Shown here in pieces: positions 1 through 64,000 of a stretch of 64,000 nucleotides of DNA. This DNA comes from Mobula hypostoma (taxonomy: Eukaryota). The notes under the pieces are model-generated. The model was not told the DNA's origin. It did not search any database and saw only the letters and a program-made list of their open reading frames with translations. Where the stretch lies: the NCBI RefSeq assembly GCF_963921235.1, contig NC_086108.1, forward strand, positions 61,444,001 to 61,508,000, written 5' to 3'. Positions within the stretch are counted from its first letter, which is position 1. The number at the start of each line of letters is the position of its first letter. The position numbers were made by a program, and so were the translations under genes.

Positions 1-1264
1 TGTATCATTTCCCCGGTGCATTACTTCAGTCTTCTTGGTGTTGATGGTAAGCCCAAAATTGGTACATGCATCAGAAAACATGTCAACGCTGCACTGCATA
101 TCATCTTCTGAGTCAGCATTAAGGGCACAGTCATCAGCAAACAGGAGCTTTTCTGTTAGTACTGCACCTCCTTCCCCATGGGCCTCAGCTGGTATTGCAT
201 CTGATCCAGGAGCTTTGCTGCTAGAGAGCAGATGTATTGCTGCCTGTGTCTCTGCTAAGGTCAGTGGGACATCCAGTGCTTCCTTGACAGGTACTTGGGG
301 CAGGTGATTAGTGGCTTTGTCATTTATAGTCGAAGGATGATTCAGAACACTTTTAAAGTACTCAGCCCACCTATGAAGAGTTTTCTCTTTTTCCATGATC
401 AGTGTGTTCCCACGAGCACTAAGGAGAGGGGAAGATCCTGATGATGTGGGGCCATAGACTTCTTTTAGTGCAGTGTAGAAGTTCTTTAAATCATACTTAT
501 CTGCGTACATCTGGATCTCATCAGCTTTATTGCTCAACCAGGAATCCTGCATCAAGCACAGTTTGTGTTGAACAGTCTTTGATCTACTATTGAAGGCATC
601 CTTCTTTGAGATGGACTTAGGGTCACTGAGGAAAGCATTGTAGAGTCGATGTTTCTCATCCAGCAGTTGTTCGATGTTGACACAGTTTTCATCAAACCAG
701 TCCTTGTGCTTTCTGGTTGCAGGCCCCACAAACTCCGTAGCAGTGTTGTAGATCAGTTCTCAAAGGGTTGACCAAGCAGCTTCCACATTCTGATTGTCCG
801 GAGGGCAGGATTTTAAGTGGTCTTCCAGAGGGTCAACAAAAGACTGCTTTATGTTGCTGCTTACCAGCTTGGAGACATTCTGCTGTCTTGGGGCTTTCTT
901 TCCATGAGGGCGTCTCTTAGGCTGGATATGGATGTTCAGATTAGAAATGATGAGTCAATGGTCTATGCAGCATTCAGCACTGCACACAGATTTTGTCACC
1001 TTTACATCTTGCCCGTCTCTCTTCCTGACAATGATGTAGACAATTAGGTGCCAGTACTTAGAGCGGGGATGCATCCACGAAGTTCTGTTACAGGTGGGAA
1101 AGCAGAGACTGTGCTGGTGATTAACAATTCATGTTCAGCTCATGTCTGAAGTAGTAGAAGACTGTTGTACTTGCAGCGGCCAACACCATCATTCCCAATG
1201 ACCCCACCTCTGGAATTGATGTTAGAAGCTACTCTTGGGTTGAGATCACCAAGGATGATAAGTT

Positions 1265-1757
1265 CGAAGATGGGAGAATTTGTAGATGCTGGAAATCCAA
1301 GCAAACACACACAAAATGCTTGAGGAACTCAGCAGGCCAGGCAGCATCTATGGAAAAGAGTAAACAGTCAACGTTTCGGGCCAAGATCCTTCATCAGGAC
1401 TGAAAAATAAATGATGAGGAGTTAGAGCAAGAAGGTGAGGGGAGGGAAGGAAGTAGTACAAGGTGGTAGGTGATAGGGGAAACCAGGAGGGGGGAGGGGT
1501 GAAGTAAAGAGCTGGGAAGCTGATTGGTGAAAGAGATAAAGGGCTGGAGAAGGGGGAATCTGATAAGAGAGGATAGAAGACCATGGAAGGAAGAAAAGGA
1601 GAAGAGCATCAGAGGGAGGTGGTAAGCAAGTAAGGAGATAATGTGAGAGAGAGAAAAACAGGAATGGGAACGCTGAGGGGTCTCAACCCAAAATGTTGAC
1701 TGGTTACTCTTTTCCATAGATGCTGCATGGCCTGCTGAGTTCCTCCAGCATTTTGTG
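1265..1757. mobile_element. Penelope-like pseudo-LTR foldback insertion
   Basis: Inverted ends (cacaaaatgct..gaggaactcagcaggcca..gcagcatctatggaaaagagt and its reverse complement at 1707-1757). 14-bp TSD aag(g/a)atgataagtt at 1251-1264 and 1758-1771. Confidence 0.85.
1365..1402 (-). ncRNA. minimal type I hammerhead ribozyme motif in PLE pLTR
   Basis: Minus strand reads CAGTC-CTGATGA-A-GGAT-CTTG-GCCC-GAAAC-GTT-GACTG. 5-bp stem I and core boxes intact; one mismatch in stem II. Confidence 0.7.
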
Positions 1758-2278
1758 AAGAATGATAAGTTTGTCCACTATGGGGACAGTTGCAATAACT
1801 GAATGCAGTTCTTCATAGAATTTATCCTTGACATGATTTGGGTTGGTCATGGTTGGGGCATAAACGCTGACGATGGTGACAAGCTTCCTCCCATGCAACA
1901 GGGGGAGTTTCATGGTCATACACACTCTTTGGATGTCCAGCAAGCTTGCCCGGTATCTCCATTTTCTCTGCAAATCTAACCACATCAGTCTTGATTTCCT
2001 CTTTCACTCAAAAGAATATGTATCCCATGCTCCTTTCACAAATGTGGCCCTCTCCTGCAAGCTGGGTGTCACCAGGGCTGTTATATGGAGGTTATAGTAG
2101 GATAACTCTTGCCCTATTAAAGCAGTTCTCCTCTGAGGTTCTGTCAGCATTGACTCTGTCCAACAGTGTATGCACATTCCATGCATTGAGGAATATTCTT
2201 TAATTTTCTCCTCGATGTATTTTGACGGCTGTGATAGGGTTCCCACCAGACCAGCTGCAGTAAACTGACAAGGGAAAG

Positions 2279-2554
2279 AATGGAGCCGGCAATGTTTTGG
2301 GCATTTTTTCTAGACTCTTGCTCATACCGGTGAGCAGTGCATTCCTGACGAGGGCTGCTTAGTCACTCAGAATGGAGCAGGCAATGTTTTGGGCATTTTT
2401 TCTAGACTCTTGCTCATATCGGTGAGCAGTGCATTCCTGACGAGGGCTGCTTAGTCACTCAGAATGGAGCAGGCAATGTTTTGGGCATTTTTTCTAGACT
2501 CTTGCTCATACCGGTGAGCAGTGCATTCCTGACGAGGACTGCTGAGTCACTCAG
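2279..2554. repeat. 92-bp unit tandem triplication within the RTE 5' region
   Basis: aatggagc..ggcaatgttttgggcatttttt..agtcactcag starts at 2279, 2371 and 2463, with only a few substitutions. Confidence 0.95.
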
Positions 2555-3044
2555 GTGGTTGCTGAAGACCACTGCTGCCCTATGTCAGTGGATAACGACC
2601 CTACGATGGGACAGATGGATGACAAGAGTGACTTGGGCAAAGACTTAGCTTAAAGTGAGGAGGAATTATGGGGCGTTGATCTCGTCTGAGCCTTTCTCTA
2701 TCAAGATGAGTCAAGATGACTGGCGATGGAGTCAGATACAGTGGGTGAGCATGATGTCCTTAGTGCCTCATCATGCTTTAAGTGTCCCACAGCTAGTTCC
2801 TGCATGTTGAGTCAAACTAGTGGTTACCTCTGTGCAGTGCCAGGTCCAAACTTCACTGGGTAAACCCTCACTTGGTTTAGCCCACCCATCGCAGCGGTTA
2901 ACCAGGGTGTGACCACTGTCACTAGCAAACAGCTGCTTGGTGCCACAGGTGAGAGCTGAGTGCCAAGAGAGGACAAATGGTGGACAAGCTACTCCCAAGG
3001 AAGCGTGACATTCCTGTCCCTTCAGAGAAAGTACCCCTCCCTGA

Positions 3045-3625
3045 CCTCCATGGTAGAGATATCGAACACTAGTGGTTGTGAGTTTAAGTTAAGAGGAAGA
3101 AATTTTAAAGGGGATCTGAACCATGCTGTAAGACCATACTAACTAATGGCAAAAACAGTTTCAAGATTCAACATTACTTATTGTCATTCTTCTATACAAG
3201 AGTGTGAAGACCAAAATGATTGTTACTCCAGATAAGATGCAGAATAAACAATACACAATAAACATAAAGAACACAATAAAAACACAGTAAATATAATAAT
3301 AAACACAATCCTATAAAATATTATGTAGAAATAACTGATATACACATATGCACAAAAAGTGATGCCAGTTGATGTGTATGCAATGGTGGTGGTGGTTGTG
3401 GGGGGGTGGTTAATGGGCGGAGGTATTGATCAGTCTGATGGCTTGGTGGAAGTAACTATTTTGAAGTCTAGTGGTCCTGGTCTGGATACAATTACTATGA
3501 CACTTTTTAAAGAGTCAAGGTACAGCCTAATGTGGGCAGATGCAATGACAGGAGGTGGGTAAACAGGTCAGCATGGATCTGGTGGGCTGAATGGCCTATT
3601 TCTGGGCTGTAAACTCAATGGTCTG
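3045..3625. mobile_element. CR1 3' fragment (+) interrupted by a Rex1/Babar-type 3' fragment (-, ~3160-3490)
   Basis: CR1-like TSGCEFKLRGRNFKGDL and a gggctgaatggcctatttct tail. The middle part resembles 39915-40270. Confidence 0.55.
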
Positions 3626-4031
3626 TTTACATAAAAAAGACGTTCCAGTGCTCAGACCCGTGGAATGTGTTTTGCTGCAAAAGCCTGACATGAGGATGAT
3701 AGACCAGCAACATGATTCAGTCCGCCACCTGTCTCAAAAATAAAATGCCAAGAAGAAAGAAAGCAAATCCTTTTATTCAAACTCCAGAAAAATAATAAAA
3801 TGCTTGGAATTACTGTATTTCTCAGTTCATCAAATCAGGTAAGAGCTCAATTGTACACCCACAAATATGGGAGTAAATTTATGGGAGTCATGGCACTGGA
3901 GTGACAAAATCAGGATACATGATAACTGTTTCAGCAGCTCACTGAACTGTGATAAACAGGAAGTTTTAAATCGCAGATAAAATTGCCCACGATATGGTAA
4001 CTCATTAGAGGGGTGGGTCAGAATCAAATAC

Positions 4032-4094
4032 CTTCACTGTGGTGGAGCAGGGCTGCTCTTCAGGGAATTGAGTTAAGGTTCGTTTTAGCTCCAT
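4032..4094 (-). CDS. candidate short start-codon exon MELKRTLTQFPEEQPCSTTVK, host gene unidentified
   Basis: ATG at 4094, 21 open codons, phase-0 donor AAG|GTATTT, in non-repetitive sequence. No homologue recognised. Confidence 0.2.
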
Positions 4095-4379
4095 AGAGAC
4101 TATTATTCAGCAACTAAACCTCAGGTAATCTAATGTTCCATGATACTGACAATATGACTCAAAATGTAAAATATTTCATTTCCAGCACAAGAATCCCTCA
4201 TCTTAAGAGAAATAATTCAAAATGAAATGTAATGAAAGAAATGTCAATTCCACTTCACTGCTTACAGTTTGATTCTGCAGCTAGAGGTAAAAGACCAATG
4301 TTTTCACATATGACATCGCTCAGATTCTGTGGTGCGTTAACATATTGAGATTCTGGCTCCAGGGGAAGTTTCCCTGCAG

Positions 4380-4805
4380 ACATAAGACCATAAGACATAG
4401 GAGAAGAATTAGACTGTTTGGCCCATTGAATCTATTCTGCCATTTTATCTTGGCAGATCGATTTCCCTTTCAACTCCATTCTCCTGCCTTCTCCCCATTC
4501 CCTTTCACTCCCTGACTACTCAAGAACCTAACAACCTCTGCCTTAAAAACACCCAATGATCTGGCTTCCACAGCCACATGTGGCAATGAATTCCACAGAT
4601 TCACCACCCTCTGGCTAAAGAAATTTCTGCTCATCTCTGTTCTAAATGGATGTCCCAAGACTCCCCCACCATAGGAAACATTCTCCACAACCACATTAGC
4701 TAGGTCTTTCAACATTCAATAGGTTTCAATGAGATTCCGCCCCCCCCATTCTTCTAAGTTCCAGTGAGTAAAGACCCAGAGCCATCAATCACTCCTTGTA
4801 TGACA
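4380..4805 (-). mobile_element. CR1 LINE 3' fragment
   Basis: ORF 4470-4715 gives FRTEMSRNFFSQRVVNLWNSLP; (cataagac)n-type tail at the left end. Confidence 0.9.
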
Positions 4806-6199
4806 CCATCACATATTAAAAACTGTGATGATGAGCGCTGGAAAGTTATGTTGAATTAGTACAATTAGAATGAAAAATAAGGAATTTACCTCCAAACTGA
4901 AGTTCCCACATGCTGCTTCCAATCTTTTTGTGCTATTAATTTAACTCTCATTAAAACTCCTTCAAAGCAGCTAGGAGTTATTGCCAAACACAGGGTAAAT
5001 TGAAATTATTATAAGTTGGTCCAAAAACTATTCAATGCACTTCTGTCTTTCACCAGAATTAATTCATGAATACTCAACACGTGATTTTATTTCCATCTAT
5101 TCCAGTTAAGTTCAGCGTCACCTCTAAAATGTTGTTCTCCATGGTTGTGCTTGTGCTGGAGAAGTAGCAATGGTTCATATCAGAATTTCTCACTGTTTTT
5201 CCTGTCTAATTGCTGTACATAACTGGCAAGAAGAAGTCATTACACCTGTTAAACATCTTTATATGTGTGGAGTAAAGCATGCTGTAACCATGTGCTTGTT
5301 TTACTTTGTGCCATTTTGGTGCCTTAAAATTTTTTTCATGCTGAGCCAGTTCTAGATTTCCACTAATTCAAAGGAAGTTAAACAAAAAGCATGCAAATTG
5401 TAGAATCAAGGCCCATGGGCACAACCATTGTCAAGAAAATATGGGAGATAACAAAATATACACCATTCCTTCACTTCAAGGAAGCAAGGAGATAGTGGAT
5501 TTGCAGAAGTTCTATCGCTTCACAGGGAGCGATAATCCATGGAATGGCATTCTGAAAAGGACAGTGAGAAATGATTCCTCTGCACCTTTCAAGAACATAT
5601 TATTTACATTTCTGGAAAAACACAAAGCTGCAGGAGTAGAAACGTAATCAAAGTGATAGCCAATAGTCAGGGCCTCTTGAGGTTTACGATTGTTTGTGAG
5701 GAGTCAGAGGGGAATTGTTGGCAATGTTAACTGTGAGTTATTGTTTATTTTTCTTCTGGCAGATTGTGAGGAGAGAAGGAAGATTGAGACTACTCCAGTA
5801 GAACATGGAGAGAGGGGTACATCAAGATAGAGGTGGGATTAATCGACTGTAAATACTTGACAAACTTGTAACACTTGATGTACAAAATAGTTTAGATTTT
5901 AAAAAAAAGAGCCACATGCTGCAAGTACTCAGATCAGGCAGTGCCTATGGAATGAGAAAGAGAGAATCAAGGTGAAAGATCATGGACCTTCTGACTTTTC
6001 CAGCATTTTCGATTCTGATTTGAGATTTCCAGGCCCAGCAGCACTTTGCTTTGGACCTTAGCTGAGAAATCTGAATCCATTTCCTTTTTATACATGTGTT
6101 TAATATAGGCTAGTTCTTGATTTGCCATTGCTCACATTAAATTGGGAGCCATATTAACAGGAAGTCACATGATGTTGGGAATAGAAAATGATGTCTAAG

Positions 6200-7170
6200 G
6201 CATACATAGCATATGTTCTCTATTCTAAATGTCACAAAATTTATCTTTTACCAAAGATGAAGAAGCATTCTAAAAGGACGATCAGGCAACTGTGGTGGAC
6301 AAGTGAAGTCAAAGACAGCATAAAATGAAAAGAGGGGGCATAAAATACAGCAAAATTTAGTGGAGTTGGAGGACTGAGAAGTTTATAAAAACAAACAGTA
6401 GGCCTTTGACAAGGTGCCACACATGAGGCTGCTTAACAAGAAAGAGTCCATGGTATTACAGGAAAGATATTAGCATGGATAGAAGATTGGCTGACTGGGT
6501 CTTTTCTAGTTGGTTGCCAGTGACCAGTGCTGTTCCGCAGGGGTCAGTGTTGGGATGGCTTTTCATGTTATATGTAAATGATTTGAATAACGGAATTGAT
6601 GGCTTTGTAGCCAAGCTTGTGGACAATACAAAGTTAGGTGGAAGGGCATAGAGTGTTGAGGAAGTAGGGAATCTGCAGAAGAACTTTGACAGATTAGGAG
6701 TATGGGCAAAGAAGTGGCAGGTGGAATATACAGTAGGGAAGTGTATGGCCATGTACTTTAGTAGAAGGAATAAAGGCATAGATTTTTATAAATAGGGATA
6801 AAAAAGATGTCATGCTGAGACTTTATAAGGCATTGGTCAGACTGCATTTGGAGTTTTGCATGCAGCTTTGGGCTTCTTATCTTGAAAAAGGTGTGCTAGT
6901 ATTGGAGATGGTTCAGATGAGGTTCACAAGAATGATGCTGGGAATAAAAGGGTTAATATGTGAGGACTGTCTGATGGCTCTGGGCCTGTACTCACTGGAG
7001 TTCAGAAAAATGGGCGGGGGGGTGGTGGATCTTATGGAAATCTATCGAATACTGAAAGGCCTAGACCGAGAGGATGTGGACAGGATGTTTCCTATAGTGA
7101 ATGAGTCTACGACCATAGGGCACAGCCTCAGAGTAGAGGGAAGTCCATTTAGAGCAGAGATGAGGAGGAT
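6200..7170 (+). mobile_element. CR1 LINE, degenerate RT region with internal deletions
   Basis: AFDKVPH, PQGSVLG and LRLYKALVRLHLEFCMQLW motifs. Confidence 0.88.
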
Positions 7171-7806
7171 GCAACAGTGTGCTTTTGTTTTAGATTGTTA
7201 TTGACGTACATATCCAGTTAGAAATGACTACAGAGAATATCTTTCTGCAGCAAACCATACTAATCTACACCTGATGCCAATACTTGTTGCCCAAAATGGG
7301 ATATGTTCCACTTGCAGAACACCCTTGATAGGCATAAATTTTCCATAAAGATCAGTGACTAGTGACCTTAAATCAACCAAGAAATTAGCACTTGGAGGTT
7401 TTCCTGCATTGAAAATAAGGGCAATTTTGCATGAAAATAATGTCCTGTTTTCAAAACCATGTATGGAATTGTTCATTACTTCCGCCTTTCTATGTAAGAT
7501 TTTTGACTGCCAGGTGACGACAATTACCAGTTTATCCATGTCAGGATTCCAGGAGTGGATTGTTTAAAAGGTACATATTGAACAAGAAATAAGCAGATAT
7601 ACTGCAAATCTTAAAAATCCTGTTGAATACATACAGCTAAAGAATTTGACTGGAGCACTACAGAATGCAGCTGATGTTTACCAGCTCCTAAATCACAGAA
7701 ATCTCTTTCCCTCTGTGAGCTGCACAGACAAACAGTTTGAACAGTTAACAGGATTACATTAATGCATTTAAACAAATGTCTCAGTTGAAAAAGGACACAC
7801 ACTTAC

Positions 7807-7985
7807 ATCACCCATGATGCAACAATGGCAGCAAACAGGCACAATCTAGATTGTATTCTTCATCCACTCACAACAATGTCACACCGTGGAGCTCCTGCAA
7901 GAACCATTTCCAAGCTTTTTAAAGAATGAGGCACCCAGCCAATCCATCACACATTGTCTGCTGGTGATAGACTCCCGGACAAGAG
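7807..7985 (-). other. candidate 179-nt exon (5'UTR plus ATG GGT GAT = MGD) of an unidentified host gene
   Basis: Minus-strand acceptor cttttcattgtttttgctag|, donor GAT|gtaagt, and Kozak-like atcATGg nine nt before the donor. All three frames have upstream stops, which is UTR-like. Confidence 0.35.
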
Positions 7986-8679
7986 CTAGCAAAAACAATG
8001 AAAAGCAGGAAGCATGAAAATGAGTGAAGCAATGCTGTCAATAGTCTGATCTGAAGGACTGTGAGACTGTGATTGGAATTCTGAATCAAGGTTCCCACAA
8101 TACGTCATTTTATGAGAGCTCTCCACGGTATATCAGCTAGGAATGCTTACGGCACTGAGCCTAGCTGCCTTTGCTCTCCAGCCTCAGTTTATTGCTGCGC
8201 TGATTAATACACAGCAGTGGCCATAAAATAATCTGTGTTCAAGTAAAGGAATTGCTTCAGTTATAGCATATCACTGGGGGTGCTATCTGTCAGTTAGAAT
8301 TTAATCATTGCCCATTCTTGGAGGGGTCACAGCAGCAAGCTCTGGTGAGATCGATGAATCTGGCAGTAAAGCATTTCAATCAGCACACACCACCATTTAG
8401 TACCAGAGTTATGCCATTAGCTCAGTAGTGAGAGGAGTAAGCAGCATCAATCCCCCCCACCACCCCATGACATTTCACCTCACATGCTTACTAATGAAAT
8501 TAGTTCTATTCAGCTATCCTTCATGCACCATTGGCTGGATGAGCTGAGAATTGAAATTTGATTGGAACAGAAGAACTGCAAAGTAATGGTTTGCTTAGTT
8601 TCATATTTGGTGTTTTAAGTAGTGCCGAGTCACAAGCCTGGATCTCGGGGGGATTTCTGGTTGCAGTGGGTGGTTTGTG

Positions 8680-11420
8680 GCATCAGTTAGTCTCGCGAGA
8701 CCATGGATCTGCGCCTGTAAAGTCTTGCTTCAGTCTGTGTTGGTAGAGCAGCGTCTGTTGTGGCTGTAGAGGCCCACATGGGAGTGACAGTCTCGGCTGC
8801 AGCGACTGCACTTGAAGGCACTGTCCTCCAGTGTTGTCTTGGTGCTGTTTTTCCAACGAGTGCGCTTTTCTTCAGCAGCAAGCCTCAGCTTCTCTTCTCC
8901 TCTTTTTAGACCTCTGCATAGTTCCAGCCTCCAGCGAGAGTGATCGCTTGCGATGTCCTCCAACTTCTCGACATTCATGTTTAGTGACTTTACGTTTCTC
9001 TTGCAGACATCTTTGAAAAGAAGACGGGGCCACCCTTGTGCTTTCTTGCCGGAGGCCAGCTCCACATACAGCAGGTCTTTTGGGATCCTCCTGACTGACA
9101 TGCGGTGTACGTGGCCCAGCCAGTGGAGACAGCGTTATTGGAGCAGAGTGATGAGGCTGGGTATCTGGGCGCGGGCCAGGACCTCATTGTTGGTGACTCG
9201 GTCAGTCTACGTGATGTCCAGGATGCGTCTCAGGCTGCGAAGGTGGAAGGCATTGAGACGCCGCTCTTGTCTGTAGTAGAAGCTCCAGGTCTCGCTGCGG
9301 TAAAGCAGTGTGCTGAGGATGCAGGCCCTGTAGACTGCAACTTTGGTGTGTGTTGTCAGCTTTCTGTTCTCCCAGACTCTCTTTGTCAGCCTGGTGAATG
9401 TTGAGGCTGCTCGTCCGATCCGTCTGTTGATCTCGGGGTCTAGGGAGAGGCTGTCCGTGATGGTGGAGCCAAGGTATGTAAACTCGTGAACTACCTTCAG
9501 CTCGTAGTTGTTGATGGCAATGGCGGGGGTGGGGGGGGGGTGCTCAACGCCTTGGCCCAACACGTTGGTTTTCTTCAGGCTGATGGTCAAGCTGAAGTCC
9601 TGGCAGGCTCTTGAGAAGCTGTCCATGAGGCATTGCAGTTGCTCTTCAGAGTGTGTTGCCAGTGCCGCATCGTCTGTAAACAGCATGTCCCTTAAGAAAA
9701 CTTCACAAACCTTGGTTTTCGCCCTCAGCCGGGACAGTCTGAACAGCCTCCCATCCAATCTGGTGTGGAGGTAGACACCATCAGTTGATGTTCCAAAGGC
9801 GTGCTTCAGCATGACTGCGAAGAAGATGCTGAACAGGGTGGGGGCAAGCACACAACCCTGCTTCACACCGCTGCGGATGTTGAAGGCCTCTGAAAAACAG
9901 CCGTCGAACTGAACGACGCCCTTCATGTCTGTGTGGAATGACTGAACTATCCTGAGGAGCCTTGGGGGAACCCAATCCTGGTGAGGATTTTGAACAGGTC
10001 GTCTCTGCTCACGAGGTCGAAGGCCTTCGTAAGGTCAATGAAAGCAACGTAGAGTGGTTGCCTTTGCTCTCTGCATTTCTCTTGCAGCTGTCGAAAGGAG
10101 AAGATCATGTCGATTGTGAAGCGTTTTGACCCGAAACCGCACTGAGACTCGGGATATATCCTTTCGGCTATTTCCTGCAGTCTGTTCAGGACCACGCGGG
10201 CGAAGACCTTCCCAACGATGCTCAGCAAGGAGATTCCCCTGAAGTTGTTACAGTCGCTTCTGTCCCCTTTGTTCTTATATATGGTGACAATGTTGCAGTC
10301 TCTCATGTCTTGTGGCATTGCTCCCTCTATCCAGCACTGGCACAGTAGTTTGTGCAGGTGGTTTAGCATGACGCTCTTTGTGCATTTATAACCATATAAC
10401 CATATAACAATTACAGCATGGAAACAGGCCATCTCGGCCCTTCTAGTCAATGCCGAACCCTTACTCTCACCTAGTCCCACCGACCTGCACTCGGCCCATA
10501 ACCCTCCATTCCTTTCCTGTCCATATACCTATCCAATTTAACTTTAAACGACAACATCGAACCTGCCTCAACCACTTCTGCTGGAAGCTCGTTCCACAGA
10601 GCTACCACTCTCTGAGTAAAGAAGCTCCCCCTCATGTTACCCCTAAACTTTTGCCCTTTAACTCTCAACTCATGTCCTCTTGTTTGAATCTCCCCCACTC
10701 TCAATGGAAAAAGCCTATCCACGTCAACTCTATCAATCCCCCTCATAATTTTAAACACCTCCATCAAGTCCCCCCTCAACCTTCTATGCTCCAAAAAATA
10801 AAGACCTAACTTGTTCAACCTTTCTCTGTAACTTAGGAGATGAAACCCAGGCAACATTTTAGTAAACCTCCTCTGTACACTCTCAATTTTATTGACATCT
10901 TTCCTATAATTCGGTGACCAGAACTGTACACAATACTCCAAATCTGGCCTTACCTATGCCTTATAGAATTTCAACATTACATCCCAACTCCTATACTCAA
11001 TGCTCTGATTAATAAAAGCCAGCATACCAAAAGCTTTCACCACCACCCTATCCATGTGAGATTCCACCTTTAGGGAACTCTGGTGGAATGCCATCCAATC
11101 CTGGTGCCTTCCCACTGGGCAGGCTGTCGATGGCTTTTTGGCAGCTCTTTGGCAGTCGGCAATGCATCAAGTTCCTCCATGACAGGCAGGTATTCCACGA
11201 CGTCTAGCGTGCTATTCAAGATGCTGTTTTCTCTGGAGAAGAGTTCAGAGTAATGTTCCACCCATCTCTCCATCTGCTTGCCTTTGTCACTGATGGTCTC
11301 GCCTGTTATGGTTTTCAATGGTGCTGTCTTGCTCTGGGTTGGCTCGATGGCTTTCTTGATCTCCTCGTACACTTCACGGATGTTGCATGTGTCAAATGAT
11401 GACTGAGTGCTTTCGCAATG
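8680..11420 (-). mobile_element. RTE-clade LINE, 5'-truncated, RT to 3' end, lightly frameshifted
   Basis: ORFs 11070-11372, 9947-10480, 9207-9926 (GVKQGCVLAPTLF, LFTDDAAL) and 8730-9101 (C-terminal CxxC..H..H). Split by a CR1 insertion. Confidence 0.93.
10388..11075 (-). mobile_element. young CR1 3' fragment inserted in the RTE
   Basis: Uninterrupted ORF 10471-10941 (EYCVQFWSP..FFTQRVVALWNELP); (taaccata)n tail. Confidence 0.93.
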
Positions 11421-12077
11421 GGCAGTAATACCTCAAAAATCAAGGTGAGCCACGGAGTACTCCGATCACACCCCTGATCTGCCTGCCGGCATTCCTGTGG
11501 GGGATTTGAAATGGAATGTCCAAAAATCTCCCACAGGCAACAGCCTACTCGTATGTAGTAAGTCGCTGGCATTGCCATCTCCAAAGGTGCACTTTGGAGG
11601 TATCAATCACATAGAGGGTGTAGCATTCAAACTCTGCACGTTGCTGCCAGGTGTTCATCAGGTTCACAGGTAATCTTCAGAAGGAACTGCTACTGGCTAC
11701 TCTGCAAAGAAAACATGACTACGGACTTTTAGAAAGGCAAATGGGCATAAATATTTCTGCAAGTCCAACAAAAATGTTCTGGCTCATCCACACCTCTGCC
11801 TACTGGCTCTACCACCATTCTATCATGCTAGTTTGGGGTCGGTTTCACTTCCCACAACAAACGGTTGATAAAATTTAGAACTGTTTCAAAGCATCACTGG
11901 TAGCAAAGATTTTATTTTCTTATCCCTTCAAGGGTTGCTGGCTAGACTAACATTTATTGCTTAAATATGTGTCCCTTTGCTAAGCTATTCCACCAAGCAA
12001 CTGTGAATAAACTAGCAACACACATCAAAGTTGCTGGTGAACGCAGCAGGCCAGGCAGCATCTATAGGAAGAGGCGC

Positions 12078-12113
12078 AGTCGACGTTTCAGGCCGAGACC
12101 CTTCGTCAGGACT
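12078..12113 (-). ncRNA. minimal type I hammerhead ribozyme motif
   Basis: AGTC-CTGACGA-A-GGGT-CTCG-GCCT-GAAAC-GTC-GACT; GUC cleavage triplet. Confidence 0.8.
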
Positions 12114-12405
12114 AACTGAAGGAAGAGTGAGTAAGGGATTTGAAAGCTGGAGGAGGAGGGGGAGATGCAAAATGATAGGAGAAGACAGGAGGGGGAGGGA
12201 TGGAGCCAAGAGCTGGACAGGTGATAGGCAGAAGGGGATACGAGAGGATCATGGGACAGGAGGTCCGGGAAGAAAGACGGGGGGAGGTGACCCAGAGGAT
12301 GGGCAAGAGGTATATTCAGAGGGACAGAGGGAGAAAAAGGAGAGTGAGAGAAAGAATGTGTGCATAAAAAAGAGTAACAGATGGGGTACGAGGGGGAGGT
12401 GGGGC

Positions 12406-12867
12406 CTAGCGGAAGTTAGAGAAGTCAATGTTCATGCCATCAGGTTGGAGGCTACCCATACGGAATATAAGGTGTTGTTCCTCCAACCTGAGTGTGGCTT
12501 CATCTTTACAGTAGAGGAGGCCGTGGATAGACATGTCAGAATGGGAATGGGATGTGGAATTAAAATGTGTGGCCACTGGGAGATCCTGCTTTCTCTGGCG
12601 GACAGAGCGTAGATGTTCAGCAAAGCGATCTCCCAGTCTGCGTCGGGTCTCACCAATATATAAAAGGCCACATCGGGAGCACCGGACGCAGTATATCACC
12701 CCAGTCGACTCACAGGTGAAGTGATGCCTCACCTGGAAGGACTGTTTGGGGCCCTGAATGGTGGTAAGGGAGGAAGTGTAAGGGCATGTGTAGCACTTGT
12801 TCCGCTTACACGGATAAGTGCCAGGAGGGAGATCAGTGGGGAGGGATGGGGGGGGACGAATGGACAA
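12406..12867 (-). CDS. PLE GIY-YIG endonuclease domain with upstream Cys-rich linker (fragment of the element ORF)
   Basis: PCKRNKCYTC..GVIYCVRCSRCGLLYIGETRRRLGDRFAEH..VATHF. The upstream PLVLTYHP segment is in another frame. Confidence 0.85.
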   Translation of the reverse strand: MSIRPPPSLPTDLPPGTYPCKRNKCYTCPYTSSLTTIQGPKQSFQVRHHFTCESTGVIYCVRCSRCGLLYIGETRRRLGDRFAEHLRSVRQRKQDLPVATHFNSTSHSHSDMSIHGLLYCKDEATLRLEEQHLIFRMGSLQPDGMNIDFSNFR

Positions 12868-13157
12868 GGGAGTTGTGTAGGGAGCGATCCCTGCGGAATG
12901 CAGGGGGGGTGGAGGGAAAGATATGCTTAGTGGTGGGATTCCGTTGGAGGTGGCGGAAGTTACGGAGAATAATATGTTGGACCCGGAGGCTGGTAGGGTG
13001 GTAGGTGAGGACCAGGGGAACCCTATTCCTAGTGGGGTGGTGGGAGGATGGAGTGAGAGCAGATGTACGTGAAATGGGGGAGATGCGTTTAAGAGCAGAG
13101 TTGATAGTGGAGGAAGGGAAGCCCCTTTCTTTAAAAAATGAATAAACTACATTGTAT

Positions 13158-13365
13158 CTTAAGACCATAAAACGTAGGAGCACAATTAGGCCATTCAGCC
13201 CATCAAGTCTGCTCCGGCATTCCACTATGGCTGATCCCAGATCCCACTCAACCCCAGACACCAGGTTTACTCGCCATATCCTTTGATGCCCTGACTGATC
13301 ATGAAATGAACAACTTCCACACAGACTTGGCCTCCACCGCAATCTGTGGCAGAGCATTCCACAGA
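13158..13365 (-). mobile_element. CR1 3' end fragment
   Basis: LWNALPQIAVEAKS and aattaggccattcagcccatc 3'UTR. Confidence 0.8.
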
Positions 13366-13519
13366 TATCTTCTTGGTAAGGTGGCTAGATTTCTTTCCCA
13401 AGAAAATAAAGTATGTTTATACAACAATAAAGTAGTTTTATTGACAAAAGTGACACACAAAATGGCACAATTTCTCCTCAGGAATCTTTGATGAACAACA
13501 CTAGTGTTACGTATGAATT

Positions 13520-13800
13520 TATTTATATACTTATTGAGATATAGGGTGGAATAGGCCCTTCTGGCCCTTTGAGCCACACTGCCCCGCAATCCCCCAGTTT
13601 AACCCTATCCTAACCATGGGACAATTTACAATAACCAATTAACCTACCAACCGGTGCGCCTTTGGGCTGTGGGAGGAAACCAGAGCACCTTGAGGACACT
13701 GACACAAGAATGAGAAAATCCCCATACCAGCAGTGGTGGAATCGATCCTGGATTGCCTGCACTGTAAAGCAATGGGCTAACCTCTTTGCTACCGTGCCAC
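13520..13800 (-). mobile_element. tRNA-derived SINE (HE1/V-SINE-like) with CR1-type tail
   Basis: Minus strand starts gtggcacggtagc..ggttagc (A-box-like) and ggatcgattcc (B-box-like). Central ggtttcctcccaca..ggttaattgg..taaattgtccc; gggccagaagggcct tail. Confidence 0.8.
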
Positions 13801-14504
13801 TCCTGTCCAAAGTTGAAACAGCTTAGGTCTTATACTTTGCAGGGATTTGAACTTCAGTAACTGCTCAGACTAAACAGATGTTTAAAGAGTGAAAAAAGGA
13901 AATCTAACAGCAACAGCCTATATCATAGGCAGTGAACATAAACATCCAATTTCTCAGTCATGGTTATCAAAACAAATCCCATTCCTGATTTTATCCAATG
14001 ACCTGATACATGTACACTTGCCAAGGAACCACTAAATAATGATAGCATGTAGGAACTCTGCGCAGAATTCCTCTTCCCATTTGTAAGTCAATTTTAATAC
14101 TCCTTTATTTTAATAAAAGCATGGTATGAAAATTATTATAATAATTATTATTATTACTAAATACCAATCAAAAGCAACTAGATTAAATTAAGTGTTATAA
14201 AGATCTTTTCATGGATCAAAAGGCATTTTAGCACCTCAATTTTCAGACAACAGTTTATAAAATTCCTTGTAAATTGACCTAACCAAATTAGGTAATTATA
14301 TGGTGGTTTGAACAGATGGGATACTTCTGGAAATTATTTCTTTGCAAATTGTCATTAGTAGGAAGTGTTAAAATGTCAGAAGCATCGGTGTGGAAGATGG
14401 CTTTGTTGGATAGATGAAGGCAATGGACATAGGGAAGAGGATTTCTGAGATGGAATGAATTCCTTATAGAAAGCAGAGTATGGAAGAAGTGTAGTTGTGA
14501 TATG

Positions 14505-14940
14505 TGTCATAGTCATACAGTAATATAGCATGGAAACAGGTCCTTTGGCTCAATTGGTCACTGCAGACCACAGCCGACCCTGCTAGTTCCTGTTTCCTGC
14601 ATTTAACTCATATCTCTCCAAACACCTCCCCTCCACATACCTATCCAAGTGCTTCTCAAGTGTTGCAATTGTACCCGTCTTGACCATTTCCTCTGGTAGC
14701 TCATTCCAGGTACTCACAGCCCTGTGTGTAAAGAAGTTATCACTCAAGTCTCTTTTAAATCTCCCCTCTCTTTTCTTATATCTATGCCTTCTATATCTGA
14801 ACTCCCAAACCCCAGGAAAAAGGCAATAACTGTCCACCTTATGCATATATCTCATGATTTTATAAACTTCTATGAGGTAACTATTCATTCTTCTGCGCTG
14901 CAAGGAATAGAGAGCCAGCACAGCCAACTCCTCCCCGTAA
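14505..14940 (-). mobile_element. CR1 3' fragment
   Basis: ORF 14583-14927: LIEVYKIMR..FFTHRAVSTWNELPEE. Confidence 0.88.
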
Positions 14941-16914
14941 ATGCAGCAATGTTTCTTTATTCTTGGAGAAAAAAAATGCCTTCCAAATTGCTAAAACATT
15001 CAAATCATGGAACTTCAATCAGGTCCTATTTGTTACTGCATCGACATAAGTCTAAAACTGGAGTTCACCATTAATGGCATTTCCCTCTGATCTTTGCCCA
15101 GGAACATGGTTGGTATTCACACAAGCATACCACATGGTCTCATAATGATCCTACAATTTACCACAATTATTCCTTAGTCACCTTATTATCCTAGCAAAAA
15201 AAAATGTAACCTTTGCTGAGGCAATGCGGTGGGTATAGATCTTGAAATCTCATGTCTGGGAGCTTGAATAAAATTGTGAAATGATTGACTTGGCTTCTGT
15301 CAGAACTGCAACAAATTTATTGCTATTTGAGTGGAGACCTAGGGCTGGATCCACACAGTACCACATTTTGTAAATGACATAACCAAGATAAAATTAAAAC
15401 AAATCTAACCGTTGCAGGTTATTGCAAAGATGCTGACAAGAATCTTTGTACTTTTGATATAAAAGTCACCATACTATTAATGTTTGCCTTTTAATCTCAG
15501 TGATGTCATTGGCAGAGTGTTGTTATGCTATCACTAAAGGAAGCTAACTTGTTCTTTCAACTTAAGTTGTTTTGAAAATCAACAGATGAGTATATAGAAT
15601 CAATTATTTTCCATATTCCCCTTTTCAGACATGAAAATATGGCAGTGTTGGCCACAAAAGTTAATGATGTATTGTCCACCATATTCAATTACTGTCATAT
15701 TCCACTGTCTATTTTGTCATAATGAGCAATAATTCTGCTCACCTGGCTTCTCTAGGAGAAAGAAGATGCTGCATTTCTTTAGTCATCATCATATTTCTCT
15801 ACAGGAATCTCCCAGGGCCCCTTGTTGAGATGCACAACTAGAGTTAAGCCTCAGGTGCTAGGCTACCCTGTCAGCAGGCATAAAGTGTAATGTCTAATGA
15901 ACCACGTACAATTATAGGCAATTGTGTAAATGGAATGGAGAACATTTCAGCCCTTGGGAAGTCTTCCCCTTAATTAAAAGCAGCTTGTTATCTTGGCAGA
16001 GTGGAGGAGGGTTAAGCCCTTGCATTATTGGTTAAGTTGGATTGTTAACCGATTTTGCATATCACAAAATATGCACAAATCTGCAAATTGAGGTGCCTTC
16101 AACCCATATTAGGATCCCTCTTCCTAACATAATGCTTCATTAAGTGGAGCAGGCTTGCAGAATTAGTTTCACAATAATATTACCTTATTTCTTTCTCTGT
16201 CAAGTAAGACTTTATGCTGGGAATTAAACATTAAACATTTATAACCATTCAGACAGAGGAAGATGTTTACTAAAACATTTTTCTGGAAAAGAATAACTAA
16301 TTTACTAAGTTAATTAAAGATCATCCGGGCTCATATGCAACTTAATTTCTGTAGAATATTCTTATATTCTTCTGCAAGGAGACTAATTTAAATACAATGT
16401 CATCCCGCTCAGTTGATTCTACAAGAGGTGATGACCTTTTCCAGGCAGGCTCTTGGAATGTTCCTGGGGATCTCTGAAATTTACAGCTCGTAGCACAAGA
16501 GTAAATTGGATTTACTGGAAGTGTGTGTTTACATAGCACAAAAAACACAGGTAGTAATTTTATCCCATCTGGCAGATAACAGGGATAATGCTAGTTTAAC
16601 TTTGCCTATTTTCATTCAGATTAATTTCAATACTGAGAGAACTGGCAAATACTTTACATTTGGAGAGACTGAGACTATGTAATGAGGACAGAGGGGACAC
16701 CTTTGAAAGTATATGGGCCCTGTATTGGACTTTCTTATGGGGTGAGGACTGGGGTTTTTTGGTGCAGTGCACCTCTGCTGTGTATGTTTACTTTTGCCTT
16801 TATATTTTTCTCTCTTTTGCTGCTCACTATTTAATTTGATTTTGCTATGGTTGTAGTTTTTGTAGATGTGCTGTAAAAAATTTTTAAAATATATGTTAAT
16901 TTCAATACATATAT

Positions 16915-18145
16915 ATCTAAGAAAGGATGTGTTGGCATTGGAGATGGTCCAGAGGAATTTCACAAGAATGATCCTGGGAATGAAAGGTTTAAAGAATGAG
17001 GTGCATTTGATGGCTCTGGGCCTGTACTCACTGGAGTTTAGAAGAATTGGGGAAGAGGGGGGCGAACGGGACTCAGTGAAAGCCTCACGATATTGAAAGG
17101 CCTAAGATAAAGTGAATATGGAGAGGATTTTGTATGTATTGTTTTGCAACAGCGGGAGAGTCCAGTACCAGGGGGCACAGCCTCACAATAGAGGGGCGTC
17201 CATTTAGAACAGAGATGAGGAGGAATTTATTTAGCCAGAGGGTGGTGTATCTGTAGAACACATTGCCCTGGACGGCTGTGAAGTTCAAGACATTGGATGT
17301 ATTTTAAGCAGAGATTGATAAGGTTCTTGATTCGTAAGGGGCATCAAGGTTTCAGGGGAATATACAGGAGGGTGGGGTTGGGAGAGATAATACATCAGCC
17401 ATAAGCAAATTGCAGACAAGACTCGATGGGCTGAATGGCCTAATATTGTTACAGTAATACAGCAGCTTATCTTTCTGGAGATTTAATGGATAGACAGCAT
17501 GGTCAAAAAGTGTTCAGGGCACTGAGCGCAGCAGTTAGGAAGTGATGTTGCATTTGTACAAGGTGCCAGTGAGAGTTCACTTGGAGTATTAGACCACAAC
17601 ATTAGAAAACATAGGGGGAGAGTTGGGCCATTCAGCCCATTGGGCTCCTCCATTATTCCATCATGGCTGAGTTGTTATCCCTCTCAACTCCGTTCTCCTG
17701 TCTTCTCCCCATAACCTTTGACATCCTCACTAATCAAGAACCTATCAACCTCCAAGGTAGGTCAAGTATGATGGCAGAATATAGTATTAATGGTAAGACT
17801 CTTGGTAGTGTGGAGGATCAGCAGGATCTTGGGGTCCGAGTCCATAGGATACTCAAAGCTGCTACGCAGCTTGACTCTGTGGTTAAGAAGGCATACGTTG
17901 CATTGGTCTTCATCAACCATGGGATTGAGTTTAAGAGCCGAGAGGTAACGTTACAGCTATATAGGACCCTGGTCAATCCCCACTTGGAGTACTGTGCTCA
18001 GTTCTGGTTACCTCACTACAGGAAGGATGTGGAAACCATAGAAAGGATGCAGAGGAGATTTACAAGGATGTTCCCTGGATTGGGAATCATGCCTTATGAA
18101 AATATATGTATTGTGCTGTAGGTTTTCAATGTTTCTATGTTTCTA
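16915..18145 (+). mobile_element. cluster of CR1 fragments (mainly +, with a short - 3' end at ~17600-17750)
   Basis: KDVLALEMVQRNFTRMI; ORF 17663-18121 DLGVRVH..PHLEYCAQFW; (atgtttct)n tail. Confidence 0.85.
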
Positions 18146-18381
18146 ATATATATTAAAATTAAACAAAGTTGAAAAGCTTTTACTGATGGTTGGCTACTTG
18201 CCCAGCTGATTAGTTCAAAATTGTCCCTTATCCTTCATGAATAGATAAAGCTATGCACAGCTAATGTACAACACAGTAGTCCTGAAATGCATCAACAAGA
18301 TAGAAGATTAATAATTGGTTCAAACTTGCTAAAAAGTAGATTTGGTTCATTCAGATTTCTGGTTTCATTAACCAACATATT

Positions 18382-18558
18382 CAAGATAGAAAACTACAGA
18401 TGCTAAAATTTGGGGCAAAAAACAATCTGCTGATGGAACTCAGCGGTTGAGCAGCATTTGTGGAGGGGAATTGTTAACGTAAAGGCTTTCAAGCCAAATT
18501 GTCGACAATTCTTTTCTCCTCTACAAATACTGCTCAACCTGCTGAGTTCCAGCAGTAT
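18382..18558. mobile_element. ~180-bp PLE-derived foldback element (older pLTR-end family)
   Basis: ctgctgatggaactcagc.ggttgagcagcatttgtggagg is the inverse of cctctacaaatactgctcaacctgctgagttccagcag. TSD accaa(c/t)atatt at 18371-18381 and 18559-18569. Confidence 0.75.
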
Positions 18559-20840
18559 ACCAATATATTACTTTTGTGCTCTTTCTGGTGTAACAAAGGA
18601 GGTGAAAATACCTGTTAATTTTTAAATATAGTGATTCTTTCAAATTCCATATAATGTTGATCATCTGCATTTAGGTTATGAATAATCAAATAGTATAAAT
18701 AAAACTTCATAGTCTGAACTTCAGCTACACAAAACGTTTTTGTTAAAGATTGAAATTGTTTTATGATGCTGAAACATGTAATTTTTTTTTTAAAATTGCA
18801 ACTATATTAATTGAAACAGAATTTATCCCAATCAGACTGTGTTCTCCACAACTTCATCTCATATGCCCAACAAATTCCCAAATTCCTTTCTTTTTCAAGC
18901 AACCATCTGTCTAACATTGACTTGGCATCAGCACCATTCTGGGTGGAACATTTTCACTTGCTTTTGGTCAAAATCTGAATTACTATCATTTATCAGTATC
19001 GTTTCAGTTTCAATTAATCATTTACTGCAAATAGTCTATTTCTACCTGTAAGAGTTTCCTACCATGGTTTTACAAACTTCTGTCCAATCACACCCTTATC
19101 TCATGTTCCTACATCCAACTTTCAACCCCAGTTTCTTTCTCCAATTCTCTCAATTCATTTCCCTTCTTTAGAATGTCAAATCCACACAATACTTTCATTA
19201 TTCACAGTTGAATCTCTTCACGCTTTTGTTACACTGATCTTTCCTCATTCAAAACAGACTCAGATTTATAAAATTTATTTACTTTAAATTTTGGAAACTT
19301 AACGTGTGAAACACACACGAGGACCTGCCTTGGATGCAATACAAAGAGCATGGCCGTACTCTATGATATTTTGAATTACTTGACATTTCAGGAGAACTGT
19401 AAATTAAATGCTACACAAATAGAACTTACTCTGCTAGTTGCGTTTTTTTTTTGTATTGTACATTGCAGAACATTTTATGGAGAGACTTACATCACAAGAC
19501 ATCCTAGTTACACTGGTATTACAATTGCAAAGTAAGTGCAAGAATGTTCAATGGAAGATTTCTTGAAAGGGAAAGGGAGCGAGGGAGGGCCCCCCAGCTA
19601 ACTGCTCTGGTATTAAATAAACTCTGGACAGGATTTCTCCCAATTCTCTGCTGGAGTTAAAGGAGAATAAAATCCTTTTAAAAATTCTTGGTGAAAATAT
19701 ACCTAATATGAAGCCTCCAGAAAAATGATTCCATTGCTCTGGTTAGCATATGTGAGTCACAGGGGTCACATATACATCACAGAGACAAATCACAATTCCT
19801 TTTTTAAGAATATTAGCCTAAAATCCGGTTTGTCATTGCATGAAAGTGATTTTACCCAGATGAGATTGTGCTGGCTATCATTTTCAAGTGAAATTATGCC
19901 AATCAGGAAATTGTACCAGGAATAAATGATTCACCTTTATACAACTAATGATGCCACCAGCCACTGCATGTTTCTTTCCTGGCAAACATAAATTGAAACT
20001 TTTGAGTTTGATCTTTAACCTCCACTGGGCAACCACAACAAGAATCAGGAGTACTTCACCCAGAAATTTCCTGTGAGATGTCAACGGAATGAATTCCATT
20101 CTGATGTAGAAATCTTGGTGTCTTGTCAGCCTTTTTGCCAGTGCGCAGAATTTTTGAAAACTCATCACTGTTTGTTGATTGCAGGCTTTATTTATTTATA
20201 CTATGCACATGCTGTGATCTCTGCCTCATTGATCATCCTGCACCTCACATTGGCTATTCACAGAATAGGACTCAGTTGGGAAAGACTACTCAGTCCATGG
20301 CCACACACACAGATCTTGCCACCACCACATTTTCCCTCAACTCCATGGCTACCTTTTATGTAGCTGTACTACAGCTGCCTTGGGGAGAGTTCCTTTAAGA
20401 TCTGACATTGTTCTCAGAGATCAGTGCAGCAAAACCATGGGAGCGGGAAGCTTTTCATTCGGTTCCTATTGGGAACAACAGTCCTCATTTTAATGTATAA
20501 TTCTCTGTATAAATTGGCACTACACCAGCTGTGGTATATTTTTTGTCTAACTTCATCCTAATATTTTTTTGCATGGGGTTTCATTGGGTTCCAGTGCATT
20601 TTAAAGGGTGAAATCCAATTTCTAGGCAATTATGCTGAATTGCTTTATCAGTGATAATGAAATGTATGACATATTCAAAAAATAATCTAGTGTCAGCTTT
20701 GTTTTTATTAGAAGTATTTCTGTTTGCAGAAGCTAAGTGGACACTGCTACTGCAGGAGAGAAACCAATGGTGATGAAACATACTGTACATCCTCTTACAG
20801 TTAACCATTCACAAGTAAAACCAACAAATGTCACCACCAA

Positions 20841-22792
20841 GCAACACACACTGGCAGGAATGCTGGAGGAACTCAGCAGGACCGGCAGCATCTATGGAAA
20901 AGGGTTTAGTTGACATTGCGGGCCGAAACCCTTCATCAGGACTGGAGAAAAACAAAAGCTGAGGAGCCAGAGTCAGAAGGTGGGGGGGGGGATAGTGGGG
21001 GAGGGGAATAAGAAACACAGGGTGATAGGCGATGCCGGGATGTGGTGGGGGAAGAGGGGTGAAGTAAAGAGCTAGGAAGCAGATTGGTGAAAGAAATACA
21101 GAGCTGGAGAAGCGGAAATCTGATACAAGAGGATAGAAGCCCATGGAAGAAAGAAAAGGGGGAGGAGCACCAGAGGGAGGTGATGGGCAGGTATGGAGAT
21201 AAGGTGAGAGAGGGAAATGGGGATGGGGAATGGTGAAGGGGCGGGGGGGGTCATTGCTGGAAGTTTGAGAAATCAGTGTTCAAGCCTTCAGGTTGGAGGC
21301 TGACCAGACAGAATATAAGGTGCTGCTCCTCCATCCTGAGTGTGGCCTCATCATGACAGTACAGGATGCAATGGACTGACATGTCGGAATAGGAATGGGA
21401 AGTGGAATTTAAATGGGTGGCCACTGGGAGATCCCTTCTCTTTCTGGTGGATGGAGCAAAGGTGCTCAGCAAAGCGGTCTCCTAATCTAGGTCAGGTCTC
21501 ACCAATATACAGGAGGCCACATCAGGAGCACTGGATACATTAGATGATCCCAACAGACTCACCTCACCTGGAAGGCGTGCTAGGGGCCCTGGATGGTAGG
21601 GAAGGAGGAGGTGCAGGGGCAGGTGTAGCACTTGTTCTGCTTGCAAGGACAAGAGCCAAGAGGGAGATCAGTGGAGTGTGATGAATGGACAAGGGAGTCG
21701 CGTAGGGAGCGATCTCTGCAGAAAGCAGAAAGTTGGGGGGGGGGGGTGAGGGAAAGATGTGCCTGTGGTGGGATCCCGTTGGAAATGCCAGAAGTTACTG
21801 ACTACCACACTAGCTTCCACATTCAACACATAATTCTCTGCAACTTCCACCATCTCCAACGGGATCCCACCACCAAGCACAGTTTTCTCTCCCCTCCACT
21901 TTCTGCTTTCTGCAGGGATCACTCCCTACATGACTCCCTTGTACATTCATCTCTCCACTGGTCTCCCTCCTGACATTTATCCTTGCAAGTGGAACAAGTG
22001 TGACACCTGCCCCTACACCTTCTCCCTCACTACAATTCAGGGCCCCAAGCAGTCCTTCCAGGTGAAGTGACATTTCACCATTGAGTCTGTTGGGGTCATC
22101 TACCATATCCAGTGCTTACAGTGTGGCCTTCTGTATATCAGTGAGACCCTATGTAAATTGGGTGACTGCTTCAGTGAGCACCTGTGCTCCATCCGCCAGA
22201 AAAAGTAGAATCTCCCAGTGGCCACACATTTTAATTCCACTTCCCATTTCCATTCCGACATGACAGTCCATGGCCTCCTCTATTGTTGTGATGAAGCCAC
22301 ACTCAGGTTAGAGGAGCAACACCTTATATTTGTCTGGTTAGCCTCCAACCTGATGGCATGAACATTGATTTCTCAAACCAGTAATGCCACACACCCCTTC
22401 ACTTTCTCCATTCTCTTTTTCCCTTTCTCACCTTATCTCCTTGCCTGCCCATCACCTCTCTCTGGTGCTCCTTCTTCCTTTTCTTTCTTCCATGGATTTC
22501 TGTCCTCTCCTATCAGATCGCTCTTCTCCAGCCCTGTGTCTCTTTCACCAGCTCTTTACTTCACCCCTCTCCCCACCTTCAGGTTTCACCTTTCACTTGT
22601 GTTTCTTCCTCCCTCACTTTCTTACTCTGACTCATCATCTTTTTCTCTCCAGTCCTGATAGAGGTTCTTGGCCTGAAACATCAACTATACCCTTTTCTAT
22701 AGATGCTGCATGGCCCACTGAGCTCCTCCAGCATTCTGTGCGTGTTGGTTGGGTTTCCAGCATCGACAAATTTTCTCTTGTTTGTGATAGGA
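20841..22792. mobile_element. inverted pair of PLE 3' ends (- arm ~20841-21800, + arm ~21800-22792), degenerate GIY-YIG in both
   Basis: DLPVATHLNS..EEQHLIF on both strands. 10-bp TSD tcaccaccaa at 20831-20840 and 22793-22802. Hammerhead motifs mutated (~20908-20943, ~22651-22686). Confidence 0.9.
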
Positions 22793-22899
22793 TCACCACC
22801 AAAGAGTAGTGTTTGATCATTCAGAGATTAATATCACTAATTATTGTCATCATAAAATGTACAAGAGGAAATTGGTGAAAAGTTACTGCTTAAGAATTG

Positions 22900-23330
22900 T
22901 TCGGGTTCACTGTAGTGATAATCTGAAAATCTGGAGACTTGTAGCCCGAGGGCATTGACATCTACCAGCAGAGGGCTGAGCCCAGGGCTGGGGCTTAGCA
23001 TGATGGAACTAGCCAACAATCAGTTGGAGGAATCATTAATTATCCAGTTCTGCATTCCAGACAAGAGCTTGAGAGGCAGAGCTGTATATCATTGCATTTG
23101 TGTGAAAAGCTGATAATGCCAAGAGCCAGTTTGTAAATGAAAACTGGCAAGTCTAAAGGTAAATCTTTGGGGTAGCTGGAAAGCAGGATAGAAGCAATGG
23201 TAAAGGTCAAACCTGGCTAGGACTGAATAGATAAAGGATCCAGGTGAATGCAAGACCACCTAATAGATGATGGCAGAGGGTCTCTGAGAGAGGAAGGTGA
23301 GGTCAACCATGTCAAAAGTTATCTTAACTT
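22900..23330 (-). mobile_element. old L2/CR1-group RT remnant
   Basis: Minus strand at ~23290-23320 reads TFDMVDLTFL (cf. AFDTVDH); otherwise heavily decayed. Confidence 0.4.
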
Positions 23331-24660
23331 TGTCCCAAACTCAAAGGATGCCACTAACAGCTTTAATAGAAGTTATTTTAGTTGCGTGATGGAAGAAGAA
23401 ATTCAAACAAGATACTGAAGATTCTAAAACCTAGTCAAGAAGCAATCTCCTGGAGGAACTCAACAGGTTGAGCAGCATCTGTGGTGGGAAAGGAGTTATT
23501 GACATTTTTGGTTAAGACCTTGCATCAGATCCACTTGAGATTCTAACATGCGCTTGATGAAAGTTAATTTACATTTGGACATGATTAAATGGTGGAGAAA
23601 TTTGATGAGGCAGGCTGATGGCACTTCATTAGAGATTTGAAATGCCTGTTGTAGGTAGTGCAATGCCCTAAAGCATTCAAGAGGACCAGGATTACTGCTG
23701 CCTGGTGGACCGTGAGTTCTGTGCTGTCCTAGGTCCTCATTTCCACATATTCCTTTTGTCAGTTGATCAAAGATTGTGCCAGTGCACAGAAGGCAGCAGT
23801 AAATTTCTTCACAATTTGTCTTCCCCAAGATCTGAGAAGTGTTCCATGTTTCCACCTTTTCAATATCAACTTAGAGGGTAGTGTGGTCTCACAGATATTG
23901 AGTGTAAGGCCCATTCTCTTCTTTATGTCATTGAACCTAAATTGACAGTCCTCGCTCTTTCTGCCAATAGAAAACTCTAAAGAAAGCTAAATAAGCCAAG
24001 CCAATTTCTCCACTTAACTAAAATTCTCTGGCTTTGAAAATATTCTCATGAACTTCGATGCACTAGATCAGGTGCTTCCACATCCATCCTGCAACATCAT
24101 GAACAGAACTGTACCCTGTTTTCTTGCTGTTCTTGAACTAGTGTTTTATAGTCTAGTTATGTTCTCCACACTCATGTACAGTACGTTATTCTAAGAAGAA
24201 TAAAGAGGAAAGCAGGTTATCTGAAATTGGAGAATTCTATGCTCATCCATTGGGTTGTGTACTACTGAGGTAGGATTAGATATGAGATACTCCCCCCTAG
24301 TTTGCATTTAGTCTCACCCTGGCAGAGAGGAGCCTGACAACACATAAGTGGCTTTGGGAATGGGGAGAGGAGTTGAAATAGCTGGCAAGTGGGAGCTTAA
24401 GATGACCATGGCTGACAGAGTACATGTTCTTGGCAAATTTGTCCAGGCTACGCTCTCTTCTCACTGCTGCCATCAGGAAGAAGGTACAGGAGCCTCAGGA
24501 CCTGCAGTACCATGGTTAGGAAGAGGTATTACCCCTCAATCATCAGGCTCTTGAACCTGAGGTGATAACTTCACTCACCCATCACTGAACTGTTCCCATA
24601 AGCTATGGACTCAACTTCAAGGATTCCTCATCTTATGTTCTTGGTATTTATTGCTTATTT

Positions 24661-27600
24661 ATCAGAATCAGAATCAGAATCAGGTTTATTATCACCAGCA
24701 TGTGATGTGAAATTTGTTAACTTAGCAACAGCAGTTCAATGCAATACACAATCTAGAAGAGAGAAAAAAATAAAAATAATAAGTACATCAATTACAGTAT
24801 ACAAATATTGAATAGATTTTAAAAAGTGCATAAACAGAAATACTGTATATTAAAAAAAAGTGAGGTAGTGTCCAAAGATTCATTGTCTATTTAGGAATCG
24901 GATCACAGAGGGGAAGAAGCTGTTCCTGAATCGCTGAGTGTGTATCTTCAAGCTTCTGTACTGCCTACCTGATGGTTACAGTGAGAAAAGGGCACGCCCT
25001 GGGTGCTGGAGGTCCTTAATAATGGATGCTGCCTTTCTGAGACACCGCTCCCTGAAGATGTCCTGGGTACTTTGAGGGCTAGTACCCAAGATGGAGCTGA
25101 CTAGATTTACAACCTTCTGCAGCTTCTTTCGGTCCTGTGCAGTAGCCCCTCCATACCAGACAGTGATGCAGCCTGTCAGAATGCTCTCCACGGTACAACT
25201 ATAGAAGTTTTTGAGTGTATTTGTTGACATGCCAAATCTCTTCAAACTCTGAATAAAGTATAGCCGCTGTCCTGCCTTCTTTATAACTGAATCGATATGT
25301 TGGGACCGGGTTAGATCCTCAGAGATCTTGACACCCAGGAACGTAAAACTGCTCTCTCTCTCCACTTCTGATTCCTCTATGAGGATTGGTATGTGTTCCT
25401 TCGTCTTACCCTTCCTGAAGTCCACAATCAGCTCTTCCGTCTTACTGACATTGAGTGCCAGGTTGTTGCTGTGGCACCACTCCACTAGTTGGCATATCTC
25501 ACTCCTGTACGCCCTCTCGTCACCACCTGGGATTCTACCAACAATGGTTGTATTGTCAGCAAATTTATAGATGGTATATGAGCTATGCCTCACCACACAG
25601 TCATATGTATATTGAGAGTAGAGCAGTGGGCTAAACACACACCCCTGAGGTGTGCCAGTGTTGATCATCAGCGAGGAGGATATGTTATCACAAATCCGCA
25701 CAGATTGTGGTCTTCCAGTTAGGAAGTCACGGATCCAATTGCAGGGGAAGGTACAGAGACCCAGGTTCTACAACTTCTCAATCAGGATTGTGGGAATGAT
25801 GGTATTAAATGCTGTGCTATAGTCGATGAACAGCATCCTGACATAGGTATTTGTGTTGTTCAGGTGGTCTGGACAACTGACCACTGTGTGTCCGACAAAG
25901 TGATCAGCAGCACTGGGGCTCCACAGGGGACTGTCTTGTCTCCCTTTCTCTTAACCATTTACACCTCGGACTTCAACTATTGCACAGAGTCTTTCATCTT
26001 CAGAAGTTTTCTGATGACTCTGCCATAGTTGGATGCATCAGCAAGGGAGATGAGGCTGAGTACAGGGCTATGGTAGGAAACTTTGTCACATGGTGTGAGC
26101 AGAATTAGCTGCAGCTTAATGTGAAAAGACTAAGGAGCTGGTGGTAGACCTGAGGAGAGCTAAGGTACCGGTGACCCCTGTTTCCATCCAGGGGGTCAGT
26201 GTGGACATGGTGGAGGATTACAAATACCTGGGGATACTAATTGACAATAAACTGGACTGGTCAAAGAACACTGAGGCTGTCTACAAGAAGGGTCAGAGCC
26301 GTCTCTATTTCCTGAGGAGACTGAGGTCCTTTAACATCTGCCGGACGATGCTGAGGATGTTCTACGAGTCTGTGGTGGCCAGTGCTATCATGTTTGCTGT
26401 TGTGTGCTGGGGCAGCGGGCTGAGGGCAGCACACACCAACAGAATCAACAAACTCATTTGTAAGGCCAGTGATGTTGTGGGGATGGAACTGGACTCTCTG
26501 GCGATGGTGTCTGAAAAGAGGATGCTGTCTAAGTTGCATGCCATCTTGGACAATGTCTCCCATCCATTACATAATGTACTGGTTGGGCACAGGAGTACAT
26601 TCAGCCAGAGACTCATTTCACCGAGATGCAACACAGAGCGTCATAGGAAGTCATTCCTGCCTGTGGCCACCAAACTTTACAACTCCTCTCTTGGAGCGTG
26701 AGACACCCTGATCCAATAGGCTGGTCCTGGACTTATTTCCTGGCATATTTTACATATTACTATTTAACTATTTATGGTTTTATTACTATTTATTATTGGC
26801 GACTATAACAAAAACAAATTTCCCCCGGGATCAATAAAGTATGACTATGACTATGACTATGACTATGACTAAACCCATGTGGAGGGCCATTGAGATTGTG
26901 TCTGCCGTTGACCTATTGTGGCGATAGACCAATTGCAATGGGTCCAGGTCCTTGCTGAGGCAGGAGTTCAGTCTAGTCATGACTAACCTCTCAAAACATT
27001 TCATCACTGTTGATGTGAGTGCTACTGGGTGATAGTCATTAAGGCAGCCCACATTATTCTTCTTAGGCACTGGTATAATTGTTGCCTTTTTGAAGAAAGT
27101 GGGAACTTCTGCCCGTAGCAGTTAGAGGTTGAAAATGTCCTTGAGTATTCCCGCCAGTTGGTTGACACAGGTTTTCAGAGCCTTACCAGGTACTCCATCG
27201 GGACCTTCCGCCTTGCAAGGGTTCACTCTCTTTAAAGACAGCCTAATATCGGCCTCTGAGACAGAGATCACAGGGTCATCAGGTGCAGCAGGGATCTTCA
27301 CAGCTGTAGTTGTGTTCTCCCTTTCAAAGTGTGCATAGAAGGCGTTGAGTTCATCTGGTAGTGAAGCATTGCTGCCTCATGCTACTGGGTTTTGCTTTGT
27401 AGAAGGTAATGTCTTGCAGACCCTGCCAGAGTTGCCGTGCATCTGTTATCGCCTCCAACCTCGTCGTCTTTGAAATAACCCTTTGCAAACCATACCTGGA
27501 TTTCTGGTATAGGCCTGGATCACCAGACTTGAATGCCACAGATCTGGCCTTCAGCAGACGACGTACCTCCTGGTTCATTTGCGGCTTTTGGTCTGGGAAT

Positions 27601-28250
27601 GTACAGTAAGTCTTTGTGGACACATACTCATCCACACAGCTTTTAATGAAGTCGGTAACAACTGCAGCATACTCATCCAGATTCAAAGATGAATCCCGGA
27701 ATACAGTCCAGTCCACTGATTCAAAGCAGTCCTGTAAGCGCTCCTATGCTTCCCTTGTCCATACCTTCTTGGTCCTCACTACTGGTGCTCCAGTCTTCAG
27801 TCCCTGCCTGTACTCAGGGAGCAGAACTACAGCCACATGATCAGACTTCCTGAAGTAAGGGCACGGAATAGTACGGTAGTCATTCTTGATGGTGGTGTAG
27901 CAATGGTCCAGTGTGTTGTTACCTCTGGTATTGCAAGTGATCTGTTTATGGTAATTGCTTAGTGATTTTTTTCAGACTGGCCTGATTAAAATCTCCCAAA
28001 ACGATAGTGAAGGCATTAGGGTGTGCAGTTTCGTGCATGTTGATCCCATTGCTCAGATCATCTAAATCCTGCTTGACTTTGGCCTGAGGTAAACTACTAC
28101 CAAAACGACCCTGGAGAGCTCCCGTGATAGGTAAAAAGGACGGAACTTTACTGCTAGATATTCCAGGTCTGGTGAGCAGAATTGGGACAGCACTGATATG
28201 TTTGTGCACCAAGAAGAGTTGATCATGAGGCATACTCCTCCACCTCTGCT
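24661..28250 (-). mobile_element. Rex1/Babar-clade LINE (APE part, RT, 3' end), split by a + strand copy
   Basis: ORF 24976-25701 [25 protein letters not shown]; ORFs 26831-28328 [26 protein letters not shown]; (atcaga)n tail at 24661. Confidence 0.9.
25871..26870 (+). mobile_element. Rex1/Babar-type LINE 3' kb
   Basis: [25 protein letters not shown] 26141-26701; aataaa followed by a (gactat)n tail. Confidence 0.9.
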
Positions 28251-31200
28251 TTTATTATTATTATTGTTAATATCATTTATTTTTTCTCTTGCTTTTTGTA
28301 TTTGCGAAGTATTTTGTATTTTCCTCACATTTGTTGTTGTCTGCCCTGTTGATGGTGATCTTTCGTTTTATTGTGTTTCTTGTATGTGCCGTGATTGCCC
28401 ACAAGAAAGGGAATCTCAGGGTTGTATATGGTGACACGTACGCACTTTGATCATAAATCTATTTTGAATTTTTTTCCATGTCTGATCTCCTGATGTAGTG
28501 GAGGCCACATTGAGAGCACCAAATGCAATAGTCGACATAGAATGCAGCCCATGTGAATTTTTGCCCTGAAAGGGCTGTTTAAGTCCCTGAACGGTGATGA
28601 GGGAGGGTGTGTAAGGACATTGATACATCTCCTACAATTGCAGAGGAGAGTGCCAGTGGACAGGAAGGGGTGGGTGGAGAGCAACAGTGTACATAAAGAG
28701 AAAAGTCTTAAAGAGGATGGTCCCTTTCAAAAGCAGAAAGGAGTTAGGAGGGGACACTTCCTGAAGTAGGGCTCAGCATAAAACATCAACTGACCTGCTG
28801 AGTTCCTCCAGCATTTTGTATGTGTTACTCTATAGTTAGGCGGGGAGGTGGGACTGGTGGTGAGATTGCGTTGCAGTTTGCAAAAATGCCCAAGAATTAT
28901 GGGCTGTATGCAGCTGCAGGGTGATTGGAACTCTATCATTGTTCCATCTGGGATGAAGTGGGATGACAACAGAAGTATGGGAAATGGTAGAGGGAATTTT
29001 GCAGGGAGAAAGCCTTCTTCAGCATATCCACCATAACCCATGACCTGTTCCACCAAAGAAGGGATTCAGGTACATGAGAACACAATTCTGCCCCAAGTCA
29101 GGCATCATCTTGATTTGACAATAAAACACCTTTCCTTCATTCTGTCTGGAATTAGGTCCAATCTCCCTACCTATTCTCAGCAAGAATGATTGCAATGTTT
29201 CAAGATAGATCACCATTACCTTCTCAATAATAACTGAAGAAGGACAATAATATTATTTTGCTAGGAGAACTCAGACACACTTAGAATTACTTAGAGACCC
29301 CAATCTATTTTATGTGCTCACGTACTCAACATTGACTTGAACCTACAACCTCTTGGCACAGAATGGTACAAGCTGAGAAGTGAAAAGATACTCCTTAAGC
29401 AACAATGTGCTCCCAGCAACATTTCTTCTCACTTCCAGCTGCAGGAGTATTTTGCTTTTGTAGACAATATGGCAGTTCATTTTATTAAAATAAAGGTAAA
29501 TATAATCTGTAATTTGTAATTATTAATTAATTTATGAATTCTTGGTTTTGCATGTTGATGGTAAGTAAAAATCCATTTTGCCCAATTAATTTTTCTCAGA
29601 CCAAAATGTAAATAGAAACCAAGTAAATATCTGACCAAAATAAATCTCTCAAAAGAAAAATGATAACCTTTTTAATTACATGCTATTAATAGAACTGTAT
29701 TGCTCCTATTGAAACTGAGCACAAAAATAGAATATTATTGACTATAATGTGTAGCCAATAGAACATGGTCAATGAAGATTTGTCTGAAATTGACTGCACT
29801 AAAATGCAGTAACTTGCTTCACCCACATTTGGCTTCAAGTGCACTATGGTTACTGTTTGTTCAATGTTCATATTCATCTTGCGAAAGGGTTAGGCTCCTG
29901 TGGTGAGTGCTGGGAGATTTCTAGAATTATCCACATATAGGCCTACCAATTCCGTTATGCTGGCCTACGCACATGACCTTTGTACCAGAAGAAGCCTCAG
30001 GATTGTAAGTGAGTTGAGGTGACTATACTTGCCTTTTATACAGCTTGCCAGTGAAGAGATTTCGATTTTGGGTTGCATCCTCAGTATCAAACCAGGGCTG
30101 CGAACCACAACTGAGACAAGACTAGACCAGACATGCTGCCTATAAATGGAACACTTTAATCCACATTAAAATAATCACCCACACCTCATACCCTGAGGAT
30201 AATGCATAACTTAGGAGAAGGAGCTGTCATCTTCAAGGAATGGGGAAAGGGAGTAGAGATCCATCTGTGCTAGTACTATTTTCTGGCCAAGGTGAAATCT
30301 CTGTGTTAGTAATGATGTGGACAATTACCCACTGCAAAAAAAATTACAGAAATATGTAATTATAAAGCCTGTTTTTTGTCACTGGATAATTTTGAATGAT
30401 AGGTATTAAATTGTCAAAATCCTTGGAAGATACATGCTTGAAGTTGCAACATGACTGTATAAATTCAGATACAATTTTGGAAGAAGTAGAAAGAGAAGGC
30501 ATTTTTTCATGCAGAGGGCAACATGGTTAAATCATGGATCAAAAGTTGTGTTTTGTAAACAGTTTAATGTCATTTAGTTGGAATGGCTGCCCGAGTTCGC
30601 CTTTCAAGCATCTGTGTATCAATTTGCAATCAATTCCAATGAGTTCAAGGAGCTATGTACATAGAGTGGAGCCAGTTTCATAGCATTGAACACTTCGGAA
30701 TAAGGTTCAGCTGTGGTCCTCATTGTAAATTATTACATAGTTAAACTGCAAGCCCGAAATAACCTCCTGTTAGAAATGTTCATATTTGATGCATTTCAAA
30801 ATCATTTTGGTATTGAACAATCATACCCTTTAAAAATATAAGCTCTTAGGCTCCAGTGACCAATATAAGGGATGACCAGGATGGAGGGCTTACCTTCACC
30901 AGAGGGATTGCAATGGTTTAAGGTGAGCTAACCACTTCTTTTTGTAGGGCACGTAGGAATAGGCAATAAGCATTGGCCTCGTCAGTGACGTGCAGATCAT
31001 AGAAAATAGATTTGGGGGGAAATCCCTGTGGAAATGCTACCCCGTTTTAAAATAACGCATCAATTTACCCTTGGATTCACTCCTCAGTGTGTAATATGGC
31101 ACTAAGGTTTGAGAAGAACTCCTCATTGCTACTCAAACCTTACCCTTTCTGAACACACTGTCCTTCACTCCCTCCACACCAATCCCAACCTTACTATCAA

Positions 31201-32086
31201 ACCTGCAGATGAAGAGAATGCTGTTGTAGGATGACGGACTACCTTGCTGAGGCCAGGCGGCATCTCTCAGATACCTCGTCTTACCTACCCCCTGAAAAGG
31301 ACCCCACTCCAGACCATCAAAAAATTGTCTCCAACACCATCACTAACCTTATCAACTCTGGAGCACTCCTGTCCACTGCCACCAAACTCAGAGGTCCCTG
31401 ACCCTACACTGCTTGCTTCTACCTCCAACCCAAGATCCACCAACCTGACCAGCCCATTATCTCTGACTGTTCCTGCCCCACTGAACTCGTGTCTGCATAC
31501 CTTGACTCCATTCTATCCTTCTTGGTTCAGTCCTTTCCTACCTACATCCACAATACTTCAAATGCTCTTGAACTCAACACATTTCGATTCCCTGGCCCTG
31601 ACTGCCTCTTTTTCACCACAGATGTCCAGTGTCTGTATACTGCTATTCCACATCAAGAAGGCATTAAAGCTCTTTGCTTCTTTCTCAAGGAAAGATCCAG
31701 CCAGTTTTCCTCCACCGCCACCCTCCTCCATCTGGTTCTCGTATTCAACAATTTCCCTTCAGTTCCTCCCACTTTCTCCAGGCTCAAGGGGTAGCTGTGG
31801 GCACTTGCATGGACCCCAACAGTGCCTGCATTTTTGCTGGCTACATAGAATAGTCCATGTTCCAAGCCTTCCCTGGTAATGCACCCCAACTCTTCCTGTG
31901 CTAGATTGCCGACTGCACTGATGCTGCTTCATACATTCTTGCTGAGCTTGTCAATTTCATCAACTTTGCCTCCACCTTCCACCTTGACCTTAAATTCACT
32001 TGGTCCATTTCAGACACCTCTCCCCCCTTTCTCGATCTCTCTGTCTCCATCTCTGTAGCCAAACTGTCTACCAACATCTTTTATAA

Positions 32087-32429
32087 GAGAATTCCTAAAG
32101 CATGGTTTCCTGCAAACAATTCTGTAAACAGACATGTTGACCTCAATCCTATCTATGACCAGATGTAAACCAAATTCCAGGCCACAATGCATGAAGTTTG
32201 ACACACAGCCAATCGGCAATGAGATTTCCTCCTCACATCACAAATAAGTTTCTGAAATGACATAAAAGGTTATTTATATCAAACGATGTAAAAAGACAGC
32301 TGAGTAAACAGTTATACAGACCAAGCAGTCAGAGGGCACATCACAATCAACAGCACAATAATGATCTCTCATCACATGATGACAAAACTTTTTCAAGTAA
32401 AATGCCAAGATTGGAGAACAACTCAACCT
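32087..32429 (+). mobile_element. 3' fragment of a different (Poseidon/Penelope-clade-like) PLE
   Basis: Frameshifted REFL(E)AWF..SVNRHVDLNPIY, resembling a GIY-YIG C-terminus. TSD atcttt(t/g)ataa at 32076-32086 and 32430-32440. Confidence 0.55.
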
Positions 32430-33119
32430 ATCTTTGATAAACCTACTGATTCCTTTGTCTATCTTGACTATATGTCTCCTCACCCTGTCTTCTTTAAAAA
32501 ACGCTATTCCCTTTACTTGGTTCTGTCATCTACACCACATCTGTTCCCTGGACGTGGCTTTCCATTCCAGGATATCAGGAATGTCTTCCTTCTTCAAAAA
32601 ACAGGGTTTCCCTTCTTCCACCATTGATACTGCCCTCACCCGCACCTCCTCCATTTCCTGGATATCCACGCTCACCACATTTTCCCACCGTCTTAACAGG
32701 GCTAGAATTCCTCCTGTGCTCACCTACCACCCCTAGAGCCTTCGCATGCAACACATCATTCTCCACAACTTCCGACATCTCGAACGGGATCCTATCGTCA
32801 AAGACAATTTTACCTCCTTCCCACACTCAGCTTTCCGCACGGACTGGTTCCTCCATGATCCCCTTGTCCATTCGTCCCTCCCACCGATCACTTGGCACTT
32901 AGTCCTGCAAGCAACAAAAGTGCTACACCAGCACAAATACCTCCCTTACCTCCATTCAGGACCCTAAACAGTTCTTCCAGGTGAGGGAAAAATTCACCCG
33001 TGAATCTGTTGTGGTCATCTATTGTATCTGGTAAACACAAAATACTCTGCTGGGGTCAAAGCAACACGCACAACACATTGGAGGAACTCAGCAGGTCAGG
33101 CAGCATCCGTGGTAACAAT

Positions 33120-33157
33120 CAGTCAACGTTTCGGGCCGGAACCCTTCGTCAGGACTG
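33120..33157 (-). ncRNA. minimal type I hammerhead ribozyme motif
   Basis: CAGTC-CTGACGA-A-GGGT-TCCG-GCCC-GAAAC-GTT-GACTG; palindromic AACGTT at stem III. Confidence 0.82.
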
Positions 33158-33248
33158 TAGGGGGAAGGGCCAGAGGCCCTATAAAGAAACATACATCAAA
33201 GTTGCTGGTGAACGCAGCAGGCCAAGCAGCATCTCTAGGAAGAGGCGC

Positions 33249-33284
33249 AGTCGACGTTTCAGGCCGAGACCCTTCGTCAGGACT
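33249..33284 (-). ncRNA. minimal type I hammerhead ribozyme motif
   Basis: Identical to 12078-12113. Confidence 0.8.
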
Positions 33285-33598
33285 AACTGAAGGAAGAGTG
33301 AGTAAGGGATTTGAAAGCTGGAGGGGGAGGGGGAGATGCAAAATGATAGGAGAAGACAGGAGGGGGAGGGATAGAGCCGAGAGCTGGACAGGTGATAGGC
33401 AAAAGGGGATACGAGAGGATCATGGGACAGGAGGTCCGGGAAGAAAGACGGGGGGGGGTGACCCAGAGGATGGGCAAGAGGTATATTCAGAGGGACAGAG
33501 GGAGAAAAAGGAGAGTGAGAGAAAGAATGTGTGCATAAAAATGAGTAACAGCTGGGGTACGAGGGGGAGGTGGGGCCTAGCGGAAGTTAGAGAAGTCA

Positions 33599-34072
33599 AT
33601 GTTCATGCCATCAGGTTGGAGGTCCCCCCCATCCCTCCCCACTGATCTCCCTCCTGGCACTTATCCGTGTAAGCGGAACAAGTGCTACACATGCCCTTAC
33701 ACTTCCTCCCTTACCACCATTCAGGGCCCCAAACAGTCCTTCCAGGTGAGGCATCACTTCACCTGTGAGTCGACTGGGGTGATATACTGCGTCCGGTGCT
33801 CCCGATGTGGCCTTTTATATATTGGTGAGACCCGACGCAGACTGGGAGACCGCTTTGCTGAACATCTACGCTCTGTCCGCCAGAGAAAGCAGGATCTCCC
33901 AGTGGCCACACATTTTAATTCCACATCCCATTCCCATTCTGACATGTCTATCCACGGCCTCCTCTACTGTAAAGATGAAGCCACACTCAGGTTGGAGGAA
34001 CAACACCTTATATTCCGTCTGGGTAGCCTCCAACCTGATGGCATGAACATTGACTTCTCTAACTTCCGCTAG
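33599..34072 (+). CDS. PLE GIY-YIG endonuclease domain (true homology starts ~33623)
   Basis: Almost identical to 12406-12867 in translation. The first residues come from the inverted arm. Confidence 0.8.
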   Translation: MFMPSGWRSPPSLPTDLPPGTYPCKRNKCYTCPYTSSLTTIQGPKQSFQVRHHFTCESTGVIYCVRCSRCGLLYIGETRRRLGDRFAEHLRSVRQRKQDLPVATHFNSTSHSHSDMSIHGLLYCKDEATLRLEEQHLIFRLGSLQPDGMNIDFSNFR

Positions 34073-34364
34073 GCCCCACCTCCCCCTCGTACCCCAGCTG
34101 TTACTCATTTTTATGCACACATTCTTTCTCTCACTCTCCTTTTTCTCCCTCTGTCCCTCTGAATATACCTCTTGCCCATCCTCTGGGTCACCCCCCCCCG
34201 TCTTTCTTCCCGGACCTCCTGTCCCATGATCCTCTCGTATCCCCTTTTGCCTATCACCTGTCCAGCTCTCGGCACTATCCCTCCCCCTCCTGTCTTCTCC
34301 TATCATTTTGCATCTCCCCCTCCCCCTCCAGCTTTCAAATCCCTTACTCACTCTTCCTTCAGTT

Positions 34365-34400
34365 AGTCCTGACGAAGGGTCTCGGCCTGAAACGTCGACT
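34365..34400 (+). ncRNA. minimal type I hammerhead ribozyme motif
   Basis: agtc-ctgacga-a-gggt-ctcg-gcct-gaaac-gtc-gact. Confidence 0.82.
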
Positions 34401-35799
34401 GCGCCTCTTCCTAGAGATGCTGCTTGGCCTGCTGCGTTCACCAGCAACTTTGATGTATGTTGCTTGAATTTCCAGCATCTGCAGAATTCCTGTTGTTGGC
34501 CCTATAAAGAAGGTGGGGGGGAGGGTGGGAAGGAGAAGGCTGGTAGGTTCCAGGTGAAAAACCAGTAAGGGGAAAGATAAAGGGGTGGAGGAGGGGAAGC
34601 AGGGAGGTGAAGAAGGAAAAAGGGAAAGCACAATGGGTAGTAGAAGGAGGTGGAACCATGAGGGAGGTGATAGGCAGCTGGAGGAGGGGGCAGAGTGACA
34701 TAGGGATAGGGGAAGGGAGGGGGAGGGAATTACCGGAAGTTGGAGAATTCGATGTTCATACCAAGGGGCTGGAGACTACCCAGACGGTATATGAGGTGTT
34801 GCTCCTCCAACCTGAGTTTAGCCACATCATGGCAGTAGAGGAGGCCATGTATAGACATACCCAAATGGGAATGTGAAGCAGAGTTGAAGTGGGTGGCAAC
34901 CAGGAGATCCTGTCTGTTGTGGACATGCTCAACGAAGTGGTCCCCCAATCTGTGTCAGGTTTCACCGATGTAGAGGAGACCGCACTGCGAGCACCGGATG
35001 CAATAGATGACCCCAACAGACTCACAAGTGAAGTGTTGCCTCACTTGGAAGGACTGTTTGGGGCCCTGAATGGTGGCAAGAGAGGAGGTGTAGGGACAAG
35101 TGTAGCACTTGCGCTTACAGAGATAAGTGCCAGGTGGGAGATCCGTGGGGAGGGATGTGTGGACCAGGGAGTTGCGAAGGGAATGATCCCTGCAGAAAGC
35201 AGAGAGGGATGGAGAGGGAAAAATGTGCTTAGTGGTGGAGTCCTGTTGAAGGTGGCGGAAGTTGCGGAGGATAATGTGCTAGATCCAGAGGCTGGTGGGG
35301 TGGTAGGTGAGGACAAGGGGAACTCTGTCCCTGTTGTGGTGACGGGAGGATGGGGGTGAGGGCCGAAGTGCAGGAAATGGAGGAGATGCGGGTGAGGGCA
35401 TCATTGATAATGGCAGAAGGGAAACCACGATCCTTAAAGAAAGCGGACATTTGAGATGTTCTGGAACGGCAAGCCTCATCCTGGGAACAGATGCAGTGGA
35501 GACGGAGGAGCTGGGAATAGGGAATGGCATTTTTGCATGTGGCAGGGTGGGAAGAGGTATAGTTGAGGTATTGTATCTTGTGCTCTTCTACATTGACATA
35601 AATTGGGGGATTGCTTTGCCGAGCAACTCCGCTCCACTCCACTCCATCCACCAAAAGCGGAATTTCCAACTGGTCAACCTTTTTAATTCTTATCCCCAGT
35701 CTTGTTCCAACACGTCAGTCCATGGCTTCGTCTAGGTAACCTTCAACCTGAACATTGATTTCTCCTTCTGGAAAAAAAAATGTTTTCTCCCATTCCCTC

Positions 35800-37287
35800 T
35801 TATAAGACCATAAGACCATAAGACATAGGAGCAGAATTAGGTCATTCAGCTCATCGAGTCTGCTCCGCGATTCCATCATAGCTGTTCCTGAATTCCACTC
35901 AACTCCATTCTTATGCCTTGTCATCATTTCCTTTGATGCCCTGTCCGATCAGGAAATGATCCACTTCAGTTTTAAATATACCCATGAACTTTGCCTCCAG
36001 AGCATTCCACAGATTTACTACTCTCTAGCTAAAAAAAAAAAATCCTCCTTACCTCTGGTCTAAAGGGTCATTTCTCAATTTTGTGCCCTCTAGTTCTGGA
36101 TACCTCCACCAAACCTATCCTCTTCATTTCAACATTCGGTAGGTTTCAATGAGATACTCCCACATTCTTCTAAGTATCAGTGAATACAGGCCCAAAGCTG
36201 CCAAACATTCCTCATAAGTTGACTCCTTCATTCCCAGAATCATCATCGTGAACCTCCTCTGGACTCTCTCAAATGACAACACATCCTTTCTGAGATATGG
36301 AGCCCAAAACTGTTGACAATACTCTAAATGCGTCCTGACTAGTGTCTTATAAAGGCTCAGCATTATCTCCATGCTTTTATATTCTATTCCCCTTGAAATA
36401 AATGTCAACAATGCACTTGCCTTCTTTACCACAGATTCAACCTATAAATTAACCTTCTGGAAGTCTTGCACGAGGATCCCTAAGTCCCTCTGCACCTCTG
36501 ATGTTTGAACGTTCTCCCCATTTAGTTAACAGCCTACACTATTATTCCTTTTACCAAAATGTATTATCATACATTTCCCAACACTGTATTCCATCTGCCA
36601 CTTTTTAACCCATCCTTCCAATCTGTTTAAGTCCTGCTGCAATTGCGTTGCTTCCTCAGCACTACCTACACCTACTCCTCCACCTATCTTCATATCATCC
36701 ACAAACTTTGCCACAAAGCCATTAATTCCATTATCTAAATCATTGACAAACAATGTCAAAGACAGCGGTAGAGCAGACTCGATGGGCCAAATGGCCTAAT
36801 TCTGCTCCTGTATCTTATGGTCTTATCTTATCTTATGGTCTCAATACTGATCCCTGAAGAACACCACCAGTCACCGGCAGCCAACCAGAAAAGGATCCTT
36901 TTTTCATACTCATTGCCTCCTGCCTGTCAGCTATTTCACTACCATGCCAGTATCTTTCCTGTAACACCATAGGATTTTATCTTGTTAAGCAGCCTCATGT
37001 GTGGCACCTTATCAAACGCCTTCTGAAAATCCAAGTAAATGACATCCACTGCCTCTCCTTTGTACACCCTGCTTGTCACTTCCTCGAAGCAAGTCACTTT
37101 GTGAGGAAAGATGTCCTTTTACAGAAACTATGCTGACTTTGACTTATTTTATCATTAGTCTCCAACTACCTCGGAACCTCATCCTTAATAATAGACTCCA
37201 GCACTTTCTCAGCCACTGAGGTTAGGCTAATTGGCCTATAATTTCCTTTCTTTTGCCCTCCTCACTTCTTAAAGAGTGAAGTGACAT
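35800..37287 (-). mobile_element. CR1 LINE RT-3' region inserted into the old PLE pLTR; contains a short opposite-strand CR1 tail at ~36770-36840
   Basis: ORFs 36526-36759 (VAKFVDD) and 36124-36432; (ataagacc)n tail at 35802. Confidence 0.9.
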
Positions 37288-37349
37288 CTTCTTCTATTCC
37301 CCACTCTGGCCTCTTAACCCTTCTCCTCACCTGCCTAGCACCTCTCCCC

Positions 37350-38215
37350 AGTGCTCCCCCTCCTTCCCTTTCTCCCCGGTGCCCCCCCTTCCCTTTCTCC
37401 CCGCTGCCCCCCCTTCCCTCTCTCCCCGGTGCCCCCCCTCCTTCCCTTTCTCCCCGGTGCCCCCCTTCCTTCCCTTTCTCCCCGCTACCCCCCTCCTTCC
37501 CTCTCTCCCCACTGCCCCCCCTCCTTCCCTCTCTCCCCGGTGCCCCTCCTCCTTCCCTTTCTCCCCGCTGCCCCCCCTTCCCTTTCTCCCCGGTGCCCCC
37601 CTCCTTCCCTTTCTCCCCGGTGCTCCCCTCCTTCCCTTCCTCCCCTGTGCCCCCCTCCTTCCCTTTCTCCCCGGTGCCCCTCCTCCTTCCCTTTCTCCCT
37701 GGTGCCCCCCCTTCCCTTTCTCCCCGCTGCCCCCCTCCTTCCCTTTCTCCCCGGTGCACCCCCTCATTCCCTTTCTCCCCGGTGCCCCCCCTCCTTCCCT
37801 TTCTACCCAGTGCCCCTCCTCCTTCCCTTTCTCCCCTTGCCCCTCCTCCTTCCCTTTCTCCCCGCTGCCCCCCTCCTTCCCTTTCTCCCCGCTGCCCCCC
37901 CTCCTTCTCTTTCTCCCCGGTGCCCCCTCCTTCCCTTTCTCCCCGGTGCTCCCCCCTTCCCTTTCTCCCCGGTGCCCCCCTTCCTTCCCTTTTCTCCCCG
38001 CTGCCCCCCCTCCTTCCCTTTCTCCCCGCTGCCCCCCCTCCTTCCCTTTCTCCCCGGTGCCCCCCCTCCTTCCCTTTCTCTCCGCTGCCTCCCCTTTCTC
38101 CCCGCTGCCCCCCTCCTTCCCTTTCTCCCCGGTGCACCCCTCCTTCCCTTTCTCCCCGGTGCCCCCCCTCCTTCCCTTTCTCGCTGGTGCCCCCCCTCCT
38201 TCCCTTTCTCCCTGG
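37350..38215. repeat. C-rich/G-rich minisatellite, unit ~22-29 bp (g[g/c]tgccccccctccttccctttctcccc), roughly 30 copies
   Basis: Directly visible tandem array, flanked on both sides by PLE pLTR sequence. Confidence 0.95.
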
Positions 38216-38537
38216 TCCACTCTCTTATCCTATCAGACTCCTTTTTCTCCAGCTCTTTACCCTTCCTACCCACCTGGTTTTACCTCTCACCTTCTAGCTA
38301 GCTCTCCTTCCCCCACCCACTCTTTTATTCTGGCTTCTTCCCTTCTTCCTTTCCAGTCCTGCTAAAGGCTCTCCGACCGAACCGTTGACTGTTTTTTCAA
38401 TTCCATAAATGCTCCCTGACCTGTTGAGTTCCTCTAGCATCTTGTGTGTGTTGCCCTCAATTTGTCTTGCCATTTAGCTTCCTGATGGGTGGGTTTCAAC
38501 AAGACTTGAATTAAGAAAGCTTTTACACTATCTTCAC

Positions 38538-39181
38538 ATGACACACACAAATGCTGGAGGAACTCAGCTGGCCAGGCAGCATCTATGGAGTAAAGTATAG
38601 TCGATGTTCCGAGCTGAGACCCTTTATCAGGATAGGAGAGAAAAAGATGAGGAGACGGAGTCAGATAGTGGGCGAGGGGAGGAAGAAACACAAGGTGATA
38701 GGTGAAACCGGGTGGTAGAGGGGGTGGGAAGAGGGGTGAAGTAAAGAGCTGGGAAGTTGATTGGTGAAAGAGATACAAGTGTTGGAATCTACTATTAAGG
38801 ATGAGGTTTCGAGGTAGTTGGAGACTACTGATAAGATAAGTCAAAGTCAGCATAAGGGAAATCTAGTAGGAGAGGAGAAAAGGCAATGCAAGTAAGAAAA
38901 GGGGAAGAAGCACCAGACAGAGGTGATGGATAGGTATGGGTATAAGGTGAGAGTGGGAAAAGGGTTTCACCTATCACCTTGTGTTTCTTCCTCCCAAACC
39001 CCCCGCCCCGCCCCACCCTACATCTGTGACTTCTCATCTTTTTTATCTCCAGTCCTAATGAAGGGACTCAACACGAAATGTCGACTCTTTTCCATAAATG
39101 CTGCCTGCCCTTCTGAGTTCCTCCAGCATTTTGTGTGTGGTGCTTGGAGTTCCGGCATCTGCAGAGTTTTTCTTCTTTGTG
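38538..39181. mobile_element. PLE pLTR foldback insertion
   Basis: Inverted pLTR ends with decayed hammerheads (~38599-38632, ~39051-39086). Perfect 11-bp TSD actatcttcac at 38527-38537 and 39182-39192. Confidence 0.88.
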
Positions 39182-39914
39182 ACTATCTTCACGTATATAA
39201 TTTTTCTTCATTTCATCTCAGGAGGGAGAACAATCTGAATAAATTGTTAACAGATGCAATGGTGAGTGTAGTGATCTGTCAGGAGCCACTAAAGCAGTCC
39301 TGTGAAAACTTTTCTGACGAGCTTTTCTCTCTCCTCCACCCACCAATGTGAAAATGCCTGGACTATCCTCAATGTTGTTACCTCTTTGGCATACCTAGCA
39401 AGTCAGTACTGTTCAAGCCAGAATCAGCATCAAATTCAGAAATACTTCATAGTTGTGGTGTATATTGTTCTGTAGTAAAGTCTAAATTAATGTGTATTTA
39501 GAATAAAATTTAAAATGATAGAATTAACACTGCCTGAAATGATAATAATAAATAGCAGCATTTATAATATAGATAAAGAAATGACTTATGAACCTATGAA
39601 CTTAACTTAAAAGATTGCAAATCATCTTAAAAGACTGCAAATAAGAACTTCATTTTAAAAGCTGGGAATATCTTCAACATTTCCCAGTCTGGGAATTCCT
39701 AAATGGTGGCTCAGGTGCTGTGCATACTGGTAACTGCAGTTTGTGATTTTAAAACTATGCACTAAGTGAGCACGAAAACAAATCAACATCTAGGCATTAT
39801 TCAACCTTTAAATGGATATGATATTAAATTTCCAGGAAACTATCAATTTTATATTAAAGACAACAAAAATAATAATGGGAAGATATCAGTAAAACCACAA
39901 AATTACAACTTTTT

Positions 39915-40690
39915 TATTCAAGATTGTTCAATATCATTTCCAGTGCACAAGTGTAAAGGAAAATGGTAAAATTGTTACTCCAGATTAGATGCAGCACTAA
40001 AAAGCACAATAATATAAAGAACACTATAATAAAATAACAGAATAGATAGAAACACATAAGATAGCTTATATACATAGATTGATTGCGTGTCCATAAAGTG
40101 ACACTTGGCACAGGAGTGTCTGTACATAAGGTGACTGACAGGAAATGATAAAGTTGAGCTGCTTGGGGGTGTGGAGGTGGAGGTGGAGGTGGGGGTTGGT
40201 GGGTGGAGGTGGTGATCAGACTTGCTACTTCTTGTGGAAACTAGCTATTTTTGAATCTGGTGGTCCTGACATGGATGCTACATAGCCTCCCTCCTGATAG
40301 AAGTGGGACAAACAGTCCATGAGCAGGGAGGGTGGAATCCTTCATGAAGAGATTGGCCTTTTTCCAGCACTTCTCTGTATATATGTCCATGATGGTGGCT
40401 AGGCTGGTAGTGATGGATTGGGCGGTTTTGACTAACTGTTGTACAGCCTTCCTGTCGCCACAGTGCAGTTTCCATAACATGCAGTAATGCATCTTCTTAG
40501 GAGACCCTCTTCTGTGCATCATAGAATGATATGAGTATAGGCGTATATAGTCCAACCTTTCTCAGCCTCCTCAGAAAATAGAGGCGTTGGTGAGCTTTCC
40601 TGATTGTATAGGATATGGTCAGGGACCACAAGAAGTTGTGTGAGATGTGCACTCCCAGGAGTTTGAAACTGCTCGTACTTTCCTTGGAAA
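39915..40690 (-). mobile_element. Rex1/Babar-type LINE 3' fragment
   Basis: SSFKLLGVHIS..KAHQRLYFLRRLRK; LFVPLLSGGRL..TTRFKNS. Confidence 0.85.
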
Positions 40691-40799
40691 CTGCAGTGGT
40701 TTTGGCATTATATTGCATTAGTGTCTAAATCTATTCTCACAATGCACAATTTGCAAAGCTTCTTCATTAATTCCTATGAATGGAAAATGAAAGAATGTT

Positions 40800-40940
40800 T
40801 TTAATTTTAGAGATACAGCACGGAGAAGGCCCTTCTGGCCCTTCATCCCGTGCCACCCCAGCAACTCCCAATAACCCCAATTTAACCCTAACCTAGTCAC
40901 GAGACAATTTACAATGACCTGTTAACCTCCAATCAATAGT
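40800..40940 (-). mobile_element. 3' half of the HE1/V-like SINE
   Basis: Homologous to 13535-13655. Confidence 0.75.
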
Positions 40941-41954
40941 AATTGGATTTGTGCTGCATGTTGCTATTTCAATGGCGTCCCACAGTCACGCTCAGGAAAT
41001 TAGCTTCAGTACATTAGGAACGACAAATACCAATTTATTCCTTGCAACCTAAATGACGAAACGTTCAATTTAACCAAGACAATTTTCTGTTTTCATTTTA
41101 ATCCAACATTGAACAAGGACACTTGAAAAAAACATATATATCTAACTTCCTAACAAAGACCACGGTGAACTCTCTCAGTCACATCTGCAGCAAGCCTGTC
41201 TGTTGACGTGATTGTCATTTCACAAATCAACTGCATATCCTCAAAGGGATCAACTGTGAATTCCAGGCAAGCAAGTTAACCAACAGCAACAATTCTTCTT
41301 CCCAGGGATTTCCTGAACTTCAATGACTTTCCTTTTTTAGAATACTCTCAAAAGAAATGAGCAGACCTTGCAGTGGGCTAATCCTTCAGATGAACCAATT
41401 CATCCAGCATCATAGTACATCAAATAATATGAAAGAAAACGGCTTTACGATCTATGCAGCATGCCAGGCTCTATCATTTCAAAGAGCTGTTTGGTTTCTG
41501 AAAACATTATGATTGATGAACAAAGTAAAATGAATGCAGATTTTTAAATTAATATGTTCCATTAAAATTTTTGTCGCTGTTTAAGTCAGTTCTCAAGTAA
41601 ATGTGTTGGAAAGGTAAAACACTCTGAGGTAAAATGACAAGAGAAAGTATAGTAAGATTCATGTTACTCAGCAAAATGGACTTATAGATACAACTTTTCC
41701 TGTCCTGGGGTAGCTCTGTGGGAGCCTTGCAATAAAACACATGAAGACATGTGGTGGTCTGCTATCCACTGCCTATCTTGAACAGATTGCACATACCACT
41801 ATCCACAGAACCAAGAGGCTGGAGTGAAGATCAGGGAAGAAAGCAAAAGTCTGGCATACGTTGATGATAAAAATCTAACCAGAAAGTTGATGGTAAACAC
41901 CTATTTACTATCTATCCCAAACCTTGCCACCCCTGTTGAGAAATAAATCAATAA

Positions 41955-42200
41955 AGGCATAGACTATTTTCTAAATGGGGAGAAAATTCAAAAAATCTGG
42001 GGTGCCATGGGGCTTGGGAGCCCTTGTGCAGGATTCCCTAAAGGTTAACTTGCAGGTTGGGTCAGTGGTGAGGAAGGACTGGAATGTGAGAGCAAGGATG
42101 TAATGTTAAGGCTTTATAGGCATTGGTCAGACCACACTTGGAGATTTCTGGACCCCTTATCTATGAAAAGATGTGCTTACATTGGAGGAGGTCCAGGAAT
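41955..42200 (+). mobile_element. CR1 fragment
   Basis: gatgtaatgttaaggctttataggcattggtcagaccacacttggag; matches 6780-6910. Confidence 0.75.
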
Positions 42201-43494
42201 GAGAGGATGGAGTGATGGAGGGCTTTCTTTAGTACTCGCCTTTAGCTACTTCTGCACTGTTTAATCAAGCTGTTCCTGCTGGGATCTGAAGGCAGAATGG
42301 CAGAGGGGTAAGGGTAGTGTAAAATTCAGATGCTTGCACTGTTCGCTGATTCTAAATCAGTAAAGGCTGTTGGACAAACAGAAAATGTGATGTTGAAGGG
42401 GGTGGTTTCAGTTTTTCCTGCTAGCCACGTTCTCACCAATAGACTTTCCAATATGACCCATACAATCCCCTCCATGTGGAAATGATGATATTGCTCTGTT
42501 TCCCCACTGAGTACCTTATACAGGCCCTGCCCTTGTACCATTTTGTCCTGCAAGAAAGGAGAAAGCAATTGTTGGTGCAAACTGTTTGGGTGATATGACT
42601 GCCAAATGGTCGAGCGTGCAAATTTTAAGATCTGGTGTGAAGCTTGAAGTGGTGCTAAGTACGTGAAGCTAAGGTAATTTGTGTAATATAAGCCCTGACT
42701 ATTTGATATTTAGCAGATGAGGGCTGGAGGTAAAATGAAATGCAGCTTGGTGTGCAGTTAGCAAGCTATGACATTTGAATATGTACTAACAGACTTTGAG
42801 CACACGTGTGAACTCACTGAATATTTGCAGAACCGCATCTGAGCCCTCGGCATTGAGTTTGACAGGAAGCTTCCCTTACGTCTCTGAGGCCAGAGAGTTG
42901 AAAATTGATCTCATGCATCTAAACTACACACACAATGTGGTCATTAGTACAGAATTAATCCTGCTTCCACAGTTTGCTCCACTGAAGTCGATAGAACCAA
43001 ATTATAGGAGCAGAGGACAAAAGACAACCTCTACCATCTTGCACAGTTAGCACAAGCAAGAAAAAAAACACATTGGAGATCTTCCTGGACTGACATGGAT
43101 ACAGGAGTTCTCCCTAACTTTACACTGCTTCTGCCAAGGCCTCCAGTGTAGAGTCTAAACACATTCTCTGACATGCTGTTTGCTTCATTAATGTTTCCAA
43201 GATCAGATTCATCCAGTGTCACTGTTACAGCTACAACGCGGTAAAGAAGGCAACTTGTTTACAACAACAGAGGGCAACTTTATCATGTGCTAGTCTAACT
43301 AAGTGTCACTCAGATAGTCCAGTATCAATCATCACGTCTGATGAAATAGTCACTGACTGTGGCATCAGATTGCAAAAATAACTGATATCTACTCATACTT
43401 TCACAGTTTGGGTGTCAAAAAACTATTTAGCACCGGACATGAATAAAGAGCTGAAGTATAAAGCTAAGGTGCTACTCTTGACATTTATCTGAAT

Positions 43495-43850
43495 GTGGCA
43501 TCAATGGGCCCTGGTAAAACTGAAGTCACTGAGCGTCGAGCAGAAAATACTCCAATAGCTGGAGTCATATGTTACCCACAGGGAGGTGCTTTTGGTTGTG
43601 GGAGATCAGTTATCCCTGCCGCTGGTTCAGGAAATCCTCAAGGCAGTGTCCCAGGCCCTATCACCTTCACCTGTTTTGTCAATGATCTCTTTTCAAACAA
43701 GTGACAGAAGCGAGAAAACTCTCTGACAATAGCAGTGTGTTCATTTTCATTCGTAACTCCTAAGCAAGTGATGCTGCCTATGCCTGCACAAGGCACACCC
43801 TGCACAACAGGCATAGGAGAAGAACATATTCCTTGCCACCTAATAACCAG
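43495..43850 (+). mobile_element. old CR1/L2-group RT remnant
   Basis: PQGSVPGPITFTCFVNDL. Confidence 0.6.
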
Positions 43851-46800
43851 TGAGATACAGTGAAGTGCTCACTCACAGTCACGGTTTGCTGGCACTGGCT
43901 GGATCTGTTATGAAATTCAAGATTCAAGATTGTTTAATGTAATTTCCAGTACACAAGTGTAAAGGGGAACAAAATTTTTTGTCAATCTTAACATCAGTAT
44001 CAAGCAAAGGGCAGTGACACTGTCATGTTCACTAAGGATAGAAACTAGAAATCCACCTACACACACCCTGCACCTTCATCAAAGTGAAAACTAGATTAAA
44101 TATAAATTTCACCTTATTTTTATTTTAAATATGTATTGAAGCTGTGGCAATAAAAAGTGAATTGCAGTTTATGTCTCAGTTATATTGTTGACAGTAACCC
44201 ACTTTGGAACATAAATTACACCACATGAAGCTCCCTTTTACATTTTATTTACCACATTAAGCAGCATTGATGAATGATCTATTTCATGGATTAAGAATAT
44301 TCAGGTCACAATACAAACTGGCACACAGCCAGCACTCTTCCTTCTCTTTCTGTTTACAACATTCTTAGATGAGAATTACAAGGTGTTAATAATTATCAAT
44401 TCAAACAATCAACCTTGCTTTCACGTAAATTTTAGGAACGGAGTCAGCCGACCAGTGAGTGAGAATCAATATGTTGATTAAGTTAAACAGGCATTGGGAA
44501 AATTTTGCATTGGAAATGTTGTAAAAACTCAGCAAGGTCAACCTAAATATGGGTTGTCTAGTCATTTATACATAGGCTTATTTGGTTGCTTTATCCAATG
44601 GATTGGGGATTGGGGCTTGCGGGGTGGGGGTGGGGGTGGGAGTGCGGGGTTCACTGTGGATGATGATCTCCTCTGTGCTCTTTGTGAGCTCAAGACTCCT
44701 TCATGAAAAGCCTTCATAAAAAATGCATTATATGTAGTGCAAAGAGCAAATTACCCCCATGATTACTATGCCTCATTGAAGAAAAATAATATACCTTTTA
44801 TATTTATTTACAAACTTTCTACAATTACTTAGTGTTTTTGTATGCACAGCTCTTGTCCAGTTTAGTCAGAGTTTAGCTCTGCAATAATGGCAGGATTGTA
44901 AGAAAGATATTTTATTTTGGCTCACAGTAATTATTATTGGCTCACAGTAATGCATTGTTGATTATTTTGGAACTTGCTGTGGTAAAATATTCTTAAAAGT
45001 ATACGCTAATCATTTGATTTCTTAAAAAATCTGATGTCTTAAACAAAGAGTATTTTTTTCAAACTTGATCTAACCAGAGATTGGTTCACTATGGGGTGGA
45101 AAACTTTGTGGTGACCTCATTTGCAATGAAGTTACATCAGTAGGATGCAAATTCACATATCACACTGTCACATGTTAAGAAACTGACCTAAATAGTTTTC
45201 CCAACAGCTTTACATTGACTGCAGTGGTCCTTTAAAAAATAGTATAAAATCTTTGTAGAGATGTATGAATATTTTTGAAATACATGCAGGCATACAGTAC
45301 ACTTCAAAGAAAATACTATATAAGAAAGTTGTAACCTTTTCATATAATTATATCCAATGTGCAAAAAATGTACAATGTTCTTGTTTATTAAAAAAACTAT
45401 AATGATTTTTATGCTGTTGCAAAATATATACAGTATTAGGAAACATAGAAACAAAGTAGGTTGATCCATAATAATGCCTGTGGAGAAGAAATTCAACTCA
45501 ACAAAATATACAATTGAATGTAAACACTGACCTGAATAAAATAAACTGTCACCTGAATTTCTTTGCATCTGATGTTACATTCAGGATGACTGCACCACCG
45601 AACAAACTCATTTTTGTGAGATATGCTTGTCACCCACTCGTGCTATCTCCCTCTTGCTAGCCAGTGTGTTGCATGAGCCATCTCACTCGTTCACTGAACA
45701 CCGCCAGAGTCTGAGCACGCTTTCTATTCCATGTGATGTTGCCAGGTTACCTCTCCCAAGAGGGGAGTGAAAGACTAGGTCGAAGTGACCAATCGAGCAA
45801 GAGTTCAAAGTTCATCTTTCAAATGTAGAGAATAAAATCAAAGGCCAGTATTCATTATGCGCCAACTCATTATGTGCCAGTTAAGCCCAATATCCTCCCC
45901 TATAGAGCTTCATAAACGTTTTGGCTGTGTTGTGTGACAATGACCCAGTAAATTCTGTCGACCCTCTGAGCATGCGTATTAACAATGCACAATTAAACAC
46001 TGAGGCATTGACCCTTCTCTTTCAGATCCTGCTTAATTTATCATAAGTAAAATAAAAATAATGCAGCACTTACAGATTATAATTTCTCAATATTTTTACT
46101 TTCAGAAAATGAATTTGCACTTCTTTGATAAATATTTAGTTCATAAGCTAATAAATATTTAGTTGTGGTTGATACAACATGCAAATGTTGTAATACAGAG
46201 CTCTTTGTCATGCAGAGATCTCCTTTATGTATTGTCTAACTTCACATTAACATTTAGTAACAAAACCTGTGGGACTATAGGTTTTTAACATATCTGGGAT
46301 CTTCAGATTTAGCTAACTCTAAAAATATTGAAAAACAAAATTTCCCAATATTCTATAGCATCTTCTTTACTCAAGTAGTTACTTAGACAAAAAAAAAGCA
46401 AAATAGCAGCAATATTCACATTGTGCACAAATCGCTGCTGATACTAACCATACAAATGAATCCTAGTTAATGCCATCCTTAAAGTAACACAGAATTTAGT
46501 ATACTGAATGCTTGAACTAACAGCAATTTTGGGATTAACAGAAGGTATGAATAATGCTTATAACACCTGAAGTACTTATTTCACTCCTCCTTGAAAGAAT
46601 GTTAATCTCTATTTCCCTTGCGACAAATTCTGCTATGTATCAGAAACTTTAATCCCAAAAGAGAATGGGAATGTATTCATTTTTGATTGCTGATTTTGAT
46701 CACCATGTGAACCCTACAAACACATTTCCATTTGCTTTAATGAAACTTATTCGGAGACCATCTACAGCATAAACAAAACAGTGGTGTTCAAGCTTACTGA

Positions 46801-47124
46801 TATCACTGTTCGATGAGATATGTTCTGGTGTTGTGCAGTCGCATGTTACTGAAGATGTCCTTTCATTCTCTGTTCTGTTTCTCAGTCCTGTCCCAACAGC
46901 AACCCCCTCTCCTCTCTGATACCTCTCCCTCTACAATTATCACATTCTAATTCATTTCTCAACTCCCATACCCTATTCTTTTTCCATCTCCATATTTTGC
47001 AATCCCCCACTTTTATTTATCTTCCCCCCCTTTCTCTGTATATGATTCCTTCCCCAATCTGATTTCCTGTGTACTACCCCATTCTGATTTCATGAACTCT
47101 CTTCTTAACAATTTGATCATTTTT

Positions 47125-47602
47125 CATAGAACCACAGAACACGACAGCACAGAAAACAGGCCATTTGGTCCTTCTAGTCTGTGCCAAAACTTTATTCCGC
47201 CAGTCCCATTAACCTGCGCCCAGTCCATAACCCTCCAGACCTCTCCCATCCATGTACCTATCCAATTTATTCTTAAAAGTTAAGAGTGATCCTGCATTTA
47301 CCAAGTCAGATGGCAGCTGGTTTCAGACTCCCACCACTATCTGAGTGAAGAAGTTCCCCCTAAACCTTTCCTCTTTCACCCTAAAGCCATATCCTCTTGT
47401 ATTTATCTCTCCTAATCTGTGGAAAGAGTCTACTCACATTTACTCTGTCCATACCCCTCCTAATTTTGTAAACCTCTATCAAATCCCCCCTCATTCTTTT
47501 ACGCTACAAGGAATAAAGTCCTAACCTGTTCAATCTGTCCCTGTAACTCAACTCCTGATGACCCGCCCACATCCTAGTAGATCTTCTCTGCACTCTTTCA
47601 TC
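47125..47602 (-). mobile_element. CR1 3' fragment
   Basis: catagaaccacagaac tail; ccaccactatctgagtgaagaag (FFTQIVV on the minus strand). Confidence 0.85.
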
Positions 47603-48009
47603 CAGCCTCCTTTCTCCCCGTTTTGACAGTTGGCTCCTCATCCCCCTCATTACCAACTCCACAATCCTCTAAACTCTTCCTCCCTCGATCTTTCTTTTAC
47701 TTGCCGATCGACCAACCTGTCATCTCCACCCCTCCATAATAAACAACTGCCAACAGTGTAAATGGCACTTCATCCTGTCAGAAACAGACTCCAGCTAATT
47801 GCACACTTGTACCTTCATGCCCCAATTGAGAGCTCACCCTAGAGTCTCTGAAACTTTCATAAATTACAGGAGATTCATGTAAAATCCAGGGAATTCCCAG
47901 GGAGCCTTATTAAATACAGAAAGTAACCAAATGGACACAGTTGCCCAATTTTCCTGGAACTAAAACAACTTGTTTATGTAGAATATGCTCTCTTCACATT
48001 ACTACAAAC

Positions 48010-48245
48010 AAGGACAAGGTACAGGAGCCTCAAGTCCTATTCTCAATCTTTTAAGAACAACTTCTTCTCCTCTGCCATCAGATTTCTGAGTGGTCCATGA
48101 ACCCACGCACACTGCCTCATTATTTCTTTTTTGCATTATTTATTTTATTTTTGAAATTTAAAGTAATTTTTATGTCTTGCTTGGTGCTACTGCTGCAAAA
48201 CAACAAATTTCACAACTTAAGTTAGTAAAATAAACCTGATTCTGA
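48010..48245 (+). mobile_element. Rex1/Babar-type 3' end
   Basis: aaggtacaggagcc..gaacaacttctt..aataaacctgattctgat; same tail as 24661-24740 on the opposite strand. Confidence 0.7.
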
Positions 48246-51200
48246 TCCATTCACTCGTGCAAAAGAAATAAAATCTATTTTTAGGGGACTACATTGGACC
48301 CTAAAGCTTTCCTCTGGAAGTGAGTTACATGTGAGATGGGATTATGGCCTCTGATGCAAGGCCTGCAAACCCAGAAATAGGGGCATCCCAAACATTTTGT
48401 AGCATTTAATGGCAAGGCTCCCTCCCAGAGGTCACCTGATGAGGGACTGGGGAGAAAGCATCCCTCAGAGGGCCAAAGCATCTGAGAACATTTGTGTGAT
48501 GATAGAGATGGACAGTTAGTCAGAAGGCAGTGATCTTGATTGCTGGGTTATGTACAAACTGCGGAGAGGATCCTGATTGTGGTTCAGGAGAGCTGATAGT
48601 TTTCAGCAAAATTGATAATACATAAGGGACCTAATCTTGGTTCAGATAGTTTGTGGAAGGTGGTTGAACATTCCTGTTTTCCCATACTTTAAAATTGTGT
48701 CGAAAAGCCACTTACCTAATGGAATCAACCTTTCTACCCTGCTCTGATTTTCTGGTTTCCCAAGATCCAAAAAGCCTTGCTGTCCAAAATTCTAAACTGA
48801 ATTATACAAAAACAAGGCAAGAATTCATGGCATTTAAATTTCAACCTGCTTTTTGTACTACCTCTGCTGAAACGATAACCGATGGAATTTGAGGCCATGT
48901 TGGTTCCAACTTCAGATAATTTGTAATTTAACCTCTCACACAACAATAAACCATCTGTTTTTGGCCGTTAAGGTTCAGCTCTATATTGCAGTCCTCTTCC
49001 TAAAGCCTGAAGACAGGTACTTTTAGCTCCATCTACAGGTTGAATCATTCACAAACATTTACCAAAGGCAGATAATCATCAGGGATATGCAAACTCATTG
49101 AGGTGCCTGGTACACACAGTTGGAATTGTCTGTCACACAGGCTCATGCACACTGAAGTGCTTTGCATATAGTGACACCACATTATCTCTCCGAAACACCT
49201 AGACACACACATGTATGCCTGCACGTGTGCAAGCACAAACACAAGCATGGGGATCCTGCACCAACATATGGGAAATGTAGGCTGTTTTATGGCCCATGCT
49301 GCATGCAATCAGGCAGAAGTTACACAAAACCAAAAGCATTTGACATTCTTCAACTACACTTCCTTCATTTCATAACCTACTTTATTCAGATATATCACTG
49401 CAATCAGGTGAAAAAAAATGTATTTAGTTATGAGGAACACAACAGCCTAATCAATTTTAGGGAGAAAAGCAACATATAGAAATCACATGAAATAAGAATT
49501 TTCTACATATTTCAGCAATTTCTGATTTATGCTTAAGTACTGTAGTACTAACCTTTTAAAAAATAAATAGGTTATATTCACAATCTTCTGTAATAAAACC
49601 TTGAACCTTTCATGTCTAAGACATAAATTTCACATAATCAGTTAGTCAGTTATTTAAGAGAGAGAGTTCCACACTAAATGTTTTGTTATTATTTTCAACT
49701 TATCAGTTCATAGAGTGACATGAATTCAGATATGGTGAATAATCTTACGAGGAAGCCACTATAAAATAAATTAATTCATTTTTGCACTGACCATTACTGA
49801 ACTTTGTTCAGAGATCCAGATTACATTCATATTGAGAGAAAGGGGTTTGAATAGCAGTCAGAGCAGACTACAGGGTCTGGTCACGTCAAGCATTTGATGC
49901 AGACTTATCACTTTAAAAAAATGCATTAACTGCTCCTAAGCTGGTAATTCTTATAAGGAGCTAATTTGTCAACTGACTTTTTATCACAATTCTAGTACAT
50001 CTCCCTTGGTGTTTCTCACAATGCATCAGAGTTATTCTGACAACACTGAACCAAAAAGACTGTAATAGCTGCCCTTGTGCAGGATTGTTCTCAGATAGGG
50101 AAAAGAAATCCCTTTCATCTTGGATCTATTCTTAGATTCTTTACAAATGTCAGGTCTGCCCTATATGTTATCTCAGGTTTAGTGCTACTGACTTTCCTTA
50201 TAAATAGTTACAGCACTCAGGGAGCCTACTTTAAATGTCAGTTATCTGTTGTGCACTTTTTAATTTTGCAGAAGAATCCTAAAGCAGACATCTGGCCTCT
50301 CATTTGTTAATTAAGGATCCCAATTCTTCTCCCAAATATCAGACATTAGTTTTGCAATAACAACTCGATATGGCTGTCTTCTGGACATCCAAGAATATGG
50401 GATGCTACGCTCAAAATTTTATGTCCCGTTGTGTCTGAATGAATATCACCTCTGCCCATGTGTCATGTGGTATTTGAAACATAACGTGGATCCATCTGTA
50501 GCCCCAGCTCATTAAGGAGAACAATTTCAGTGGCTAGCTTGTTAGCTTTTGGCAAAGATTATTAACATAGTAATTCCTTTTATCTCAGTAACTCCAGGCT
50601 GTCTCCATCTGTCAAGGTGACAGAAAGGATGCTGGTCATTGTAAAATTAACATTTAAAAATCCTAAACCTGAGTTTATATTGGGAAAATACCCAGCCAGA
50701 TTTTGCTGTAAAATTATGACTGGGCTAATTGTGCTCTCTGTTATTTATGCTTATTTCCAACAGCAACTTCCAGCAATGACATATAAAGAGTAAAGATATG
50801 GATATCTATAAGCTGTTATCCTGGATGTCTAATCCCTCCATAAGGCTCATAAAAATTGGATTCCCTGCTGTAAGATTCTCCATTCAGCTCCTCACGTAGA
50901 AGCTGTTATAATATCAAAGTAAAATACTGCTGACTTGGGAGATCTGAAATAAAACAGAAGACACTGGTGATCTCCAGCAGGTCAGACAGCATCTGTGGAG
51001 AAAAAGGAAGTTAATGTTTCAGGATGAATTGCAGAATATTGGTTAAAAGAACGAGATTACAGCAAACAGAAGGATCTGGTGTTTCTCGTACATTGAAAGT
51101 TGACTTGCAAGATGAGGCAGGTAAATTGGAAGACAAGTGGAATATTGGTCCTTTCTGCACAGTGGAGGGCGGGGGGGGGGTGTCTTGTGGAAGTCTTCTT

Positions 51201-52139
51201 ACAACTGTATAGAGCATTGTTGAAATAATAATAATCAGAATACTTCATATTGTTAAAGGGAATGCATATGCATCAGAGGAAGAAAAGGTTCATAGAGATG
51301 ATTACTGAGATGAAGGGGCTTTCTTATGAGGGAAGATTAAGTAGATTAGATTAGATTAGATGATGAGGACACTCAGTCCTCGTTTATTGTCATTTAGAAA
51401 TGCATGCATGCATTAAGAAATGATACAATGTTCCTCCAGAGTGATATCACAAAAAAATTGCATAAATGCTCGCTATAGTTCAGAAGAATAAGAGATAATC
51501 TTACTAAAACATACAAGATGGAGATATAGAAACAATTGACATTCATGTGGCTGGGGTCAGAAAGCTGGAAATTGTTGATGTGTCGAACAAGGACAATGTG
51601 TCTACTGAGACAGTCCTGCCTGGGAATCTTGGTGAGGATGTAGAATAGGCAGAGGGAGTTTGGAGACTGCAGGATGAATGATCTTTGGAGAAAATGAAGA
51701 CAGTGACCAGGAGACAATTGCCTACTGTTCAGTGGTGGGATTAACGACTAGTTAGAGGTCTAAGGAAGAATCCAGTGATATTCAGCCACTGCAAGATGGA
51801 GGTCATTTCACCAAAGAGCAACAGCACTGCTCCTAGTAACAGCTTTGATGGCAATGTTGGGGATGATCTTTGGTGAGCGGAATATTACAAAAAGGGTATA
51901 GGTTAGCATAAATTAATGAGGTGAAATGAAACTGAGACAGAAAGTTGTCATGTTGACTAATAGCCACATAGGATTAGAAGCCTAGGTGGAATGAGAACTC
52001 TGAAACAGGCTCACTGTCTGGAGTGAAGATATTAGGTAAAGCATTGAGAATGGACACAGAGGCTCAAAAATTATTGATAAGGGACTATAAGGTGAGGCCT
52101 CTTTTCAGGGTTATCCTTTGGGGTTGAAAAGAAAGTCAG

Positions 52140-52320
52140 AAGAGATGAGATGGCGGAAGTTGATAGTTTACTGATCAGTCAGGGCATCAAAGGATATGGC
52201 AAGAAGGCAGGTGTATGGGGTGGAGTGTGATCTGGTATCAGCCATGATGGAATGGAGAAGCAGACACAATGGGCTGAATGGCCTAATTCTGCTCATATGT
52301 CTGAGGGTCTTATGGTTTTA
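52140..52320 (+). mobile_element. CR1 3'UTR fragment
   Basis: gggctgaatggcctaattctgctc..tcttatgg tail. Confidence 0.75.
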
Positions 52321-53049
52321 TGGGAAGGGGTATAATTGGTAGGTAAAATAGGCCAGAAGAAAGTGAAGAAGGAAACAGGTGAACATCACTGCAGGAAATG
52401 TTCCAAGTTTATGATCGTTAATACTTGAGAGTAAGGGAAAAGAGCCTTTGGTTAAAGTGACAGAAGTGGTGAAAAAAGAAATGAAAGCATGGTTCTGAAA
52501 TGTAAACTGTGTTTCATCGATGCAATCTGACCTGTTGAGTGTTTTCAGCATTTTCTGTTTTAGTTATGAAGCTGTTAGACCAACTTTAAAGATACCAACC
52601 AAACTCATGAGAAAATTTAAGGCATTTTCAGTGCAAATAATTCAACCTTCTTGTAGGAGTTATTGGCTGTCCACTAACATGCCTGGCAACATGTGAACAC
52701 TTGTTCCTGGAGATTTAGTTTTGCTTACTTTCTTTTCATTATCCAACCTTCATTCATTTTAACACTGAAGTGAAGATTCCATGTGACAGTTCCTGATTCC
52801 TGTTTCAGACTCTGCTCTGCTGATTAGCAATTTGTCCAGTCAATTAGTTCAGCAGATACAGTATCTTTGACAACGTTCACCCACATCCAAGGTGCTGCAG
52901 AGAAAGCACTGAATTGGTTGTACTTCGGTATGTTTTTCAACCCTTCTTTAAAATGTGAGATAATAGACAGTAACTCAAGAGAACAAGCAAAGTATTTTAT
53001 TAATTCATAGAGAACTAGAATTAGCATTCCACAGTTACAATCAGACTTC

Positions 53050-53395
53050 AGGTAGAAGGTCCCAGTGCTTCAGGACTCAAACCATCAGGTTCAAGGACAG
53101 ATCCTACCCCTCAACCATCAGGCTCTTGGAACAAATTGAGATGTTCCTACAACAAATGATCTCACTTGAAGGACGCATTTATCTTGTTATTTCATGCCCT
53201 TGTTACCTATTGCTATTTATTTATATTTGCATTTGCACAGTTTGATGTGTTCTATGCTCTATTTGATCTCTCACTGACCCAGGTTACAATTACTAATCTA
53301 TAGATTTGTTGAGTATGCCTTCAGGAAAAAGAACCTCAGGGTTGTATGTGGTGATGTGTATGTACTCTCATAATAACACTTACATTGAACTTTGC
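53050..53395 (+). mobile_element. Rex1/Babar-type 3' end
   Basis: tacccctcaaccatcaggctctt..ctcagggttgtatgtggtga..tgaacttt. Confidence 0.65.
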
Positions 53396-54030
53396 CTTTG
53401 GGCAAGTTTCACATTGAAGAATACTAAAGGGAACAGTTGCTCATATGATACAATTATTAGTGTTACTGATTATACAATATTACAATGTATGCTACAGTAC
53501 ATCTACCTTTTGATACTAAGAAAATAAAGATAATTCCCAGTTTCTGTATGCTTTACTCAGGCACAAAGTCTTCCAGATACTTGCTATCAGTAGGGACCAG
53601 CAAAAGCAGGACAAGAAAAGAACATCTTGCAAGTCTTGGTTCTAACTGACAGCAGTTCCTCCAGGGCCTATTGCTGAGCTGTGGTGTTCTCACTCAGCAT
53701 GCCTGGAGGTGCATCCATCAATATCTCCAAATCTGCATCTGTAAAGTGCAATGAATTGCCTGCCTTTGTCAAGCACAAAAGGAGGACCTCCTCGGTTATG
53801 GCTGCTCCTGGCACCAAAAGAATTGCGATCATTCGTATTCCAGCTCCAAGCTTGTCTCTGTTGCTGCCTGGTTCAGCTCCTCCATCTTTTCACTATTGAC
53901 TTCATTTAGCCTTGTTTGCAGAAGTGGGTCTCCAATCCACATTATGCACACTTTTCCATACGTGAAGCTTTTTATTGTCAGCCACTTGCAATACTTGTAG
54001 CGGCTAAGCAAGCTTAGCAGCACTTTCCCA

Positions 54031-54220
54031 AACAAGAGAACATCTGAGGATGCTGGAAATCCAAGCAGCACACACAAAGTGCTGCAGGAATTCAGCAGGC
54101 CAGGCAGCATCTATGGAAAAGAGATCTGTTGAACGGTCTCGGCCCGAAGTGTCAACTGTACTCTTTTCCATAGATGCTGCCTGGCCTGCTGAGTTCCTCC
54201 AGCACTTTGTGTGTTTTGCT
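54031..54220. mobile_element. ~190-bp PLE-derived foldback element
   Basis: cacacaaagtgctgcaggaattcagcaggccaggcagcatctatggaaaagag is the inverse of ctcttttccatagatgctgcctggcctgctgagttcctccagcactttgtgtg. The centre is a hammerhead remnant (ggtctcggcccgaagtgtc). Confidence 0.85.
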
Positions 54221-54394
54221 TATTAATACTTTCCTTTTCTTGCCGTTTATCTTGAACTTCAATACATTTACTTCAAATTGTCCATCCTCTGACATTCTTA
54301 GGCTGGATTTGGACAGCTCCCAGCTTTGCGTATTTACATGCACGTTTCTAATTGTAACTCTGTCTCAAGTGGTGTCTCCTGAACTCGACAGATA

Positions 54395-55747
54395 CAGTAG
54401 ATTCTGCTTAATTGGGACACATTGGGATCAACGTATCTTGGCCCAGTTAGCTGAAGTTTCATGGAAATAGTTTAAAAAGGTATAAAAAGACAATCTACCA
54501 TTTAACTGAGTAACAAATTACGTATTTAAATGAAAAACAGAACAAATTAGAACACAATCAATGCTACTACAACACAGTAAAACTGTGTATTAGTTTTGAA
54601 TAGTTATCAACAGAGGAATTCAACTGGTGTACATTGCCATATATAGGGCGTCCGGGAGGGGCAGCACCTCTAGTGAAGGAGCTTGTTGTCTCCATTCTGG
54701 AGCAGCTTCACTCTGCTTTGGTCCCCACTGGACACTCAGCCCTCACCTATGACTCCAAGTAGCAGTCTGCATGCGATAGCGGCCACACCCTGCTACGTTA
54801 CTTCAATACGTGGGCTAAACCAGGTGAGGGTAACTGCCGGGTCTCAAACCCCAGTGAAATAGAGCTATGCCTGCATGTGAAGTCAGCTCTGGTGGACGGG
54901 GTGGATGAGATCAACAGTGAGACCTAACAGCCAAGAAGCTGATTCTGTCTGCAGCACTTCGTAAAGGGTGAAGGGCAAGACAAGGCACAGAAGGAAGACT
55001 TGGTCATCCACTGCAACCAAGGAAGACCCCCAGATTGTGATGAATACTTGTTCCACTGGACCTGGTCTTCCAAAGTCGGGAGATGAACTGTCCCAGTGCA
55101 AAGGCTTTTCCAATTTAAAAACTCACCTGCCCAGGTTTCATTGTCATCATCAGATACAAATGACAACTGACATACCACTGTGTTCTTCTGATTGACTGTA
55201 AATGAACAAAATTAGTGCAAATAAAGTGCTGCCTTCATACGATGCTTTCAACAATTGCATCCTACAAACCTTCATTTTTATTGTAACATTCAAGATGATT
55301 GTGGATACCTTTAAATTCGTTGTGGTTCCAAACTTGTTGAAGTTGTGAAACTGTTTCATTTTCACTCCTGGCAGTTTCTGGCATCCTGAAACCCGAATGC
55401 TTGAAAATGCAGTGAGCAAAACAAATCTAAATTGTGTCACTGCTTATTTCTTGCCAACTATCAGTTAGAAAAATCACTGCTTTTTGAACACAAACACATG
55501 CAAATTATGCTATTTAAGTGTTTGCTCTAAACATAGTGTAGTGTCTAATGGCCACACCAGTTTTCACGACTAACGCTAGATAGAAACTGTTCAGCAACAG
55601 CCTCCTGTATCAATTAAGTGGCATAGTGTCCCAAAATAAAACGAAGGGAATCCCGGCTATTCTTTTGATTAGTTTTTGTTCTTTAAGAGTTTTCTAAATA
55701 AGAGTCTACACTGATTAACCTCTGGTCCAATTAACTGGAATCCACTA
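54395..55747 (-). mobile_element. Tigger/pogo-type (Tc1-mariner) DNA transposon, internally deleted
   Basis: TA followed by TIR cagtagattctgcttaattgg (54395) versus ccaattaactggaatccacta (55727-55747). Minus-strand AVIFLTDSWQEISSDTI*ICFAHC resembles the pogo DDE C-terminus. Confidence 0.7.
54645..55175 (+). mobile_element. non-autonomous RTE derivative (RTE 5'UTR plus short 3' part) nested in the Tigger element
   Basis: 54650-54860 aligns by eye with the reverse complement of 2850-3050 (cactcagc.ctcacct..cacaccctg..gggctaaacca.gtgagggt). Confidence 0.65.
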
Positions 55748-56274
55748 TTTTTTAATCCAATTCGTGAGTGTTTCAAATTAGCAAAACTACAAATATCTGT
55801 GAACAGTTTTAGTTCCATTCAGAAAAGGATGAAACAATTCTCTCTGCTCATGCCTGAGTGATGAACTGTTTCACATCTAGGTGGGTTACAATGCGCTTAT
55901 AATGCATCCAATGAATTCTGTGGGGTCTCGTTCAAAGGCTTTATGGTCCTCACTTGAGACAGTCAGATCCAGTGTCTGGAGTTCTGATTGAGGCACGTTG
56001 AATAGATGTTATGGTTTCATTAGCCAATGCCTAAACCTCAATATTTTCATCTATTCTCTTGGTAAGGTACCAGAAGATAGCCAGAAAGTAAAATAAAAAT
56101 ATTGTCTTGAGTCCCCCATGTTTCAGAGTCTTAAATTCAATCTTTAAGCATTTCTGAATCTGTAAAAGCCTTTTTCTAAATATCTCCTTTTGATCAAATA
56201 TTCCATTTATTAACTCCCACTTTTTTCTTAACATCTCATGATCACCACTCCTTTTTACTGCTCACTGATGTGAA

Positions 56275-59200
56275 ACATAGAAATACAGAAAACTTACAGC
56301 ACAATACAGGCCCTTCGGCCCACAAAGCTCTGCCGAACATATTCTTACTTAGAACTACCTAGGCTTACCCATAGCCCTCTATTTTTCTAAGCTCCATGTA
56401 CCTATTCAGGAGTCTCTTAAAAGACCCTATCATTTCCGCCTCCACCACTGCCGCTGACAGCCCATTCCATGCACTCACCACTCTGCATAAAAAACTTACC
56501 CCTGACATTCCCTCTGTAACTACTTCGAAGCACCTTAAAACTGTGCCCTTTCGTGCTAGCCATTTCAGCCCTGGGAAAAAGCCTCTGACTATCCACATGA
56601 TCAATGTCTCTCATCATCTTATATACCTCTATCAGGTCACCTCTCATCCTCCATCGTTCCAGGGAAAAAAGGCCAAGTTATCTCAACCTATTCTCGTAAG
56701 GCATGCTCCCCAATCCAGGAAACATCCTTGTAAATCTCCTCTGCACCCTTTCTATGGTTTCCATGTCCTTCCTGCAGTGAGGCAACCAGAATTGAGCACA
56801 GTATTCCAAGTGGGGTCTAACCAGAGTCCTATATAGCTGCAACATTACCTCTCAGCTCTTAAACTCAATCCAACAGTTGATGAAGGCCAATGCACTGTAT
56901 GCCTTCTTAACCACAGAGTCAACCTGTGTAGCAGCTTTGAGTGTCCTATGGACTCGGACCCCAAGATCCCTCTGATCCTCCACACTACCAAGAGACTTAC
57001 CAGTAATGCTATATTCCGTCATCATACTTGACCTACCAAAATGAACCACCTCACACTTACCTGGGTTGAACTCCATCTGCCACTTCTCAGTCCAGTTTTG
57101 CATCCTATGAATGTCCCATTGTAACCTCTGACAGCCCTCTACACTAGACGCAGCGCCCCGAACCTTTGTGTCATCAGCAAATTTACTAACCCATCTCTCC
57201 ACTTCCTCATCCAGGTCATTTATAAAAATCATGAAGAGTAGGGTTCCCAGAACAGATCCTGGAGACACACCACTGGTCACCGACCTCCATGCAGAATATG
57301 ACATGTCTACAACCACTCTTTGCCTTCTATGGGCAAGCCAGTTCTGGATCCACAAAGCAATGTCCCCTTGGATCCCATGCCTCCTTACTTTCTCAATAAG
57401 CTTTGCATAGGGTACCTTATCAAATGCCTTGCTAAAATCCATATATACTACATCTACAGCTCTACCTTCATCAATGTGTTTAGTCACATCCTCAAAAAAT
57501 TCAATCAGGCTTGTAAGGCACGGCCTGCCTTTGACAAAGTCACGCTGACTATTCCTAATCAATTTATGCCTCTCCAGTTATTCATAAATCCTGCCTCTCA
57601 GGATCTTCTCCATCAACTTACCAACCACTGAAGTAAGACTCACTGGTCTATAATTTCCTGGGCTATCTCTACTCCCTTTTTTGAATAAGGGAACAACATC
57701 CGCAACCCTCCAATCCTCCGGAACCTCTCCCATCCTCATTAACGATGCGTAGATCATCATCAGAGGCTCAGCCATCTCCTCCCTCGCTTCCTACAGTATC
57801 CTGGGGTACATCCCGTCCAGTTCCGGTGACTTATCCAACTTGATGCTTTCCAAAAGCTCCAGCACATCCTCTTCCTTAATATCTACATGTTAAAGCTTTT
57901 CAGTCCGCTGTAATCATCCCTACAATCGCCAAGATTCTTTTCCAAAGTGAATACAGAAGCAAAGTATTCATTAATTACCTCGCTATCTCCTCCTGTTCCA
58001 TACACACTTCTCCACTGTCACACTTGATTGGTCCTATTCTCTCACGTCTTATCCTCTTGCTCTTCACGTACTTGTAGAATGCCTTGGGATTTTCCTTAAT
58101 CCTGTCCGCCAAGGCCTTCTCATGGCCCCTTCTGGCTCTCCTAACTTCATTCTTAAGCTCCTTCCTGCTAGCCTTATAATCTTCTAAATCTGTATCATTA
58201 CCTAGTTTTTTGACCTTTCGTAAGCTCTTCTTTTCTTCTTGACTACATTTACAACAGCCGGTATACACCACGGTTCCTGTACCCTACCATCCTTTCCCTG
58301 TCTCATTAAAACGTACCTATGCAGAGCCTCAGGCAAATGTCCCCTAAACATTTGCCACATTTCTTCCATACGTTTCCCTGAGAACATCTGTTTCCGATTT
58401 ATGCCTCCAAGTTCCTGCCTGATAGCCTCATAATTCCCATTACTCCAATTAAACGCTTTCCTAACTTGTCTGTTCCTATCCCTCTCCATTGCTATGATAA
58501 AGGAGACAGAATTGTGATCACTATCTCCAAAATGCTCTCCCACCGAAAGACCTGATACCTGACCAGGTTCATTCCCAATACCAGATTAAGTACAGCCTCT
58601 CCTCTTGTAGGCTTATCTACATATTGTGTCAAGAAGCCTTCCTGAACACACCTAACAAACTCTACCACATCTAAACCCCTCACTCTAGGGAGATGCCAAT
58701 CGATATTTGGGAAATTAAAATCTCGCACCACAACAACCCTGTTATTATTACACATTTGCAGAATTTGTCTCCCTATCTGTTCCTCGATGTCCCTGTTACT
58801 ATTGGGTGGTCTATAAAAAACACCCAGTAGAGTTATTGACCCCTTCCTGTTCCTAACTTTCACCCACAAAGACTCCGTAGACAATCCCTCCATGACTTCC
58901 TCCTTTTCTGCAGCCATGACACTATCCCTGATCAACAGCGCCATGCCCCCACCTCTTTTGCCTCCCTCCCTGTCCTTTCTGAAACATCTAAAGCCTGGTA
59001 CTTGAAGCAGCCATTCCTGCCCCTGCACCATCCAAGTTTCTGTAATGGCCACAACATCATAGCTCCAAGTACTGATCCACACTCTAAGCTCATCTGCTTT
59101 GTTCATAATACTCCTCGCCTTAAAATAGACACATCTCAAACCATCGGTCTGAGCATGTCCCTTCTCTGTCATTTGCCTATCCTCCCTCTTGCACTGTCTC
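56275..59200 (-). mobile_element. CR1 LINE, near-complete ORF2 (APE + RT + 3'UTR), frameshifted
   Basis: ORFs 58492-59214 (VAITETW, YRPPNS), 57578-57775 (GNYRPVSLTS), 56852-57562 (DFSKAFDKV, SKFADDTK) and 56365-56647. Confidence 0.95.
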
Positions 59201-59354
59201 TGAGCTGATGTCACAGATGTGGAAAGGATTGTTTTTCTACATTAAGGACACGAGTTTTACAAATCTTTTAAACCTTTGTTCTTTATGCTACAGTATTTAA
59301 TAACTGCATCTAGTGGCAAATTGCACTGTAAAAATTTTACAAGGGGGATAACAA

Positions 59355-60490
59355 ACCTACTCAGTTTTAGGACAAAAGAGACATGAGAGAGGAACTTGTA
59401 CAAGTTGATTGGAAAGACACCTTAGCAGGAATGAGGGTAAAGCAGCAATGGTTGGTGCTTCTGCGAGTGTTTTGGTAGATATCCCAAAGAGGAGGCATTC
59501 TAAATGAAGTAGTAGTGGTTGACAAGGGAAGTCAGAGAGAGCATAAAGTGAGAGAGAGGACATTGCAGAAACAAGCAGAAAACTAGAGGATTGGGAAGGT
59601 TTTAAATACCAATAGAAAGTAACAAAAAACAGTAAGGGAGTAAAGATGAAATACTATAAGATACCAAACATTTTATCAGATATATCATGAGTAAAAAAGA
59701 AGCAGGAGTGGACATGGAAAATGATGTAGTGATGGGGAAAAAGTAAATACTGATGAAATGAATAAAAATTTTGCATCAGAATTTGAGAGCATCTGGGTGC
59801 AGAAATGAGTGCAGTCACCATTAGTAAGGAAAAGGTGCTTAGGAAACTGAAAATGGAAAAATCACTTGGACCAGGTGGACTATATACACCCCAGGGTTCT
59901 GAAGCAGGTAGTGAAAGAGATTGTGGAGGTACTAGTAGTGCTCTTTCAAGAATCACTAAGTCAGGAATATTTCCAGAGACTGGAAAATTGTTAATACCAC
60001 TCTATTCTTTAAGAACAGAGGGAAGCAAAACACAGGACATTGCAATCTGTTTAGCCGACTTCAGTGGTTAGAGTCCACTATTAGGATGAGATTTCAGAGT
60101 ACATGGAAGCACATGATAAAATAGGCTGAAGTCCTGGTTTCCTTAAGGGAAGATCGCACCTGTCAAATTTGTTGGAAGTAACAAGCAGGATAATCAGTGG
60201 GTGTTGTTTACTTGGATTATCAGACCTTGGACATGGTGCCGCACATGAGACTGCTAAACAAGACATACCCTTTGATATAACAGGAAAGGTAAAAGCATGG
60301 ATAGAAGCAGAGGGATGGAGAGGAAGGTAGATGTCAGGGCCAATAAAAATGGGCAGGAGCAAAGTAACAGATATGATGGGATGGATAATTTGAAGTGTGT
60401 GTACTTTAATAGTGAGAGTATTATGGGTAAAGGTGATGAACCTAGAGCATGGATCATTACAAGGAACTATGATGTTTTGGCCATTTTGGA
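59355..60490 (+). mobile_element. degenerate CR1 fragments
   Basis: ISKEKVLRKL..KSLGPGG; LKCVYFNSESIMGKGDE. Confidence 0.75.
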
Positions 60491-60539
60491 CAATGATATG
60501 TTTGGCCCTTGCAGGAGGGTATTAGATTGAATCAGGGCA

Positions 60540-62270
60540 AACTCAAGTTCAAGTTCAGTTCATTGTCATTCAACCGTACACATGTATACATTAGCAAGGG
60601 AGATGAGGCTGAGTACAGGGCTACGGTAGGAAACTTTGTCACATGGTGTGAGCAGAATTAGCTGCAGCTTAATGTGAAAAAGACTAAGGAGCTGGTGGTA
60701 GACCTGAGGAGAGCTAAGGTACCAGTGACCCCTGTTTCCATCCAGGGGGTCAGTGTGGACATGGTGGAGGATTACAAATACCTGGGGATACAAATTGACA
60801 ATAAACTAGACTGGTCAAAGAACACTGAGGCTGTCTACAAGAAGGGTCAGAGCCATCTCTATTTCCTGAGGAGACTGAGGTCCTTTAAAATCTGCCGGAC
60901 GATGCTGAGGATGTTCTACGAGTCTGTGGTGGCCAGTGGTATCATGTTTGCTGTTGTGTGCTGGGGCAGCAGGCTGAGGGTAGCAGACACCAACAGAATC
61001 AACAAACTCATTCATAAGACCAGTGATGTTGTGGGGATGGAACTGGACTCTCTGACAGTGGTGTCTGAAAAGAGGATGCTGTGTAAGTTGCATGCCATCT
61101 TGGTCAATGTCTCCCATCCACTACATAATGTACTGGGTGGGCACAGGAGTACATTCAGCCAGAGACTCATTCCACCGAGATGCAGCACAGAGCGTCATAG
61201 GAAGTCATCCCTGCCTGTGGCCATCAAACTTTACAACTCCTCCCTTGGAGGGTCAGACACCCTGAGCCAATAGGCTGGTCCTGGACTGATTTCATAATTT
61301 ACTGGCATAATTTACATATTACTATTTAACTATTTATGGTTCTATTACTATTTATTATTTATGGTGCAACTGTAACAAAAACCAATTTCCCCTGGGATCA
61401 ATAAAGTATGACTATGACTATACCACCATGTGAAGCAATGTTCCTCCGGGCCAGGGTGCATAACACAGTACATATAACTCACACACTTAATACATAAAAT
61501 AATATTACCACAAAGAAAATTAACAAATAATGAGGTGCACATAAGATACAAGTTGAAATGTAAACAGTACATTGCTACTGGCGCTTCATACATGATGAGA
61601 TCTAAGTGGTGGCAGGGGGTTCAGTAGTATTAGGGCCTGGGGGAGGAAGCTGTTTCCCATCCTAACGGATCTTGTCCTAGTGCTAGGGTACTTCCTGCCT
61701 GATAGAAGGGCGTCAGAGAGATTGTTGGACAGATGGGAGGGATCATGAACAATGCTAAGGGCCCTGCCTCTCAAATAGGTGGAAGAGAATCCGCAATGAT
61801 CTTTGCAGCAGTCTTTGCAATCCTTTGACAGGATTTGCAGTCAGATGCCTTGCAATTCCTGTCGCAGATGGTGATGATCTGGTCAGGACTCTCCCACTGG
61901 TGCTTGTGTAAATATTGTTAAGAATGGGGTGGGGCGGGGGTTGTGGTGGGGAAAGCTTCACTCCTCAGGAAGTGGAGACACTGCTGTACCTCCTTGACCA
62001 AAAAGGTGAAGGTTAAGGGACCAGGTGAAATAATCCATTATGTGCATTCCCACAAAGTTTGTACTTCTAACTCTCCACAGAGGAGGCATGTATGTGCGGA
62101 AAGGAGTGGTCCGCCTGCACCCTCCCAAATTCTACAATCGTCACATTGGTCTTGTCTAAATTGAGACTCAAGTTATTGTGGACACATGATTCTACCAGTC
62201 GCTCCAACTCCTCCCTGTATTCCGTCTCGTTATTGTTGTTGCTGAGGCCAACCATTGTTGTGTTATTAGC
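60540..62270 (-). mobile_element. Rex1/Babar-type LINE fragment, split by a + strand copy
   Basis: LFANNTTMVGLSNNNNETEYREE (62067-62345); (aagttc)n tail at ~60545. Confidence 0.75.
60595..61420 (+). mobile_element. Rex1/Babar-type 3' fragment, same young subfamily as 25871-26870
   Basis: ORF 60674-61273 is nearly identical to 26141-26701; (gactat)n tail. Confidence 0.9.
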
Positions 62271-62279
62271 GAACAAGAG

Positions 62280-64000
62280 CATCAAGCAGGAACTAGGGAG
62301 AGTGAATCGGGACCAGCTGCTTTTGGGTAAGTCCATATCTGACATATGGAGGGTGCTTAAAGACTAACTGGGCAGGTATGTTCCAGTCAGAAGGAAGGAC
62401 AGGTATGGCAAGGTAAGAGAACCTTGCATGTCAAGGGAGGTAATGAATCAAGAAGGAAAAGGAAAAGTATGTAATTAGGAAGCTGGAATCAAACAGAGTC
62501 CTTGAGGATTATTAAAAAAGCCAGAAAAGAACTCAAGAAGGGAATTAACAAGGAGAAGGAGTGGACACCGGACAACATAGATTTTGCTTGCTCAATACTT
62601 TTGCATGCATCATATGGATTTTGGGCTGCTGCTCATGAATATCTCCATGAAATTTCCCCATCATGCACCATTTTTTTGAACTTGCCTATATTTGTTATTT
62701 CAATTCATAATTCAAGTCAGAATATCTGATGCCTAGATTAAGGAAGGCATTTTTGTTGGTACACAAATCGAATAGGTAATCGAAGAGCTTCTAGTGGGAC
62801 TGGAGAAAATCACATGGAAAACATCCAAGGATATTGCTGAAAATTTTTTTGAGAATTACAGAGCACCAAACTAAGTGCAGCTGGTTGACAACATGCTTCA
62901 AGCATACAAAACCACGAAGTGCAATGTGTCACTAAAGATCTGTTTTCTGCATTCACATTTAGACTTCTTCCTTGCAAATGCTGGTGCTGTTAGTGATAAG
63001 TATGATGAAAACCATGGCCTAAATAGGGAGAGCCAGTATGGCTTTGTATGGAGCAAGTCATACTTTACTAACTTGATTGAGATTTTTGATGAGGTGACAA
63101 GGGTAGATGAAGGTAAGGCATATGACAATGTCCCTCATGGGTGGCTTATCCAGAAGATTAAGATGCACGGGATTCATGGTGAATTGGCCGTTCAGAACTG
63201 GTTTGCCCATAGAATACAGAGGATAATGGTAGAAGGAACTTATTCTAACTCGAGGTCGGTGATTACTGATGTTCTGCAGTGATCTGTACTGGGACCTCTG
63301 TTGTTTGTGATGTATATAAAGGACCTGTATGAAGTTGTAGATGGGAATAGATGGATGGTTTAGTAAGTTTGTAGATGGTATGAAGATTGGTGGTGCTGAG
63401 TGGATAGTGTAGAAGATGAGCAAAGAATATCGCAGGATATAGATCAGTTGCAGATATGGGCAGAGAAATGGCAGAATGTGCTTAACCCAGCCAAATGTGA
63501 AGTGTTGTACCTTAGTAGGTCAAATGTAAAGAGACAGTACACTGTTAAGGCAAGACCATTAATAGTATAGGTATGCAGAGAAATCTGGGAGTTCATGTTC
63601 TTCGTTCCCTGAAAGTGACTGCACAGGTTTTTAGGGTGGTTAAGAAGACATACAGTATGTTTACTTTTATCAGTTGAGGTATTGAGTTCAAAAGTCAGGA
63701 AGTTATGTTACAGTATATCACATCTGAAGTTCTACATACAGTTCCAGTCACCCCATTATAGGAAGGATGAGAAGGCTTTGGAGAGGGTGCAGAAGAGATT
63801 TACTAGGATGCTGCCTGGATTAGGGAGCATGTGCTATAACAAGAGGTTGGACAAACTTGGGGTGTTTTTTTCTGGAGTGGTAGATGCTAAAGGTAGATCT
63901 CGTAGAGGTTTATAAGATGATGAAGGCATAGATAGAGTAGAAAGACAGCATCATTTTCCCAGGGTTTAAATCTCTAATACTAGAGGGCATGCTTCTAAGG
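62280..64000 (+). mobile_element. degenerate CR1, interrupted at ~62566-63010, runs off the right edge
   Basis: SQYGFVWSKSYFTNLIEIF, KAYDNVPH, LERVQKRFTRML. Confidence 0.85.
62566..63010 (+). mobile_element. Chapaev3-like (CMC superfamily) DNA transposon fragment
   Basis: ISDA*IKEGIFVGTQI and VDNMLQAYKTTKCNVSLKICFLHSHLDFFLANAGAVSD. Left end caccggacaaca resembles a CAC-start TIR; no right TIR seen. Confidence 0.65.

Follow-up and report, generated by a model that had tools for sequence, protein, structure and literature searches.

The 64,000-nucleotide stretch of DNA that we analysed (the window) contains genuine sequences of minimal hammerhead ribozymes; they sit in the terminal repeats (pLTRs) of broken Penelope-like elements (PLEs), which probably come from a shark or ray. 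The best explanation of the whole, which we consider probable, is that these pLTR hammerheads were copied passively, are locked as monomers and would cleave conditionally, in master elements. The PLE pLTR-hammerhead arrangement has been known since 2014; the present finding extends it to a further host group and contributes one variant, the G10.1.U11.1 of a subfamily that is young and abundant, and is of modest practical value.

Five hammerhead motifs share an intact core

A search for the pattern CTGANGA-N10..22-GAAACGTH gave exactly five matches in the window, and these are its five minimal type I hammerhead motifs, at 1365, 12078, 33120, 33249 and 34365. The initial annotation had placed all five at the correct coordinates and on the correct strands. 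In dinucleotide shuffles (n = 100) the same pattern was matched 0.01 times on average (maximum 1).

1365..1402, minus strand: minimal hammerhead, older subfamily; A.C mismatch in stem II; GUU site; predicted cut between 1370 and 1369
12077..12114 (first annotated as 12078-12113), minus strand: minimal hammerhead, young subfamily; G10.1.U11.1; GUC site; predicted cut 12082/12081
33120..33157, minus strand: minimal hammerhead, third subfamily; stem II G-C, G-C, G-C, U.G; GUU site; predicted cut 33125/33124
33248..33285 (first annotated as 33249-33284), minus strand: minimal hammerhead in the short inverted arm of a young insertion
34364..34401 (first annotated as 34365-34400), plus strand: minimal hammerhead in the long arm of the young insertion; predicted cut 34396/34397

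Every motif had the core boxes CUGANGA, GAAA and UH with no mismatch at the 14 core positions checked, a 5-bp helix I (the closing helix of type I, its last pair a wobble in the three young motifs), an extra A between 9 and 10.1, and the palindromic ACGU at 15.2-16.2 without helix III. Stem II was clean, canonical and 4 bp long only in 33120-33157. The A.C mismatch of 1365-1402 lies at 10.3-11.3, and in motifs 12078, 33249 and 34365 G10.1.U11.1 replaces the conserved G-C, so that the 10.1-11.1 pair is G-C in two of the five motifs, one of them internally mismatched, and G.U in the other three. At 34388, C made up 20, 29, 39 and 77% of depth, a rough measure, in four contig runs. The three young motifs are identical in sequence, their pLTRs are 97.5-99.8% identical, and a single inverted insertion accounts for two of them, with 33249 in one arm and 34365 in the other; the five motifs therefore represent four insertions and three distinct sequences. 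The description of five intact-looking motifs thus stands for the core, but intact stem II is confined to 33120 and the independence of the five was overstated.

The pLTRs fall into at least three subfamilies with ~78% identity between them, which together with the core match supports the earlier assignment to minimal type I hammerheads in Penelope-like pLTRs of at least three subfamilies. As for the loop variation noted with that assignment, UCCG alone looks like a true subfamily variant, whereas CUUG versus CUCG is a single CpG-type transition. The decayed copies named earlier, counted as eight, were all present. The copy at ~1675 is truncated besides decayed, starting inside the motif at an inverted junction, and the ~54135 junction likewise falls within the motif. 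Additional remnants occur at ~18477, ~23500, ~51000 and ~54100, and one at ~28790 retains the downstream block only.

The motifs resemble the PLE minimal hammerheads of Cervera 2014 (PMC4209133) in type I topology, a helix I of 4-5 bp, the extra base between 9 and 10.1, the palindromic 15.2-16.2, the lack of helix III and the location in the pLTR. They also share the occurrence mostly as single motifs in truncated elements, with opposite-strand pairs a few hundred bp apart. Helix II differs, being 4 bp here and 7-8 bp in S. mansoni, and the young subfamily has G10.1.U11.1 in place of the published G10.1-C11.1 (PMC4209133). The same study reported minimal hammerheads in fish Xena, Poseidon and Neptune elements, and the searched part of its supplement contains no shark or ray term.

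The Rfam search suggested in the initial annotation missed the motifs: the covariance models gave no hammerhead family in the window at the gathering threshold or at E<=10. A weak MIR842 match at 21753-21886 proved to be the inverted junction of a PLE insertion. Viral contigs gave no match by DNA pattern or by protein, and metagenome contigs gave one matching locus, L001, an unrelated PLE junction with the same core in which stem I pair 2.4-1.4 is switched from A-U to U-A. We consider it highly improbable that a repeat family merely came to resemble a hammerhead by chance. The silence of Rfam would fit such a resemblance, as would the homology of the five matches, which makes them roughly one observation; yet the core, the extra base after A9, the palindromic 15.2-16.2, the strand and the location in the pLTR agree with the PLE motif as published, as does G10.1-C11.1 in the older subfamilies, and the core recurs at L001.

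The host element encodes a GIY-YIG endonuclease

Along the element the order is RT, Cys linker, GIY-YIG, stop, a ~300-nt pyrimidine-rich pLTR, a hammerhead on the same strand and a conserved downstream block. The GIY-YIG ORF stops ~300 nt upstream, on the same strand, of motifs 12078 and 34365 (also 33249), which supports the earlier placement of the motifs in Penelope-like pLTRs and sets them sense to the ORF; the 33120 motif likewise lies ~300 nt past a GIY-YIG stop once a nested insertion is set aside. PF01541 was found in two of the three scanned proteins, one above the cut-off and the other 0.1 bit below it. With full-length relatives as queries, tblastn mapped RT and endonuclease pieces in order. 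Relatives of the GIY-YIG and PLE proteins showed 66-80% identity, the best belonging to a ray and a shark. A search for relatives of the endonuclease among solved structures gave none.

The window protein and its relatives contain a C-x4-C-x2-C linker. A CX2-5CxxC linker between RT and endonuclease is given in PMC8557442 as a Neptune feature shared with Nematis. The family is an endonuclease-positive PLE, putatively of Neptune type as judged by its Cys linker. The window holds no full-length element or pLTR-ORF tandem, so the structure of the master element is one that we infer. Comparison of 136 of the 232 frames of at least 70 aa with Pfam, a search for host genes that short exons would escape, returned retroelement-type domains only.

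Insertions end at two positions past the predicted cut site

The insertions and related features outside the 31-36 kb region were as follows.

1265..1761, both strands: inverted pLTR-only insertion; 10-bp target-site duplication (TSD) at 1255-1264 and 1762-1771
12015..13138, minus strand: young PLE, 5'-truncated, not inverted; end +67; 11-bp TSD at 12004-12014 and 13139-13149
20841..22792, both strands: older inverted insertion; decayed motifs 20907-20944 (minus, end +71) and 22650-22687 (plus, end +110); 10-bp TSD
38354..38391, plus strand: decayed motif of a separate pLTR fragment
38538..39181, both strands: older inverted insertion; decayed motifs 38598-38635 (minus, end +65) and 39050-39087 (plus, end +99); 11-bp TSD
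54030..54224, both strands: small inverted insertion; junction inside the motif (~54125-54140); minus arm tailed, plus arm short; TSD not clear

In 1265..1761 both the 1365 motif and the tail sit on the minus arm, which ends at +105 from the cut site, and the plus arm starts inside a motif (~1675) and ends at +64; this pLTR-only fragment is homologous to ORF-linked copies. The PLE at 12015..13138 comprises the end of the RT thumb, the Cys linker, GIY-YIG (with a frameshift at ~12850) and the pLTR.

A three-level PLE nest occupies 31-36 kb.

31324..33029, plus strand: oldest PLE of the nest, decayed; RT to the start of GIY-YIG, whose reading resumes at 35579 past the second TSD copy
33030..35568, minus strand: 5'-truncated PLE owning the 33120 motif; tailed end +95; 10-bp TSD at 33020-33029 and 35569-35578
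33189..34497, both strands: young inverted insertion; 14-bp TSD at 33175-33188 and 34498-34511
33626..34072, plus strand: C-x4-C-x2-C linker and end of GIY-YIG endonuclease coding with stop codon; PF01541, E 5e-5, above cut-off
34415..34460, plus strand: conserved non-coding block 3' of the ribozyme
34461..34497, plus strand: 'tail', a 34-37 bp extension on the long arm only

The young insertion splits the PLE at 33030..35568 into an ORF part (~35570-34733) and a pLTR that runs from 34730 to 34512 and continues at 33174-33030. Its own arms are 33189-33622 (minus, end +64) and 33624-34497 (plus, end +101), and its 14-bp TSD ends 17 bp upstream of the 33120 motif. The nest thus accounts for the presence of two motifs (33248-33285 and 33120) 128 nt apart on one strand, the former upstream. 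Nested insertions (two of the seven examined) are too few to indicate a preference for PLE-into-PLE targeting.

Exact TSDs of 10-14 bp flanked six of the seven insertions examined, and all five inverted insertions had one tailed arm and one short arm. Insertion ends clustered at two places past the predicted cut site, +64..71 or +95..110 nt, each inverted insertion having one end of each kind. This anatomy of 10-14 bp TSDs, inverted arms and a tail on one arm is textbook PLE. Corresponding features are described for endonuclease-positive PLEs of Neptune/Nematis type by Craig et al. 2021 (PMC8557442) and Arkhipova et al. 2013 (PMC3846280): GIY-YIG at the C-terminus, a linker of the form CX2-5CxxC, truncation at the 5' end, an inverted pLTR, a TSD of ~10 bp, a tail of 30-40 bp on one of the arms, and insertion of PLEs into PLEs. 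All copies span the scissile bond, which means that the template was uncut or re-ligated at that hammerhead.

In the anole PLE PAc (Poseidon_Ac; Frangieh et al. 2024, PMC11167929), RT begins at two internal sites, which define the tail. By analogy, the endonuclease may nick both strands, with each nick priming cDNA at one of two internal RNA start sites. The likeness extends to two end positions ~30-40 nt apart downstream of the hammerhead, to extension on both strands, which fits the inverted arms, and to unprocessed RNA as template. PAc belongs to the Poseidon clade and the window family to another, and the results on protein assistance and two start sites come from PAc (PMC11167929). Moreover, the PAc ORF begins at stem II, whereas our own reading of the alignment shows no frame 3' of the motif that is conserved between the subfamilies. 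[quoted passage not shown] The window motifs are probably minimal type I hammerheads of endonuclease-positive PLE pLTRs that were passively copied into dead, 5'-truncated insertions.

Single motifs are predicted to fold into rods that hide the core

Monomers were predicted to form a rod pairing G5-A6-N7-G8 with C15.2-G16.2-U16.1-H17. The probabilities of these core-hiding pairs were 0.82-0.99 in the young and 33120 motifs and 0.5-0.6 in the 1365 motif. By computation, a 4-bp stem III from the ACGU palindrome is possible solely between two motifs, and in homodimers the double-hammerhead fold was 6-11 kcal/mol worse than two rods by nearest-neighbour energies, which ignore core tertiary contacts. 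No copy lies in a direct pLTR tandem, three of the five motifs (1365, 12078 and 34365) have no same-strand partner within 3.9 kb, and the sole close pair on one strand reflects nesting of one subfamily within another rather than tandem repetition of a unit. The predicted rods, the three partnerless motifs and the lack of G10.1-C11.1 in the young subfamily speak against the earlier statement that the young copies can self-cleave; judged from these models, unaided self-cleavage of the window copies is unlikely.

Published systems show a range of activity. The S. mansoni motif did not cleave as a single copy, and its dimers and trimers cleaved at a low level (PMC4209133). The anole PLE hammerhead cleaved only with the PLE protein and was dispensable for insertion in vitro (PMC11167929). 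Among nine Xenopus retrozyme dimers, one cleaved strongly and eight did not cleave (bioRxiv 10.64898/2026.07.22.740005, which covers one chondrichthyan genome). We regard it as improbable that young genomic copies self-cleave unaided on transcription, for which the best case is the accidental tandem of 33248-33285 and 33120-33157 acting as a hetero-double-hammerhead. Every core base is intact, the tandem motifs share ACGU and have cross-compatible stem I arms with all pairs legal in the drawn double fold, and both the low-level schistosome cleavage and the single active Xenopus dimer give precedents. However, the double fold of the tandem, when imposed as a constraint, lay 17.5 kcal/mol above the fold of minimum energy. 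In addition, G10.1.U11.1 is present in the young subfamily, the three motifs outside the tandem lack a same-strand neighbour within 3.9 kb, and the other eight Xenopus dimers were inactive.

We favor instead weak and conditional cleavage, which would take place in tandem transcripts of intact master elements, probably with the element's protein, and might serve to trim or circularise precursor RNA. PLEs retain a nearly inactive hammerhead, and the young subfamily described here, which has sharp ends and represents vertebrates of a second PLE clade, offers substrates for studying protein-assisted cleavage and two-site priming outside the anole element.

Animal non-LTR retrozymes (PMC7229834; bioRxiv 10.64898/2026.07.22.740005) also have type I hammerheads related to those of PLE pLTRs. 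They are head-to-tail tandems of non-coding units, whereas the window copies are dispersed or inverted and several are joined to ORF ends. Two or more consecutive tandem units with complete hammerheads, by which retrozymes are recognised, did not occur in the window.

A possible splice site in stem I

We also weighed whether, in this lineage, the motif owes its retention mainly to something other than catalysis, serving as a protein-binding fold or as a 3' splice site with its AG in the 5' arm of stem I, splicing of the pLTR rewriting stem I. YAG occupies stem I positions 2.5-2.3 in all five intact copies, although stem I pairing requires the AG regardless. The tract before the AG was T-richer in all seven copies examined (T 0.45-0.55 versus 0.33-0.41 upstream), but the entire pLTR is pyrimidine-rich, and total Y near the AG was not above upstream in three of the seven and exceeded it by 0.03-0.06 in two more. 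CTRAC-like words lie ~20-30 nt upstream in several old copies. A G|GTAAT stands at the ORF stop in the 33030 element and, among the loose ends listed, in loose-end consensuses of three of four runs; the young subfamily, however, has no GT at its ORF end. In D. virilis, the Penelope intron end maps to the helix I 5' end (PMC4209133). A role in splicing would not explain why the subfamilies have retained the catalytic boxes in the face of CpG decay, and a mainly non-catalytic motif is in our view improbable.

Somewhat less remote, and still unlikely, is a combined reading for this cartilaginous-fish family of Neptune type, in which the part of the pLTR that lies between the ORF stop (G|GTAAT) and the AG of stem I would be a spliceosomal intron that has been retained. 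Splicing would replace the 5' arm of stem I and so switch the ribozyme. A switch of this sort has been proposed for the Penelope of Drosophila virilis; here it would operate in a different clade and in a vertebrate. The one-short/one-long rule would then record ordered twin priming from two start sites on ribozyme-intact unspliced RNA. If this lead is true, splice-gated ribozymes would be a general PLE feature. In four runs of contigs of uncertain kind, no clean joint from ORF end to stem I AG was present among the 15 joints listed (of which there are 470 more). Two joints in run X5 end at 34365, the letters between being not known.

Decay after insertion and conservation of the downstream block

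Most variation among the window copies is decay after insertion. Contrary to what the initial annotation looked for in the stems, the covariation score of 13 window copies (11 distinct) was not above that of shuffles (0.190 versus 0.204), in a test of low power; one two-sided compensatory change was seen, in the distant L001. Among six older copies with a complete 5' half, one had an intact core, and 13 of 84 core sites were changed, so that one intact copy in six is about the expectation under neutral decay. Selection would have acted on the master lineage and not on the window copies. Host domestication of single copies was rejected, as intactness tracks youth. Diverged copies in the contig runs parted from the reference precisely at the stem I boundaries, after 34401 in three of four runs and before 34365 in one, among the 24 loose ends listed of ~2400.

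Among old copies, the downstream block at 34415..34460 was better kept than the ribozyme core, and the short insertion ends fall at its 3' edge. A conserved hairpin 3' of the motif was considered but could not be substantiated: with 12 copies RNAalifold predicted no structure and with eight it gave -1.3 kcal/mol, a pairing of our own scored below shuffles, and single-copy z-scores ranged from -0.35 to -2.9. In each of the four contig runs, summed depth, which is no copy number, was high at the ORF and at the motif but low in the interior of the pLTR.

Five minimal hammerheads with an unchanged core

All five minimal hammerheads reported in the initial annotation were present at 1365-1402(-), 12078-12113(-), 33120-33157(-), 33249-33284(-) and 34365-34400(+). 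A descriptor combining both core boxes with the ACGU-H junction matched these five motifs only in the window (mean of 0.01 in 100 shuffles). The core was unchanged at all 14 positions checked (CUGANGA, GAAA and UH boxes) in 5/5 motifs, and stem I contained 5 pairs in every one. The 4-bp stem II attributed to all of them was intact at 33120-33157 and not at the other four: there is an A.C mismatch at 1365, and G10.1.U11.1 in all three young copies (12078, 33249 and 34365). The Rfam check that had been proposed detected none of the five. The young motifs are identical in sequence, with pairwise pLTR (pseudo-LTR) identities of 97.5, 97.7 and 99.8%. Numbering of hammerhead positions follows convention here, as do the consensus words for splice sites, save for positions named in papers.

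By the sequence features tested, the motifs would work like, and belong with, the minimal hammerheads of Penelope-like elements (PLEs) from 2014; G10.1-C11.1 was the sole tested feature missing in the young subfamily. They do not have the tandem arrangement of retrozymes. A mostly open-access literature, including the main text of a preprint that covers one chondrichthyan genome (bioRxiv 10.64898/2026.07.22.740005), gave no entry specifically on PLE hammerheads of sharks or rays.

Carrier element and anatomy of the insertions

On the strand of the 12078 and 34365 motifs, a frame whose last domain is GIY-YIG ends ~300 nt before each motif. PF01541 was matched in 2/3 proteins scanned with Pfam, and N-terminal of the domain there is a C-x4-C-x2-C linker, by which the available text of PMC8557442 recognises the Neptune and Nematis clades. 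Of 11 longer protein relatives, the best were one in Hypanus sabinus, at 80%, and one in Rhincodon typus, at 66%, so a ray or shark is the probable host. No full-length element was found within the 64-kb window. In the 136/232 window frames scanned with Pfam, the remaining matches were to retroelement-type domains only, and there was no host-gene domain. Other LINE-type fragments, at 1-759, 8730-11430, 24976-27970, 56850-59240 and 60662-61270, gave matches to RVT_1, endonuclease and ALKBH8_N.

Exact target-site duplications (TSDs) of 10, 11, 10, 14 and 11 bp surround five insertions, and a sixth, of 10 bp, flanks the element owning the 33120 motif; a seventh insertion, at 54030-54224, showed no clear TSD. 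Five insertions are inverted with their 3' ends facing outward, and 5/5 have one short and one tailed arm (arm lengths were measured in four and judged from the alignment in the fifth). Short ends lie +64, +64, +65, +67 and +71 nt from the predicted cut site and long ends +95, +99, +101, +105 and +110 nt. From the insertion structure, the five motifs therefore represent four insertions. A tail on one inverted pLTR has been described (PMC3846280, PMC8557442) and, in the accessible part of PMC11167929, tied to two internal RT start sites, with both-strand extension demonstrated.

Three of the elements form a nest:

31324-33029, resuming at 35579, + strand: oldest PLE, decayed, broken within its GIY-YIG codons
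33030-35568, - strand: middle PLE, the element that breaks those codons
33189-34497, inverted: youngest, an inverted insertion 17-30 bp upstream of the middle PLE's own hammerhead

The nest as a whole spans 31324-35790, with an exact TSD around each inner insertion. Nested insertion left 33248-33285 and 33120-33157 as same-strand neighbours 128 nt apart, the sole close same-strand pair among the five motifs; for the other three, the nearest same-strand copy is 3,990 to 10,712 nt away.

At 2/5 inverted junctions (54120-54145 and 1665-1680) the breakpoint is within the hammerhead. One arm of the insertion at 54 kb starts no more than a few bases from the predicted cut, where a cleaved template would place it, at an ambiguous boundary seen once (n = 1). 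Among contigs of other runs aligned to the window, one from run X5 switches strand at 34366/34408. Another, from run X21 and a single row of low depth, joins 34395 to 34365, a step back of ~31 nt within the motif that would place two hammerheads in direct tandem.

Predicted folding and cleavage

In the best predicted monomer fold of each motif, G5-A6-N7-G8 paired with C15.2-G16.2-U16.1-H17, and this pairing hides the core. Homodimers and the natural tandem both admit a double-hammerhead fold on paper; its computed energy was 6-11 kcal/mol worse than two rods for the homodimers and 17.5 kcal/mol above the best fold for the natural tandem. Because the computed energies leave out tertiary contacts, the predicted folds show a handicap to cleavage, not an impossibility. 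Published assays, as far as the available texts go, agree with this predicted handicap: the single minimal motif of S. mansoni did not cleave and its dimers cleaved weakly (PMC4209133), cleavage of the anole motif required the protein of the element (PMC11167929), and 1/9 Xenopus dimers cleaved (bioRxiv 10.64898/2026.07.22.740005). The anole study also reports that insertion was still seen with core mutants and that no RNA-seq ends fell at the cut site (PMC11167929). In every complete-motif copy here the scissile bond is flanked by sequence on both sides; both sides were copied, and therefore the RNA template was uncut or re-ligated there.

Selection on the motif and the downstream block

The motif is probably under selection in the master lineage. 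It is common to three subfamilies, which are about 78% alike around it. In the contigs of other runs, among the rows listed (24 of about 2,400), diverged copies departed from the young reference exactly at the stem I end, 34401, in 3/4 runs and rejoined it at a downstream block; in one run, diverged copies entered at 34365. An unrelated metagenome contig (L001:735-769(-)) has this minimal core too, with 6 bp in stem II, a 3-nt loop and stem I changed on both sides of the helix. It lies where one frame stops and a PLE-like one begins, which we read as a PLE-like junction. Stem pairing among the 13 window copies was 79% vs 13-42% in slid controls. Covariation in these copies was not above shuffles (153/500 reached the observed pairing and 336/500 the observed score), which counts against selection in the master lineage.

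Single genomic copies carry the motif without selection. Across the six older copies whose 5' half is complete, 13/84 core sites were changed, 4 of them at the CpG of ACGU and 3 at G8. The core was intact in 1/6, the neutral-decay expectation, and therefore we see no selection on single copies.

The block 18-50 nt 3' of the cut site was better kept than the core in old copies (6% per site in 9 copies, a figure biased low by the anchoring of the block). It may be a protein-binding or RT-start signal. No consensus hairpin in the block passed tests; long hairpins were predicted in single copies. The sequence at 34415-34497 and its homologous blocks contain two TGCTG and two CAGCA words, one CAGCA inside the tail. 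Very old remnants of further subfamilies, at 50900-51030(-), 23400-23533(-), 18470-18560(+) and ~28790-28830(+), kept the downstream block and mostly lost the hammerhead.

Candidate splice sites and a neighbouring repeat

A YAG lies within the 5' arm of stem I after a T-rich tract (34340-34368, and equivalent positions of older copies), and older subfamilies have a donor-like G/GTAAT at the ORF stop (e.g. near 34733(-)). The arrangement recalls D. virilis Penelope, in which helix I marks where an intron ends (available text of PMC4209133). Judged from their sequence, the two are doubtful candidates for splice sites. The whole pLTR is pyrimidine-rich, not just the part near the YAG, and the young subfamily is without the GT at the ORF stop. 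One protein (P0001) continues where the ORF usually ends, with unrelated residues from there on; a gene model that used the donor could explain this.

At 37240-38230, a C/T-rich tandem low-complexity repeat of about 1 kb adjoins the pLTR fragment of the 38354 motif upstream and may be expanded pLTR sequence.
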